From a virus (Duplodnaviria; Caudoviricetes), in the IMG/VR virus record IMGVR_UViG_3300031779_000006, positions 1-37,336 of that record: a DNA stretch of 37,336 nucleotides; one strand, written 5' to 3'. A model generated the notes under the pieces. It ran no database searches. It saw nothing but the letters and a program-made list of their open reading frames with translations, and was not told the DNA's origin. The position numbers were made by a program, and so were the translations under genes. Shown here piece by piece: positions 1 through 37,336 of the stretch (positions are counted from its first letter, which is position 1; each line of letters begins with the position of its first letter).

Positions 1-1
1 C

Positions 2-904
2 ATCCGAGTTCTGTTGCGTGGCTCGCCGGGCGTGGCGGGTAGCCGGGGCACGAGGTGGCGCGCCAGCCATAGGCGGTATGCGGCACTGCGAGCCAGGTTC
101 CGGGCCAGCCCGCACCTGCCGCACCACCGGCCCTGGCATCACCCGTGGCGGGTGCTGCCCGGCGCCGGGATGGGCATGCGGCACCGGTTCCGGACCTGGC
201 GCACCCGCTGGGCCAGGTACCGCTGGAGCCGGGGCTGGCGCGCGGGCCTGGTGCTGCCCCGCGACCGGCACGGTCGGCTGCTGACCCGGCGCCAGCGGAT
301 CGCTCGCTGGTGGCGGATGAAGCGCGGCAGCGCGCCCGGGATCATCCGGCTGCACCGCCGGGAGTCGTTCCGGACCAGGATCGCGAACCAGTGGCGCCGC
401 CGCCGGGCTCGGCCGCCGCGGTCGTGGGCTGACCGGTTCGCCGCCGGCGGGCTCGCGCACTGGCTGGCGATGCGCGCCGACCGGGCGCGGTATCGCCGCT
501 GGAACCGCCGCCGCGGTACGCCGGCCCCGCAGCCGCAGCCGCGCGGCAGGCCGGCCACGACGCCGGCGCACACACCGAACGGGACCGGCAGGATGCCGGG
601 ACGAAGGACACGAGCAGGAGGAGGACGCACCGTGGACACGGGAGCAATGGCAGACGAGATCAGGTCGATGGCGGGCCGGGACTTCTCGGACCCGCAGGAC
701 GTGCACGACACCGTGTCGGGCGTGCACGAGATCGTCGCGGCGCTGCAGGAGGCCCTGAACGAGATGGGCCAGCGGCTGGAGGAGACTGGCGTGCACCCGG
801 CCTACCCGACCGCGATCCAGGAGGCCGCCAGCCAGATGAGCGGGATCGCCGATGAGCTGGAAGCCGTCACGTCCGGCGGCGTCATGCGCGGACCTGGATC
901 ATAG
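2..904 (+). CDS. 5'-truncated Arg/Trp-rich protein with C-terminal helical (TraA-like) domain; possible separate or internal start at GTG 632
   Basis: Frame is open from the window edge; strong SD AGGAGGAGG precedes in-frame GTG 632; last ~90 aa are acidic and amphipathic, similar in character to 8977-9270. Confidence 0.55.
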   Translation: MRVLLRGSPGVAGSRGTRWRASHRRYAALRARFRASPHLPHHRPWHHPWRVLPGAGMGMRHRFRTWRTRWARYRWSRGWRAGLVLPRDRHGRLLTRRQRIARWWRMKRGSAPGIIRLHRRESFRTRIANQWRRRRARPPRSWADRFAAGGLAHWLAMRADRARYRRWNRRRGTPAPQPQPRGRPATTPAHTPNGTGRMPGRRTRAGGGRTVDTGAMADEIRSMAGRDFSDPQDVHDTVSGVHEIVAALQEALNEMGQRLEETGVHPAYPTAIQEAASQMSGIADELEAVTSGGVMRGPGS

Positions 905-908
905 GGGG

Positions 909-1229
909 ATGAGCGACGACGAACTGCACCCCGGTGACATCGAGGCGCCCGGCGCGCTGGACATCCCGGCCGGGCGCTGCGGCACCGGCACGATCGACGG
1001 CGCCTGCTGGCGACCCGGCGACCCGGTCAAGCACCTCGGCCCGCCGGCCCGGCTGGCGATCCCGCCGTATTCGGCGCTGTTCCAGACCCGGTGTGGCCTG
1101 GGGCCGCGCTACCCGGACGGGAAGCCGATGGGCTGGACCCCGCAAGCCTGGGGCGAGAACGACGACTACTGGTGCGTGCCGTGCCTGCGCCAGGCGGGCA
1201 TCAGCTACCAGCTGTGGACCGACGACTGA
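909..1229 (+). CDS. hypothetical Cys-containing protein
   Basis: ATG after AGGGGG, high GC3, CxxC near C-terminus. Confidence 0.7.
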   Translation: MSDDELHPGDIEAPGALDIPAGRCGTGTIDGACWRPGDPVKHLGPPARLAIPPYSALFQTRCGLGPRYPDGKPMGWTPQAWGENDDYWCVPCLRQAGISYQLWTDD

Positions 1230-1239
1230 TGGAGGCATT

Positions 1240-1491
1240 GTGGCGGGCAGCTGGGATCACATGACCACCAGCGGCGGCAGGTTCCGGAACAACGAGACCT
1301 TCTGCGGCATGATCGAGAACCTGGGCGACGCGTACGAGGCCGCCGAGGAGTGCTTTGGCATGGTGCAGTGGCTGGCTAACGAGCTGGCTGTGTCCCAGCC
1401 GACACGGGGTTCCCGCACGGACTGGGTCCGCCGGGCCAGGCGGCACTACCAGGAGGGCCTGCGCATCGGCGGGCGCCAGCGCGAGAGGTAG
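1240..1491 (+). CDS. hypothetical protein
   Basis: GGAGG SD then GTG; tight operon packing, high GC3. Confidence 0.7.
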   Translation: MAGSWDHMTTSGGRFRNNETFCGMIENLGDAYEAAEECFGMVQWLANELAVSQPTRGSRTDWVRRARRHYQEGLRIGGRQRER

Positions 1492-1506
1492 CGGGGAGGA
1501 GGACCG

Positions 1507-4500
1507 GTGAGCGAGCACGACGAGGAGGAGCTGGACGAAGCCTTCGGCGACGCGTCGCGTAACGACGGCTGGCGCGGGCTGGTCCGCGAGCAGGGAGGCC
1601 CGCCGCGCATCAAGACGGGCAAGGACCTGTTCCTGCACTGCCTGGAAAGCGCCGGGCTGGTGTTCGTCGCCTCGCTGGTTGCTGCCGGGCTGCCGCTGCA
1701 CCGCGTGATCGCCTGGCAGCTGGTTACTCTCGCCTTCGCCTGCCTGACCGCGGTCACGTTCTACACCGCGTACCGGACCACCCGGTCCGCGTTCATGTCG
1801 TCTTACCTGCTGGCCTGGGGCGTGCTGCTCACCGTCTGGTTCACCGCCGCGTGGCATTTCGGCGTGCCGCACGAGATGGTCATCGCCGGCCTGTTCATCC
1901 CGTGCCTGATCCTGGCCGGGATCGGCCCGGTTGCGATCGGCCATCACCGCCAGGCGCTGGCCCGTCAGGACGAGGCCGCGCTGGGCCGGGCCAATGAGCT
2001 GGAGATCAAGCGCTGGGTCCGGTTCTTCGCCAACCACGGCGCGCCCGGCGTCAAGATCATCGACGTCCGGGAGGAGCACGGGGTCATCGAGGTCCGCGGC
2101 GAGCTGGGCCGGGCTACCCGGGACCGGCGGGCGATGACGTACCGGCAGCTGGAGATGTGCGCCGCGGAGATGGCGGTCAGCCTGAAGCGGGACAGCGACG
2201 GGGTGTACTTCTCCAAGCCCGAGCGCGGCCACGCGGCCGACTTCGTGCTGCACGTCCGGCCGAAGCGCCACGGGGCCAGGCCGACCGTGCACATGCCGCT
2301 GGAGAACAAGCCGCTGACCGTGAACCGGCCGCTGGAGTTCGGCGTGTTCGACAACGGCAAGCCGTTCCGGCAGCTCATGCGCGAGGTCCACGTGCTGATC
2401 GGGGGCAGCACTGGCTGGGGCAAGGCGCTAGCCTGTGATACCCCGGTCCCGGTCCCGGCCGGCTGGGCGACCATGGGCGAGATCCGGCCCGGTGACCTGG
2501 TCTTCGATGAGACTGGGAACCCGGTCCGGGTCCTGGCCGCCACGGAGGTCATGGAAGGCCGGCCGTGCTACGAAGTCGAGTTCAGTGACGGTACGGTCAT
2601 CACCGCTGACGCGTGGCACCAGTGGAAGGTAGATACAGCTGCGTCGCGGGCGTCACGTCAGCCTAGGCATCCCGTGACGCTGACTACTGAGCAGATGATC
2701 CCTGGTTTGCGGGATGCGCCGAACGGAAGGCTGAACTACAGCGTCCGGGTGGCTGCCCCGCTGCAGTGCCCCGAAGCGGATCTGCCGGTGCCCCCGTACA
2801 CGCTGGGCGCCTGGCTCGGCGACGGAACATCGGATACCGGGCTGATAACGTCAGCAGACCACGAGATCATCAACGAGATCGAATCTGAAGGCGAGACTGC
2901 CTGGGTCACCCAGGACGCAGCCAGGGGCGTACTCCGGGACAGGCATGCCGTTCTCGCCTGCCTGCTGGCAGATGAGCGGTGTTCCCCGTCAGGGGAAATA
3001 GCCGCGCGAGGGTTGTGCCGCAATCACTGGGAACGCGAACGCCGGGCCGGCAGGCTCGATCAGTGGCCCCTGATGCGGAGCCGTGAAGCCGGCCGCCGGG
3101 AGGTACTGGCCGGGTATCGCATAGGCGACCTCACCTCCCGGCTGGGAGACCTGGGCATGCTTGAGAACAAGCACATTCCGGCCATTTACCAGCGGGCTTC
3201 CGAGTCGCAGCGGAGAGCACTCCTGGCCGGGCTGCTGGACACGGACGGGTACTGCATCCCGAGCGGGACCGCGAAATACTACTCAACGTGCGAGCGGCTG
3301 GCCCGGGACGTGCATCAGCTGGCCTGCGGGCTAGGTTACAAGGCGACCCTGCGCAGCAAGACAGCAAAGCTATACGGGAAGGACTGCGGACTCGTCTGGA
3401 TCGTGGCGTTCACGCCCGCAGATAAGGTGTTCCGGCTCCCGCGGAAGCTGGCCAGGCAGAAGACCGACGTCAGGCCCGTCGTGTTCCGGCGTTACGTGAC
3501 CGCGATCCGGCCCGTGCCGAGCGTGCCGGTGCGCTGCCTGATGGTCGACGGCCCGTCACATCTGTATCTTGCGGGCCATTCTTGTGTCCCTACGCACAAC
3601 AGTTCGCTGCTCAATGTGTTCATCGCTTTGCTAGCCGCCTGTCCCGATTCCCTCATATGGCTCATTGATATGTCGGGCGGGATCACCGCGCGGCCGTGGA
3701 TCATGCCGTACCTGGCCGAGCACGCGAGCAAGCCGGTCATCGACTGGGTGGCCACCGAGCGGGACGAGGCCAAGCTGATGCTGGAGGCCGCGCTGGAGGT
3801 CGGCCGGGTCCGGTCCACCTACCCGGTGTTCGAGAAGATCACCCCGAGCGAGGCCACCCCGGCGCTGTTCCTGCTGTGCGACGACATGGGCGCCTGCTTC
3901 GGGCACGGCAAGGTCACCGGGTCGGTCAAGTCCGGTGACCGGGTGTCCAACTGGGGCCTGTCCCAGCTGGGCAGCGAGTTCACCGAGCTGGCCCGCAAGG
4001 CGGCCGGGTCGATGGTCGGCGCCGTGCAGCGGACCAACGTGGAGCTGATGGGCGGCACCGGGATCAAGGCGATGTCCGACATCCGGTTCGGCCTGCACTG
4101 CAACGACTCGGTCGACGGCGGGCGGATCTTCCCCGACGACCCGGCCGCGGCGCGGATGCTGTACGAGCTGCAGGACCGCGGCGACGCCCTGATCAAGCGG
4201 CCCGGCGGCATCACCCCGGTCGTGCACCTGTACCGGATCGAGCCCGAGGAGCGGATCACCGACCGGGCGCTGTACTGCGGGAACCTGCGGCCCAAACTCG
4301 AACCGCAGTGCGCGGAGCGGCTGCCTGCGTACGCGGGACGCTGGGACCGCAACGCCGACCTGCTGGACACCTGGCGGGAAGCGGCCGGGTTCGCCCCGGC
4401 GCCCGACCCGGAGGACGAGTTCGGGTCGATCGTCGCGTTCAACAAGCTGGACGACCTGACCGAGCCGCCCGGCGGCACCGACCCGCGCGAGAAGCGGATG

Positions 4501-4713
4501 CTGCAGCTGATCCGCGAGGCGGGCTGGACCGGCCTGTACGTGCGCCAGATCATGTCCCGCCTGGAGGCCGAGGGCAAGGCGCCAGCCCGGGAGACCGTGC
4601 AGCGGTGGCTGGCCAAGAACGCGCAGCGCGGCAAGCTGCACCGCCCGGCCCGGGGCAGCGGCTGGCGGTGGGCCAACCTCGGCGACGATGACGATATGCC
4701 TGATGTCATGTAG
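1507..4713 (+). CDS. FtsK/SpoIIIE-family (TraB-like) membrane DNA translocase, intein-containing (676 aa after splicing)
   Basis: About four N-terminal hydrophobic helices, Walker A GGSTGWGK|S split by intein, Walker B-like LFLLCDD, LARKA...AVQR motif, C-terminal winged helix; SD GGAGGAGG. Confidence 0.8.
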   Translation: MSEHDEEELDEAFGDASRNDGWRGLVREQGGPPRIKTGKDLFLHCLESAGLVFVASLVAAGLPLHRVIAWQLVTLAFACLTAVTFYTAYRTTRSAFMSSYLLAWGVLLTVWFTAAWHFGVPHEMVIAGLFIPCLILAGIGPVAIGHHRQALARQDEAALGRANELEIKRWVRFFANHGAPGVKIIDVREEHGVIEVRGELGRATRDRRAMTYRQLEMCAAEMAVSLKRDSDGVYFSKPERGHAADFVLHVRPKRHGARPTVHMPLENKPLTVNRPLEFGVFDNGKPFRQLMREVHVLIGGSTGWGKALACDTPVPVPAGWATMGEIRPGDLVFDETGNPVRVLAATEVMEGRPCYEVEFSDGTVITADAWHQWKVDTAASRASRQPRHPVTLTTEQMIPGLRDAPNGRLNYSVRVAAPLQCPEADLPVPPYTLGAWLGDGTSDTGLITSADHEIINEIESEGETAWVTQDAARGVLRDRHAVLACLLADERCSPSGEIAARGLCRNHWERERRAGRLDQWPLMRSREAGRREVLAGYRIGDLTSRLGDLGMLENKHIPAIYQRASESQRRALLAGLLDTDGYCIPSGTAKYYSTCERLARDVHQLACGLGYKATLRSKTAKLYGKDCGLVWIVAFTPADKVFRLPRKLARQKTDVRPVVFRRYVTAIRPVPSVPVRCLMVDGPSHLYLAGHSCVPTHNSSLLNVFIALLAACPDSLIWLIDMSGGITARPWIMPYLAEHASKPVIDWVATERDEAKLMLEAALEVGRVRSTYPVFEKITPSEATPALFLLCDDMGACFGHGKVTGSVKSGDRVSNWGLSQLGSEFTELARKAAGSMVGAVQRTNVELMGGTGIKAMSDIRFGLHCNDSVDGGRIFPDDPAAARMLYELQDRGDALIKRPGGITPVVHLYRIEPEERITDRALYCGNLRPKLEPQCAERLPAYAGRWDRNADLLDTWREAAGFAPAPDPEDEFGSIVAFNKLDDLTEPPGGTDPREKRMLQLIREAGWTGLYVRQIMSRLEAEGKAPARETVQRWLAKNAQRGKLHRPARGSGWRWANLGDDDDMPDVM
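2425..3600 (+). mobile_element. class 3 intein with LAGLIDADG homing endonuclease (392 aa)
   Basis: Starts ALACDTP (Ala1), block B TADAWHQW, block F VRCLMVD, block G PTHN followed by Ser; endonuclease motifs YTLGAWLGDG and LLAGLLDTDG; lower GC3 than the host gene. Confidence 0.93.
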
Positions 4714-4744
4714 ACTTTTGCAGACTGGAGGATCAGGAGACGTG

Positions 4745-5035
4745 ATGGCAGCATTCCGGGTTACCACAATCCACCTGGACCGTGACCAGGAGGTCAGCGC
4801 CGTTCAGGCAGTGGCCGACGACGTCACCGTTGACTGGATCCGGCTGGCCGTGTCCGGCGGCATGGACATCACCGGAGGCGACCCGCAGGGCACGCTGCTC
4901 AAGATGCCCGTTCAGACCATGCTGGAGCTGTTCCGCGCCGCCGGGAAGGTGCCCGGCAACGACCCGTGGGGGCCGCATGCGCACGTCATCTACGACAGCC
5001 TGTCCCACGTCGTGTACGGGCTGATCGAGGAGTAG
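4745..5035 (+). CDS. hypothetical protein
   Basis: SD AGGAG, ATG, high GC3; TAGACT -10-like element at 4711. Confidence 0.7.
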   Translation: MAAFRVTTIHLDRDQEVSAVQAVADDVTVDWIRLAVSGGMDITGGDPQGTLLKMPVQTMLELFRAAGKVPGNDPWGPHAHVIYDSLSHVVYGLIEE

Positions 5036-5037
5036 CC

Positions 5038-5511
5038 ATGAGAGCCGTTTACCGCTGGTACTCCCGGGCCTCCGCCCGGCTCAGCTGCAACCCCGCGGTC
5101 GTCGGCGTCGGCATCGTGCTCCTCGCCTTCACCTACATCGGCGGCGCGGCCATCTACCAGCACCGGTCCCAGGTAATCACCGCCGGCCGGTTCGCCGCCG
5201 CGCTCGTGCTCGCGCTCGCCGCCGTCGCGCTGCTGGCCAAGGCCGCGCACACGGTCTCGATGGCCGAAGGCAGCCACTACCAGATCGTCCCGGTCCCCGA
5301 GGCGGAGCGCGCTGCGGCGCAGGCCGAGCCGGAGACCGGGCCTGTCCGCGTGGACCGGCCGGGCGAGCCGGTGCACAGCTACACGCTGCGTACCGCGGCC
5401 GAGACCGCGGCCATGACCGCCGACGCCGACACGCTGGCCGAAGACGACACCGGGATCGTGGTCGGCGCGGACGGCACCGTCTACGAGCTGACCGGCGAGG
5501 AGCGATCGTGA
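5038..5511 (+). CDS. membrane protein (2 TM)
   Basis: Two hydrophobic segments; SD GAGGAG; GTGA overlap with next gene. Confidence 0.75.
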   Translation: MRAVYRWYSRASARLSCNPAVVGVGIVLLAFTYIGGAAIYQHRSQVITAGRFAAALVLALAAVALLAKAAHTVSMAEGSHYQIVPVPEAERAAAQAEPETGPVRVDRPGEPVHSYTLRTAAETAAMTADADTLAEDDTGIVVGADGTVYELTGEERS

Positions 5512-5876
5512 GCACGTACCTGTTCCCGCCGCCTCGCGAGTTCGCCCAGCGGCTCGGCGATCACCTGGGCATCCAGCTGACCGGGAAGACCGGCTGGCGG
5601 GCCATCCCCCGGAACAAGCACGGCCAGCGGTGCCCGCGATGGGACGCGGAGTGGTTCGAGGTGGCCGCGTACTTCACCGACATGGGCACCAGCCTGACCC
5701 GGATGCAGGAGCTGCTGGCCGCGGAGTTCGGCTGCGTGCGCACCACCACGATCACCGGGAACCCGGCGCGGATCGCCGACGAGGACTGGCCTGGCTGGAC
5801 GCGACGGAAGAACCGCGAGGACCTGCGTCCGCAGGTCCTCGCGCTGTTCGCCGACCCTCCGGGAGACAAGCCGTGA
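5508..5876 (+). CDS. hypothetical protein
   Basis: GTGA overlaps on both sides, SD GAGGAG. Confidence 0.75.
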   Translation: MSTYLFPPPREFAQRLGDHLGIQLTGKTGWRAIPRNKHGQRCPRWDAEWFEVAAYFTDMGTSLTRMQELLAAEFGCVRTTTITGNPARIADEDWPGWTRRKNREDLRPQVLALFADPPGDKP

Positions 5877-6217
5877 CGTACCTCCTGGCCGGGATCGGTA
5901 TCCTGCTGCTGGCCGCCGGCTACCACGGGGTGACCGAGCATCACTGGCATCTGGTTTACTTCTGGCGGTTCGTCCGGCCCGGCATCGTCATCCCGCCGAC
6001 CCGGCACGACACCCGCTGGCACTCGATGAGCCACGCGGCGCGGACCGGCATCGACGTGGTGATGCTGCTCTCGGCCGCGGCCATCGGCACCGCACTGCGG
6101 ATCTGGCCGAGGCCCGCCGTTATCGGCCTGGTTGTCGCCTTCGCCGCGCTGATCACGGCGGGCGGCGTGCGGGCGATTTCCCGGGCGCTGTCCGGCCGGG
6201 GTTACGAGGAGGACTGA
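5873..6217 (+). CDS. membrane protein (3 TM)
   Basis: GTG overlapping previous stop; hydrophobic helices. Confidence 0.75.
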   Translation: MTYLLAGIGILLLAAGYHGVTEHHWHLVYFWRFVRPGIVIPPTRHDTRWHSMSHAARTGIDVVMLLSAAAIGTALRIWPRPAVIGLVVAFAALITAGGVRAISRALSGRGYEED

Positions 6218-6357
6218 TGAACGATCTCGGCGGGCTGGTCCGGACCGTCATCTTCTGGCTCGTGATCATCTGGCTCGCGGTCTTCGTGTTCACCCACTGG
6301 GCGGAGGTCAGTCACGCGTTCGGCGTGTTCATCGACACCGCCAAGCCGCACCACTAG
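6217..6357 (+). CDS. small membrane protein (46 aa), not in ORF track
   Basis: TGATG overlap, SD GAGGAGG, MNDLGGLVRTVIFWLVIIWLAVFVF... Confidence 0.7.
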   Translation: MNDLGGLVRTVIFWLVIIWLAVFVFTHWAEVSHAFGVFIDTAKPHH

Positions 6358-6366
6358 GAGGCCGTC

Positions 6367-6669
6367 GTGCTGCGCGTGCTGATCCCGCTGGCTACGGCGA
6401 TCGCGGTCATCTGCGCGATCTCCGGCTTCGCCGCGGGCGCGGCCGTGGCCGCGGTCATTGACGTGTACCTGATCTCGCTGGCCGTGTACCCGAACCGGCA
6501 GTGCGCCTCGTGCGGCGGGTCCAAGCGGCACGGCCTGTCCGGCTCGCGGAACAGCCGCCACTGCTGGAAGTGCCACGGCAAGGGCGAGTACCCGCGCCTG
6601 GGCGTGCGGCTGTTCCGGCGTGACGTTTACGCGGCGATCCGGCGCGGCGAGCACGGGAGGAACTACTGA
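6367..6669 (+). CDS. membrane protein with CxxCxG...CxxCxGxG zinc finger
   Basis: SD AGGAGG; hydrophobic N-terminus; CASCGGS and CWKCHGKG. Confidence 0.8.
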   Translation: MLRVLIPLATAIAVICAISGFAAGAAVAAVIDVYLISLAVYPNRQCASCGGSKRHGLSGSRNSRHCWKCHGKGEYPRLGVRLFRRDVYAAIRRGEHGRNY

Positions 6670-6803
6670 TGCCTGAGCAGTGGGTGATGGAATACGCGCG
6701 GTGGCGCGCCGCCCAGGACGAGCCCGAGGAGGGCTGGGCTGAGGCCGACCTTGAGCTCGCGTTCAAGGCCGGCTGGGAAGCACGACAAGACCAGGAGACC
6801 TAG
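6669..6803 (+). CDS. small hypothetical protein (44 aa), not in ORF track
   Basis: TGATG overlap, SD GGGAGG; fills the gap exactly; AFKAGWEAR motif. Confidence 0.65.
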   Translation: MPEQWVMEYARWRAAQDEPEEGWAEADLELAFKAGWEARQDQET

Positions 6804-7220
6804 ATGACGCAAATCACCACCGAACAGGCCCGCGAGGTGCTGTGGGCCAGCTCCGAGGAGGGCAAGGCCCAGCTGGCCGCCGCCTGGGCGAAGGCACAGT
6901 ATCTCGGGCTGGCTGTCGCGGTACGCCGCGCGGATGCCGGCCGCGGGATCACCATTGACGAGCTGGGCGCGCTGCTGTGGGCCGCGCACACCGCGCTGCT
7001 GCCCCTGCCGCAGCACCCGGCCATGACGCGCATGCTGCAGCTCATCGAGGAGCGCGGCGAGGACGGCGCGACGCTGCGCGAGGTGGCGGTCTGGCTGTCC
7101 GCCGAGGGCATGACCCCGACCCGGGAGTCCCTGCACCGCTGGGCGCACGAGTACGAGCGGGACGGCGTGCTGGAGCGTGGCGGCCGGACCCGTTATTCCT
7201 GGCGGACGGTGAAGCGGTGA
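6804..7220 (+). CDS. winged-helix protein paralogous to the C-terminal domain of the TraB-like translocase
   Basis: RMLQLIEERGEDG...LSAEGMTPTRESLHRW aligns with RMLQLIREAGWTG...LEAEGKAPARETVQRW. Confidence 0.8.
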   Translation: MTQITTEQAREVLWASSEEGKAQLAAAWAKAQYLGLAVAVRRADAGRGITIDELGALLWAAHTALLPLPQHPAMTRMLQLIEERGEDGATLREVAVWLSAEGMTPTRESLHRWAHEYERDGVLERGGRTRYSWRTVKR

Positions 7221-7438
7221 GCGGCGGGACGGTGCTGTCCGGCTGCTGCTGGTGCCACGTGCTGATCTGCCGGTGGGGCGGCCAGGACCCGTGGCACCGG
7301 ATCCCGGCGCGCGGCGAGCTGCTACTCCCGCAGGCCGCGATGGCGTGCAAGGCCAGCCCGGACGGCCAGCACCACTCCCCGGCCGACTATCCCGAGTGGC
7401 CGCTGCGGACAGCGTCTGATGCCAGCGAGGTGTCCTGA
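7217..7438 (+). CDS. small Cys/His-rich protein
   Basis: GTGA overlap; CCWCH and C...HH. Confidence 0.6.
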   Translation: MSGGTVLSGCCWCHVLICRWGGQDPWHRIPARGELLLPQAAMACKASPDGQHHSPADYPEWPLRTASDASEVS

Positions 7439-7671
7439 TGGCGGCCGTAATGCAGCCCGATCCGTGGCTGCTGCCGCCTGAGCAGCGCACCTGCACCCGC
7501 TGCGGGCACGTGCTGGTCGGCGAGGACGAGGCCGGCTTCTACTACCAGGTCCCTATCCAGGACCCGGAAACCAAGATCGTCTTCATGGACCGGGTGCATT
7601 CCTGCGTGGAAGGCTCGTTCCCCGGGTGGCCGCACGTGATGCCCGAGGGGTGGCCCGATGCCGGCCGGTAG
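7438..7671 (+). CDS. small zinc-ribbon-like protein
   Basis: TGATG overlap; CTRCGH...HSC. Confidence 0.65.
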   Translation: MAAVMQPDPWLLPPEQRTCTRCGHVLVGEDEAGFYYQVPIQDPETKIVFMDRVHSCVEGSFPGWPHVMPEGWPDAGR

Positions 7672-8293
7672 CCTCGCCCCGGTGGCCCGGACGGTGACCT
7701 TCGTGCCCGGCCTGGTGATGGCTGCCGCCGGCTGGGCGTACCTCGGGCAGCCGCTCGCTGTCCCCGGTCCGCACGAGCAGCTGTTCCGCCTGGCCGGGCT
7801 CGGCGTGTTCCTGCTCGCCGGGCTGGTCATCTGGCCGGCGCTGGTGCTGTCGGCGCTCCTGCTCGGCCCGGCCGCGCTCGCGGGCCTGGTCGTGCCGCGC
7901 GGGATACGCGGCCGGTACCGGCGGCACCTGATCGAGTCCGGCACCCCCCGAGACCGCCAGCGCAGCAGCTACATCAGCAAGCGGCTCCGTCGCGTGGTGA
8001 GCGCCGCCGACCGGCACCGCTGCGTTGCCTGCAAGACCCGCCGCGGGGTGATGCACGTCGACCACTGCCGCCCCTGGATCGCCGGCGGCAGAACTGTGCT
8101 GACCAACCTGTTCCTGCTCTGTGAGCGTCATAACCTCGTGAAAAGCAACTACAACAAGGACCGCGACGGGTACGAGCACTACCACGGCGACCGCGCCAAC
8201 ATCGCCGAGGCCCGCTGGATCCTGCGCCGCGAGCGGATCCATCGCTGGAACCCGTTCCGCTGGGTCCGGGCGGCCTGGGCGCTGGCGCGATGA
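7658..8293 (+). CDS. membrane-anchored HNH endonuclease
   Basis: Hydrophobic N-terminal ~75 aa then CVAC...HVDHCRPWIAGG..VLTNLFLLCERHNLVKS. Confidence 0.85.
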   Translation: MPAGSLAPVARTVTFVPGLVMAAAGWAYLGQPLAVPGPHEQLFRLAGLGVFLLAGLVIWPALVLSALLLGPAALAGLVVPRGIRGRYRRHLIESGTPRDRQRSSYISKRLRRVVSAADRHRCVACKTRRGVMHVDHCRPWIAGGRTVLTNLFLLCERHNLVKSNYNKDRDGYEHYHGDRANIAEARWILRRERIHRWNPFRWVRAAWALAR

Positions 8294-8826
8294 GCGACAA
8301 GCTGATCGGCGTGCGGGAGGCATCTCGGCGCCTCGGCGTGCACGAGAACACTGTCCGGAACTGGATGGCATCCGGGACCATCCAGGCAGCTATGAGGACA
8401 TCCCGGTCCACCAAGTTCACTGAGGCGGAGGTGGAGCGCGTGCGGCAGTTGCTGGAAGCCCAGGCCGGGCGCGACGAGGTAGCCAGGGACTTGCGGGATA
8501 CAGCGGCCAGGGCCGGCAAGGAACGGGTCCAGACCACGGTCCGGTTCCACCGCGGCCGGTACCGGGCCGTCAGCGAGGTCGCCGAGCTGATCGGCACTTC
8601 TCGCGAGGACGCGGTGCACCTGCTGATCGGCGAGGGGCTGAGCGTGCTGTACGCCCGGCTCGGAATCGAGCCCGATCCGGCCGTGCACGCCCTGGAGCTG
8701 CTGAAGCTTGTCACCGGTACCTGGCATGCAGACCTGTCCGATGACGAGCTGTCCGCGTTCAGGATCACCATGGCGGCGCTGGAGCGCATCGCTCAGGTGC
8801 GGGCCAGGGAGACGGAGGACGGATGA
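8290..8826 (+). CDS. MerR/excisionase-like HTH DNA-binding protein
   Basis: LIGVREASRRLGVHENTVRNWMASG; possible ribbon-helix-helix second domain (QTTVRF...). Confidence 0.8.
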   Translation: MSDKLIGVREASRRLGVHENTVRNWMASGTIQAAMRTSRSTKFTEAEVERVRQLLEAQAGRDEVARDLRDTAARAGKERVQTTVRFHRGRYRAVSEVAELIGTSREDAVHLLIGEGLSVLYARLGIEPDPAVHALELLKLVTGTWHADLSDDELSAFRITMAALERIAQVRARETEDG

Positions 8827-8987
8827 CCGACCAGGAACTGCTGGAGCGGCTGCGGGCGATAACCCAGAAGTGGATCTCTCAGGCCCGGCACCCGCAGCGG
8901 ATGGACAAGCCGGAGCAGCGTGACCTGATCATGCGGCACGTGGCCGACGTGGAGGGCCTGGCCCGGGAGATACGCGATGGCGGGTGA
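8823..8987 (+). CDS. small hypothetical protein (54 aa), not in ORF track
   Basis: ATGA overlap, SD GGAGG; MTDQELLERLRAI... Confidence 0.65.
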   Translation: MTDQELLERLRAITQKWISQARHPQRMDKPEQRDLIMRHVADVEGLAREIRDGG

Positions 8988-9270
8988 GGTCATCAGCGCG
9001 ATGTCCGACGCGGCCGAGATGAGCTATATCCCGGACGGCCCGAAGGACCTGATGAGGATGCTGGAGTGTTTCCCGCACCTGTTCGAGATGCTGGGTGCCG
9101 GGATGCACGAGCTGGGCCAGTACATGTCCGGGCTGGGCGGCGTCCTGGAGGAGCAGGGCGCGGCCATGGAGGACGCGGCGGGCACCGTGGACGCCCTGTT
9201 CGGGACGACGAGCGACATCTTCCTGGCCGTCAACGAGCAGGGCGGCGGCTTCTGGGCCAGTGACGGATGA
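8977..9270 (+). CDS. helical-hairpin protein, TraA-like (tentative)
   Basis: Acidic amphipathic 97 aa resembling 632-904. Confidence 0.65.
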   Translation: MAGEVISAMSDAAEMSYIPDGPKDLMRMLECFPHLFEMLGAGMHELGQYMSGLGGVLEEQGAAMEDAAGTVDALFGTTSDIFLAVNEQGGGFWASDG

Positions 9271-9524
9271 CGTCGCCTGAGTACCGTCGGCGCCGGGATG
9301 ACGTCCAGCCGGGCGACCTCGCCTGGCAGCCTCCCGCCCGGCTGATGAAAGGCGGCCACCGGATCAGCCTGCGGCCCGGCTGGCGGCCGATCCAGACCCG
9401 TAGGTATCCCGCCTGGTGGTGGCCGTTCGAGATCGCGAACCGCTGGCAGGCCCGGGCCGCGAAGCACCTGAGCGAGGAGCTGCGCCGCGGCGAGGAGCAG
9501 ATCCCGGACGAAACTTCCCACTGA
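9267..9524 (+). CDS. hypothetical protein
   Basis: ATGA overlap; last gene of the run. Confidence 0.6.
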   Translation: MTSPEYRRRRDDVQPGDLAWQPPARLMKGGHRISLRPGWRPIQTRRYPAWWWPFEIANRWQARAAKHLSEELRRGEEQIPDETSH

Positions 9525-9525
9525 A

Positions 9526-9543
9526 GTTCCCATCGGTGGGAGG
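9526..9543. repeat. near-palindromic repeat copy 1 (GTTCCCATCGGTGGGAGG)
   Basis: 18/18 match to reverse complement of 30586-30603; 16/16 to 19410-19425. Confidence 0.85.
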
Positions 9544-9969
9544 ATCGCGATCAGCCCCCGCGCAGAGGGGGAGTACGTCCGCGGTGTCTGGGGCCAGTGT
9601 CCCGCCTGCCCGGACCTGGTGCGCCGATTTGAACCTTGGTCCTGCAGCGGGAGCTAGCCTCCTTGCTGGGTGCCCTCGGGAGGTCGCAGTACTCTCCTCC
9701 GGGCTCCCCTTCCGCGAGGGCTTCTCACGTGTGATTACCGCCAGCCGCGGCGGGTCTTCCTGTGTCTTGCCTAGCTGACAGCCAGAGCCCGTCCGGACCC
9801 GGGTGGCCAGCAACTCCAGGCACTGCAAACCTAGACCCGTCTACTGCTCACAGTCAACACATGACGCAGGGTTACCGTTACTGTCAGTGACACTTGCGCG
9901 GGGGCTTGCGTCAGATGAGGCACTTTGTTTACGGTGTGAAATTAACCGCGCACGAGAGGTCATCCGCAC

Positions 9970-10851
9970 ATGCCCCAGTACCAGACCGGCAGCTCCCGGG
10001 CCGACTCCGTCAACAACCCGGTCATCGCCGGCGAGCTACGCCGGTTCCGGGAGAGCCTGAACGGCGTGACCGGCGACCGGGTCGCGGCCGACCTGAAATG
10101 GTCGCCGTCCAAGGTTTCCCGGCTGGAGCGCGGCCGGACCGCGACCAGGCGCAAGGCGCTCGCCCAGATCCTGTCCTACTACGCTCAGTGGCACGGGATG
10201 GCCCCGGAAAAGGCCGAGGCGCTGATGCGGATGTTCGATGCGGCGATGGAGCAGTCCGGGCTGCTGAACGCCTGGCTCGGCCCGTCCGTGCTCGCCGCTA
10301 CGGTCACCGAGTGGGCGCCGTACGCGGTGCCGCGCCTGCTGCAGGTCCCGGCCTACGCCAGGGCCGTCTTGCGCGAGATGCAGCAGGTCACCCAGATGCC
10401 GCCGTCCGAGATCGAGGACACGGCCGCCGCGATCGCTCGCTGGCAGGCCCGGCTGAAGGACAAGCCTCCTGTCGCGCTGCGCGCCCTGCTCGATGAGGGC
10501 GTGCTGCACCGGGTGGTCGGCAGCCCGGCCGTCATGCGCGACCAGCTCAGGTACCTGGAGAAGATCTCCACGACCCGGGGCACCGATGTCCAGATCCGGA
10601 TCCTGCCGCTGTCCGCGTCCGGCCCGCGGTGGACCAACGGGTTCGCCTACCTGGAGTACGCGCCGCCGGCCGATGGCACGACCCCGCCACCGCCGCCCGA
10701 GGTGGTCACCGAGGACCTGGAAGGACCTGCCCAGCCGGACCTGAACGAGCGGCTGACCTGGAAGCGGTACACGCTGTGGACCCAGTTGTGGGCCGTCGCC
10801 GACGAGCCCGGCCCGGCGGTCAAGCGGGCGCTGACCGAGACCTGGACCTGA
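9970..10851 (+). CDS. XRE-family HTH regulator with DUF5753 domain (WhiJ/Scr1-like)
   Basis: ELRRFRE...VAADLKWSPSKVSRLERG; VPRLLQVPAYARAV; LDEGVLHRVVGSPAVMRDQLRYL. Confidence 0.9.
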   Translation: MPQYQTGSSRADSVNNPVIAGELRRFRESLNGVTGDRVAADLKWSPSKVSRLERGRTATRRKALAQILSYYAQWHGMAPEKAEALMRMFDAAMEQSGLLNAWLGPSVLAATVTEWAPYAVPRLLQVPAYARAVLREMQQVTQMPPSEIEDTAAAIARWQARLKDKPPVALRALLDEGVLHRVVGSPAVMRDQLRYLEKISTTRGTDVQIRILPLSASGPRWTNGFAYLEYAPPADGTTPPPPPEVVTEDLEGPAQPDLNERLTWKRYTLWTQLWAVADEPGPAVKRALTETWT

Positions 10852-11301
10852 TCAGGGGCTCCCGGTCACCGGCACGGGCGGGGATCCGGTTGCCGGCGGC
10901 GGCGGGCTGACGGACGGGAACGTCGGGCTCGTCGTGACGGACGGGACCGGGGTCGTGATCACCGGAGCCGGGCTCGTGCTGCTGGCGGACGGGGCCGGTG
11001 ACCGAGTCGGCGTCAAGTGCGTACTGGGCGCGACGTAGGACGGGGCCGGGGAGTAGCCTGCTGGTGCGGGACTGACGCCGCCCGTGCTGCGGGGCGCTGG
11101 CCGTGTCGCCGCGTGGTGAGTGCTCGTCCCGGCCGGCCGGGCTGACGGTTCCCCGCTCCCTTGAGGCCCGGCCGGCGCTGGCGAGCTGATGCTGGTGATG
11201 ATGTAGGCGGTGCCCGCGCCCGCCAGCGCGGACAGCGCGAGCACCAGTGCCGCCCAGAACAGCCAGCCGCCCGCCGGGCGCCAGCGATCCCGCCACCGCA
11301 T
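10852..11301 (-). CDS. single-pass membrane protein with Pro/Ser/Thr-rich tail
   Basis: GGAAGG before ATG; one hydrophobic helix; low-complexity C-terminus. Confidence 0.65.
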   Translation of the reverse strand: MRWRDRWRPAGGWLFWAALVLALSALAGAGTAYIITSISSPAPAGPQGSGEPSARPAGTSTHHAATRPAPRSTGGVSPAPAGYSPAPSYVAPSTHLTPTRSPAPSASSTSPAPVITTPVPSVTTSPTFPSVSPPPPATGSPPVPVTGSP

Positions 11302-11530
11302 GAGAAAAATCCTTCCCGCCGTGTAAACCACCCTGGCCGGCGCCGCGTCTCCTGTATGTGCGCCAGGGGGAGATTACCGGCCACACAGCCATTCTCGTGA
11401 AGTGCCGGCGAATGTCGTGTAACGATCCGGTCAACATGGCGAGTCAATCCGAAGGTTACCGACAGGGTCCTCTAAGGTTCCAAGAGGTGGCACACTGCTG
11501 CCCGAAAACACACGCAGGAGGGGCATAGGA

Positions 11531-12655
11531 ATGTCCGAATCCGAAGGAAAGCGCCGCCGCAGATGGCGCGCGCCGGCCACGATCGCCGGGACGCTCGCGG
11601 TCCTGATGGCCGGGGCCGTAGCAGCCTGGGCTGCCGTATCAGCAGCGCCGCAGGTCACCACGATCGGGATGGGTGGCTATAACGTCAACACTCCCGGCAT
11701 CACGGGCAACCAGGAGGTCGTCCAGCCCGACCAGTACGGACTGACTCTGCAGGCCGGCCGGCAGGGCATCCAGGAGTGCAACAGCGTGACCGGTGACTCG
11801 GCCAAGCTGGGCCTGTTCAGCAACAACCTCACGACGGTATTCCAGGCGCAGTGGGCGGTCGCCTCTGCTCCCGGATGCCCTGCCAACGGACCTCTCCCGG
11901 GTACGACGATCCCGGCCCTGTCCGCGGTTCCCTTCAACCACCATGTGTGGCTGAACGAATCTCTCGTGACCAAGACCAAGCGGGTCAAGCTGCTCATCTG
12001 CATCCTGAAGGACAAGCACAACGACCAGCCCGTCCCGACGCCGACCGGCACCGGAGCACCGGACAATTCGCCGTTCGGCGGCGGCCAGGACCACGTCCCC
12101 GGCCTGGGCAACGTCCCCGGCACCCAGGACAAGCTGCCGAACGACTTCATCAAGTGCTTCATCATCGTGAAGACCTTCACCAAGCAGACGATCGTCTTCG
12201 AGGCACAGGACCTGGACGCACCGACCGGAACCCCGGTCGCGGGTGACCTGCCTGGCGTGCAGACCGTCGTCGTCCCGCTCGGCCCGATCTTCCACCACAC
12301 CGTGGTCAGCTTCGACAACGCCTCCTGGGGCGCGAATGAGACCACCACCGGCATGGTGCCCTGCACCGGCAACGGATTCCCGGCCGTCCTGGCCGGCCCC
12401 GCGGCCTACACCAGCGATGCCTGCCAGCCGATCTCGGTCGGCGAGTACGCGACCTTCAACGTCGGTGCTGCGGTCAACCCGCTGAGCGGGCCTGCGACCG
12501 TCACCGAGCTCATCAGCCCGAACAACACGGGCGCTACCGTGGCACCGAACAACTCGCTGAGCGCGGTCAACACCGGCCCGCACGGCACCGCGTCGGACGC
12601 GTCCACGACCGGCGGCCACTACGCGCTGTTCACTGCCAACGCACCAACCAGCTAG
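11531..12655 (+). CDS. secreted protein, beta-rich, unknown function
   Basis: Basic N-terminus plus hydrophobic signal; SD AGGAGG; six Cys; high GC3. Confidence 0.8.
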   Translation: MSESEGKRRRRWRAPATIAGTLAVLMAGAVAAWAAVSAAPQVTTIGMGGYNVNTPGITGNQEVVQPDQYGLTLQAGRQGIQECNSVTGDSAKLGLFSNNLTTVFQAQWAVASAPGCPANGPLPGTTIPALSAVPFNHHVWLNESLVTKTKRVKLLICILKDKHNDQPVPTPTGTGAPDNSPFGGGQDHVPGLGNVPGTQDKLPNDFIKCFIIVKTFTKQTIVFEAQDLDAPTGTPVAGDLPGVQTVVVPLGPIFHHTVVSFDNASWGANETTTGMVPCTGNGFPAVLAGPAAYTSDACQPISVGEYATFNVGAAVNPLSGPATVTELISPNNTGATVAPNNSLSAVNTGPHGTASDASTTGGHYALFTANAPTS

Positions 12656-12672
12656 CGGCTGGTCCGCCTCCG

Positions 12673-12709
12673 CCTCCCGGGAGGCCGTCGCGTACGGTCC
12701 TCCCGGGAG
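12673..12709 (+). terminator. GC-rich hairpin after secreted-protein gene
   Basis: CTCCCGGGAGG...CCTCCCGGGAG inverted repeat. Confidence 0.5.
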
Positions 12710-12839
12710 AGGGGCAAAGGGGAGGGTAATCCGGTGAAGCTAGCTGTCATCACGGCTGCCTTCCCCTGCACTCAGCAAGACGCCGGCCAGCGGAGAGGCC
12801 GCTGGCCGGCTAGCGCGCAAAACCCAAAGGGAGGGTATT

Positions 12840-13301
12840 ATGCGCATCAGGTCAGCACTTGTCACGGCCGCAGTATTCCTGGGGGCCGCCAGCGCGGCGC
12901 TCGGGGCCAGCCCGGCGTTCGCGTCGGACAACGCCCCCGGAGCCACGCTCTACGCCGACCAGACCTACTGCGGCGGCGCGGGCTCCGTCCCGTCCGTCGA
13001 CCCGGTTGACCCGGCCCAGGTGACCGGTTTCGCCAACTTCCAGCTCAACTCGGACGGCACCACCGTCAGCGAGGAGTTCCACCTCAAGGGCGCGCTGCCG
13101 GACACCACGTACGACGTGTACGCCTACAGCAACTTCTGCTCGTTCGACAAGTACCTCGGCGCGGTGACCACGAACCACAACGGCGTGGCCAACCTGACCG
13201 GCACCTTCACCATCCCGGCAGGCGGCACGGTCTGGAACTACGCCCAGCCGCGCCCGTACAACCAGGAGAACAACGTGGAGACGGCTCCGCAGAACCCGTA
13301 A
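12840..13301 (+). CDS. secreted protein, unknown function
   Basis: Signal peptide ending ASPAFA; SD GGGAGG. Confidence 0.8.
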   Translation: MRIRSALVTAAVFLGAASAALGASPAFASDNAPGATLYADQTYCGGAGSVPSVDPVDPAQVTGFANFQLNSDGTTVSEEFHLKGALPDTTYDVYAYSNFCSFDKYLGAVTTNHNGVANLTGTFTIPAGGTVWNYAQPRPYNQENNVETAPQNP

Positions 13302-13309
13302 CCCCCTAG

Positions 13310-13360
13310 AGCACGACGGCCCGTCATTCGCGGAGGCGGTGGCGGGCCGCCGTCATGCTC
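13310..13360. terminator. imperfect hairpin between convergent operons
   Basis: GAGCACGACGGC...GCCGTCATGCTC. Confidence 0.5.
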
Positions 13361-13505
13361 AGGGACGTTCGGGCGGCGGGACCTTGCCGGTGCCGACGCA
13401 CGTCGTGCACGGCTGCGGTCCGATCCCGTGCGCGAGCCCATTGCCCTGGATCTTGGACGGATGCGGCGGGTTCGGGTAAGTGGGCGGCATGGGATCAGTA
13501 TGCGC

Positions 13506-14255
13506 TCAGGCCGCTGCCTCGGCCTCCCGCCAGGCGGCCAGCTGACCCGCGATCCAGGTGCCCAGGTACGGCGGAATCGCCTCGGCGACGGCCTCGCGGT
13601 CGCTCATCCAGTCGATCTCCATCACGCTGAACACGGGTTTCTTGCGCTCGTGCCCGGCTACGGACACGAACCGGCCTGGAATCCAGTGCCCGGCCCGCGC
13701 CGTGGGCACCGGATGTGGCCACCCGCACTCGCGGTTTACCCTGGTCCTGTCCTTTGTGAAGGACCGTTCCGGAGCAGGCGGCGGTTCTAGTCGCAGGCCG
13801 CCGCCCGCTTCTAGCAGCCGGTGCCGGTACCCCGGGCGGTCGAACATGTGCATGCACAGGCACACCGGATCCCGCAGCTCGCCCAGGCCCGGAGACGGGA
13901 CCACGTTCTCGATCACGAACGGGCCGCCCCAGGCATCCAGTAGCGGCTGCATCGGTGCGATTAGCCTCGGGTACCTGGCCCGGACCTCGGGCGGTTGGCA
14001 GTTCATCATCTTGCTGTAGCCCTGGCACGGCGGGTGCGCGGTGACAAACGAGAACCGATCGAGAAACCAGCGGGCGGTCAGTACCTCCATCGCGTCGGCG
14101 CAGATGAATTCGTGCGCGCCCGAACGCAGGTACCCCTTCCGGCAGCCAGGGTCGATGTCGACGCCGATCACGTAGTGCCCAGCCCGGACCAGGCCGCGGG
14201 CGCCGCCGCCCTCGCCGCAGCACAAGTCCAGCGTGATCTCCTGGTACGTGGTCAT
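13506..14255 (-). CDS. DNA cytosine-C5 methyltransferase (short phage type)
   Basis: LDLCCGEGG, GVDI, HPPCQ, IENV, R-H-R, EAIPP motifs. Confidence 0.9.
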   Translation of the reverse strand: MTTYQEITLDLCCGEGGGARGLVRAGHYVIGVDIDPGCRKGYLRSGAHEFICADAMEVLTARWFLDRFSFVTAHPPCQGYSKMMNCQPPEVRARYPRLIAPMQPLLDAWGGPFVIENVVPSPGLGELRDPVCLCMHMFDRPGYRHRLLEAGGGLRLEPPPAPERSFTKDRTRVNRECGWPHPVPTARAGHWIPGRFVSVAGHERKKPVFSVMEIDWMSDREAVAEAIPPYLGTWIAGQLAAWREAEAAA

Positions 14256-14947
14256 GGGCGGGCCGTCCTGGTCGTCGCGACGGGCCGGATCTCGGTGATC
14301 GCGCCGCTGGGCGCGTGCACCGTGACCAGGTGCTCACCCTCCTCGGGTACCGGGCCGGGCTCGCCCTTGAGGCGGAACCCGGAGTCGGCCAGGCCGCCGA
14401 TCAGGCTGTCCCGGGTGAACGTGGCCCGCTGCCGCCCTTCGCCCAGGTCCTCGCGCTCGGCCGCGCCGTCGATGCTGAACGGGCCGTCCTGGACCGGCAG
14501 CGCGACGGCCTCGGAGTTGTGCCACCGGCAGATGTCGCCGGGGTCCGGGCCGTACTGGATGTAGAACACCGTGTCGGTGCCCCGGTCGGCCGGGTCGATC
14601 CCGTACCGCAGGCACTCGGCCTGCCACTCCTCGTCGGTGGTCTCCCACTCTTTCCGGCCGGCCAGGTAGATGCCGAAGCCCTTGAGCCGGTCGTCCGGGT
14701 CGCGGCGGCCGTACAGCACCTCGATGGTGACCACCAGGTCGCCGGGCTCGGGATGGGAGATCCGGTCGCTCATCCGCCGGACTACCGGGGCTGGGCTGCC
14801 GACCAGAGTCGCGGTGCGCAGGTTCCGGCCCATCGCGATCAGGGCCTCGCGGTGCGCGAGGGCCGGTTCGCGCAGCGACAGCAGCATGTGCTCGCTCATG
14901 TCGGTGCCGCGGACGCCCTCGAATGGCTGCGGCCAGCTCTGGGTCAT
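14252..14947 (-). CDS. hypothetical protein
   Basis: ATGA overlaps on both sides; start MTQSWPQ. Confidence 0.75.
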   Translation of the reverse strand: MTQSWPQPFEGVRGTDMSEHMLLSLREPALAHREALIAMGRNLRTATLVGSPAPVVRRMSDRISHPEPGDLVVTIEVLYGRRDPDDRLKGFGIYLAGRKEWETTDEEWQAECLRYGIDPADRGTDTVFYIQYGPDPGDICRWHNSEAVALPVQDGPFSIDGAAEREDLGEGRQRATFTRDSLIGGLADSGFRLKGEPGPVPEEGEHLVTVHAPSGAITEIRPVATTRTARP

Positions 14948-15501
14948 AGAACCCCCTCGATCATCATGGCCAGGACGAACCCGTGGCCCATCTTGCGTTT
15001 CTCGTCGTTGACCACGTCGTCCCAGGAGTACCCGAGCGCGCGGTGGTCGTAGGCGTCGAAATCCACGATCACCAGGTCGCCCAGCCTGGCCTGTTCGCGC
15101 AGGATCAGGAACAGGGCGAGCTGGTGGAACCGGACCGCCTGGGAGTACAGCGGGATGTAGATCCGCCGCCGGGCATCGACGTAGCCGAGCTCGTCGCCGG
15201 CCCACAGCGAGTGCAGCGGCCGGGCGCCCTTGCCCATCGGGTACCGCTCAGCGCGCTGGCTGTCCCAGCCTGCCCGAGCCCACGGCCAGTAACCGTCGTA
15301 CCGATACTGCGGGTAAACCTTGGCGTACTGCCACGCGTTTTCCATGGTCCGCGACCACATCTCGCCGTAGAGCGGAACCGGGCCGAGCAGCATCGGGCTC
15401 AGCGGGCGGAACTGGCTGCCGTGCGTGGTCACGTCACACCACGTCCGCTGATCACCCGGGCCGCTGAAAGCCCGGCCGGGCGGGATCACCTGAACGGTCA
15501 T
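14944..15501 (-). CDS. DUF6939-like / NADAR-like protein (tentative)
   Basis: LSPM..GPV, ENAWQYAKVY, LGYVDARRRIYIPLY, DFD, GHGFVL motifs; SD GAGGAGG. Confidence 0.6.
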   Translation of the reverse strand: MTVQVIPPGRAFSGPGDQRTWCDVTTHGSQFRPLSPMLLGPVPLYGEMWSRTMENAWQYAKVYPQYRYDGYWPWARAGWDSQRAERYPMGKGARPLHSLWAGDELGYVDARRRIYIPLYSQAVRFHQLALFLILREQARLGDLVIVDFDAYDHRALGYSWDDVVNDEKRKMGHGFVLAMMIEGVL

Positions 15502-15510
15502 CGCGCCTCC

Positions 15511-15777
15511 TCAGAAATCGTGCATGCAGAGGGGGCAGAACCAGGCATCGTTTACGCTGGTTATTTCCGGCACCCGGGTTTCTCCTGGCCAGCGGGGCAG
15601 GGGGCTGGCGTTGACCTCCCGGACGCCTTTGTTGTACTCGGTCACCAGTTCGGCCTCGGTGCGGTACAGGTGCCCGCATTCCAGGCAGGCGCGGTAGTGC
15701 GGGCCGTCTTCGTCCACGTCGTGAGACCAGCAGTGAACCGGGGCACATGCCGCCGTGATCTCGTGGATTTCGCTCAT
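15511..15777 (-). CDS. Cys/His-rich hypothetical protein
   Basis: HCWSH, CLECGH, CPLCMHDF. Confidence 0.75.
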   Translation of the reverse strand: MSEIHEITAACAPVHCWSHDVDEDGPHYRACLECGHLYRTEAELVTEYNKGVREVNASPLPRWPGETRVPEITSVNDAWFCPLCMHDF

Positions 15778-15983
15778 GTGACCGGCCCCCTGCCGGGCAG
15801 GAACTCCGGGCTGAGCACCGCGACGGCGGATGCCTCCCGGTACGCGTTGCTGTGCTGGCAGTCCCGGCAGGTCACCGCGAGCGGGTCGGTACTCAGCCGG
15901 CTCGGCGGGACCCAGTTCCCCTTGCCGCAGGCGGGGGTGCCGCCGTCTCCGGGCTTGCGGTAGTGCATGACGGGCTTCCCCAT
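15774..15983 (-). CDS. small zinc-binding protein
   Basis: H...ACG...VTCRDC; SD AGGAG. Confidence 0.75.
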   Translation of the reverse strand: MGKPVMHYRKPGDGGTPACGKGNWVPPSRLSTDPLAVTCRDCQHSNAYREASAVAVLSPEFLPGRGPVT

Positions 15984-16028
15984 ACCGGCGTCTCCTGATC
16001 GTGCTGCTGCTTTCCCTGTCTCTTAGAG

Positions 16029-16034
16029 TATACT
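16029..16034 (+). promoter_or_regulatory. -10 element, probable leaderless transcript
   Basis: TATACT 6 nt upstream of ATG 16041 in a short AT-rich divergent gap. Confidence 0.55.
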
Positions 16035-16040
16035 TGACAT

Positions 16041-16256
16041 ATGCAAGGTGAGGATAGCGTCCCGGAGTTCCTGCCCCCGCCGGGGTACGGGCCGTGGTTC
16101 GAGGCAGCTTACTTCGGTGACTGCGACGGCTGCGGATCCCGGATCGTGCCCGGGGACCAGATCCGGTCGGACGGCGAGGGCGGCTGGCTGTGCGGGATCT
16201 GCGGTGACCGCGGTGGCGGGCTGACTACCGTCCCGGTATCGGGAGAGTACCTGTGA
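16041..16256 (+). CDS. small zinc-ribbon protein
   Basis: CDGC...CGIC. Confidence 0.7.
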   Translation: MQGEDSVPEFLPPPGYGPWFEAAYFGDCDGCGSRIVPGDQIRSDGEGGWLCGICGDRGGGLTTVPVSGEYL

Positions 16257-16267
16257 GGAGGCCGACC

Positions 16268-16417
16268 ATGACTGAAAACGGGGAACAGGACCGCCGCCGC
16301 CGTAAGGCCATGCTCGCCTTCGCGGTCGTCGCCCTGGTCGCCGCGCTGGCCAACGCGGTGCTGCGCAGCCGGGACGTCTACCGGGCCTGGCGCGAGGAGC
16401 AGGAGGACGAGCCGTGA
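16268..16417 (+). CDS. small membrane protein (49 aa), not in ORF track
   Basis: SD GAGGAGG; one hydrophobic helix; GTGA overlap. Confidence 0.65.
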   Translation: MTENGEQDRRRRKAMLAFAVVALVAALANAVLRSRDVYRAWREEQEDEP

Positions 16418-16761
16418 GCGGGAAGCCGACCCCCTCGCGCAAGCACCAGGTCTGGGAACGGGACGGCTGGACGTGCCTGGTTCCGCGGTGCTGGCACCCC
16501 GAGGAGGACGGCGGGCGGGCCATCGACCCGGAGCTGGCCGGAACGGACGGGGACTGGTCGCCCACCGTGGACCACATCGTCATGCGCTGCGACGGCGGCA
16601 CCAACGCCTGGACCAACCTGCGCTCGGCGCACAAGATCTGCAACATCCGCTGGGCGCTGACCCAGGGCGCGCTGGCCATCGGAGCCCGGATCGGGGCCGA
16701 GGCGGCGGCCCGGCTGGTGGACCTGATCACGGTCCTGACCGGCCAGTTAACCCTTCAGTGA
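16414..16761 (+). CDS. HNH endonuclease
   Basis: VWERDGWTC...C; PTVDHIVMRCDGGTNAWTNLRSAHKICN. Confidence 0.9.
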   Translation: MSGKPTPSRKHQVWERDGWTCLVPRCWHPEEDGGRAIDPELAGTDGDWSPTVDHIVMRCDGGTNAWTNLRSAHKICNIRWALTQGALAIGARIGAEAAARLVDLITVLTGQLTLQ

Positions 16762-16786
16762 ACACGATCACGATCAGGAGACAGGC

Positions 16787-17323
16787 ATGCCGAAAAAAGG
16801 GCAACCCCGAAAATGGCGGGGTACCGACGCGCGCCAGCTGATAGCCGCGCTGAAAAAGGCCGGGATCAAGGGCGAAGACATCTGGTACTCCGCCGATAAC
16901 CATATCCAGATCAGGTGCCCGGACGGTGAGGTTGTCACCCTCCCGTCCGACCTGAGTGCCGCGCGTACCTACGCCAACGCCCGCCGACAGCTCGGGCTTC
17001 ACGGCGCCGCCATCCCCGCCCGCGGCGGGGGCGGATCCCGGAACGACCACGGTCGCCCGGAGCGCCACAACGGCCACCACCGCCGGCTCGCAATGGTCAC
17101 CCGCTGGAACCCCGGAGAGACTTACGGGCTGGCCACCTCCCGCGATAAGATCACCTGGTTCATCTCCCGGTCGCGGCTGCGGCCCGGGGTGGCAGAGGAG
17201 CTGGCAGAGGGCAGGTTCGTCACGTTCACCGGCAACCCGGTGCCCGACCTGCACCAGCGGTACCCGCACGCAGTAGACGTCAGGCCCGCTGAGCCCCCGG
17301 CCCGAGGAGAGAAGATCGCATGA
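16787..17323 (+). CDS. HicA-like domain fused to cold-shock (OB) domain
   Basis: N: RQLIAALKKAG...NHIQIRCPDGEVVTLP; C: VTRWNPGETYGLATSRDKITWFISRSRL...LAEGRFVTF...PHAVDVRP. Confidence 0.7.
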   Translation: MPKKGQPRKWRGTDARQLIAALKKAGIKGEDIWYSADNHIQIRCPDGEVVTLPSDLSAARTYANARRQLGLHGAAIPARGGGGSRNDHGRPERHNGHHRRLAMVTRWNPGETYGLATSRDKITWFISRSRLRPGVAEELAEGRFVTFTGNPVPDLHQRYPHAVDVRPAEPPARGEKIA

Positions 17324-17637
17324 CTGAACAGGCCCCTCCCGGCGGCTGGGCGCGATGCGCCGGGTTCGATGGCAGGGCCGTCTCACCGGGCGACGCGAAG
17401 ATCATCCGTGATTACGCCGCGTTCCTGGCCGCCCGCGAATCCGACCCGCTGCTGCAGTGGCTGGAACTCGCGGGCGCTCATGACGGCGGGCAGTTCTGGC
17501 GGGCCTGGTACTGCCCGCAGCCCCCGCCGGGCCGGCTGTTCCGCGTCACCGGGTCGGAGTGGATCGGCCCGGGGCCGGATGGGTTCTGGACGCAGAGGAT
17601 CCTCTCAATCGAACTGGCAGAGGTTGACGCAAAGTAA
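17320..17637 (+). CDS. hypothetical protein
   Basis: ATGA overlap, SD GAGGAG. Confidence 0.65.
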   Translation: MTEQAPPGGWARCAGFDGRAVSPGDAKIIRDYAAFLAARESDPLLQWLELAGAHDGGQFWRAWYCPQPPPGRLFRVTGSEWIGPGPDGFWTQRILSIELAEVDAK

Positions 17638-17696
17638 CCACATGAGACACTAGGGACCGGAGAGCGGGTTTAGCGCCGGAACCCGGGGAGTCCACC

Positions 17697-18050
17697 GTGT
17701 CCGTGCTCACGTCAACCGGGAGGCATACGCGGCCCCGACCCCGTCAGCGAACGCCCTTCCGCCTCATCCTCCTCACGATCATCGTCCCGGTCGTGCTCGC
17801 CCTGCTCGTCGCGTCCGGTGAGCTCGGCCGTCACGGCTGGGCCAGCTTCATCTTCCGCGTGGCCGGGACGGGCGCGACCGCCGCCACTCCGGCCGACCTG
17901 AACCTGCCCAAGGTCCGCCCTGTGCCGCCGCCGCCGGTCATCGTGGTCATGGTCGTGCCGCAGCTCGCGCACGCCAAGACGATGACGGTGACCATCCTGG
18001 TCTGGAAGGGCGAGCACCTGCTGGTCGTGCCGAAGTGGCCGCTGCCGTGA
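17697..18050 (+). CDS. membrane protein
   Basis: SD GGGGAG, GTG; hydrophobic helix; GTGA overlap. Confidence 0.65.
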   Translation: MSVLTSTGRHTRPRPRQRTPFRLILLTIIVPVVLALLVASGELGRHGWASFIFRVAGTGATAATPADLNLPKVRPVPPPPVIVVMVVPQLAHAKTMTVTILVWKGEHLLVVPKWPLP

Positions 18051-18919
18051 CCGCCACCGCTACTCGTCCCGAGCGGACACTGTCCCGCAACCCGGTCGAT
18101 GCCTGGATGGACGGCAGCTACCGGTTCGCCGGCTCGGCAATCAAGCGCAAGACGATCGCCGTGATCCTGCTCGGGCTGCCCGCGCTGGCCCCGCTGTTCT
18201 TCATCTCCCGCCCGGTGATCGAGCGCAGCAGCAGCACCTTGACCGGCGTCAACGCCGACGTGCTCGGCAGCGGGTCGATGCTCCTGCTGCTGGCCACCCT
18301 GGCGATCACCCCGGCCGTCACGCTCACTGGCCAGCGGTGGTTCGTCCCGCTACGCCGCTGGTACGGAGTCGTGCTCGCCTGCAACGCCCTGGCCGACGCG
18401 ATCATCGCCTCGATCACGGGTGCGTTCACCGGGGGCGTTCCGGGGAGGATCTTCGGCCACACGTTCCTGCTGGCGGGGCTGATGATGGTGCTGGTCATGA
18501 TGCCGCTGGCGATCACCGCCAACGCGTGGTCGATGCACTGGCTCGGCCGGTACTGGCAGACCCTGCAGCGGTTCACTTACGCTGTTTGGGCACTGCTGTT
18601 CGTGCACCTGGCCCTGCTGGAAGGCTTCGGGATCCAGAACGGCCGCAACGGCCCGTCTGGTGCGGTTGACGGGACGCCGATAGAGCACCAGCGTTTGTAT
18701 CAGTTGATCGCGGTCTCGGTCATCCTGCTCGTGCTCCGCATCCCCCCGGTCCGCCGCTGGGTGACCGCGCAGCGTAAGGCCGACCGGGCGTGGCTGCCGT
18801 GGCTGGTGTTTCTGCCACTGATCATCCTGGCGGTTGTCGCGTATGCCTACATCATCAACGAACTGTGCTTTAAGGGCGTGGCCGCGTTCCGGATGCAGCT
18901 GCCTGGCGGCGACGGATAG
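18047..18919 (+). CDS. MsrQ/ferric-reductase-like transmembrane protein
   Basis: LATLAITP...LRRWYG...PLAITAN...LGRYWQTLQRFTY...FVHL; multiple TM helices. Confidence 0.8.
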   Translation: MTATATRPERTLSRNPVDAWMDGSYRFAGSAIKRKTIAVILLGLPALAPLFFISRPVIERSSSTLTGVNADVLGSGSMLLLLATLAITPAVTLTGQRWFVPLRRWYGVVLACNALADAIIASITGAFTGGVPGRIFGHTFLLAGLMMVLVMMPLAITANAWSMHWLGRYWQTLQRFTYAVWALLFVHLALLEGFGIQNGRNGPSGAVDGTPIEHQRLYQLIAVSVILLVLRIPPVRRWVTAQRKADRAWLPWLVFLPLIILAVVAYAYIINELCFKGVAAFRMQLPGGDG

Positions 18920-18943
18920 TTGTTCGATAACTGAGGAGGAACC

Positions 18944-19225
18944 GTGAAGATCACGAGAATCAGGATCCTGGCCCTGGCCTTTGTCCTGGCGCTGATCGGG
19001 TCAGTGGCCGGCGTCGCCAGCGCCGCGCTGGCTTCCCCGCACTACGTGAACAACGCGCAGGGGGCCGCAGCCTACGCGCAGCAGGAGCTGAAGCACTACC
19101 GGGCCATCCCGAACGGCACGCACTACCGGGTGAGCTGCACCGGCCACTACATTTACGGGCAAGGTACCGTTGCGGGTCACTACCCGGTCAAGGTGGTCTG
19201 CTACCTGCACCCGCGCAACAGGTGA
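18944..19225 (+). CDS. small secreted protein
   Basis: SD GAGGAG, signal peptide, two Cys. Confidence 0.75.
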   Translation: MKITRIRILALAFVLALIGSVAGVASAALASPHYVNNAQGAAAYAQQELKHYRAIPNGTHYRVSCTGHYIYGQGTVAGHYPVKVVCYLHPRNR

Positions 19226-19240
19226 GCTAAGATCGGCCGG

Positions 19241-19408
19241 GTGGCGGACAACACCTGCACCTGCGTCCTGGGTCACCGGGATCACAGCGAGGGCTGCGCG
19301 TGCACTACTACGGTCATGGACTGCGTGGTGCACGGTGACAGCCAGGTCGGCCTGGATGAGCGCGCGGTCGTGGAAGCGTACTATGCGGCGCACCCGGAGC
19401 TGGCGTAA
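19241..19408 (+). CDS. small Cys/His-rich protein (55 aa), not in ORF track
   Basis: GTG start; CTC..H..H...CAC...CVVHG. Confidence 0.5.
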   Translation: MADNTCTCVLGHRDHSEGCACTTTVMDCVVHGDSQVGLDERAVVEAYYAAHPELA

Positions 19409-19409
19409 C

Positions 19410-19425
19410 TTCCCATCGGTGGGAG
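19410..19425. repeat. near-palindromic repeat copy 2 (TTCCCATCGGTGGGAG)
   Basis: Identical to 9527-9542. Confidence 0.85.
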
Positions 19426-19441
19426 ATAGTGATTGAAGATC

Positions 19442-19465
19442 GCCCGCGGCCGTTAGGGAGCCGGG
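19442..19465 (+). promoter_or_regulatory. leader hairpin motif copy 1 (small terminase)
   Basis: GCCCGCGGCC-GTTAG-GGAGCCGGG. Confidence 0.75.
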
Positions 19466-19483
19466 TTCCGGAGAGGAGTCCCG

Positions 19484-19846
19484 GTGCCCGAGCCGTCAGA
19501 ACTCGATCGGCTGGTGCTCGGCCCTGATGCCGCGTTCGCCGAGGCCGCGTCCCCGCCGCCGAAGACGCCGCCGCGCCGCAAGGGCAAGATCGAGCTCGCG
19601 GTCGGCCGGGATCTGCGTGCCATGCCCGCCGCACTGCGCGCCTCCGCGCTGGCTGCCTCCGCCCTGGACCTGGCCCGCGACCTGGACGAAACCGAGATGA
19701 CCCCGCGTGACAAGGCCGGGATCGCGCGCGAGCTGCGCATGCACATGAATGACCTGGCCGCGCAGGCGCCTGGCGAGCGCAAAGGCGACTCCACCGACGA
19801 GGTCCGGGAGCGGCGCGAGCGGCGGCTGGCCGCGACCGGGGAATAA
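19484..19846 (+). CDS. terS: terminase small subunit (probable)
   Basis: Helical ALDLARDLD...ARELR...DEVRERRERR pattern typical of actinophage TerS; upstream of TerL. Confidence 0.7.
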   Translation: MPEPSELDRLVLGPDAAFAEAASPPPKTPPRRKGKIELAVGRDLRAMPAALRASALAASALDLARDLDETEMTPRDKAGIARELRMHMNDLAAQAPGERKGDSTDEVRERRERRLAATGE

Positions 19847-20148
19847 CCCGCCCCTTACGGTATGCTCTTAGTATCCAAGACAAATTACCGAGCAAGGATA
19901 CTGATGGGCACATTCCGCGAGGAGATGGCATCCCGGCAGGTGACCCCGGTCTGGCTTAACCTGTATCAGCTGGGAGCAGGCGCCGTCTGATGGCATCGCA
20001 ACCGAGCGGGCTATGACTGCGCGGGCGATGTGCCAGTACGGGCCGGCGCTCGCCGAGTTGAAGGAATACGACGAGTTACAGTCTTACACGGTATCCTTAT
20101 CAGCAGTAGCGGCCGGGAGCTAGGCCCGGCCAGGACACGAGGAGACAC

Positions 20149-20943
20149 ATGCAGATCACGCGAACCGAGACGCCGACCGGCGGCCTGAACCGCACCCGAC
20201 GCGAGGAGATCGTCCCGCTCAACACCGGCTCCCGCGAGGTGGAGCCCGAGTTCTACCTGGACAGCTCCGAGTCCGAGGGCTGGCCCTGGGACAGCGACCC
20301 GTCCCGGAACACCTGGGACATCCAGGTCCCGGCGATGCGCGGCGTTCTCGTCCCGTTCGAGCAGCTGGACTCCCAGGCCGCGGACGAGCAGGCCGGCGGG
20401 TCCGACGAGGAGGGCGGCGTCTTCGCCTACGGGTTCAGCAACCGCTACCAGATGTTCGGCAGCGAGCCGGACGACGGCGACCTGAACAGCTCCAACGTCG
20501 ACCGCAAGCTGGCGGACTACATCGCCAAGTACTTCGACCGCGAGGGCAAGCCCCGCGGCGGCACCGAGATCATGGAGGCGATCAAGGCCGCCGACAGGCG
20601 CTACATGGGCGAGTTCCGCAAGGACGACCGGGACGAGCGCCCGGTCCGCGCCCGCGTCGTGTTCACTGACGGGGCGCTCCGCGACGCCGACGCGTTCCGC
20701 AGGTACCTGGCCCAGGCCACCCTGGACAAGGAAACCGGCTACGGCTCGCACGGCGACTGGGACGAGGTCTGGGCCATCGCCATCATCGGCCCGGCCGAGG
20801 GCGGCGGCAACGAGGCCCACCGGCAGTACCAGGACCTGGCCGCGGATCACCCCTGGATCCACAGCTACAACTTCGAGGCCGTCGTCAACCCCGACGAGAT
20901 CGCCGAGGACATCGCCGTCGCGGTGGTGCCCACCCAGGCGTAA
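20149..20943 (+). CDS. vWA-domain (MIDAS) protein
   Basis: FYLDSSES (DxSxS), GGTEIMEAI, VVFTDG; SD GAGGAG; TATCCT -10 upstream. Confidence 0.75.
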   Translation: MQITRTETPTGGLNRTRREEIVPLNTGSREVEPEFYLDSSESEGWPWDSDPSRNTWDIQVPAMRGVLVPFEQLDSQAADEQAGGSDEEGGVFAYGFSNRYQMFGSEPDDGDLNSSNVDRKLADYIAKYFDREGKPRGGTEIMEAIKAADRRYMGEFRKDDRDERPVRARVVFTDGALRDADAFRRYLAQATLDKETGYGSHGDWDEVWAIAIIGPAEGGGNEAHRQYQDLAADHPWIHSYNFEAVVNPDEIAEDIAVAVVPTQA

Positions 20944-20992
20944 CCCCAGAGCCGTAGTCCAGCTGCCGCGGCGGGGCTACGCTTAGCACCAA

Positions 20993-21017
20993 GCCCGCGG
21001 CCTAAGACGGAGCCGGG
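20993..21017 (+). promoter_or_regulatory. leader hairpin motif copy 2 (large terminase)
   Basis: GCCCGCGGCC-TAAGAC-GGAGCCGGG, preceded by TACGCT. Confidence 0.75.
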
Positions 21018-21052
21018 ATTTCCTCTCCCCCCGGGAGGTCCCGGCTCCTGTC

Positions 21053-22732
21053 ATGTCCGTCCTCACCGTCGTACCGGATGTCTGGCTGCCAGACGGCACC
21101 GTGCTGCGCGGCCAGGATGCTCTCGGCGTGCAGCAGCCCAGATTCTGGACCGCTCCGCCCCGGCACCGGGTCAAGACCGATGGCTGCCCGGCCTGCGCGA
21201 ACGCCGACTACGCCGCCGGCTGCGGGGACTATGCCTCGGCCGACATGCTCGAATGGGCGGCCGGGCTCGGCTACGACCTGGATCCGTGGCAGCAGTGGTG
21301 GCTGACCGAGCTGTGCGGGACCAAGCCGGACGGCCGCTGGTCCGCGTTCGAGGGCATGCTGATCTGCTCCCGGCAGAACGGGAAGAACCAGGCTGCTGAG
21401 GTGCGGGAACTCGCTGGCATGTTCTTGTTCGGCGAGTCGATGATCATCCATACCGCTCATGAGTTCAAGGCCGCCGCGGAGCATTTCCGCCGGGTCCGGG
21501 ACATGGTCACCGGCTGGGACGAGCTGCGCCGCCGGGTCAAGGCCGTCACCACCTCCCACGGCGACGAGGCCATCGAGCTGCGGCCCGCCCCGACGCTGAT
21601 CTTCGGCTCCGGCGGCCGGCGCATCCGCCGCAACGTCGCCGCCCGGCTGCGGTTCCTGGCCCGCTCCCGCGGATCGGGCCGCGCGTTCACCGCCGACACG
21701 GTGGTTTACGACGAAGCGATGATCTTGAGCGACGAAGTGGTCGGGGCCTCGCTGCCGACCCTGAGCGCCGTGCCGAACCCGCAGGTCATCTACATGGCCA
21801 GCGCCGGTTACCGGGACTCCATCCAGCTGGCCGCGGTGCGTCGCCGGGTGCTCAAGCGCGACCCCACGCTGATGGGCGCCGAGTGGTCGATCAACCCGCA
21901 CACCGACACCTGCCCGCGCGATGAGATGCGGGGCCGCAAAGTCAACCGGTACGTGGTCTGCGCACAGCACGACGACCGGGATGACCCGCGCTCCTGGGCC
22001 AAGGCCAACCCGGCGCTCGGCGTGCGGATCGCCGTCGACCACGTCGTGCACGAGCTGGAGGCGATGACCGCCCCGACGTTCGACCGGGAAAGGCTCGGCG
22101 TCGGCGACTGGCCGGCCGGGGACGAAGCCTGGGCGGTGATCAGCGAGGAGGCGTGGGGCGCCTGCGCGATGTCCGACCCCGGTGGCGCCACCCGGCCGGT
22201 TACCTTCGCCATCGACATCGACCCCGATATGCTGTCCGCCTCCATCGCCGCCTGCTGGGAGCGGCCCGCCCAGCCCGGCAGCCCGGAGCCCAGGTTCGTG
22301 ATCGAGATCCCGCGCGGCTGCCACCGGGAGGGCACCGCCTGGATCATGCCGCAGCTGCTGGAGCTGCGCCGTAAGTGGAAGCCTGCCGCTGTCGCTATCC
22401 CGCGCAACGGCCCGGCCGCCGCGCTGATCAGTGACGCCGAGAAGCAGGGCATGGAGATCTTCGCGATGTCCAGCGCGGACGAGGCCGCCGCGTTCACCCT
22501 GCTGGTCACCGGGGTCCGCGACCGGACCCTCCTGCACCTGGGCCGCGAGCTCGCTCCCGGCCTGCACTCCGCGGTAGCCAGTGCCGAGACCCGCGACGTC
22601 GGCGACGGCGGCCGGGCCTGGTGCCGCCGCGACTCCGCATCCGACATCACCCCCGTTACCAGCGCGACCAACGCGCACTGGGCGCTGAACCGCAAGCGCC
22701 GTCATTACGATCTTTTGGCTTCAGTCAGGTAG
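21053..22732 (+). CDS. terL: terminase large subunit
   Basis: LDPWQ, SRQNGKN (Walker A), VVYDEA (Walker B), WAKANPALG, FAIDID nuclease, SDITPVTS. Confidence 0.95.
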   Translation: MSVLTVVPDVWLPDGTVLRGQDALGVQQPRFWTAPPRHRVKTDGCPACANADYAAGCGDYASADMLEWAAGLGYDLDPWQQWWLTELCGTKPDGRWSAFEGMLICSRQNGKNQAAEVRELAGMFLFGESMIIHTAHEFKAAAEHFRRVRDMVTGWDELRRRVKAVTTSHGDEAIELRPAPTLIFGSGGRRIRRNVAARLRFLARSRGSGRAFTADTVVYDEAMILSDEVVGASLPTLSAVPNPQVIYMASAGYRDSIQLAAVRRRVLKRDPTLMGAEWSINPHTDTCPRDEMRGRKVNRYVVCAQHDDRDDPRSWAKANPALGVRIAVDHVVHELEAMTAPTFDRERLGVGDWPAGDEAWAVISEEAWGACAMSDPGGATRPVTFAIDIDPDMLSASIAACWERPAQPGSPEPRFVIEIPRGCHREGTAWIMPQLLELRRKWKPAAVAIPRNGPAAALISDAEKQGMEIFAMSSADEAAAFTLLVTGVRDRTLLHLGRELAPGLHSAVASAETRDVGDGGRAWCRRDSASDITPVTSATNAHWALNRKRRHYDLLASVR

Positions 22733-22738
22733 GCAGAC

Positions 22739-23068
22739 ATGAACGGGCTAGACGAGGCCGCCGTGGTGGCCAGGCAGGACCTGATCGCAGCCGACCCCCG
22801 GGCGCCCTGGGATGTCCTGGTGCTGGCCGGCCACGTGCAGCCGTACATCGAGGCCGCGCAGGACCCCCGGGTGAGCATCGACATCCTGCCCGTGCCGCTA
22901 CCGCCACGATCAGCCAGCAAGACCGGCACCGAAGACACCGCAGGAGGAGACCATGCCGCCCAGGACCCATCACACCACAGCCGAAGCAGCCGAGCCGGAA
23001 GCGGCGCCGGGCACCAGCCCGGTACCCGGAAAACCGCTGAGCCAGGTGGAGGCGGAAGCACCGCCTGA
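22739..23068 (+). CDS. hypothetical protein
   Basis: SD AGGTAGG; plausible N-terminal half; 3' end overlaps next ORF by 116 nt. Confidence 0.5.
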   Translation: MNGLDEAAVVARQDLIAADPRAPWDVLVLAGHVQPYIEAAQDPRVSIDILPVPLPPRSASKTGTEDTAGGDHAAQDPSHHSRSSRAGSGAGHQPGTRKTAEPGGGGSTA

Positions 23069-23216
23069 CGAGGAGACCGCCGCGCTGTGGGCCGCCGAGT
23101 ACGAGTCCCGGATGGGGGCTCATGAGGCCGCCCTGGCCGCGGCTGCGGCACCCGCTGAGGCCGAAGCCGCCGAGGAGACGAGCAACCCGCGGGACTGGTC
23201 ACCGTCTGAGTTATAG
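22953..23216 (+). CDS. acidic Ala/Glu-rich hypothetical protein
   Basis: Strong SD AGGAGGAG, high GC3. Confidence 0.7.
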   Translation: MPPRTHHTTAEAAEPEAAPGTSPVPGKPLSQVEAEAPPDEETAALWAAEYESRMGAHEAALAAAAAPAEAEAAEETSNPRDWSPSEL

Positions 23217-23279
23217 CCGCGTACACCCTCTATATAGTCGGCGCGCGGCGCTTACCCCACGCCAGATCGGAAAAAAGTT

Positions 23280-23585
23280 ATGACAACTTTGAGTGAGCGC
23301 CCGGCTCCGCTCCCGGACCGGATCCAGGAGGACCGCACCGAGCGGGCCGAGGCCGCCGGCGCCGTCGCGGAACAGGTCCACGGCCGGGCCGTGCTCACCG
23401 CCATCGGCGCGGTGTTCTTCGCCATCGGCTGGGTGATCGGAGCCGTCGTGAGCATCCTCGGGTACATGTGGGGCGCGCTCCGGTTCGGGTACGCCCAGGG
23501 CCGGATGGTCGTGCCGTCGCCGCCCCGGACGCCGAGCCAGCCTAGGCCGGCGAGCAGCGGTGCCTTACCAGGTCACCCCGGTTGA
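23280..23585 (+). CDS. membrane protein
   Basis: Long hydrophobic segment; TATAGT -10-like element upstream. Confidence 0.7.
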   Translation: MTTLSERPAPLPDRIQEDRTERAEAAGAVAEQVHGRAVLTAIGAVFFAIGWVIGAVVSILGYMWGALRFGYAQGRMVVPSPPRTPSQPRPASSGALPGHPG

Positions 23586-23781
23586 CGGCGGCTTCAAGGT
23601 GGTCAACACCGAGACCGGCAAGATGGTCAACCCGGGCGGCAGGCCGCTGCCGCACGTGATCGCCACCAAGCAGTTTCGGGTGCTGTCCGGACTGGAGAAC
23701 GGCTGGGCGCCGACCGGTGAGCCGTCCGAGCTGACCCCGGACGACAAACCTGACCTGTACGCCTGGGACAGCGCCAGCTGA
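23560..23781 (+). CDS. hypothetical protein
   Basis: MPYQV...FKVVNTETGK pattern, high GC3. Confidence 0.7.
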   Translation: MPYQVTPVDGGFKVVNTETGKMVNPGGRPLPHVIATKQFRVLSGLENGWAPTGEPSELTPDDKPDLYAWDSAS

Positions 23782-23793
23782 TCCGGACGGCCG

Positions 23794-24069
23794 CTACCCG
23801 CGCCGGCCGCCGGTCGCCTGCCGCAGCGCCCGGGCTGCGCCGGACCCGCCCGGGTAGCGGAACGCGCGCTGCTGCGCCGAGCCGGCCGGGGCGGCGCTGC
23901 GGTCCCCGTCCACGCCGGGTTCACCCATGTTGTCTTCCATGGCGTTCATGTGGTCGCCGGCGGCGCTCATGTGGGCCTTGGCCATCGCCAGGTGCCCGGC
24001 CGGGCTCATGTCCGGGGCGCCGTCGTCGTGCGCGTCCAGGTCGGTCTTCGGGGTCTTGTCGTCGGCCAT
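23794..24069 (-). CDS. hypothetical protein
   Basis: SD GAGGAGGAG on minus strand, high GC3. Confidence 0.75.
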   Translation of the reverse strand: MADDKTPKTDLDAHDDGAPDMSPAGHLAMAKAHMSAAGDHMNAMEDNMGEPGVDGDRSAAPAGSAQQRAFRYPGGSGAARALRQATGGRRG

Positions 24070-24192
24070 CTCTCCTCCTCGTGCCGGGGATGGCCGCCGG
24101 CTCCGCGGGCACCGGGCCGCAGCGGCTAGCCTTCAGTATGACCCAGGTTCCGCCGTCTCGCCCGAAGGCCCGCCGCGTCCGATAATGGTGGC

Positions 24193-24351
24193 ATGCAGCT
24201 GATAGTGGACCTGGATGACGGGACCGGCCGGGACAAGCTGATGGAGATCCTGGACACACTGTCCGCCTACCGCCCGTATGTGCGCACGGCGATCATCGTG
24301 GCCAGCTACGATCCGGCCCAGGTGGAGCCGCCCGCCGAGACGGTGGCGTGA
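24193..24351 (+). CDS. small hypothetical protein (52 aa), possibly leaderless; not in ORF track
   Basis: GATAAT 6 nt before ATG; MQLIVDLDDG... Confidence 0.6.
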   Translation: MQLIVDLDDGTGRDKLMEILDTLSAYRPYVRTAIIVASYDPAQVEPPAETVA

Positions 24352-24506
24352 TGGCCGCGGTGATCGTCCGGCTGGAATGCGCCGACACCGGAGAGGCCGA
24401 TCAGCTCGCCGCGGCCGTCCGGGACGCCGGGGTGCTGACATACCAGGCCCGCGAGGACGGCAGGACGATCTTCATTCACGTCACCGAGACCATGGTCGAA
24501 CCGTGA
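24351..24506 (+). CDS. small hypothetical protein (51 aa), not in ORF track
   Basis: TGATG overlap; MAAVIVRLEC... Confidence 0.6.
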   Translation: MAAVIVRLECADTGEADQLAAAVRDAGVLTYQAREDGRTIFIHVTETMVEP

Positions 24507-24700
24507 TCCTCATCGAGCAGCATGCCGGATTCTGCAGGCGACGGCGGCCAGGCTGCGGCGAAGCGGGCATCTGGAAACCCTTCTACCAGGGCTTCATCTG
24601 CGAGAACTGCCTGCTGCTCGATCAGGCTGACGTCCGGGCCGGGCGCAATCCTCCCGGTGACGGCGGCGTCGGCACGCTGTTCCGCCAGGCGGACGAATGA
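24503..24700 (+). CDS. small four-Cys protein (65 aa)
   Basis: GTGA overlap; C-x6-C...CENC. Confidence 0.6.
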   Translation: MILIEQHAGFCRRRRPGCGEAGIWKPFYQGFICENCLLLDQADVRAGRNPPGDGGVGTLFRQADE

Positions 24701-24939
24701 GCGATCCTCCCGCCGATGAGAACATCGTCTCGGTGCACATCCCGTCTGCCGCGCTGGCCGGCGAGATCGAGTTCGCGATCGCCTACACCATCGCGTGCAA
24801 CCCGGGCCGTAATTTCGCCGCGCCGCCGGATCGCAAGCTGCTCGCCGAGGCGATCGTGGCCATGCTGTACGAGCGCGCGGAGGCCGGGCTGTCAGGAATG
24901 AGGATCGAAAACGCCGGCCAGCCTGGCGGGAGTTCATAA
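24697..24939 (+). CDS. hypothetical protein
   Basis: ATGA overlap. Confidence 0.6.
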   Translation: MSDPPADENIVSVHIPSAALAGEIEFAIAYTIACNPGRNFAAPPDRKLLAEAIVAMLYERAEAGLSGMRIENAGQPGGSS

Positions 24940-24965
24940 ACAGACGTAACCTTGCGTTAGCCATA

Positions 24966-24989
24966 GCCCGCGGCCGGAACGGAGCCGGG
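24966..24989 (+). promoter_or_regulatory. leader hairpin motif copy 3 (portal)
   Basis: GCCCGCGGCC-GGAAC-GGAGCCGGG, preceded by TAACCT. Confidence 0.75.
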
Positions 24990-25108
24990 TCCGTCCGTCC
25001 GTCCGCAGGGGAGCCTTCAGGTCCGTGAAGGCGATCGAGCGTATCACCTGCCGCGTCAGCGGTTCTTCTGCGCACCCTCTTTCGTGTGAGAGGGGGTGAT
25101 ATGGGAGT

Positions 25109-26679
25109 ATGGGACTTTTCGAGCGTATCCAGTCGAGCAGGGCTGAGACACGTGTGATTGGCGGGGTGCCTTGGCGCCCTTGGGACAGTCCTTACTGGTT
25201 AGGCGTTTTGATACTGGAGGGCCTGTCCATCCTAGTAGACAGGTTTTCGGCACCGACCGGGCTCTCGGTCTGCCCGCCCTGTACGCCGGCACCAACCTGC
25301 TGGCGTCCTCGTGCGCGGCGCTGCCGCTGAAGCTGTACGTCAAGCCCGGCCCGCGTGACAACCGGACCCGGCGGTACACCGGCCCGTCGATTTTCGACAA
25401 CCCGAGCTCCACCGGAACGATTTTCGACTGGCTGTTCACGGCCATGACGTCGCTGCTGCTGCAGGGCAACGCGTGGGGGTACATCACCGGGCGCGACGGC
25501 TACGGGCTGCCCAGCGGCATTGAGTGGATCCCGCCCGAGGACGTCAACGTCACCGACGACGAGATGCAGCCGTGGAACCCGATGCGTGCCCGGATCTACG
25601 TCTACGGCCGGCTGATGGACCGCAGCGAGCTGTTCCACGTCAAGGCGTTCAGCTTGCCCGGGCGCATCGAGGGGATTTCCCCGCTGCGCGCGTTCGCGCT
25701 GACCATCCTGTCCGGGTTGGAGGCCGAGCGCTACGGGACCGACTGGTATATGGCCGGGGGTTTCCCACCTGGGACTTTCCAGAACAACGAGCTGGAGGTC
25801 TCCGACGAGCAGGCCCAGGAGATCCGGGCCATGCTCGTGTCCACGATGCGCCGCCGTGAGCCGCTGGTGTACGGACGCGACTGGGACTACAAGCCAGTAG
25901 TGGTGCCGCCGAGCGAAGCGCAGTTCATTGAGGCGCTACGGATGAATGCGACGCAGATTGCCTCGGTGCTAAACCTGCCACCAGATCGCATTGGTGGTAC
26001 TCGCGGGGACAGCTTGACCTATAATACTGTAGAGCAAAGCACACTGCAAGTTATAGAAGCGTTGCGGCCGTGGCTCGTGAGGCTGGAGACGGCGTTCTTC
26101 AACCTGCTGCCGACCAACCGGTACTGCCGCTTCAACAGCGATGCCATGCTCAAGACCGATCTCAAGACCCGCACCGAGATCTACGACCTGCAGCGCTCAA
26201 TGGGCCTGCGGTCCATTGACGAGATGCGCGACCTGGAGGACCTGGAACCGATCCCCGGCGGGCAGGGCAACGAGTACATCCCCCTGGACGTCATGGTGGC
26301 GATGGCCCGGTCGATCCGCGGCATCCCCAAGTCGATGGAGTCGGCGATCGACCTGGAGATGGACCTGGCGGCCGACAAGCTGCAGGACCTGGCCAAGGAA
26401 GGGCTCGCCGCGCCGACTCCCGCGCCGACTCCCGAGGTTCCCTCGGCGGAGCAGATGCTCGGGCAGATCATCGGATCCCAGCGGCACTACGGCACGCGCG
26501 AGGAGCGCGACGACGCCGAGCTCATCTGGAATTTCCTGCAGGCCAAGCGCGCGGCGGAGCGCGCCCAGGCCCACCGGCAGGCGGACGGCCCCGAGTTCGT
26601 GGGCGCCTGGATCCCGAGCAAGCGGGACCTGGTGCTGTCCGGGGCGAATGGCAGCGGAAACGGCGGCGATGGTCACTGA
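25109..26679 (+). CDS. HK97-family portal protein, reading frame broken near 25199-25203 (alternative TTG starts 25171/25180)
   Basis: LLLQGNAWGYI, LFHVK...GISPL, SEAQFIE...IASVLNLPP..IG, YNTVEQ, SIDEMRDLEDLEPIPGG; portal-like N-terminus MGLFERI lies in another frame. Confidence 0.9.
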
Positions 26680-26694
26680 TGAAAGGTCTGTTAC

Positions 26695-27720
26695 ATGAGT
26701 GAATCCAGGGCCGAGATGACGTCAGCGGCCATCAACGACCTCCCCGATTCTGCTTTTGCCTATATAGAGCCTGGTGGCTCTAAGGATGCCGGGGGGAAGA
26801 CGATACCTAGGAGCAAGCGGCACTTTCCTGTGCATGACGAGGCTCACGCTAGGAATGCACTCGCTCGCGCTCCGCAGTCGCCCTTCGGCAAGCAGGCCAT
26901 GAGCAAGATCCTGGCCGCATGCCGCAAGTTCGGGGTCACGGTCTCCGGCGACAACCGCGCCGCGTTCGGCGAGCTGCCCCCGGACGGCATGCCCGAGCGC
27001 CGCTTCACCCGGTTCCCGCCCGAGGTGCGCCAGGAGGCCGAGCACGGCCCGCAGTTCATCTACGGCTACGCGGCGGCGTTCGGCAAGCTGAGCCGCAAGC
27101 TGGGCGGCTTCGTGGAGCAGGTGGACCCGACCGCGTTCAACGAGACCAAGACCCTCGGCTGGCCCGACGTGGTCTGCAGGTACAACCACAAGGACGACGC
27201 CCTGCTGGGTACCACGCACGCCGGCACGCTGCGGCTGGCCACTGACCAGACCGGGCTCGCCTATGAGGTCAATCCGCCGCACGCCCGCGCCGACGTCCTC
27301 GAATACGTGACCCGCGGCGACGTGCGGCACAGCTCGTTCGCGTTCCGGGTGTTCCCCGGCGGCGACGAGTGGGGCGTGTCGGAGTTCAACTACCCGATGC
27401 GCACGTTGCTGTCGGTGCAGCTGGTAGACGTGGCGCCCGTGTTGGACCCGGCCTACCCGGATGCCACCGCCGGCGCCCGCGCGCTCAACGGCGCAGTCCA
27501 GAGCCTCGCCGACTGGGTGCAGGCCGACGTGGAGGAGGTCCGCAGCAGGCTCAACGAAGGCCGGGCGATGGAGTTCTTCAAGCGCTACCGCGACATCGAC
27601 GGCGGCAGGCCGAAGCCTGACCAGCGCGTCCGGCCGCCCAAGAAGCCGGTACTGACCGGTGCCCAGGCCCTGCTCACCCTGCAGGCCAACATGGAAGACC
27701 CCTGGGTGGACGAGGAGTAA
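26695..27720 (+). CDS. HK97-family prohead protease with extra N-terminal (DUF6582-like) domain
   Basis: GYAAAF, GGFVEQV, YNH, SSFAF, DVAPVLDPAY; N-terminal NDLPDSAFA...RHFPVHDEAHARNALAR. Confidence 0.9.
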   Translation: MSESRAEMTSAAINDLPDSAFAYIEPGGSKDAGGKTIPRSKRHFPVHDEAHARNALARAPQSPFGKQAMSKILAACRKFGVTVSGDNRAAFGELPPDGMPERRFTRFPPEVRQEAEHGPQFIYGYAAAFGKLSRKLGGFVEQVDPTAFNETKTLGWPDVVCRYNHKDDALLGTTHAGTLRLATDQTGLAYEVNPPHARADVLEYVTRGDVRHSSFAFRVFPGGDEWGVSEFNYPMRTLLSVQLVDVAPVLDPAYPDATAGARALNGAVQSLADWVQADVEEVRSRLNEGRAMEFFKRYRDIDGGRPKPDQRVRPPKKPVLTGAQALLTLQANMEDPWVDEE

Positions 27721-27745
27721 CAACCACGCAGTAACCAGTGCAAGC

Positions 27746-27784
27746 GCGCTGAGGCCGTAGCTGATCAACGGACGGAGCGAGCGC
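27746..27784 (+). promoter_or_regulatory. leader hairpin motif, covarying copy 4 (major capsid)
   Basis: GCGCT-GAGGCC-GT(N13)AC-GGAGCG-AGCGC. Confidence 0.6.
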
Positions 27785-27820
27785 AGGTGCAGAAGGCAAC
27801 CAACGCGAAAGGGAAAGAAA

Positions 27821-29077
27821 ATGCCTTCTGAAGTCGCAAAGCGTCTGAGGGATCGGCGCCTCCAGGTATGGGAGGAGGCCAAGGGCATCGCCGAATCCGC
27901 CGCATCCGAGAACCGCGCCCTCACCGATGAGGAGCAGGGCAAGTGGGACGCGATGCAGGAGGAGATGCAGAAGCTTGACGTCCGGATCAAGGCGGTCCTG
28001 GACACCGAGAAGCGGGCCAAGGAAGCCGACGACGCGTTCGACGCGCTGTCCGGCCGCAAGCCCGCTGAGGGCCAGGCCGCCCGCACCGCCGGCGGGTCCA
28101 AGATGCTGGACGAGGTCCGCAAGTGGGCGCGCGGAGACGAGGGCGCCGGACGTGCCCTGGAGATCCGCCGCGCACCCGAGCTCGGCCCGATCAACTACCG
28201 CGTCCTGACTGCTGGGACGGGCGGTTCCGCTAGCAGTATCGTGCCGATCGATTTCTACGACATGCTCATCGCACACCTGATCGAAGTTTCGGGTGTCATG
28301 CAGTGCGGACCGACCGTGCTCAACACCGGAGGCGGCGAGACGCTGCAGGTGCCGAAGACGACCGCGCACTCCACCGCGGCCTCCGCGGCCCAGGCAGGCA
28401 CGCTCCCGACGTCGGACCCGACGTTCGGCATGCAGCCGTTGTCGGCCTTCAAGTACGGCATCATGCTCCAGGTCGCCCGCGAGCTCATTGACGACACGGC
28501 CGTCGATCTCCTCGGGTACCTGGCCATGCAGGCGGGACGCGCGCTGGGCAATGCCTTCGGCAACGACCTGGTCAACGGGACTGGCACCGGCCAGCCGGCC
28601 GGCCTGGTCAGCACCGCGACGGTCGGCGTGACCGGCTCGGTGACCGGCGTGGCCGGCGCGCCCAGCTACGCCAACCTGGTCGACCTGGAGTACAGCGTAA
28701 TAGCTCCATACCGACAATCAAGGTCGTGTTACTGGCTGGCCGCGGACAAGACCATCGGCGGGTTCAGGAAAATTACCGACACGGTCGGCAGGCCGATCTG
28801 GGAACCGTCCGCGGTCCTCGGGTCTCCCGACCTGCTGCTCGGCAAGCCCCTGGTCGCCGACCCGTTCATGCCCGCCATGGCGACCGGGTCCAAGTCCATC
28901 GCGTTCGGCGACTTCAGCCAGTACTTCGTGAGGCTGGTGGGAGGCGTGAGGTTCGAGCGTTCGGACGACTTCGCCTTCGGTTCGGACCTTGTGACCTTCC
29001 GTGCTATACTTAGAGGAGATGGTACCCTCGTGGACCGCACGGGCGCGATCAAGATGTACCAGGGCGCAGCTACCTGA
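27821..29077 (+). CDS. HK97-fold major capsid protein
   Basis: Coiled-coil delta domain, VARELIDD, GTGTGQPAG, DTVGRPIW, LLGKPL, IAFGDFSQY. Confidence 0.95.
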   Translation: MPSEVAKRLRDRRLQVWEEAKGIAESAASENRALTDEEQGKWDAMQEEMQKLDVRIKAVLDTEKRAKEADDAFDALSGRKPAEGQAARTAGGSKMLDEVRKWARGDEGAGRALEIRRAPELGPINYRVLTAGTGGSASSIVPIDFYDMLIAHLIEVSGVMQCGPTVLNTGGGETLQVPKTTAHSTAASAAQAGTLPTSDPTFGMQPLSAFKYGIMLQVARELIDDTAVDLLGYLAMQAGRALGNAFGNDLVNGTGTGQPAGLVSTATVGVTGSVTGVAGAPSYANLVDLEYSVIAPYRQSRSCYWLAADKTIGGFRKITDTVGRPIWEPSAVLGSPDLLLGKPLVADPFMPAMATGSKSIAFGDFSQYFVRLVGGVRFERSDDFAFGSDLVTFRAILRGDGTLVDRTGAIKMYQGAAT

Positions 29078-29271
29078 CCTGCGGAAATGCGGCTACGCAT
29101 GCAGGCGTCACCGGCAAGCCCAGGCTCTGGCTGCAGGACGATGAGCGCATGCTGTAACCGCACTACTTCCACGGAACGTCACAAGGTTTGTTACACGATG
29201 AGTAGCTGGTATACTGGGAGAACGGACGGTAAGCCCACCGCCCGCTCTCAGCCAGGACCCTGTATAGGAGG

Positions 29272-30093
29272 GTGCCAGCTATGCCAGAGACTACGCGCAC
29301 GTGCTCATTCGAGGGTTGCGAGAAACCTCGCTACTCACGGGATTACTGCACAGCGCACTACCGGCAGGCTCTCAACGGCAAGCCGCTCAAGCCGCTCCGG
29401 CCGTATGTCAGGCGCGGACCTGAATGCCTCGCGGACGGATGCACGGCTAAACCGCATTCGCACGGATACTGCAAGGTCCACTGGCAGCGGCTGTCCCGTT
29501 ACGGCCGCCTGGAGCGCGTCAAGACGCAGTACGAGCCAGGGACGACTTGCTCCGTCGATGGCTGCGAGTCCCCCGTGAAGGCCGCAGGGTACTGCGACGT
29601 GCACTACATGCGCGTCCGGCGCAACGGAGAGCCCGGCACAGCAGCTTCCCAGGCAGGACTGCGACGCCGGAGCCAGTACGAGGGACTGGAGTGCGCGGTC
29701 GAAGGATGCACCAGGCCGGTAAAGTGCCTGACCTGGTGCAATATGCACTACCAGCGTTGGAAGCGCACCGGAGACCCGGCCGGGAAGTGGGGCGCTAACC
29801 CGCGGCAGAGCCAGGGATACACCACATCAGACGGCTATCGGATGGCACCCGACCGGCGAAACGGCCGTCCTGTCCTTGAGCACCGGCTGGTCATGGAGCA
29901 GGTGATCGGCCGCCCGCTGCACCGGCACGAGGAGCCGCACCACAAGAACGGCATCCGGGACGACAACGATCCGGGGAACCTGGAACTCTGGGTGAAGTGG
30001 CGTCAGCCGAACGGCCAGCGGCTGTCCGACCTGATCGAGTTCGTCGTGACGTACTACCCCGACGAGGTACGAACCGCTCTGGAGGCGACGTAG
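29272..30093 (+). CDS. free-standing HNH homing endonuclease with four C-x4-C-x9-C-x2-H repeats (start GTG 29272 or ATG 29281)
   Basis: CSFEGC..., CLADGC..., CSVDGC..., CAVEGC...; EHRLVME...HHKNGIRDDNDPGNLELW. Confidence 0.9.
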   Translation: MPAMPETTRTCSFEGCEKPRYSRDYCTAHYRQALNGKPLKPLRPYVRRGPECLADGCTAKPHSHGYCKVHWQRLSRYGRLERVKTQYEPGTTCSVDGCESPVKAAGYCDVHYMRVRRNGEPGTAASQAGLRRRSQYEGLECAVEGCTRPVKCLTWCNMHYQRWKRTGDPAGKWGANPRQSQGYTTSDGYRMAPDRRNGRPVLEHRLVMEQVIGRPLHRHEEPHHKNGIRDDNDPGNLELWVKWRQPNGQRLSDLIEFVVTYYPDEVRTALEAT

Positions 30094-30100
30094 CAAGCAG

Positions 30101-30141
30101 CCCCGGCCCGCGCAGCGAGTGGCCGCCCGCGCGGGCCGGGG
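30101..30141 (+). terminator. 13-bp perfect hairpin
   Basis: CCCCGGCCCGCGC...GCGCGGGCCGGGG. Confidence 0.55.
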
Positions 30142-30162
30142 AGCCAGGAAAGCGAGGCTAGC

Positions 30163-30750
30163 ATGCGCTCGGTCACGATGATCGTCAACCTGTCCGGCGG
30201 CGGCCCGGGCGGCCGGGACTGGCGGGACTTCCCGGCCGGGGCGTCGCTGGACGTGGAGGACTGGGAAGCCGAGGACCTGATCCGGATCGGGCTCGCCGTC
30301 GCCGGTCCGGAGGGGGGCGAGGGCGCTTCCGCCGCGCCCGAGCCCGAGGCGGAGGCCCCGGCCGCTGAGTCCGAGCCCGGGGCCGGGGCACCCGCCGAGC
30401 CGGCCGAGTATGAAGACGGCACGGGCGTCTCCCCGCTGGCCGAGGTGTCTGTGCTGGCCGAGACTTCCGGGACCGCGGCGGGGGCAACGGACCCAGAGCC
30501 AGAACCCCCGGCGCCCGCACCCGAGCCGGAGCCAGCGCCGCCGGAGCCGGAGCAGCTGCCGGACGAGGCGCCCGTGTCCCCGGAACCTCCCACCGATGGG
30601 AACAACCCGGAGCCGCCTCCGCTGGCCCCGGCGCCGCACCAGAACAAGCAAGCCTGGATCGACTGGGCGATCAGCCAGGGCGCCGATCCGGATACCGCTC
30701 ACAACATGACCAAGGCCGACCTGATGTCCCGTTACGGTGGTCGGCTCTAG
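30163..30750 (+). CDS. Pro/Glu-rich protein with small C-terminal helical domain, probably head-associated
   Basis: EAEDLIRIGLA N-domain; NKQAWIDWA...TKADLM C-domain; follows the capsid gene. Confidence 0.75.
   Translation: MRSVTMIVNLSGGGPGGRDWRDFPAGASLDVEDWEAEDLIRIGLAVAGPEGGEGASAAPEPEAEAPAAESEPGAGAPAEPAEYEDGTGVSPLAEVSVLAETSGTAAGATDPEPEPPAPAPEPEPAPPEPEQLPDEAPVSPEPPTDGNNPEPPPLAPAPHQNKQAWIDWAISQGADPDTAHNMTKADLMSRYGGRL
30586..30603. repeat. near-palindromic repeat copy 3 (inverted, intragenic)
   Basis: CCTCCCACCGATGGGAAC is the reverse complement of 9526-9543. Confidence 0.85.
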
Positions 30751-30770
30751 ACTGTCCAATAAGAGGGATT

Positions 30771-30793
30771 GCCCGCGGCCTACGGGAGCCGGG
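30771..30793 (+). promoter_or_regulatory. leader hairpin motif copy 5
   Basis: GCCCGCGGCC-TACG-GGAGCCGGG (C-UACG-G tetraloop), preceded by TAGACT. Confidence 0.75.
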
Positions 30794-30813
30794 CTCCGAG
30801 ATAGGAGCCCATC

Positions 30814-31374
30814 ATGGCTGACAGCACCCAGGTCCCCGGCTACGACCGGACCCTGGCCAACCGCGAGCCCCCGGGCCGGTCCGGTACCGGCAGCGGCGGC
30901 GACCTCGTCACCAGCGAGCCCGGCCAGTACCCGCCGGTCGCGCCGGGCGACACCACGATCTTCGGCGGGCCGCTGCCCACCGGGACCGGCGCGCCTGGCA
31001 CCGCCGGAGGCGACTACGGCGGCCCCGACACCAGCCAGGCCGGCCAGCTGGGCGACAGCTTCACCGGGCTGTCCCGGGACGACATCACCGATACGGGCGC
31101 GCCCGGTACTGATGGCGCGGACATCCCGGCTGGGGCCGGCCCGGACACGGTGAAGTTCACCCGGCCCGGGTCCTACCTGTCCGGCAGCTACGCCCAGGAC
31201 ACGGTCCGCGGCAAGGTCGATGGCCCGGCCGAGTGGACCGAGGCCAACTCCGGCGGCTACGGGACAGACGGGCCGAAGCTGCCCGGGATGAAGGAACCGA
31301 CCCCGGACGGCGGCCCGTTCCAGCCGGGTTCCGGCGGCCGGGTCATGCGCGGCGGCCGGGCCGTCCGCGGCTGA
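30814..31374 (+). CDS. Gly/Pro/Thr-rich protein, probably virion-associated
   Basis: SD AGGAG; repeated TGAPGT. Confidence 0.75.
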   Translation: MADSTQVPGYDRTLANREPPGRSGTGSGGDLVTSEPGQYPPVAPGDTTIFGGPLPTGTGAPGTAGGDYGGPDTSQAGQLGDSFTGLSRDDITDTGAPGTDGADIPAGAGPDTVKFTRPGSYLSGSYAQDTVRGKVDGPAEWTEANSGGYGTDGPKLPGMKEPTPDGGPFQPGSGGRVMRGGRAVRG

Positions 31375-31377
31375 GCC

Positions 31378-31686
31378 GTGCCGTTCAGCTCGGGCACCGT
31401 GGAGATCGGCGATACCGCCTCGCCGATCTGCCCGGTCGGCCGGGGCCGCACGGTCAAGGTGAAGAACCTGGACAACAGCACGACCGTGTACGTCGGCGGC
31501 CCGGACGTGACCACGGACGGCGACGGCGCAGGTTACCCGCTGGACGGCCGGGAATCCGAGACGTTCAGCGCCCCGCTGCCGCGTGAGTCGGTCGTCATCC
31601 CGGCCCCGGCCGACGACATGGCCCCGGACGTGCTGTACGGGCGCACTGAGCGGGGCAAGGCCAGGGTCGCCTGGATCTCGGCGTAG
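31378..31686 (+). CDS. small beta-rich protein, possible capsid decoration
   Basis: VKVKN....VYVGG.DVT....GYPL pattern. Confidence 0.7.
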   Translation: MPFSSGTVEIGDTASPICPVGRGRTVKVKNLDNSTTVYVGGPDVTTDGDGAGYPLDGRESETFSAPLPRESVVIPAPADDMAPDVLYGRTERGKARVAWISA

Positions 31687-31694
31687 GAGGAGCG

Positions 31695-32102
31695 ATGCAG
31701 GACCTCAGCAGTCTCGCTGATAACTCTATAACTGCCACGTCACAAGCAGCGGGTAATATGACCAGCTCGAACCGGCAGGCGATGACCGCGCCGGGCACCC
31801 AGCCGGTCACTCCGCTGCCGCCCGCCCGGGACCAGGACAGCCCCGACCTGACCATGACCGCGGAGATCCCGCCGGGCACGTCCGGTAAGCCGCAGGCCAG
31901 CAAGCAGGCCGGGGAACCGAACCCGCCGCACCCGGCCTGGGGCAAGACCACGACCCCGGAGGTGGTCCGGATCCCGGCGCCCGTGCCGCCCGACCTGATC
32001 GGCGACGCCGGCCAGGCCGTCATCGGCGTGGCCGGCCCGGCCCGGGGAGCCACGTCCGGGCGCGCATCGAGCGCCGCAGCAAGCAGCAGCAACGGAGGTT
32101 GA
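31695..32102 (+). CDS. hypothetical protein
   Basis: SD AGGAGGAG. Confidence 0.75.
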   Translation: MQDLSSLADNSITATSQAAGNMTSSNRQAMTAPGTQPVTPLPPARDQDSPDLTMTAEIPPGTSGKPQASKQAGEPNPPHPAWGKTTTPEVVRIPAPVPPDLIGDAGQAVIGVAGPARGATSGRASSAAASSSNGG

Positions 32103-32103
32103 C

Positions 32104-32310
32104 ATGCCTGACGCACCCAGCCCGATCACCAGCCCGCCCGACGTAGACGGCCAGCCCTGGGACGCCACGTCCGAGTCCTCGGTCGGCAAGTGGGACTGCC
32201 TGGAAGACGTCGCCGGCGAGATCGGTTTTGACGGCAGCCAGAGCGGCGACCACTTCGCCGGCGCCGACCGGCACGCCGGCGGCCAGAGCGGCCCGTGGAA
32301 GCAGACCTGA
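32104..32310 (+). CDS. hypothetical protein
   Basis: SD GGAGG. Confidence 0.75.
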   Translation: MPDAPSPITSPPDVDGQPWDATSESSVGKWDCLEDVAGEIGFDGSQSGDHFAGADRHAGGQSGPWKQT

Positions 32311-32312
32311 TC

Positions 32313-32453
32313 ATGGCCGACAACTCGCATCAGGGCAACGCCAACAAGGCCACGGTCGGCACGGGCGGCACGGTTAAGCCCGCCGGGCAGGAGCTGTCCA
32401 CCGTCAAGAACGCCAACCTGGCCCATCAGGGCAACGCCAACCTGGCGCACTGA
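32313..32453 (+). CDS. small protein (46 aa) with HQGNAN repeats, not in ORF track
   Basis: ATG 2 nt after previous stop, TGATG overlap; CATCAGGGCAACGCCAAC occurs twice. Confidence 0.65.
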   Translation: MADNSHQGNANKATVGTGGTVKPAGQELSTVKNANLAHQGNANLAH

Positions 32454-33151
32454 TGGCCCAGCCGTGGCCGGACGGAGACGAGCCGGGCAACCCCGGCGGC
32501 CTGGAGATGGGCACCGTCAAGGCGGACGGCGGGGAGTGCGCCCGGGAATGGCCGAACGGGGCACCCGGCCACGGCTACTACGACCCGCCGCCCACTGTGC
32601 CCCCGCCGCCGTACGTGCCCGCGCTGGAGGTTACCGGGGTGCAACCGGATCACGGCGACGTGGCCGGCGGCGCCCTCACGGACGTGTACGGCGCGGACTT
32701 CACCACGGGCGGCACTACCACGGTCACGTTCGGCGGCGCGGCGGCGACATCGGTCGTGGTGGTCACGCCGGAGCACCTGACCTGCTTCCCGCCAGCCGGC
32801 ACCGCAGGCCCCGCCGACGTCACCGTCACGACCCCGGACGGCTCGGCGACCCTGCCCGGCGGGTACACCTACGAGCTGGCAACCGCACCGGTCACGGCGG
32901 TCGCGGACTTCACCTACACCCCGTCCAACCCGACCACCCAGACGATGGTCACGTTCGACGCGTCGGCCAGCACACCCGGCGCCGGGCAGACGATTACCAG
33001 CTACGCGTGGCTGTTCAACAACTCGGCTACCCGGAGCGGTGTGACGTGCACCTGGCGGCTGCCCAGCGGTCACGGCGAGTACGACGCCCAGTTGACCATC
33101 ACCGACTCCGGGAGCGCAACCGACAGCCTGACGCAGGTGATCACGATATGA
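32453..33151 (+). CDS. IPT/TIG plus PKD Ig-like domain protein
   Basis: VTGVQPDHG..AGG...VYGADF...VTFGG; ADFTYTP...VTFDASAS...ITSYAW.F...LTITDSG. Confidence 0.85.
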   Translation: MAQPWPDGDEPGNPGGLEMGTVKADGGECAREWPNGAPGHGYYDPPPTVPPPPYVPALEVTGVQPDHGDVAGGALTDVYGADFTTGGTTTVTFGGAAATSVVVVTPEHLTCFPPAGTAGPADVTVTTPDGSATLPGGYTYELATAPVTAVADFTYTPSNPTTQTMVTFDASASTPGAGQTITSYAWLFNNSATRSGVTCTWRLPSGHGEYDAQLTITDSGSATDSLTQVITI

Positions 33152-33915
33152 CCGAGCCCCGCATCCTTGTCATCACCCCGTCCCGGGGGCGGTCCGGGCG
33201 GCTCACGGCTATGCTGGACGCGACCCTGTCCACCTCCGGGCCGGGTACCCACGTCGCGGTGTGCACCGATGCCGACGACCCGGACCGCGGCGGGTACGAG
33301 CAGCTGGCCGCCGACGCCCGCGAGCTGTGGCCGGGCCGGACCTTCTGGCACCGCGGCCCGCGCAAGTCCCTGGCCGCCTGGACCAACTACCTGGCCGTGT
33401 CCTGGCCGCGCGCCGCCCGGTACGGTTACCTGGCCAGCCTGGGCGATGACCACGTCCCCCGTACGCAGGGCTGGGACGGTGTCCTGACAGGTGCGATCGA
33501 GGCGATGGGCGGTACCGGGATCGCCTACGGGGACGACGGCTGGCAGCATGAGAACATGCCGACCGCCTGGGTGATGAGCGCCGGCATCGTCCGGGTGCTC
33601 GGCTGGCTGTTCCTGCCCGGCCTCGGGCACGGCTACTTCGGCGACAACGCCATCCGGGACCTGGGCGAGCTGGCCGGCTGCCTGCGCTACTGCCCGGGGG
33701 TGAAGATCATCCACGAGCACCCGGACGCCGGCAAGGCCCCCGGGGACGTCACCTACGCCGAGGCGGTGCCGTCCTGGGCGGGTGATGAGCAGGCGTACCT
33801 GGCCTGGGGCCGCTCCCCCGGTGACGATATGCCCAGTCAGCGTGACCTGGACGTGATCGCCGTCCGGAACGTCATGAGGCTGCGGGCACGCACCGTGCCG
33901 GGGGTGCCGGCGTGA
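33148..33915 (+). CDS. GT-A fold glycosyltransferase
   Basis: ILVITPSRGR, LGDDH, GYFGDN, IIHEHP. Confidence 0.8.
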   Translation: MTEPRILVITPSRGRSGRLTAMLDATLSTSGPGTHVAVCTDADDPDRGGYEQLAADARELWPGRTFWHRGPRKSLAAWTNYLAVSWPRAARYGYLASLGDDHVPRTQGWDGVLTGAIEAMGGTGIAYGDDGWQHENMPTAWVMSAGIVRVLGWLFLPGLGHGYFGDNAIRDLGELAGCLRYCPGVKIIHEHPDAGKAPGDVTYAEAVPSWAGDEQAYLAWGRSPGDDMPSQRDLDVIAVRNVMRLRARTVPGVPA

Positions 33916-34469
33916 CCCTGACCGCGCAGCATACCGCCAGGGCCGGGGGCAGCTGGTGTGATATCCAGGGCCACCTGGCGTTCCTGTACGCCCAGGCGGA
34001 AGGCCGGGCGGTGATCGCCGAGCTGGGCGTCCGCGGCGGGAACTCGACCTGCGCGTTCCTGGCCGCGATCGAGACCGCCGGGTCCGGGCAGCTGTGGTCG
34101 GTGGACGTCGCCTCGCCGGGTGTCCCGGTGTCCTGGCACGACCTGCCGTACTGGCATTTCCTGTGCGCCGATGACACCAGCCAGCAGGCCATGGACTGGC
34201 TGCCGCCGAAACTGGACCTGCTGTTCATCGACACCAGCCACGGGCTCGATCACACCCTCGCTGAGCTGACCGCGTACGGTCCGCGGGTCCGGTCAGGTGG
34301 CGTCATCCTGTGCCACGACACCTGCTGGCTGCCCGGCGACGTGGAAACCCGCGAGCCGGTCGGGCCGGTCGCCCGCGCGCTGGATGTATGGTGCCAGGCC
34401 CAACCGTATGAACTGTCTTGGAGCAACCGGGCCGGGTCGTTTGGCCTGGGCGTGATCGAGGTGCCATGA
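33912..34469 (+). CDS. class I SAM-dependent methyltransferase (Methyltransf_24-like)
   Basis: ELGVRGGNST, WSVD, DLLFIDTSH, GGVILCHD. Confidence 0.9.
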   Translation: MTLTAQHTARAGGSWCDIQGHLAFLYAQAEGRAVIAELGVRGGNSTCAFLAAIETAGSGQLWSVDVASPGVPVSWHDLPYWHFLCADDTSQQAMDWLPPKLDLLFIDTSHGLDHTLAELTAYGPRVRSGGVILCHDTCWLPGDVETREPVGPVARALDVWCQAQPYELSWSNRAGSFGLGVIEVP

Positions 34470-34771
34470 GCGACAAGGTGATCGTCGGCGACGGGTCCGC
34501 CCAGCGGATGGCCGAGTGGGAGGCGCAGTACGCGCACGAGTGCGCCGCGGTCGCCGAGGGCTGGTGCCCCGTGCACCGGACCGTGCTGCACCCGGTGGAG
34601 ATCCGCGGCGGCGATGAGATGGTGGCCGGGCACTGCTCGTTGTGCAGCCGGTACTGGTTCTACGACACGAAACTGGCCGAGGTCGGCTGGATGCTGGACC
34701 ACGATCCGCACACCGGAGTGTGGGTGCCGCCGGAGCGGCCGAAGCGGTGGCCCGGCTGGAGCCCGCTGTGA
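34466..34771 (+). CDS. zinc-binding protein, tandem paralogue A
   Basis: CPVH...HCSLC; ATGA overlap. Confidence 0.75.
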   Translation: MSDKVIVGDGSAQRMAEWEAQYAHECAAVAEGWCPVHRTVLHPVEIRGGDEMVAGHCSLCSRYWFYDTKLAEVGWMLDHDPHTGVWVPPERPKRWPGWSPL

Positions 34772-35010
34772 GCATCCTCAAGGTCACCGCGGTCACTGAG
34801 GGCCTGTGCCCGGTGCATGGCACCGAACTGCACCCGGTGCAGATGCAGTACCCGGTCCGGCAGCACGGCCGCGACATCGCCGGGCACTGCTCGCCGTGCG
34901 GCCGGTACTGGTTCTATGACCCGGACGAGGACGAAGCCGGCTGGATGCTGGACCACGATCCGAACACCGGGGTCTGGGTGCCCCCGCAACGCCACGAGTG
35001 GTCGGTGTGA
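34768..35010 (+). CDS. zinc-binding protein, tandem paralogue B
   Basis: CPVH...HCSPC; GTGA overlap. Confidence 0.75.
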   Translation: MSILKVTAVTEGLCPVHGTELHPVQMQYPVRQHGRDIAGHCSPCGRYWFYDPDEDEAGWMLDHDPNTGVWVPPQRHEWSV

Positions 35011-35168
35011 GCCCCCGGCTGGCCAGCCAGGCCCTGGCCGTGGTGGCACTGGGAGCAGCCGTGTACGAGGCGGTTACCAGGCTGGCCCCGTCCTGGCTGC
35101 AGGCCATGTTCATGTGGTTCGTCATCGCGGTGCTCGCCTGGGGCCTGGCGAGGGCGAAGCGGCCATGA
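35007..35168 (+). CDS. small 2-TM membrane protein (53 aa), not in ORF track
   Basis: GTGA/ATGA overlaps; hydrophobic. Confidence 0.6.
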   Translation: MSPRLASQALAVVALGAAVYEAVTRLAPSWLQAMFMWFVIAVLAWGLARAKRP

Positions 35169-35428
35169 CCGCGCGGTACTGGGTGCTCGCCTCCGATGAG
35201 CTGATCGAGACTATGGACCCGTCCCTGCTGCCGGACGGGATCAGGTTGACCGGCATCCGCGCTGACTGGGATCCGGCCGCGCACCTGCTGGAGCGGTCGC
35301 ACTGGTACCTGGTCACCGACGACGAAGCGCCCAAAGACCTGGACGGCCGACAGGTGGAGCTGGTCCTGGGCCGGCGCGGGCGCGAAGGCGCGAGATCCGT
35401 GATCATCGAACGGCGGGTGGTCGCGTGA
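35165..35428 (+). CDS. hypothetical protein
   Basis: ATGA overlap; MTARYWVLASDEL... Confidence 0.7.
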   Translation: MTARYWVLASDELIETMDPSLLPDGIRLTGIRADWDPAAHLLERSHWYLVTDDEAPKDLDGRQVELVLGRRGREGARSVIIERRVVA

Positions 35429-35525
35429 GCATCCCCAAGGTTCTCCCAGGTAAACTGGCAGTAAGAGCCCCGGCGAGGCAGCAACCTCCCGGGGCAGTGA
35501 CCGAACCTGATGGAAGCAGGCCGGT

Positions 35526-35999
35526 ATGCCCAAGGGTACGTGCTCGATCTGCGGTGACGCACACTACGCACGGGGCTGGTGCAGGAATCATTACCGGCGC
35601 TGGATGCGGTACGACGACCCTCTCGGCGGTACCTGGCCGTCAGCTGACGCTGCATGCACGATCGGTAACTGCAAGGAACCGCACCTGGCGCGTGGCATGT
35701 GCGAGAAGCATTACCGGCGCTGGCATAGGACCGGCGATCCGCTGGTGGTACGTGAACGGCCTCCGCAAGCAGGCGTCCTCAATTTCAATTGGAGAGGTGA
35801 TGCAGTCAAGTACAGCGGGCTGCATCTTCGAGTACGTAAAGAACGCGGTCCGGCTTCAGCCCAGGTTTGCGCGCACGCTGACGAGACGTGCAAAGGTCGG
35901 CTGGAATGGGCGAATATCTCGCATGAGTATCTTGGTGTCGAAGATTTCATGCCGTTGTGCCAGTCACACCATGTTCGGTATGACAGGGAGGCTGGATGA
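35526..35999 (+). CDS. free-standing HNH-like endonuclease with two Cys/His repeats
   Basis: CSIC...ARGWCRNHY, CTIGNC...ARGMCEKHY; YSGLHLRV...GPAS...EWAN...PLCQSHH; low GC3. Confidence 0.8.
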   Translation: MPKGTCSICGDAHYARGWCRNHYRRWMRYDDPLGGTWPSADAACTIGNCKEPHLARGMCEKHYRRWHRTGDPLVVRERPPQAGVLNFNWRGDAVKYSGLHLRVRKERGPASAQVCAHADETCKGRLEWANISHEYLGVEDFMPLCQSHHVRYDREAG

Positions 36000-36649
36000 T
36001 GGGGTCTGAGCAAAGCCACATACCACGCGTCTCAGTAATAACACCAACGTGGCAAAGACATGACCTACTACTTAGCAGGACAGTTCCCTCGGTGCAGGCG
36101 CAGCGTTATCCGTCCGTGGAGCACATCATCGTCTCGGATGGTCCGGACCCCGAGCTCAAGGACAAGCTGGCCCAGCCCTGGACGGATGGCTGGCGGAACC
36201 TGTGGTACCACGAGCTGTCCGTGCACGACGAGGCCGAGCACTTCGGCGCGCCAGCCCGCAACGCCGGCCTGGAGCTAGCCAGCGGCACGTACGTCACCTA
36301 CTGCGACGACGATGACAGTTTGCGGCCCTGCCACTGCTACCTGCTGGCTGAGGCGCTGACTCAGCATCCGGAAGCGGACTTCGCGGTGAGCCGGATGATG
36401 AGCCACGGCCCGTACGGCGACATCGTGATTGGCACCGGCCCGCTGGCCGCCGGGAACCTGGGTACCCCAATGGTCATGCACAGGCGGAACGTGCCCGGGA
36501 AGTACGGCACCTGGGGCGAGGACGGTTCCTGGGGGCCGGGTGACCGGTTCGAGGACTGGCACCTGATCTGGGCCTGGATCCAGGCGGGGGTTGAGTACGT
36601 GCGCGTGCAGGCCGAGACTTCCGATGTGTGGCCGTCGATCTTCCGCTAG
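35996..36649 (+). CDS. glycosyltransferase family 2
   Basis: VSVITPT, EHIIVSDG, ARNAGL, YCDDDD, EDW. Confidence 0.9.
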   Translation: MMGSEQSHIPRVSVITPTWQRHDLLLSRTVPSVQAQRYPSVEHIIVSDGPDPELKDKLAQPWTDGWRNLWYHELSVHDEAEHFGAPARNAGLELASGTYVTYCDDDDSLRPCHCYLLAEALTQHPEADFAVSRMMSHGPYGDIVIGTGPLAAGNLGTPMVMHRRNVPGKYGTWGEDGSWGPGDRFEDWHLIWAWIQAGVEYVRVQAETSDVWPSIFR

Positions 36650-36657
36650 GAGCTGTC

Positions 36658-36927
36658 ATGACCATGCCTGATGAGTACGTGCCCTGCGTGGTGGACCCGG
36701 CTAACAGCTTCCTGTCGATGCCGCCCGGGCCGGCCGAGCTGCTGACCGGGATGGAGGGAGCGGCGGTCGGGGTACTGACCATCAGGACGCCGACCACCAC
36801 GCTGACCGTGAAGCTGCCGAAGAACCAGGTGCTCGCCTGGGGCAAGATGATCACCGAGCTGGGTGAGGAGCTGGAAGGTTCAGGGCTGCTGGTGGCTACC
36901 CGTAAGAACACGCTGCTGCGCCCGTGA
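36658..36927 (+). CDS. hypothetical protein
   Basis: SD AGGAG, ATG. Confidence 0.7.
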   Translation: MTMPDEYVPCVVDPANSFLSMPPGPAELLTGMEGAAVGVLTIRTPTTTLTVKLPKNQVLAWGKMITELGEELEGSGLLVATRKNTLLRP

Positions 36928-36981
36928 GCTACGAGGAGGTCAGCCAGCGAGAGGATCGGTAGTACTAGCGGAGGGAATAAA

Positions 36982-37336
36982 ATTAGGATTTTCGCAGGTC
37001 ACGACGGCGGCTCGGGTTGTAGCTACTATCGCATCGAGCTCCCTTTGCGGGAGATGGCCAGGCACGGGCACGAGGTGACGTTCGCCGACGCGGGCGACCG
37101 GAACCACCCGCCCGTGGTCACCCTGGACATGCTCCGCGGCTACGACGTGGTCGTCGCGCAGCGGTGGAACAAGCACGACGGGCTCGGTACCTGGCGGCGG
37201 GCCAGCCTGTGGGCGAAACTCGTCTACGACCTGGACGACGACCTATGGCACATCACGGCGGAAAACTGGAACGCCTATCAGCACTACAACCAGCCGGAGA
37301 TCCGCGACGCGACTACCCATGCTGCCGAAACCGCCA
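36982..37336 (+). CDS. glycosyltransferase-like protein (GT-B type N-terminus), 3'-truncated, probable ATT start
   Basis: (M)RIFAGHDGGSGCSYYRIELPL...HGHEV...DVVVAQR...LVYDLDDDLW; GGAGG 7 nt before ATT. Confidence 0.7.
   Translation, partial: MRIFAGHDGGSGCSYYRIELPLREMARHGHEVTFADAGDRNHPPVVTLDMLRGYDVVVAQRWNKHDGLGTWRRASLWAKLVYDLDDDLWHITAENWNAYQHYNQPEIRDATTHAAETA

What the first reader, a model, noticed from the sequence alone, without database searches (positions are those of the whole stretch)
1..9524. Actinomycete plasmid-type conjugation module on the same molecule as a phage head module
Seen: TM-FtsK-wHTH translocase flanked by small membrane proteins, TraA-like helical proteins, a membrane zinc finger and an excisionase-like HTH, co-oriented and with the same codon style as the terminase-capsid genes. 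The 16-18 bp repeat occurs in both halves, which argues for one element. Established: Streptomyces TraB alone transfers double-stranded plasmid/AICE DNA between hyphae. Inference: a phage able to spread both as virions and by TraB-type transfer.
Basis: partly seen in the sequence, partly recalled or inferred. Interest (0 to 1): 0.75.

Follow-up and report, generated by a model that had tools for sequence, protein, structure and literature searches.

The report
Large phages carry plasmid DNA pump
A group of large uncultured soil phages carries, next to its head genes, the membrane DNA-pump genes that actinomycete plasmids use to move between hyphae, so these phages likely can pass their DNA from cell to cell without a virion; one smaller phage is a known precedent.

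Summary
Observation confirmed; interpretation partly supported. 1507-4713 encodes a membrane-anchored FtsK-type translocase with a C-terminal winged helix, split in Walker A by an intein. It groups with the Tra protein of plasmid-phage pZL12 and actinomycete plasmids, not with chromosomal FtsK or EccC. The cassette belongs to the phage: independent assemblies span the junction, and 6 of 10 related records keep it upstream of the terminase. The other 4 are cut before the site. All fall in one capsid clade, and 0 of 9 sister phages carry it. Unlike pZL12, the two circular relatives (164 and 210 kb) show no integrase, recombinase or ParAB, but have their own primase-polymerase. Best reading: an accessory pump that likely moves phage DNA through the mycelium during infection. 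Against this, Walker B reads DD instead of DE in this subclade, no clt site is shown, and transfer is untested. Phage plus TraB is known (pZL12, Hiyaa, P1312), and this scan noted it before on other DNA. This is a new variant of a known kind.

The parts
1..904 (+). 3' part of TraA-like gene (684 aa in L001:3559-5613: 2 N-terminal TM, Arg-rich linker, C-terminal helical hairpin at 632-904)
   Evidence: weak HMM links to the proteins upstream of Tra in S. atratus plasmid, pTH1, Hiyaa gp101 (E 0.003-0.007)
909..1229 (+). small Cys-containing protein, kept in G004 and G010
1240..1491 (+). small ORF, no family
1507..4713 (+). TraB/pZL12-type FtsK translocase (TM - motor - winged helix), 676 aa after predicted splicing
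2425..3600 (+). intein with LAGLIDADG endonuclease inserted in Walker A
   Evidence: (GC3 0.78); mini-inteins at the same site in G005 and P0020
4474..4680 (+). C-terminal winged-helix domain, homologous to C-termini of pFQ12 Tra and Hiyaa gp102
4745..6357 (+). five small genes, three of them membrane proteins (5038, 5873, 6217): Spd-like by position and TM content
   Evidence: Spd role inferred
6367..6669 (+). membrane protein with two CxxC (zinc finger)
6804..7220 (+). stand-alone copy of the translocase's winged-helix domain
   Evidence: E 7e-13; similar copies in G003 and G005
7658..8293 (+). membrane-anchored HNH nuclease, present in all 6 TraB-bearing relatives
8290..8826 (+). excisionase-family HTH fused to a second domain
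8977..9270 (+). second helical-hairpin (TraA-like) protein
9527..9542 (+). palindromic repeat, candidate operator, copy 1
9970..10851 (+). XRE/DUF5753 regulator
19410..19425 (+). palindromic repeat, copy 2, upstream of the terminase region
19484..19846 (+). probable small terminase (by position and conservation)
   Evidence: inferred
21053..22732 (+). large terminase
25171..29077 (+). portal, prohead protease, HK97-type major capsid protein
30586..30603 (-). palindromic repeat, copy 3, inside a coding sequence

Best explanation
The stretch is a native accessory cassette of one clade of large tailed phages, encoding a pZL12-type Tra translocase with membrane partners that likely pumps the phage's double-stranded DNA across hyphal cross-walls or into touching hyphae of a likely filamentous actinobacterial host. 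SHOWN: gene content, domain order, motor fold, tree position, fixed place upstream of terminase, presence in one capsid clade, and no integrase/ParAB hit in circular relatives. INFERRED STEPS: the intein splices out and restores Walker A; the protein forms a membrane hexamer; the winged helix binds short repeats on the phage DNA (candidate: the repeat arrays upstream of the module); the DUF2637-like, TraA-like and small TM proteins build the channel as Spd proteins do. The phage replicates with its own primase-polymerase and still makes virions, so the pump would give it a second, virion-free route through the mycelium during a lytic or carrier-type infection.
For: LINKAGE: L001 and L012 (one independent record) and L002 match the window at 99.9% across 15-29458 with the same traB-terL distance. 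Logan contig depth is similar over tra and terminase pieces within each of 4 runs (these runs may include the source sample). CONSERVATION: 6 of 10 terL-selected records carry the gene, at 33-56% identity in the C-terminal part and in the same order. The 4 others end before the site. The 6 TraB-positive capsids (window included) and the 4 cut records form one clade, 100/99; 0 of 9 sister records have it, and 2 of 2 positive controls rang. TraB and TerL distances correlate across 7 phages (Spearman 0.51, 42 of 5040 permutations). TREE: the family (17 rows, 100/99) lies in a 96/89 clade with phiZL12 Tra, pFQ12, pSQ10, pFRL3, pTH1, Hiyaa and P1312, apart from chromosomal FtsK and EccC. FOLD: best match is the FtsK motor, E 6e-16. 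GENE ORDER: membrane protein - large helical protein - Tra repeats that of pZL12, pFQ12 and the S. atratus plasmid. LIFESTYLE: 0 of 5 long records have Phage_integrase, Recombinase, Resolvase, ParA or ParB. G003 and G005 have Prim-Pol/primase/PolA, helicase, tape-measure-sized tail protein and endolysin. LITERATURE: TraB and Spd act in spreading within the mycelium, and SpdB2 homologues on actinophages were proposed to spread phage DNA (PMC4447253, passages).
Against: Walker B is DD in the window and 10 relatives, while the other 50 of 61 rows have E at the catalytic position; 3 of these relatives also lack the conserved arginine, which the window keeps. The motor may be slow or changed in role. 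No clt-like 8-bp cluster lies in non-coding DNA next to traB in the window, and the arrays upstream in relatives differ in unit. NCBIfam plasmid_TraB is far below cut-off (best 41 of 800 bits; no hit for the window protein). The experimentally tested TraB proteins of pJV1, pWTY27, pIJ101 and pSG5 lie outside the clade. The family's SpdB2-like proteins did not match the pSG5, pJV1 or ZL12 membrane proteins by HMM; only DUF2637 (E about 1e-3) and Hiyaa gp98 matched. The closest bacterial homologues (4 MAG loci scanned) are two-gene units among housekeeping genes with no integrase or Rep nearby, so this branch also has non-mobile members. TraB and TerL trees differ in the place of G003. The host is unknown: the capsid scan of GTDB found no relative. 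Near-complete sister phages do without the module.
Confidence: 0.5

Rival explanations
1. A true plasmid-phage like pZL12: it persists as a plasmid prophage using replication and partition genes not recognised here, and conjugates between mycelia by TraB.
For: Same Tra clade and gene order as pZL12. An XRE regulator and a palindromic operator candidate suggest a regulated state. A conserved AT-rich element with direct-repeat arrays upstream of the module could be an iteron origin. Prim-Pol proteins serve AICE replication (PMC3218068, passages). The same sequence is held at 98-99% of words by 24 of 24 listed soil runs, which would fit stable carriage.
Against: No ParA, ParB, integrase, recombinase or resolvase in 0 of 5 long records, whereas pZL12 has ParA, ParB and an integrase. 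No capsid relative in the GTDB scan and no close terminase on PLSDB plasmids (best 37.5%). Completeness of G003 (CheckV 78%) and G005 is not certain.
Confidence: 0.2
2. The protein does not move DNA between cells. It anchors or segregates phage DNA at the membrane, or interferes with host septation or with superinfecting DNA (together with the membrane-tethered HNH), using a weakened motor.
For: Invariant DD Walker B in an 11-member subclade and arginine loss in 3 members. Chromosomal two-gene homologues in MAGs. Phage FtsK-like genes are commonly read as segregation or development-manipulating genes (PMC4569894, PMC10117723, PMC13587820, passages). Stand-alone winged-helix copies and a TM-HNH point to DNA handling at the membrane.
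Against: The whole plasmid-type set (DUF2637-like, TraA-like, small TM genes) is kept with the ATPase. The FtsK-like proteins of LittleE and Bacillus phage Mater group with chromosomal FtsK, this one does not. Six family rows keep DE.
Confidence: 0.25
3. An AICE or plasmid lying next to, or mis-assembled with, a prophage.
For: An excisionase-like HTH lies near the module's end. IMG/VR calls G001 a provirus and its record stops just before the module.
Against: Independent assemblies span the junction. Conserved position in 6 diverged phages and one capsid clade. No integrase or Rep in the module, no tRNA in the window, no long flanking direct repeats.
Confidence: 0.03

Closest known systems
Streptomyces plasmid-phage pZL12 / phiZL12 (NC_013420; Zhong et al. 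2010, paper not held, known here from its title, the record and statements in PMC3583192, PMC4487206, PMC7157519)
   Same: Virion genes plus an FtsK-type Tra on one molecule; Tra in the same starred clade (26% identity, E 4e-10 to the G010 homologue); order membrane protein - large protein - Tra. Its transfer needs tra plus two adjacent genes (PMC3583192).
   Different: 90 kb with ParA, ParB and an integrase. This clade is 164-210 kb, has its own primase-polymerase, shows none of those genes, has a DD Walker B and an intein, and adds TM-Zn, TM-HNH and stand-alone winged-helix genes.
Streptomyces phage Hiyaa and kin (Keanu, Galactica, Spocter)
   Same: DUF2637-like gp98 (E 5e-12 to the family HMM), helical gp101, FtsK-like gp102 in the same Tra clade; own primase/polymerase; no annotated integrase or ParA in the whole record.
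   Different: 83 kb, about 22% identity in Tra; not among the best capsid matches listed. No test of function was found in the searches run.
TraB/Spd systems of pSVH1, pSG5, pJV1, pIJ101, pWTY27 and AICEs
   Same: TM - FtsK motor - winged helix, with small membrane genes in a coupled operon.
   Different: A different branch of the tree; below the NCBIfam TraB cut-off; no clt shown; no integrase or Rep as AICEs require (PMC3218068).
99-kb S. atratus plasmid NZ_CP108279; Thermobifida phage P1312; Saccharomonospora phage PIS 136
   Same: Tra-like ATPase with phage genes; in S. atratus the order is DUF2637 - TraA-like - Tra - terminase.
   Different: Other phage lineages; P1312 has an integrase.

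Membership tests
Actinomycete Tra/TraB dsDNA translocase | N-terminal membrane anchor | tested here: met
   3 TM by hydropathy; four long helices in the homologue model
Actinomycete Tra/TraB dsDNA translocase | FtsK alpha/beta motor fold | tested here: met
   G010 homologue: FtsK motor E 6e-16; PHROG FtsK/SpoIIIE E 2e-14 for the window protein
Actinomycete Tra/TraB dsDNA translocase | Intact catalytic motifs | tested here: inconclusive
   Walker A restored on predicted splicing, arginine and Gln kept, Walker B DD instead of DE
Actinomycete Tra/TraB dsDNA translocase | C-terminal winged helix | tested here: met
   predicted topology; homologous to pFQ12 and Hiyaa C-termini; only weak Pfam/PDB sequence hits
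Actinomycete Tra/TraB dsDNA translocase | Groups with plasmid Tra, not FtsK/EccC | tested here: met
   clade 96/89 with phiZL12 Tra
Actinomycete Tra/TraB dsDNA translocase | clt site of short direct repeats bound by the protein | tested here: inconclusive
   none beside traB in the window; differing arrays upstream in relatives
Actinomycete Tra/TraB dsDNA translocase | Transfer and pock formation | not testable with these tools
   needs culture
NCBIfam NF041214 plasmid_TraB equivalog | score over 800 bits | tested here: not met
   best 41 bits (G010); no hit for the window protein
Plasmid-phage (pZL12 kind) | Virion module on the same molecule | tested here: met
Plasmid-phage (pZL12 kind) | ParA/ParB partition genes | tested here: not met
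   0 of 5 long records; the window's own genome is partial
Plasmid-phage (pZL12 kind) | Stable extrachromosomal prophage | not testable with these tools
   no host genome carries a capsid relative in the scan
AICE | Integrase, Rep and att sites around tra | tested here: not met
Chromosomal FtsK / EccC | Tree position and domain set | tested here: not met
   single ATPase domain, no FtsK_gamma hit

The most novel reading that the evidence does not exclude
A clade of 160-210 kb phages with neither integrase nor partition system captured a plasmid Tra/Spd machine once and uses it as a movement apparatus: it pushes unpackaged genomes through cross-walls and between hyphae, so infection spreads inside the mycelium without lysis or re-adsorption. 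This would be a bacterial counterpart of plant-virus movement proteins. The DD Walker B and the stand-alone winged-helix copies would throttle the pump against DNA packaging.
Probability: 0.3. Interest if true: 0.8.

Novelty: new variant of a known kind. Interest (0 to 1): 0.5.

Why it matters
[quoted passage not shown] If the cassette works without a plasmid prophage state, phages of filamentous bacteria have a virion-free way to cross the compartments of their host. That bears on how multicellular bacteria contain infections and on how up to 200 kb of phage genes move in soil. The cultured phage Hiyaa has the same architecture, so the question can be tested now.

Tried and rejected
Codon style as evidence of one element: not discriminating. 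The 16-bp repeat as a family-wide link: absent from relatives. clt search by 8-mer clusters: nothing non-coding beside traB; the method did recover the pJV1 repeat cluster but not clear ones for pSG5 or pIJ101. LexA-box idea for the upstream element: only one 1-mismatch box there; dropped. WXG100-like fold for the TraA-like hairpin: the model is confident, but the matches are generic helical hairpins (best Z 9.9) and WXG100 is not among the 50 rows listed; inconclusive. Capsid scan of GTDB: 28 pattern hits, none confirmed. Sequencing runs: no RNA holder listed. No listed Logan piece bridges 8187-10854, but only 35-63% of each run was read and 809 pieces were not shown; this hole proves nothing. 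Sigma-70 promoter scan at 9.4-10 kb: none. Records for pSVH1 and SCP2 were not found under the accessions tried, so they are missing from the tree. The pZL12 paper is not held. Eight literature searches listed no paper on this clade or on a test of phage-encoded Tra outside pZL12; subscription papers and supplements were not seen. No complex prediction was run.
Full report
WHAT IS THERE. The window is a whole 37-kb virus record. 1-9524 is a run of + strand genes; terminase, portal, protease and HK97-type capsid follow at 21-29 kb on the same strand. The 1068-aa ORF 1507-4713 has 3 hydrophobic segments, then GGSTGWGK, then 392 residues starting ALACDTP and ending THN with a LAGLIDADG domain, then S and the rest of an ATPase. 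This is an intein in Walker A. A 95%-identical protein without it exists (P0010), and G005 and P0020 carry shorter inteins at the same site. An intein-free homologue (G010; 42% and 56% identical in the two parts), folded from a 21-row alignment, shows four N-terminal helices, an FtsK alpha/beta motor (best PDB match FtsK E 6e-16, then TcpA, then EccC) and a 3-helix + hairpin end. That end is homologous to the C-termini of pFQ12 Tra (2e-9) and Hiyaa gp102 (4e-5); 6804-7220 is a stand-alone copy of it (7e-13), as in G003 and G005. A separate assembly (L001) extends 4.7 kb left. It shows the full TraA-like protein (2 TM, Arg-rich linker, helical hairpin) and a 4-TM protein that matches a DUF2637 protein of another phage at 3e-10. 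The labels TraA-like, Spd-like and SpdB2-like are mine, from position and topology; calling pZL12.71 its Tra rests on the record's FtsK note, recall and an earlier scan note.

ONE ELEMENT. L001, L012 and L002 cover window 15-29458 in overlapping pieces at 99.9%. A terminase scan gave 42 loci; I searched the records behind 10 of the longest non-identical ones. Six carry the translocase, always in the order SpdB2-like, TraA-like, Tra, small TM genes, TM-HNH, then a reverse-strand methylase (not on the same homologue in G010), terS, terL. The four without it (G001, G002, G008, G009) end before that site. A capsid scan gave 177 relatives, 80 shown; nine long records at 78-84% capsid identity have no translocase (0 of 9, three at least 97% complete), while two controls rang. 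In a 23-row capsid tree the six positives (window included; G010 has no capsid gene in its record) and the four cut records form one clade, 100/99. Tra and TerL distances correlate over seven phages (0.51; 42 of 5040 permutations), with one difference in topology. So the cassette was most simply gained once and inherited, and the wider family lives without it. There is no tRNA, no long flanking repeat and no integrase at the module.

WHICH ATPASE. In a 61-row tree of ATPase domains (left out: L131, no Walker A in the frame read; L119, too short; one second EccC domain) the family is one clade (100/99). It sits with MAG and viral homologues, inside a 96/89 clade that holds phiZL12, pFQ12, pSQ10, pFRL3, pTH1, Hiyaa, P1312 and the S. 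atratus 99-kb plasmid; chromosomal FtsK and EccC lie apart. phiZL12 is a long branch. The tested TraB proteins of pJV1, pWTY27 and pIJ101 fall outside this clade, and pSG5 TraB is placed weakly near FtsK. NCBIfam TraB is far under cut-off. Against an ordinary pump: the window and ten relatives have DD at Walker B where the other 50 rows have E; three of them, and Hiyaa, lack the arginine. The change is fixed across diverged proteins, so it looks selected rather than decayed, but activity is unknown. In the four whose flanks I scanned they are two-gene units among housekeeping genes. The host is therefore inferred, not shown.

LIFESTYLE. G003 (164 kb) and G005 (210 kb) are classed as having terminal repeats. 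Their ends lie in tandem repeats, so completeness is not certain (CheckV 78% and 100%), though gene order across G005's junction matches G003. Pfam scans of 121 of 131 and 144 of 155 called ORFs of at least 110 aa, plus PHROG and NCBIfam scans of subsets, show Prim-Pol/primase/PolA, SNF2 helicase, tail and lysis genes and a glycosylation cluster. Six-frame searches found no tyrosine integrase, serine recombinase, resolvase, ParA or ParB in 0 of 5 long records, with controls ringing. Eight sister records also lack integrase, recombinase and ParA, while 3 of 4 distant Tra-bearing viral records have an integrase or recombinase. pZL12 has ParA, ParB and an integrase; Hiyaa has none annotated. Upstream of the module, G003, G004, G005, G007 and partly G006 share an AT-rich non-coding element followed by direct-repeat arrays of 17-38 bp: a candidate origin, clt or genome end, untested and not reached in L001.

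MECHANISM. In Streptomyces, Tra hexamers pump double-stranded DNA from a clt site, and Spd proteins extend this to spreading across cross-walls (PMC4447253, PMC3218068, PMC3583192; passages). Given a full cassette in a phage that shows no maintenance genes, I judge DNA movement through the mycelium during infection the most likely use (0.5). Next come a non-transfer role at the membrane (0.25), a pZL12-like conjugative plasmid prophage with unrecognised maintenance (0.2), and a separate AICE (0.03). No step beyond sequence, structure prediction and phylogeny was shown.

KNOWN OR NEW. Phage plus Tra is known from pZL12 (paper not held; seen as title, record and statements in PMC3583192, PMC4487206, PMC5431353, PMC7157519, passages). 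Thoma et al. already suggested that SpdB2 homologues on actinophages spread phage DNA (PMC4447253). P1312's gene was read as segregation (PMC4569894), and other Streptomyces phage FtsK genes as host-regulatory or development-related (PMC10117723, PMC13587820, bioRxiv 2024.02.16.580700; passages). A 2025 review says no phage-plasmid is known to be conjugative (PMC12282955, passage). A conjugative prophage of Streptococcus appeared in a search listing only (PMC4260502). Four earlier notes of this scan describe similar cassettes on other DNA; they are not independent support. What is new here is the lineage (best cultured capsid match about 32%), its size, the single-gain pattern, the lack of integrase and ParAB, the DD motor, the Walker A intein and the stand-alone winged-helix copies. 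Verdict: new variant of a known kind, interest 0.5.

Noticed in passing
window 19443, 20994, 24967, 30772: Motif CCCGCGGCC-N3-9-GGAGCCGGG before terS, terL, portal and a post-capsid gene; conserved at like places in G001-G005, G008-G010. Candidate late-gene leader or RNA element; no copy in the tra module.
   Followed up: partly
G003 68500-69100; G005 139500-140350; G004 82900-83360; G007 42450-43050: Conserved AT-rich non-coding element plus direct-repeat arrays upstream of the tra module.
   Followed up: partly
L113-L120 (MAGs): Helical-hairpin gene plus Tra-like ATPase as a two-gene unit among housekeeping genes, no integrase or Rep in the flanks of 4 loci scanned: possibly a domesticated chromosomal Tra.
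   Followed up: partly
L137 near 6840: A 1412-aa stop-free frame holds a Tra-like ATPase followed by a chromosomal-type FtsK ATPase.
   Followed up: no
window 33148-37336 and relatives: Glycosyltransferase/methyltransferase cluster right after the head genes, with epimerases in G003/G005: possible virion glycosylation.
   Followed up: no
window 18035-18919, 20149-20943, 11531-13301: Ferric-reductase-like membrane protein, a protein that looks vWA-like by eye (no family hit), and two proteins with signal-like N-termini between the modules.
   Followed up: no
G003 19338-20981; G005 75898-77574: TROVE/Ro60 gene in both circular relatives.
   Followed up: no
G005 terL, exonuclease and traB: Inteins related to the window's in three genes.
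   Followed up: no
L134:3728-4180: Stand-alone FtsK_gamma protein upstream of a Tra gene in another phage, paralleling window 6804.
   Followed up: no
window 34545-35002: Tandem duplicated small Cys-rich gene pair.
   Followed up: no
G001 record end at 190216: Record classed as provirus stops just before where the XRE and tra module lie in G010; trimming of the plasmid-like part as host DNA would explain this, not verified.
   Followed up: partly

What the first reader, a model, noticed from the sequence alone, without database searches (positions are those of the whole stretch)
19442..30816. Candidate late-gene RNA switch: one hairpin motif in five morphogenesis leaders, competing with RBS-sequestering hairpins
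Seen: GCCCGCGGCC-N4-6-GGAGCCGGG occurs at 19442, 20993, 24966 and 30771, always intergenic, on the + strand, upstream of terS, terL, portal and the 30814 gene. A fifth copy before the capsid gene (27746-27784) keeps G-x-GGCC and GGAGC but swaps the outer stem (GCGCT/AGCGC for CCC/GGG) and lengthens the inner stem (CCGT/ACGG), which is compensatory change. One loop is a C-UACG-G tetraloop. Three copies follow a TANNNT -10 (TACGCT, TAACCT, TAGACT). In three leaders the motif's 3' arm can instead pair downstream over the ribosome site: terS GCCGGGTTCC/GGAGTCCCGGT (covers SD and GTG), terL GGAGCCGGGA/TCCCGGCTCC (21009-18/21039-48, encloses GGGAGG), 30814 GGGCTCC/GGAGCCC (covers SD). Established: phage Mu Com activates mom translation by binding its leader and melting a start-sequestering hairpin. 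Inference: a protein or ligand stabilises the motif and switches on translation of the head/packaging regulon. I do not recognise the motif as a described family.
Basis: partly seen in the sequence, partly recalled or inferred. Interest (0 to 1): 0.9.

Follow-up and report, generated by a model that had tools for sequence, protein, structure and literature searches.

The report
Late-gene leader RNA switch, soil phages
This uncultured soil phage and dozens of relatives place the same small folded RNA, matching no catalogued family, at the start of their packaging, capsid, tail and lysis messages, where it likely lets one still unidentified protein switch on translation of the whole virion-building programme.

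Summary
In detail: four exact copies (0 in 100 shuffles), a capsid variant and a probable sixth, minus-strand copy. The core is a helix, an internal loop (5'-N-GG / AGC-3'), a short helix and a loop of any length. It recurs in late leaders of a clade of uncultured high-GC phages (100-210 kb): terminase, portal, capsid, major tail, amidase and sugar genes. Copies usually follow a -10 box (56 of 64) and lie on the capsid strand (35 of 35 model hits). Stem pairs covary, so it is an RNA fold. The capsid copy is a two-fold symmetric double site, which suggests a dimeric protein. Free leaders are predicted to bury the ribosome site (median 13.8 vs 6.8 kcal/mol in controls), and forcing the hairpin eases this in 67 of 77. 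It does not in the window's capsid leader, nor in 37 of 52 capsid leaders. There is no Rfam match and no Com or CsrA homologue; the binder is unidentified and nothing is experimentally tested. The 'portal' copy actually controls a short upstream ORF. The scan noted what is probably this motif earlier on another genome (e1-5692633).

The parts
19442..19466 (+). motif copy 1 (single core), leader of the putative small terminase
   Evidence: 37.9 bits; in training set
19460..19485 (+). competing helix: motif 3' arm pairs over the SD and GTG of 19484
19484..19846 (+). putative terminase small subunit (inferred; no family hit)
20978..20983 (+). -10-like hexamer TACGCT
20993..21017 (+). motif copy 2, terL leader
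21009..21048 (+). long competing hairpin that buries GGGAGG
21053..22732 (+). terminase large subunit
   Evidence: phrog_9 E 2e-60
24093..24126 (-). probable sixth copy (7-bp outer stem) before SD and ATG of a 91-aa ORF; no TANNNT upstream; weak
   Evidence: (E 0.62)
23794..24069 (-). 91-aa ORF of unknown function (P0001)
24947..24952 (+). -10-like hexamer TAACCT
24966..24990 (+). motif copy 3, leader of the portal uORF
25025..25099 (+). 24-codon uORF, relic copy of the portal N-terminus; its stop overlaps the portal SD (predicted translational-coupling relay)
   Evidence: similar uORFs in L151, L152, L155, L157
25073..25098 (+). hairpin arms that bury the portal SD
25109..26679 (+). portal gene; the ATG frame meets TTA at 25199-25201 and is out of frame with the body (ORF 25171-26679)
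27746..27784 (+). double-core copy (two-fold symmetric) in the major capsid leader
27790..27830 (+). anti-start helix: 27790-27798 pairs with 27822-27830 over the capsid start codon
27821..29077 (+). HK97-type major capsid protein
30748..30753 (+). -10-like hexamer TAGACT
30771..30794 (+). motif copy 4 with C-UACG-G loop
30791..30810 (+). competing anti-SD helix GGGCTCC/GGAGCCC
30814..31374 (+). conserved Gly/Pro-rich gene of unknown function after the capsid region

Best explanation
The motif is a conserved RNA hairpin in the 5' leaders of this phage clade's late messages, and it likely acts as the docking site of one phage-encoded RNA-binding protein, probably a dimer, that would switch their translation on. 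Shown: position just after a -10 box, one strand only, covarying stems around a nearly invariant N-GG/AGC internal loop, free loop length, and a symmetric double site at capsid and some tail and portal leaders. Predicted by folding: the hairpin forms first on the nascent RNA and, within about 10-20 further bases, is displaced by a more stable helix that uses its 3' arm to bury the SD or start codon (default OFF). Inferred: a protein that captures the hairpin during that window keeps the 3' arm occupied and leaves the ribosome site open (ON); the energy gaps (median 10 kcal/mol, up to 25) imply kinetic, co-transcriptional capture rather than equilibrium refolding. At the portal the switch would act through a uORF whose ribosomes open the portal SD hairpin. 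In many capsid leaders the bound site may instead mainly stabilise the RNA or titrate the protein. The binder is not identified; an early-region CHCC zinc-ribbon family is only a lead.
For: Exact pattern: 134 IMG/VR loci, 101 distinct contexts. Of 100 distinct hits with flanks, 64 have an SD and start within 50 nt; 56 of those 64 have TANNNT upstream, against 8 of the other 36 and 6.5% background; spacing is 8-31 nt, so the motif is transcribed and not at a fixed promoter distance. Covariation in A1 (61 descriptor-selected sequences): pair 6:30 CG50/UA8/UG3, 7:29 GC57/CG3/AU1, 11:25 CG59/UA2; 30 cells with changes on both sides vs 10.9 shuffled. In 57 capsid leaders chosen by protein homology, 52 match the double-core pattern (one mis-anchored); outer pair 2 is CG29/TA13/TG5 with 5 unpaired. 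All 35 model hits at E<0.05 in the 8 of 10 phage records with such hits lie on the capsid strand. Downstream genes include terL, portal, capsid, major tail, amidase and epimerase-like genes. RBS opening cost: median 13.8 kcal/mol in 77 leaders vs 6.8 in 173 control genes; higher than with the motif shuffled in 65 of 77; forcing the motif lowers it by 2 or more in 67 of 77 and raises it in 1. The motif dominates short transcripts (P 0.85-1.0 for 3 of 4 window leaders) and vanishes once the partner strand is made. The capsid anti-start strand tracks codon 2 (mean helix 6.6 vs 3.9 bp shuffled). Precedent for the logic: Mu Com (PMC6483171).
Against: Forcing the motif does not change RBS opening in the window's capsid leader (6.3->6.3) and lowers it by 2 or more in only 15 of 52 capsid leaders. 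The portal-uORF leader changes little (12.0->11.0). For terL the exact register reaches only P about 0.28 even in short transcripts. A1 and the 77 leaders were picked with a pairing descriptor, so their covariation is partly circular, and related phages are not independent, so p-values are inflated; forcing any hairpin removes pairing partners. No Com or CsrA over the cut-off in 5 relatives. The zinc-ribbon lead has no informative family or fold match. Regulon membership varies: several terS, terL, tail and epimerase leaders lack the motif. No experiment and no TSS data.
Confidence: 0.55

Rival explanations
1. A protein-bound 5' hairpin acts mainly on transcription elongation (a nut-like antitermination site) or on mRNA stability and processing, and the RBS helices only tune expression.
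For: It sits at the very 5' end of late transcripts; capsid copies often follow no -10 box and do not alter RBS opening in 37 of 52 leaders; a purine-rich internal loop suits arginine-rich binders (general knowledge).
Against: In single-core leaders the 3' arm is complementary to the SD or start region beyond shuffled expectation, which antitermination would not need; no U-tract follows the OFF hairpins in the printed contexts (read by eye).
Confidence: 0.2
2. The site binds a late structural protein (for example the protease N-terminal domain or capsid/scaffold) as feedback, repressing or balancing the synthesis of virion parts.
For: The double, symmetric site is at the most highly needed genes; the protease N-terminal extension is shared by all 9 large relatives; autoregulation by P22 scaffolding protein and T4 gp32 is established knowledge (gp32 also in PMC10690425 passages).
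Against: Free RNA is already predicted OFF, so stabilising the motif can only open the RBS in most single-core leaders.
Confidence: 0.1
3. A riboswitch-like element: a small molecule or ion stabilises the internal loop and turns late translation on.
For: Riboswitch-like architecture with a mutually exclusive expression platform and a kinetic window.
Against: Only about five near-invariant loop bases, a free terminal loop, and a symmetric duplication; no host regulon was seen (5 actinobacterial genomes, best E 0.039, only 150 candidates scored each; 24 of 27 metagenome hits with a -10 box look like the same phage leaders by eye).
Confidence: 0.08
4. A DNA element: an operator or late-activator site next to the promoter.
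For: Always near a -10 box and repeated exactly within a genome.
Against: Loop length 3 to over 25 nt with extended pairing, G.U-type substitutions, compensatory changes, variable distance to the -10 box, and complementarity to the RBS.
Confidence: 0.04

Closest known systems
Phage Mu Com / mom mRNA translational activation (PMC6483171; abstract, introduction, methods and results part 3 of 6 seen)
   Same: A short hairpin next to a start-burying structure in a late phage message; binding of a protein is proposed to expose the start signals.
   Different: Com controls one gene; this motif precedes many late genes. Com reads a GA in a hairpin loop (SELEX NGAGNNCC); here the terminal loop is free and an internal loop is conserved. 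No PF10122 match over cut-off in 5 relatives.
Cluster K mycobacteriophage SAS/ESAS (PMC3203893; passages seen)
   Same: A repeated, oriented sequence just before start codons in actinophages; the 30814 SD region differs from the 13-bp SAS by one base.
   Different: SAS lie before non-structural genes and contain the SD itself; the authors found little support for ESAS hairpins. Here the element is upstream of the SD, precedes virion genes and covaries.
Candidate structured RNAs upstream of phage structural genes: GP20-a/b and Fremin et al. 2023 csRNAs (PMC10690425; passages and supplementary tables seen)
   Same: Untested cis-regulatory folds before capsid, portal or terminase genes, found by covariation in IMG/VR.
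   Different: No Rfam match. Of 12 capsid, portal, terminase or epimerase csRNAs looked up, 11 are aquatic or gut; DNAVirus_3525 (soil and sediment, before Phage_capsid) cannot be excluded because the alignment files could not be searched.
CsrA/RsmA GGA sites (recalled)
   Same: GGA occurs in the 3' strand; a dimeric protein binds two sites.
   Different: GGA here is in stem and internal loop, and changes to GAA with a compensatory partner; no CsrA in 5 relatives.

Membership tests
Any Rfam 15 family | match at gathering threshold | tested here: not met
   0 matches in the window; 5 sub-threshold matches at E<=10 in 19000-31500, none on a copy
Mu Com/mom system | Com zinc-ribbon (PF10122) encoded by the phage | tested here: not met
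   0 of 5 relatives over cut-off, best 13 bits vs 22.9; the window itself is a 37-kb fragment
Mu Com/mom system | binding hairpin adjacent to a start-burying structure | tested here: met
   predicted folds, (computational only; not for most capsid leaders)
Mu Com/mom system | recognition of GA in a hairpin loop (GAGNNCC) | tested here: not met
   terminal loop varies freely; the conserved bases form an internal loop
Mu Com/mom system | protein binding raises translation | not testable with these tools
   needs binding and reporter assays
CsrA/RsmA target | invariant GGA in a loop, and a CsrA gene | tested here: not met
   GG/GA covariation; no PF02599 in 5 phage records; the host is unknown, so host CsrA was not tested
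Cluster K SAS/ESAS | 13-bp SAS before non-structural genes, with 17-bp inverted repeats | tested here: not met
   paper passages against the printed leaders: only the 30814 SD region resembles SAS
Riboswitch | direct binding of a small ligand | not testable with these tools
   no ligand data
Fremin 2023 csRNA set | identity with a listed model | tested here: inconclusive
   alignment archives not searchable; DNAVirus_3525 not excluded

The most novel reading that the evidence does not exclude
These phages time their entire late programme at the level of translation: one dimeric phage RNA-binding protein of a new family captures a five-base internal loop on each nascent late message and so unlocks packaging, capsid, tail, virion-sugar and lysis genes together, with site number (single or double) setting output. 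Different leader folds in temperate Streptomyces prophages suggest a wider family of such phage-specific protein-RNA switches.
Probability: 0.4. Interest if true: 0.87.

Novelty: new variant of a known kind. Interest (0 to 1): 0.72.

Why it matters
Known phage late switches are mostly transcriptional (late sigma factors, activators, antiterminators; general knowledge), and the one translational activator I found described, Mu Com, acts on a single gene. A regulon-wide RNA switch would be a new way to time virion assembly in actinophages, where late-gene control is poorly understood and repeats such as SAS remain unexplained. It offers a very small (about 25 nt) protein-dependent ON switch with dozens of natural variants that can be tested in Streptomyces or Mycobacterium smegmatis reporters, and a sequence handle on a large uncultured soil phage clade.

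Tried and rejected
Rfam, gathering and E-value modes: nothing on the copies or on three prophage loci. Cultured relatives: best capsid identity about 32% in 50,697 phage records. Thirty-six of 39 more distant capsid loci from bacterial genomes were searched with R1: best E 0.18. Search for the binder: all-against-all ORF families in 9 genomes plus the window. The K/R-rich repeat protein was set aside because G007 lacks the repeats; the window's 16787 ORF has no family hit and no relative among the fetched loci; Xre and Lsr2-like proteins are DNA-binding types. The CHCC zinc-ribbon family is in 8 of 9 genomes and 1 of 5 further or repeated records (the 4 without are 65-75% complete), with one weak hit in 5 bacterial genomes (E 0.007); its model (pLDDT 80) matched nothing at E<=0.001 in PDB or BFVD and the wide structural search was not run; co-occurrence within one clade does not show function. 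No RNA holder listed; laying four runs showed no indel at the portal break in the covering contigs. Literature searches: searches gave 0 papers, one unrelated paper; some searches gave the papers cited. RNase III site rejected by reasoning: single copies are too short and loop bases are invariant. Rows dropped: 2 of 79 before the energy counts (L230, judged spurious; L212:15160, which later showed to be a genuine copy). No complex prediction was run, as no protein pair is claimed.
Full report
Observation. The pattern occurs four times, at the stated places, and never in 100 shuffles. All four are intergenic on the + strand. The capsid variant, the three -10 hexamers and the three competing helices are present as described. 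PHROGs confirms terL, portal, protease and an HK97-type capsid; 'terS' is inferred. The window is the whole record and has no close cultured relative (capsid about 32% identical at best). A structural descriptor found a probable sixth copy on the minus strand before a 91-aa ORF; it scores weakly (E 0.62).

Distribution. The exact core pattern gave 134 IMG/VR loci and 101 distinct contexts, some of them chance. Of 100 with flanks, 64 have an SD and start codon within 50 nt, and 56 of these have TANNNT 8-31 nt upstream, against 8 of the other 36 and 6.5% background. A covariance model searched over ten larger phage records gave 35 hits at E<0.05 in eight of them, all on the capsid strand; many were training sequences, but strand is not fixed by that. 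G008 and G009 have no single-core hit but do have double cores. Downstream genes are terminases, portal, capsid, major tail, an amidase, epimerase-like and other late-cluster genes. Membership varies between phages. More distant prophages in Streptomyces, Amycolatopsis, Actinomadura and others lack it (36 loci, best E 0.18). No host regulon appeared in five actinobacterial genomes (limited scoring) or among 112 contexts examined after a metagenome scan. The host is probably an actinobacterium (inferred from these relatives and 64-75% GC).

Structure. The core is an outer helix of 4 or more pairs, an internal loop of N(1-3)-GG opposite AGC, an inner helix that starts CC/GG, and a loop of any length that often extends the stem. 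In 61 descriptor-selected copies the pair next to the loop is GC, CG or AU (TA also occurs), the next is CG, UA or UG, and the inner pair CG or UA; this set is partly circular. A less circular set is 57 capsid leaders found by protein homology: 52 match a double core, with outer pair 2 CG29, TA13, TG5 and 5 unpaired; the other five show, by eye, a shortened double core (3), a one-base variant (1) and a single core (1). The double core is two copies related by a two-fold axis through a 4-bp helix. It also occurs before major tail and some portal genes. Free loop length, G.U substitutions and variable promoter distance argue for RNA and against a DNA operator. Two-fold symmetry suggests a dimeric protein (inference).

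Competition with the ribosome site. In 77 of 79 selected leaders (2 dropped), the motif's outer pair has probability near 0 in the full leader for 74, and the cost of opening SD-to-start is a median 13.8 kcal/mol, against 6.8 in 173 control genes, 10.3 with the motif shuffled and 12.0 with the spacer shuffled. Forcing the motif lowers the cost by 2 or more in 67 and raises it in 1. In the window the effect is clear for terS, terL and 30814, modest for the minus copy and weak for the portal uORF. In growing transcripts the motif dominates until about 6-18 bases past its end for three of four leaders, and reaches only about 0.28 for terL. The forced state costs a median 10 kcal/mol (inflated by holding the loop unpaired), so capture would have to be co-transcriptional. 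Against a uniform switch: in 52 capsid leaders the cost falls by 2 or more in only 15, and not in the window's, although a strand pairing with the start codon is conserved and tracks codon 2. Related phages are not independent samples.

Portal. The 24966 copy precedes a 24-codon relic of the portal N-terminus whose stop overlaps the buried portal SD; four relatives show the same, others have the motif directly on an intact portal. Translational coupling is the predicted relay. The portal also has a TTA-led frame break like the phiHau3 terminase bypass.

The binder. No Com or CsrA in five relatives. Shared families offer a CHCC zinc-ribbon protein in 8 of 9 genomes and in G016, with no informative family or fold match. 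It is a lead only. No RNA data were found.

Known systems. No Rfam match. Mu Com is the closest in logic but differs in protein, site and scope (PMC6483171, parts 1 and 3 of 6 read). Cluster K SAS differ in position and gene class (PMC3203893, passages). The Fremin 2023 candidate set could not be searched by sequence, and one soil capsid-leader candidate is not excluded (PMC10690425, passages and tables). Searches found no description of this motif or of a regulon-wide translational late switch; the library lacks most subscription papers.

Verdict. Real, conserved, uncatalogued RNA element of a late regulon. Most likely a protein-dependent translational ON switch (0.55); action on transcription or RNA stability 0.2; structural-protein feedback 0.1; small-ligand switch 0.08; DNA site 0.04. 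New variant of a known kind, interest 0.72.

Noticed in passing
window 25109-25210: The portal frame meets an in-frame TTA (25199-25201) at the start of a 5-base insert relative to intact alleles. 9 of 33 distinct portal 5' ends surveyed carry TTA-led inserts (4-11 bases by my reading, most with similar take-off and landing codons). This resembles UUA-triggered bypassing in phiHau3 terminase (PMC10732093, passages); the scan has noted it in other genomes.
   Followed up: partly
window 25025-25109; L151, L152, L155, L157: Duplicated portal 5' end: a relic uORF ends on or overlaps the SD hairpin of a second, recoded start.
   Followed up: partly
L442-L480, about 150 bases before the capsid gene; also L214: More distant prophage relatives (capsid 40-67% identical) lack this motif but carry two other conserved capsid-leader folds: a GGCAGG...CCACC hairpin, often tandem, and a multi-stem fold followed by an SD-burying hairpin. 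No Rfam match in the three loci tested.
   Followed up: partly
window 27790-27830 and 57 capsid leaders: A leader strand pairs with the start codon and codon 2 and changes with them (Pro vs Ala second codon); 37 of 57 leaders have a helix of 6 bp or more.
   Followed up: yes
window 26695-26960: The prohead protease has an N-terminal extension of about 100 residues outside Peptidase_S78, found in all 9 large relatives and 2 of 39 distant loci; function unknown.
   Followed up: partly
window 16787-17323: 178-aa ORF that by eye recalls a HicA-like plus cold-shock-like fusion; no Pfam or PHROG hit and no relatives among fetched loci.
   Followed up: partly
window 33148-36649: Glycosyltransferase- and methyltransferase-like genes follow the head genes; in relatives epimerase-like genes carry the motif (9 of 20 leaders), tying sugar genes to the late programme.
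   Followed up: partly
window 29272-30093: HNH endonuclease inserted directly after the capsid gene.
   Followed up: no
window 18035-18919: Membrane protein with a weak ferric-reductase-like transmembrane match (E 8e-5, below cut-off).
   Followed up: no
L425:7279-7893 and homologues in 8 of 9 genomes: Tail-region protein with repeated basic AAAGRAAQ segments followed by a domain with conserved Cys and His, by eye peptidase-like; no family hit.
   Followed up: partly
upstream of single-core copies: The -10 boxes share an extended consensus, about GG(C/G)(G/C)-TANCCT, in 56 leaders, possibly a clade-specific late promoter.
   Followed up: partly

Follow-up and report, generated by a model that had tools for sequence, protein, structure and literature searches.

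Patches of A/T-ending codons in a high-GC soil phage: a probable link to homing endonucleases and a UUA-led gap in the portal gene

Why do genes whose codons almost all end in G or C contain short, sharply bounded patches of A/T-ending codons? This question is raised by a 37,336-nt stretch of virus DNA from a soil phage (IMGVR_UViG_3300031779_000006:1-37336), which in its entirety is referred to as the window. An initial annotation had interpreted the patches as synonymous escape alleles marking present and past nuclease targets. As judged from sequence comparisons, about half of the patches are probably sites that homing endonucleases cut, or once cut, and the portal gene in addition carries a UUA-led gap that is likely skipped by ribosomes. 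The patches beyond this nuclease-linked half are likely ordinary gene-end effects or unexplained.

Extent and conservation of the patches

Codons ending in A or T (A/T3) were counted with ATG and TGG omitted, and the core background was 0.08-0.11. Apart from the 5′ patch of the portal gene, the patches are as follows, with A/T-ending codons given as counts:

3601..3672, + strand: post-intein patch, 9/22; abuts the 3′ side of the window's own intein
21391..21460, + strand: weak terL patch, 7/22; the weakest of those listed
22702..22732, + strand: terL 3′-end patch, 6/10 (22702-22729); family-wide rise to 0.20
25906..26061, + strand: internal portal patch, 23/51 (HMM)
26746..26871, + strand: protease 5′ patch, 21/42; covers a DUF6582-like domain
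27821..27870, + strand: capsid start patch, 7/15; 0.44 across the family over codons 1-10
28205..28300, + strand: internal capsid patch, 10/30; zone raised family-wide
28694..28729, + strand: internal capsid patch in an invariant motif, 7/8 (28697-28720); 11/12 codons differ from the family majority
28978..29026, + strand: capsid 3′ patch, 10/17
31698..31763, + strand: 5′ patch in ORF 31695, a conserved gene without a known family, 11/16; family A/T3 0.12
36002..36110, + strand: GT2 5′ patch, 17/32 (19/36 at the bounds of the initial annotation); adjoins an HNH-like gene
36982..37050, + strand: 5′ patch of the last glycosyltransferase gene, 8/23; putative start codon ATT at 36982

Within-gene shuffles and a two-state HMM confirmed that the patches are real. 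When 16 securely framed genes were shuffled 1000 times after removal of the first 10 and last 5 codons, spans with at least 6 of 8 A/T-ending codons numbered 7 in the real sequence against a shuffle mean of 0.14 (maximum 3), while those with at least 6 of 13 numbered 13 against 2.2 (maximum 8). Trimming the first 60 codons instead left 7 spans, against a mean of 1.5 and a maximum of 7. The HMM, the gene set of which included two mis-framed ORFs, separated states with A/T3 of 0.08 and 0.44 and called all listed patches except terL 21391-21460. Six patches sit at gene starts.

Preservation of the protein motifs, as claimed initially, was borne out: the family-majority residue is kept in 259/308 patch codons and in 1533/1862 other codons (p=0.52), so the amino-acid match to relatives is equal inside and outside. 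The change is directional toward A/T, as C<->G swaps are not enriched (23/77 vs 250/935, p=0.59). Synonymous switches at first or second codon positions are more frequent in patches (21/274) than elsewhere (38/1616; p=3e-5). Internal patches vary among relatives, with best matches of 0.36-0.57 compared to 0.75-0.94 for background segments. Relatives do not in general share identical patches, although two 5′ patches do hold identical blocks of 51 and 36 nt. Before counting, alleles sharing at least 93% identity with one already retained, those covering less than 85% of the region and loci too short to show the neighbouring gene were left out; the p-values are optimistic because alleles thinned at 93% identity remain related.

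Inteins and free-standing nuclease genes at the patches

The window itself encodes three putative nucleases:

2425..3600, + strand: intein with a LAGLIDADG-type endonuclease domain (Pfam LAGLIDADG_3, E 5e-7)
29272..30093, + strand: free-standing HNH endonuclease gene (Pfam HNH_3, PHROGs); probable start ATG 29281
35526..35999, + strand: free-standing HNH-like gene (PHROG HNH, E 5e-14; no Pfam match)

Several independent tests support the proposed link of patches to nucleases and inteins, while the reading as escape alleles does not fit every patch. In the terL, portal and protease homologues, three of four intein sites fall at most 10 nt from patches that the initial annotation had drawn without sight of the relatives (chance 0.0065); dropping the protease intein leaves two of three sites (p about 0.04). 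No patch lies at the terL codon-215 intein site, and no new intein position emerged from 72 further loci, in which a distant homologue used the known portal site.

Five distinct relatives (L021, L050, L061, L076, L114) carry inteins at portal position 26025/26026. The densest portal stretch, 26020-26058 with 10 of 13 A/T-ending codons, straddles this point, and the bounds of the initial annotation (25891-26065) enclose 25/58. The inserts measure about 950-1125 nt and have intein ends (the five portal alleles; terL in L021 and L104). The +1 Thr is kept in 44/48 alleles and also by the window. Around the site, intein-free relatives show an A/T3 of 0.12 against a background of 0.07 (p=0.035, one window copy, L001, included), and only 5 of 40 true intein-free relatives are recoded (A/T3 reaching 0.25). 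Four of the five intein-bearing alleles have flanks near the majority codons, and the family-wide portal peak, at codons 246-270, coincides with no observed intein.

The protease patch contains 26841/2, at which a distant homologue, P0006, carries an HNH intein (Intein_splicing + HNH_3). The P0006 protease is about 45% identical, and its +1 Ser occurs in none of 51 close alleles. In most relatives, protease A/T3 stays elevated as far as codon 60. Carriers of an HNH gene between portal and protease show only a diffuse excess. In terL, the inteins of relatives lie at the very start of the patch (L021, 21391/2) or at 21385/6 (L104), and TTA-led gaps at codons 110 and 136 of relatives flank both its ends. 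The patch opens with an amino-acid change to Ala, the commonest residue being Cys (10/29 alleles); Ala is also the window's residue at the intein +1 position. The intein of the window interrupts an FtsK-like ATPase gene (1507-4713) directly after the Walker A GK (FtsK PHROG). A homologue with a mini-intein at this site (L196) and one with an empty site (L195) both lack the adjoining patch; the viral scan gave only a window copy, and three homologues were taken from whole records, with L194 left out. The escape reading misfits this patch because an intein-bearing allele needs no escape from that intein.

Free-standing nuclease genes are optional: an HNH_3 gene follows the capsid gene in 6/50 alleles and an EndoVII-type gene in 7/50, and further ones occur in relatives before the portal, protease and capsid genes. 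In the window, a promoter-like site (29188-29215) precedes the HNH gene. A/T3 in the last 48 capsid codons is 0.30 where a nuclease gene lies downstream (13 distinct alleles) and 0.18 where none does (37 alleles; p=2.5e-4); codons 100-250 served as a control (p=0.22). Among the six HNH_3 carriers the excess peaks at codons 389-400, which is the window's own patch, and 2 of 300 label shuffles reached it. Without the window, the carriers still stand at 0.42 vs 0.20 (p=0.002; p=0.047 after gene-background correction), and they are spread over several parts of a quick capsid tree. All six are off the majority codon at positions 377, 390, 398 and 403, none of which is significant when corrected for 418 columns. 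Furthermore, L032, with a capsid 81% and an HNH 72% identical to those of the window, shares eight of the nine codons 396-404, rare ones included (rough corrected probability 0.005), and this identity stops short of the gene end. These observations make the capsid 3′ patch a candidate for the region targeted by the HNH family encoded downstream. Intein-bearing capsids were absent among 7994 longer candidates, which is weak evidence.

The remaining patches are less uniform. The capsid patch at 28694..28729 is weakly linked to HNH carriers (p=0.045, or 0.09 once the background is corrected for). Only the window has the GT2 patch (17/32, vs 0-4 of about 31 codons in ten G/C-rich relatives without such an HNH), and the HNH-like gene that overlaps the GT2 start was found only in window-type contigs. 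A block at 36978-37013, around the last glycosyltransferase start, is identical in L084 and L011. We found no nuclease correlate for four patches: 28205, where HNH carriers are no different (p=0.48); 31698, which is almost private to the window; 22702, likely a gene-end effect; and 27821, likely an ordinary gene-start effect. The recombinant contigs L009, L090 and L107 show that window-type and L054-type phages have exchanged DNA, and L009 joins the window capsid and HNH to L055-type downstream genes. Because several patches lie where relatives carry selfish DNA-cutting elements, they are likely scars of conflict.

A UUA-led gap in the portal gene

The 5′ patch of the portal gene is not a single open frame. 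Its A/T3 richness stands, but a TTA-led frame break of 5 nt at 25199-25203 had been overlooked:

25109..25198, + strand: portal codons 1-30, conserved N-terminus; A/T3 11/26; 26/30 residues as in the gap-free L012
25199..25203, + strand: coding gap of 5 nt, TTA-led in frame (frameshift-aware alignment)
25204..26679, + strand: rest of the portal gene (Pfam Phage_portal, E 2e-51), resuming at CGT (Arg)

The patch runs on past the gap, with 11/16 A/T-ending codons in 25204-25250 and an HMM extension to 25263. In the zero frame, a stop is met at 25328-25330, 43 codons after the TTA at 25199. The putative take-off codon is TGG (codon 30, 25196-25198), and the gap ends in the near-cognate AGG (25201-25203), which matches it at two of three positions; no TGG is present in the right frame near this landing site. 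An assembly error was rejected, as numerous separate contigs, and also a phage with 81% identity, show the same letters. The 70 nt flanking the gap are identical in 18 fetched loci, several being refetches of one contig, and the L054-type phage has the same gap. Logan contigs of X12 and X20 span it without differences, but just 11 letters from the contig ends.

TTA-led gaps occur in 25 of 46 distinct portal 5′ ends, the other 21 being without a gap; contiguous gap-free flanks were seen in the L012 and L067 alignments. In total, 32 distinct gaps (29 portal, 3 terL) of 2-13 nt fall at about nine positions, with lengths in all three frames. Thirty of them have an end codon that shares at least two positions with the take-off codon (permutation mean 8.2), and in 24 the end codon encodes the take-off residue (mean 6.7); none of 10000 permutations reached either count. 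Ten gaps have an in-frame length, so that standard decoding meets no frameshift stop there. Elsewhere TTA is avoided: in four core genes, duplicates not thinned, it accounts for 5 of the other 146,258 aligned codons, and 2 in-frame TTA codons occur in the other ORFs of the window. Three relatives with 37-39 tRNA genes lack Leu-UAA, in arrays that also lack others, e.g., Leu-UAG. A hairpin of 7 pairs at 25163-25180 has z=-0.8, and no common structure was found across 25 gap alleles. The portal gap likely represents UUA-triggered bypassing, as in the terminase of phage Hau3. On this reading, the unread UUA would cause peptidyl-tRNA-Trp to leave UGG and to re-pair on AGG five bases on, and translation would restart at CGU to yield a normal portal protein.

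Initiation at TTG 25171/25180, within the frame used after the gap, is conceivable for the portal allele of the window but was rejected. Against such a start, codons 2-19 are equally conserved in gap (0.79) and gap-free (0.77) alleles, and the gap lengths fall in all three frames.

The gap alleles are also richer in A/T-ending codons over portal codons 4-50 (0.29 vs 0.15 in gap-free alleles, p=9e-5; p=1e-3 background-corrected without the window), even when no HNH gene lies upstream (17 alleles, p=0.004). An HNH gene just upstream of portal was accompanied by a gap in 7/7 phages, compared to 16/34 phages without it (p=0.012). For the Hau3-type gap, a role as lysis/lysogeny sensor in temperate phage has been proposed (PMC10732093). 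This role is doubtful here because no integrase was found in five relatives (no PF00589 or PF07508 match; three at least 90% complete, one classed as a provirus). The nearest named capsids, 49-67% identical, belong mostly to Streptomyces and other Actinomycetota; of two genome scans for the host, one yielded nothing and the other only distant prophages; among named phages the best capsid match is about 32%.

Origin of the patches and relation to known systems

In a co-infection, a nuclease would cut rival alleles at a conserved motif, and variants at silent positions would survive or be copied along with the element. Most new mutations in bacteria go from G/C to A/T. Repeated rounds under this bias could give a sharp A/T island against a GC3 of 0.9. 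We tentatively extend this to the hop, which may, somewhat less probably than not, itself be immunity to homing endonucleases: the UUA-led insert would destroy the target site and be skipped by the ribosome, the A/T islands being the point-mutation version. If so, hops stem from phage-versus-phage conflict and not from host-development sensing.

It is unlikely that the patches are instead kept for an RNA-level role, with weak structure or slow codons at starts and at the hop tuning late-gene translation. Such a role would suit the six gene-start patches, the family-wide rise at the capsid, protease and portal starts, the 36-nt block around the putative ATT start (identical in three lineages), the 51-nt gap block (in two), the A/T-rich gap alleles without upstream HNH and the weakly folding GT2 patch (z=+1.7). 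However, internal patch sequences differ between relatives, GT2 starts of G/C-rich relatives show no rise, the patches gave no Rfam match, and none of 8 folds was significant (z from -1.3 to +1.7). Of 2 promoter-like sites in 20900-37336 (1.0 expected), neither lies inside any patch. Lower still is the probability that mutations introduced by break repair left the patches as neutral debris by cut sites, without selection for resistance. The A/T-directed shift without extra C<->G swaps and the patch next to the intein of the window itself, a place that calls for no escape, favor this idea, but no clear C>T to G>A switch beyond background was seen across the portal or terL intein sites, and at four-fold sites transversions to A/T (33) are as frequent as transitions (36).

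Two further explanations carry very little weight. Short tracts might have been recombined from lower-GC relatives, independently of target-site immunity; recombinants do exist, some blocks are common to relatives, and the L050 portal gene has an A/T3 of 0.41 throughout. Yet up to 52 distinct alleles per gene contained no donor for the internal portal, capsid, GT2 or ORF 31695 patches, the best matches do not include L050, and amino-acid divergence is not raised, so this objection, foreseen in the initial annotation, does not hold in general. The slimmest chance falls to a host CRISPR or other RNA-guided system. Patch cores of 24-50 nt are spacer-sized, and CRISPR often targets conserved structural genes. 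Its escape usually takes one or two changes, however, and coincidence with intein sites or nuclease neighbors is not predicted.

If the portal reading is true, UUA bypassing, published for three terminase genes (PMC10732093), becomes a natural series of >30 gaps with gap-free sister alleles. Take-off, landing and gap-length rules, and why hops arise, would thereby become directly testable. If homing endonucleases shaped the islands, codon islands in high-GC phages would be a readable map of their targets, giving specific sites for uncharacterised HNH and EndoVII-type enzymes.

Intein homing co-converts flanking extein DNA, and patches here lie at insertion points in the terL, portal, protease and FtsK-like genes. 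Unlike in intein homing, the allele is free of an intein at three of these four patches, and near-majority flanks are seen in four of the five portal alleles that do carry one. For introns, exon co-conversion has been described (PMC2988022). The same source describes intronless homing by the T4 Seg/Mob enzymes (SegG-gene 32, MobE-nrdB, SegF-gene 56). As in that system, optional HNH-type genes stand between conserved genes, flanking DNA may be exchanged, and candidate targets lie in the neighbor gene, tens to hundreds of bases off. The targets here are candidates from sequence only, and six sites within about 15 kb are occupied across relatives. Because of the high-GC background, altered tracts show as codon islands here, unlike in T4; the accessible part of PMC2988022 gives no description of synonymous islands for Seg/Mob. 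The portal gap, in turn, resembles the UUA-led coding gaps that PMC10732093 reports for the large terminase of Streptomyces phage Hau3 and two prophages: an essential packaging gene carries a short insert headed by an in-frame UUA, the flanks are contiguous in relatives, the zero frame reaches a stop, and a putative landing codon ends the insert. It differs in affecting portal instead of terminase, in its frequency (25/46 alleles vs 3/100 genes there), in gaps that measure 2-13 nt, occupy about nine positions and are partly in-frame, and in the near-cognate landing of the window.

Genome setting and relatives

The window, a virus record of 37,336 bases with a G+C content of ~0.69, carries recognisable portal, prohead protease and HK97-type capsid genes (Pfam), together with the following gene:

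21053-22732, large terminase (terL), PHROG match

No named close relative was found, the capsid being ~32% identical to those of named phages and 49-67% identical to those of prophages and MAG contigs, mostly from Actinomycetota. Comparisons were made with 80 IMG/VR capsid loci at 66-100% identity and with additional loci from portal, GT2, terL and metagenome scans. The five whole-record relatives are 131-210 kb long, and all 24 sequencing runs listed as holding the region are soil metagenomes. Recombinant loci (L009, L090 and L107) showed that DNA is exchanged between window-type and L054-type phages. The capsids nearest in protein to window 27821-29077 (L054, L019, L020 and L084; 92-97%) have just 0.47-0.53 of synonymous codons in common with it, fewer than several capsids at 88-90% protein identity (~0.6-0.65), because the nearest alleles are richer in A/T at third codon positions (A/T3) throughout.

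Past the capsid module, the interval 30163-37336 encodes low-complexity proteins, a TIG/PKD protein, glycosyltransferases and a methyltransferase, and no tail gene was recognised within it. A tandem pair of small paralogous ORFs with Cys/His motifs, ~76% alike in DNA, lies at 34466-35010. The minus strand of 13506-15501 holds a DUF6939 gene and a C5-methyltransferase-like gene (under the Pfam cut-off) that has a mild A/T3 stretch of its own at ~13756-13814. In the homologues P0001 and P0002, portal and protease are called as a single protein of 872-1023 aa.

Synonymous A/T3-rich patches

The initial annotation had listed short patches of A/T-ending codons that preserve protein motifs within GC3-rich genes, and all of them were present on recount. 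Across 16 securely framed genes, seven windows of eight codons held at least six A/T-ending codons; 1000 within-gene shuffles gave 0.14 such windows on average and never more than 3. The weakest patch, at terL 21391 (7/22 A/T-ending), was not called by the HMM. The protein was indeed kept, with the family-majority residue in 259 of 308 patch codons versus 1533 of 1862 others (p=0.52). The patch changes are synonymous: codons differed from the majority codon at 159/274 positions in patches and at 408/1616 outside, and the shift was directed towards A/T. C-G swaps were not raised in patches (23/77 versus 250/935), and first- or second-position switches in Arg, Leu and Ser were (21/274 versus 38/1616, p=3e-5).

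The relatives, too, bear patches, some in the same places as those of the window, and the letters mostly differ. In the patches of GT2 and ORF 31695, two of those in capsid and the internal one in portal, the best relative shared only 0.36-0.57 of the synonymous codons, against 0.75-0.94 in background windows (L001 being a copy of the window in this comparison), and therefore no donor allele for these patches exists among the sampled relatives. Start patches were partly shared: that of the portal has 51 identical bases with L054, that of the protease has 14 of its 19 A/T codons in common with L069, and that of the last glycosyltransferase is identical to L084 and L011 over 36 bases. This last gene has no ATG, GTG or TTG where relatives start (window 36968-36990); its start is likely an ATT 7 nt past a GGAGG motif, common to L084 and L011.

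Homing elements at and beside the patches

Inteins were observed directly in relatives. In five distinct relatives the portal gene is interrupted by an intein at a position corresponding to 26025/26026, which lies within the window's densest patch, while terL inteins at 21391/2 (L021) and 21385/6 (L104) coincide with the beginning of the weak terL patch. A longer homologue of the protease, P0006, carries an HNH intein that maps to 26841/2; this homologue is distant, and a serine at +1 occurs in none of the 51 close protease alleles. The terL intein of L058 lies at codon 215, where the window is patch-free. Altogether, 3/4 intein sites lie within 10 nt of a patch of the initial annotation (chance 0.0065).

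Optional nuclease genes occur at four places among the relatives: ahead of portal, on either side of protease (towards portal or towards capsid) and downstream of capsid. Among 50 distinct capsid alleles, A/T3 of the last 48 codons was 0.30 with a downstream nuclease (n=13) versus 0.18 without (n=37; p=2.5e-4), and in codons 100-250 the groups did not differ. In six carriers of an HNH_3 gene (window 29272-30093), the A/T3 excess peaked at capsid codons 389-400, which correspond to the window patch 28978-29025; only 2/300 label shuffles matched this peak. With the window left out, the effect gave p=0.002, or 0.047 on background correction. L032 and the window, 72% identical in the HNH and 81% in the capsid, are alike at 8/9 of codons 396-404. 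The GT2 start patch (17/32) adjoins an HNH-like gene seen only in window-type contigs; 10/16 other GT2 alleles show 0-4 A/T-ending codons of ~31 at the start, and the remaining six show 6-13, with gene bodies A/T-richer throughout. An HNH gene between portal and protease was accompanied by a diffuse A/T3 excess only.

Before the window's HNH_3 gene, 29188-29280 contains a promoter-like site, a short inverted repeat and a ribosome-binding site, kept in most HNH_3 carriers, in which the stretch separating them from the capsid stop varies. One relative (L050/L051) combines nucleases at three intergenic sites with a portal intein and two TTA-led gaps in its portal region; its portal core has an A/T3 of 0.41 and its record lacks tRNA genes.

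On balance, we lean towards conflict with homing elements as what produced the internal patches and those next to nuclease genes. Homing endonucleases would cut at the patch sites, recoded alleles would survive or travel with the element, and the A/T direction may be mutational in origin. The proposal that patches mark nuclease targets is partly supported, by three of the four intein sites and by the nuclease neighbours at the capsid 3′ end and GT2; no explanation emerged for the patches at 28205 and 31698, and those at the start of capsid and the end of terL probably reflect ordinary gene-end effects. The further proposal of escape alleles would cover only some patches. Only 5/40 intein-free relatives are clearly recoded at the portal intein site. 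Moreover, the patch directly after the window's own FtsK intein is absent from the homologues L195 (intein-free) and L196 (mini-intein), and carriage of flanking DNA fits it better than escape.

TTA-led gaps and known systems

The conserved portal N-terminus starts at ATG 25109 and runs for 30 codons to a TGG, after which five bases (25199-25203), led by an in-frame TTA, precede the return of the conserved frame at 25204; the zero frame reaches a stop 43 codons past the TTA. One or two such gaps were present in 25/46 distinct portal 5′ ends, window counted. In 32 distinct gaps of 2-12 nt (29 portal, 3 terL), the gap-final codon matched the take-off codon, the last before the gap, at two or three positions in 30 cases (permutations 8.2) and encoded the same residue in 24 (permutations 6.7); 10/32 lengths were in frame. 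Later loci added eight further contexts, up to 13 nt, one of which repeats a known gap. In the window itself, the landing codon is near-cognate only (TGG to AGG). Elsewhere, TTA accounted for 5 of 146,258 aligned codons, and syntenic arrays of 37-39 tRNA genes (L198, L199 and L200) include Leu CAA, GAG and CAG and lack Leu-UAA and Leu-UAG; a fourth relative's array is truncated by the end of its contig. The only other in-frame TTA codons in the window, 16747 and 23565, fall in the last seven codons of small ORFs (16414-16761 and 23280-23585). Read from sequence, the portal protein is most probably made by bypassing, in which the ribosome would hop across the gap.

Gap alleles had an A/T3 of 0.29 in portal codons 4-50 versus 0.15 in gap-free ones (0.18 versus 0.09 background-corrected without the window, p=1e-3). 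Furthermore, gaps were present in 7/7 phages that have an HNH gene immediately before portal versus 16/34 without (p=0.012), and terL gaps at codons 110 and 136 lie next to the intein site and at the opposite end of the weak window patch, respectively. On one reading, gaps may destroy nuclease targets; these associations are correlational, and the window has gap and patch, yet no HNH just upstream of portal.

That free-standing phage endonucleases cut neighbouring genes with co-conversion is established (PMC2988022), and PMC10448857 reports that they cluster near essential genes, the word 'synonymous' being absent from its main text; the accessible part of PMC12724721 adds nothing specific. 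Judged by title and abstract start, no publication on phage homing sites dealt with synonymous or low-GC tracts, and none since 2020 was found on translational bypassing with portal, TTA and metagenome, most subscription papers lying outside coverage in both searches. Patches and gaps are each a variant of something already known, and their proposed link is open to experiment. According to PMC10732093, Hau3-type gaps occur in 3/100 terminase genes; the portal gaps share the anatomy of the Hau3 terminase gap, whose bypassing is backed by reporter and mass spectrometry; that of the portal is predicted from its sequence.
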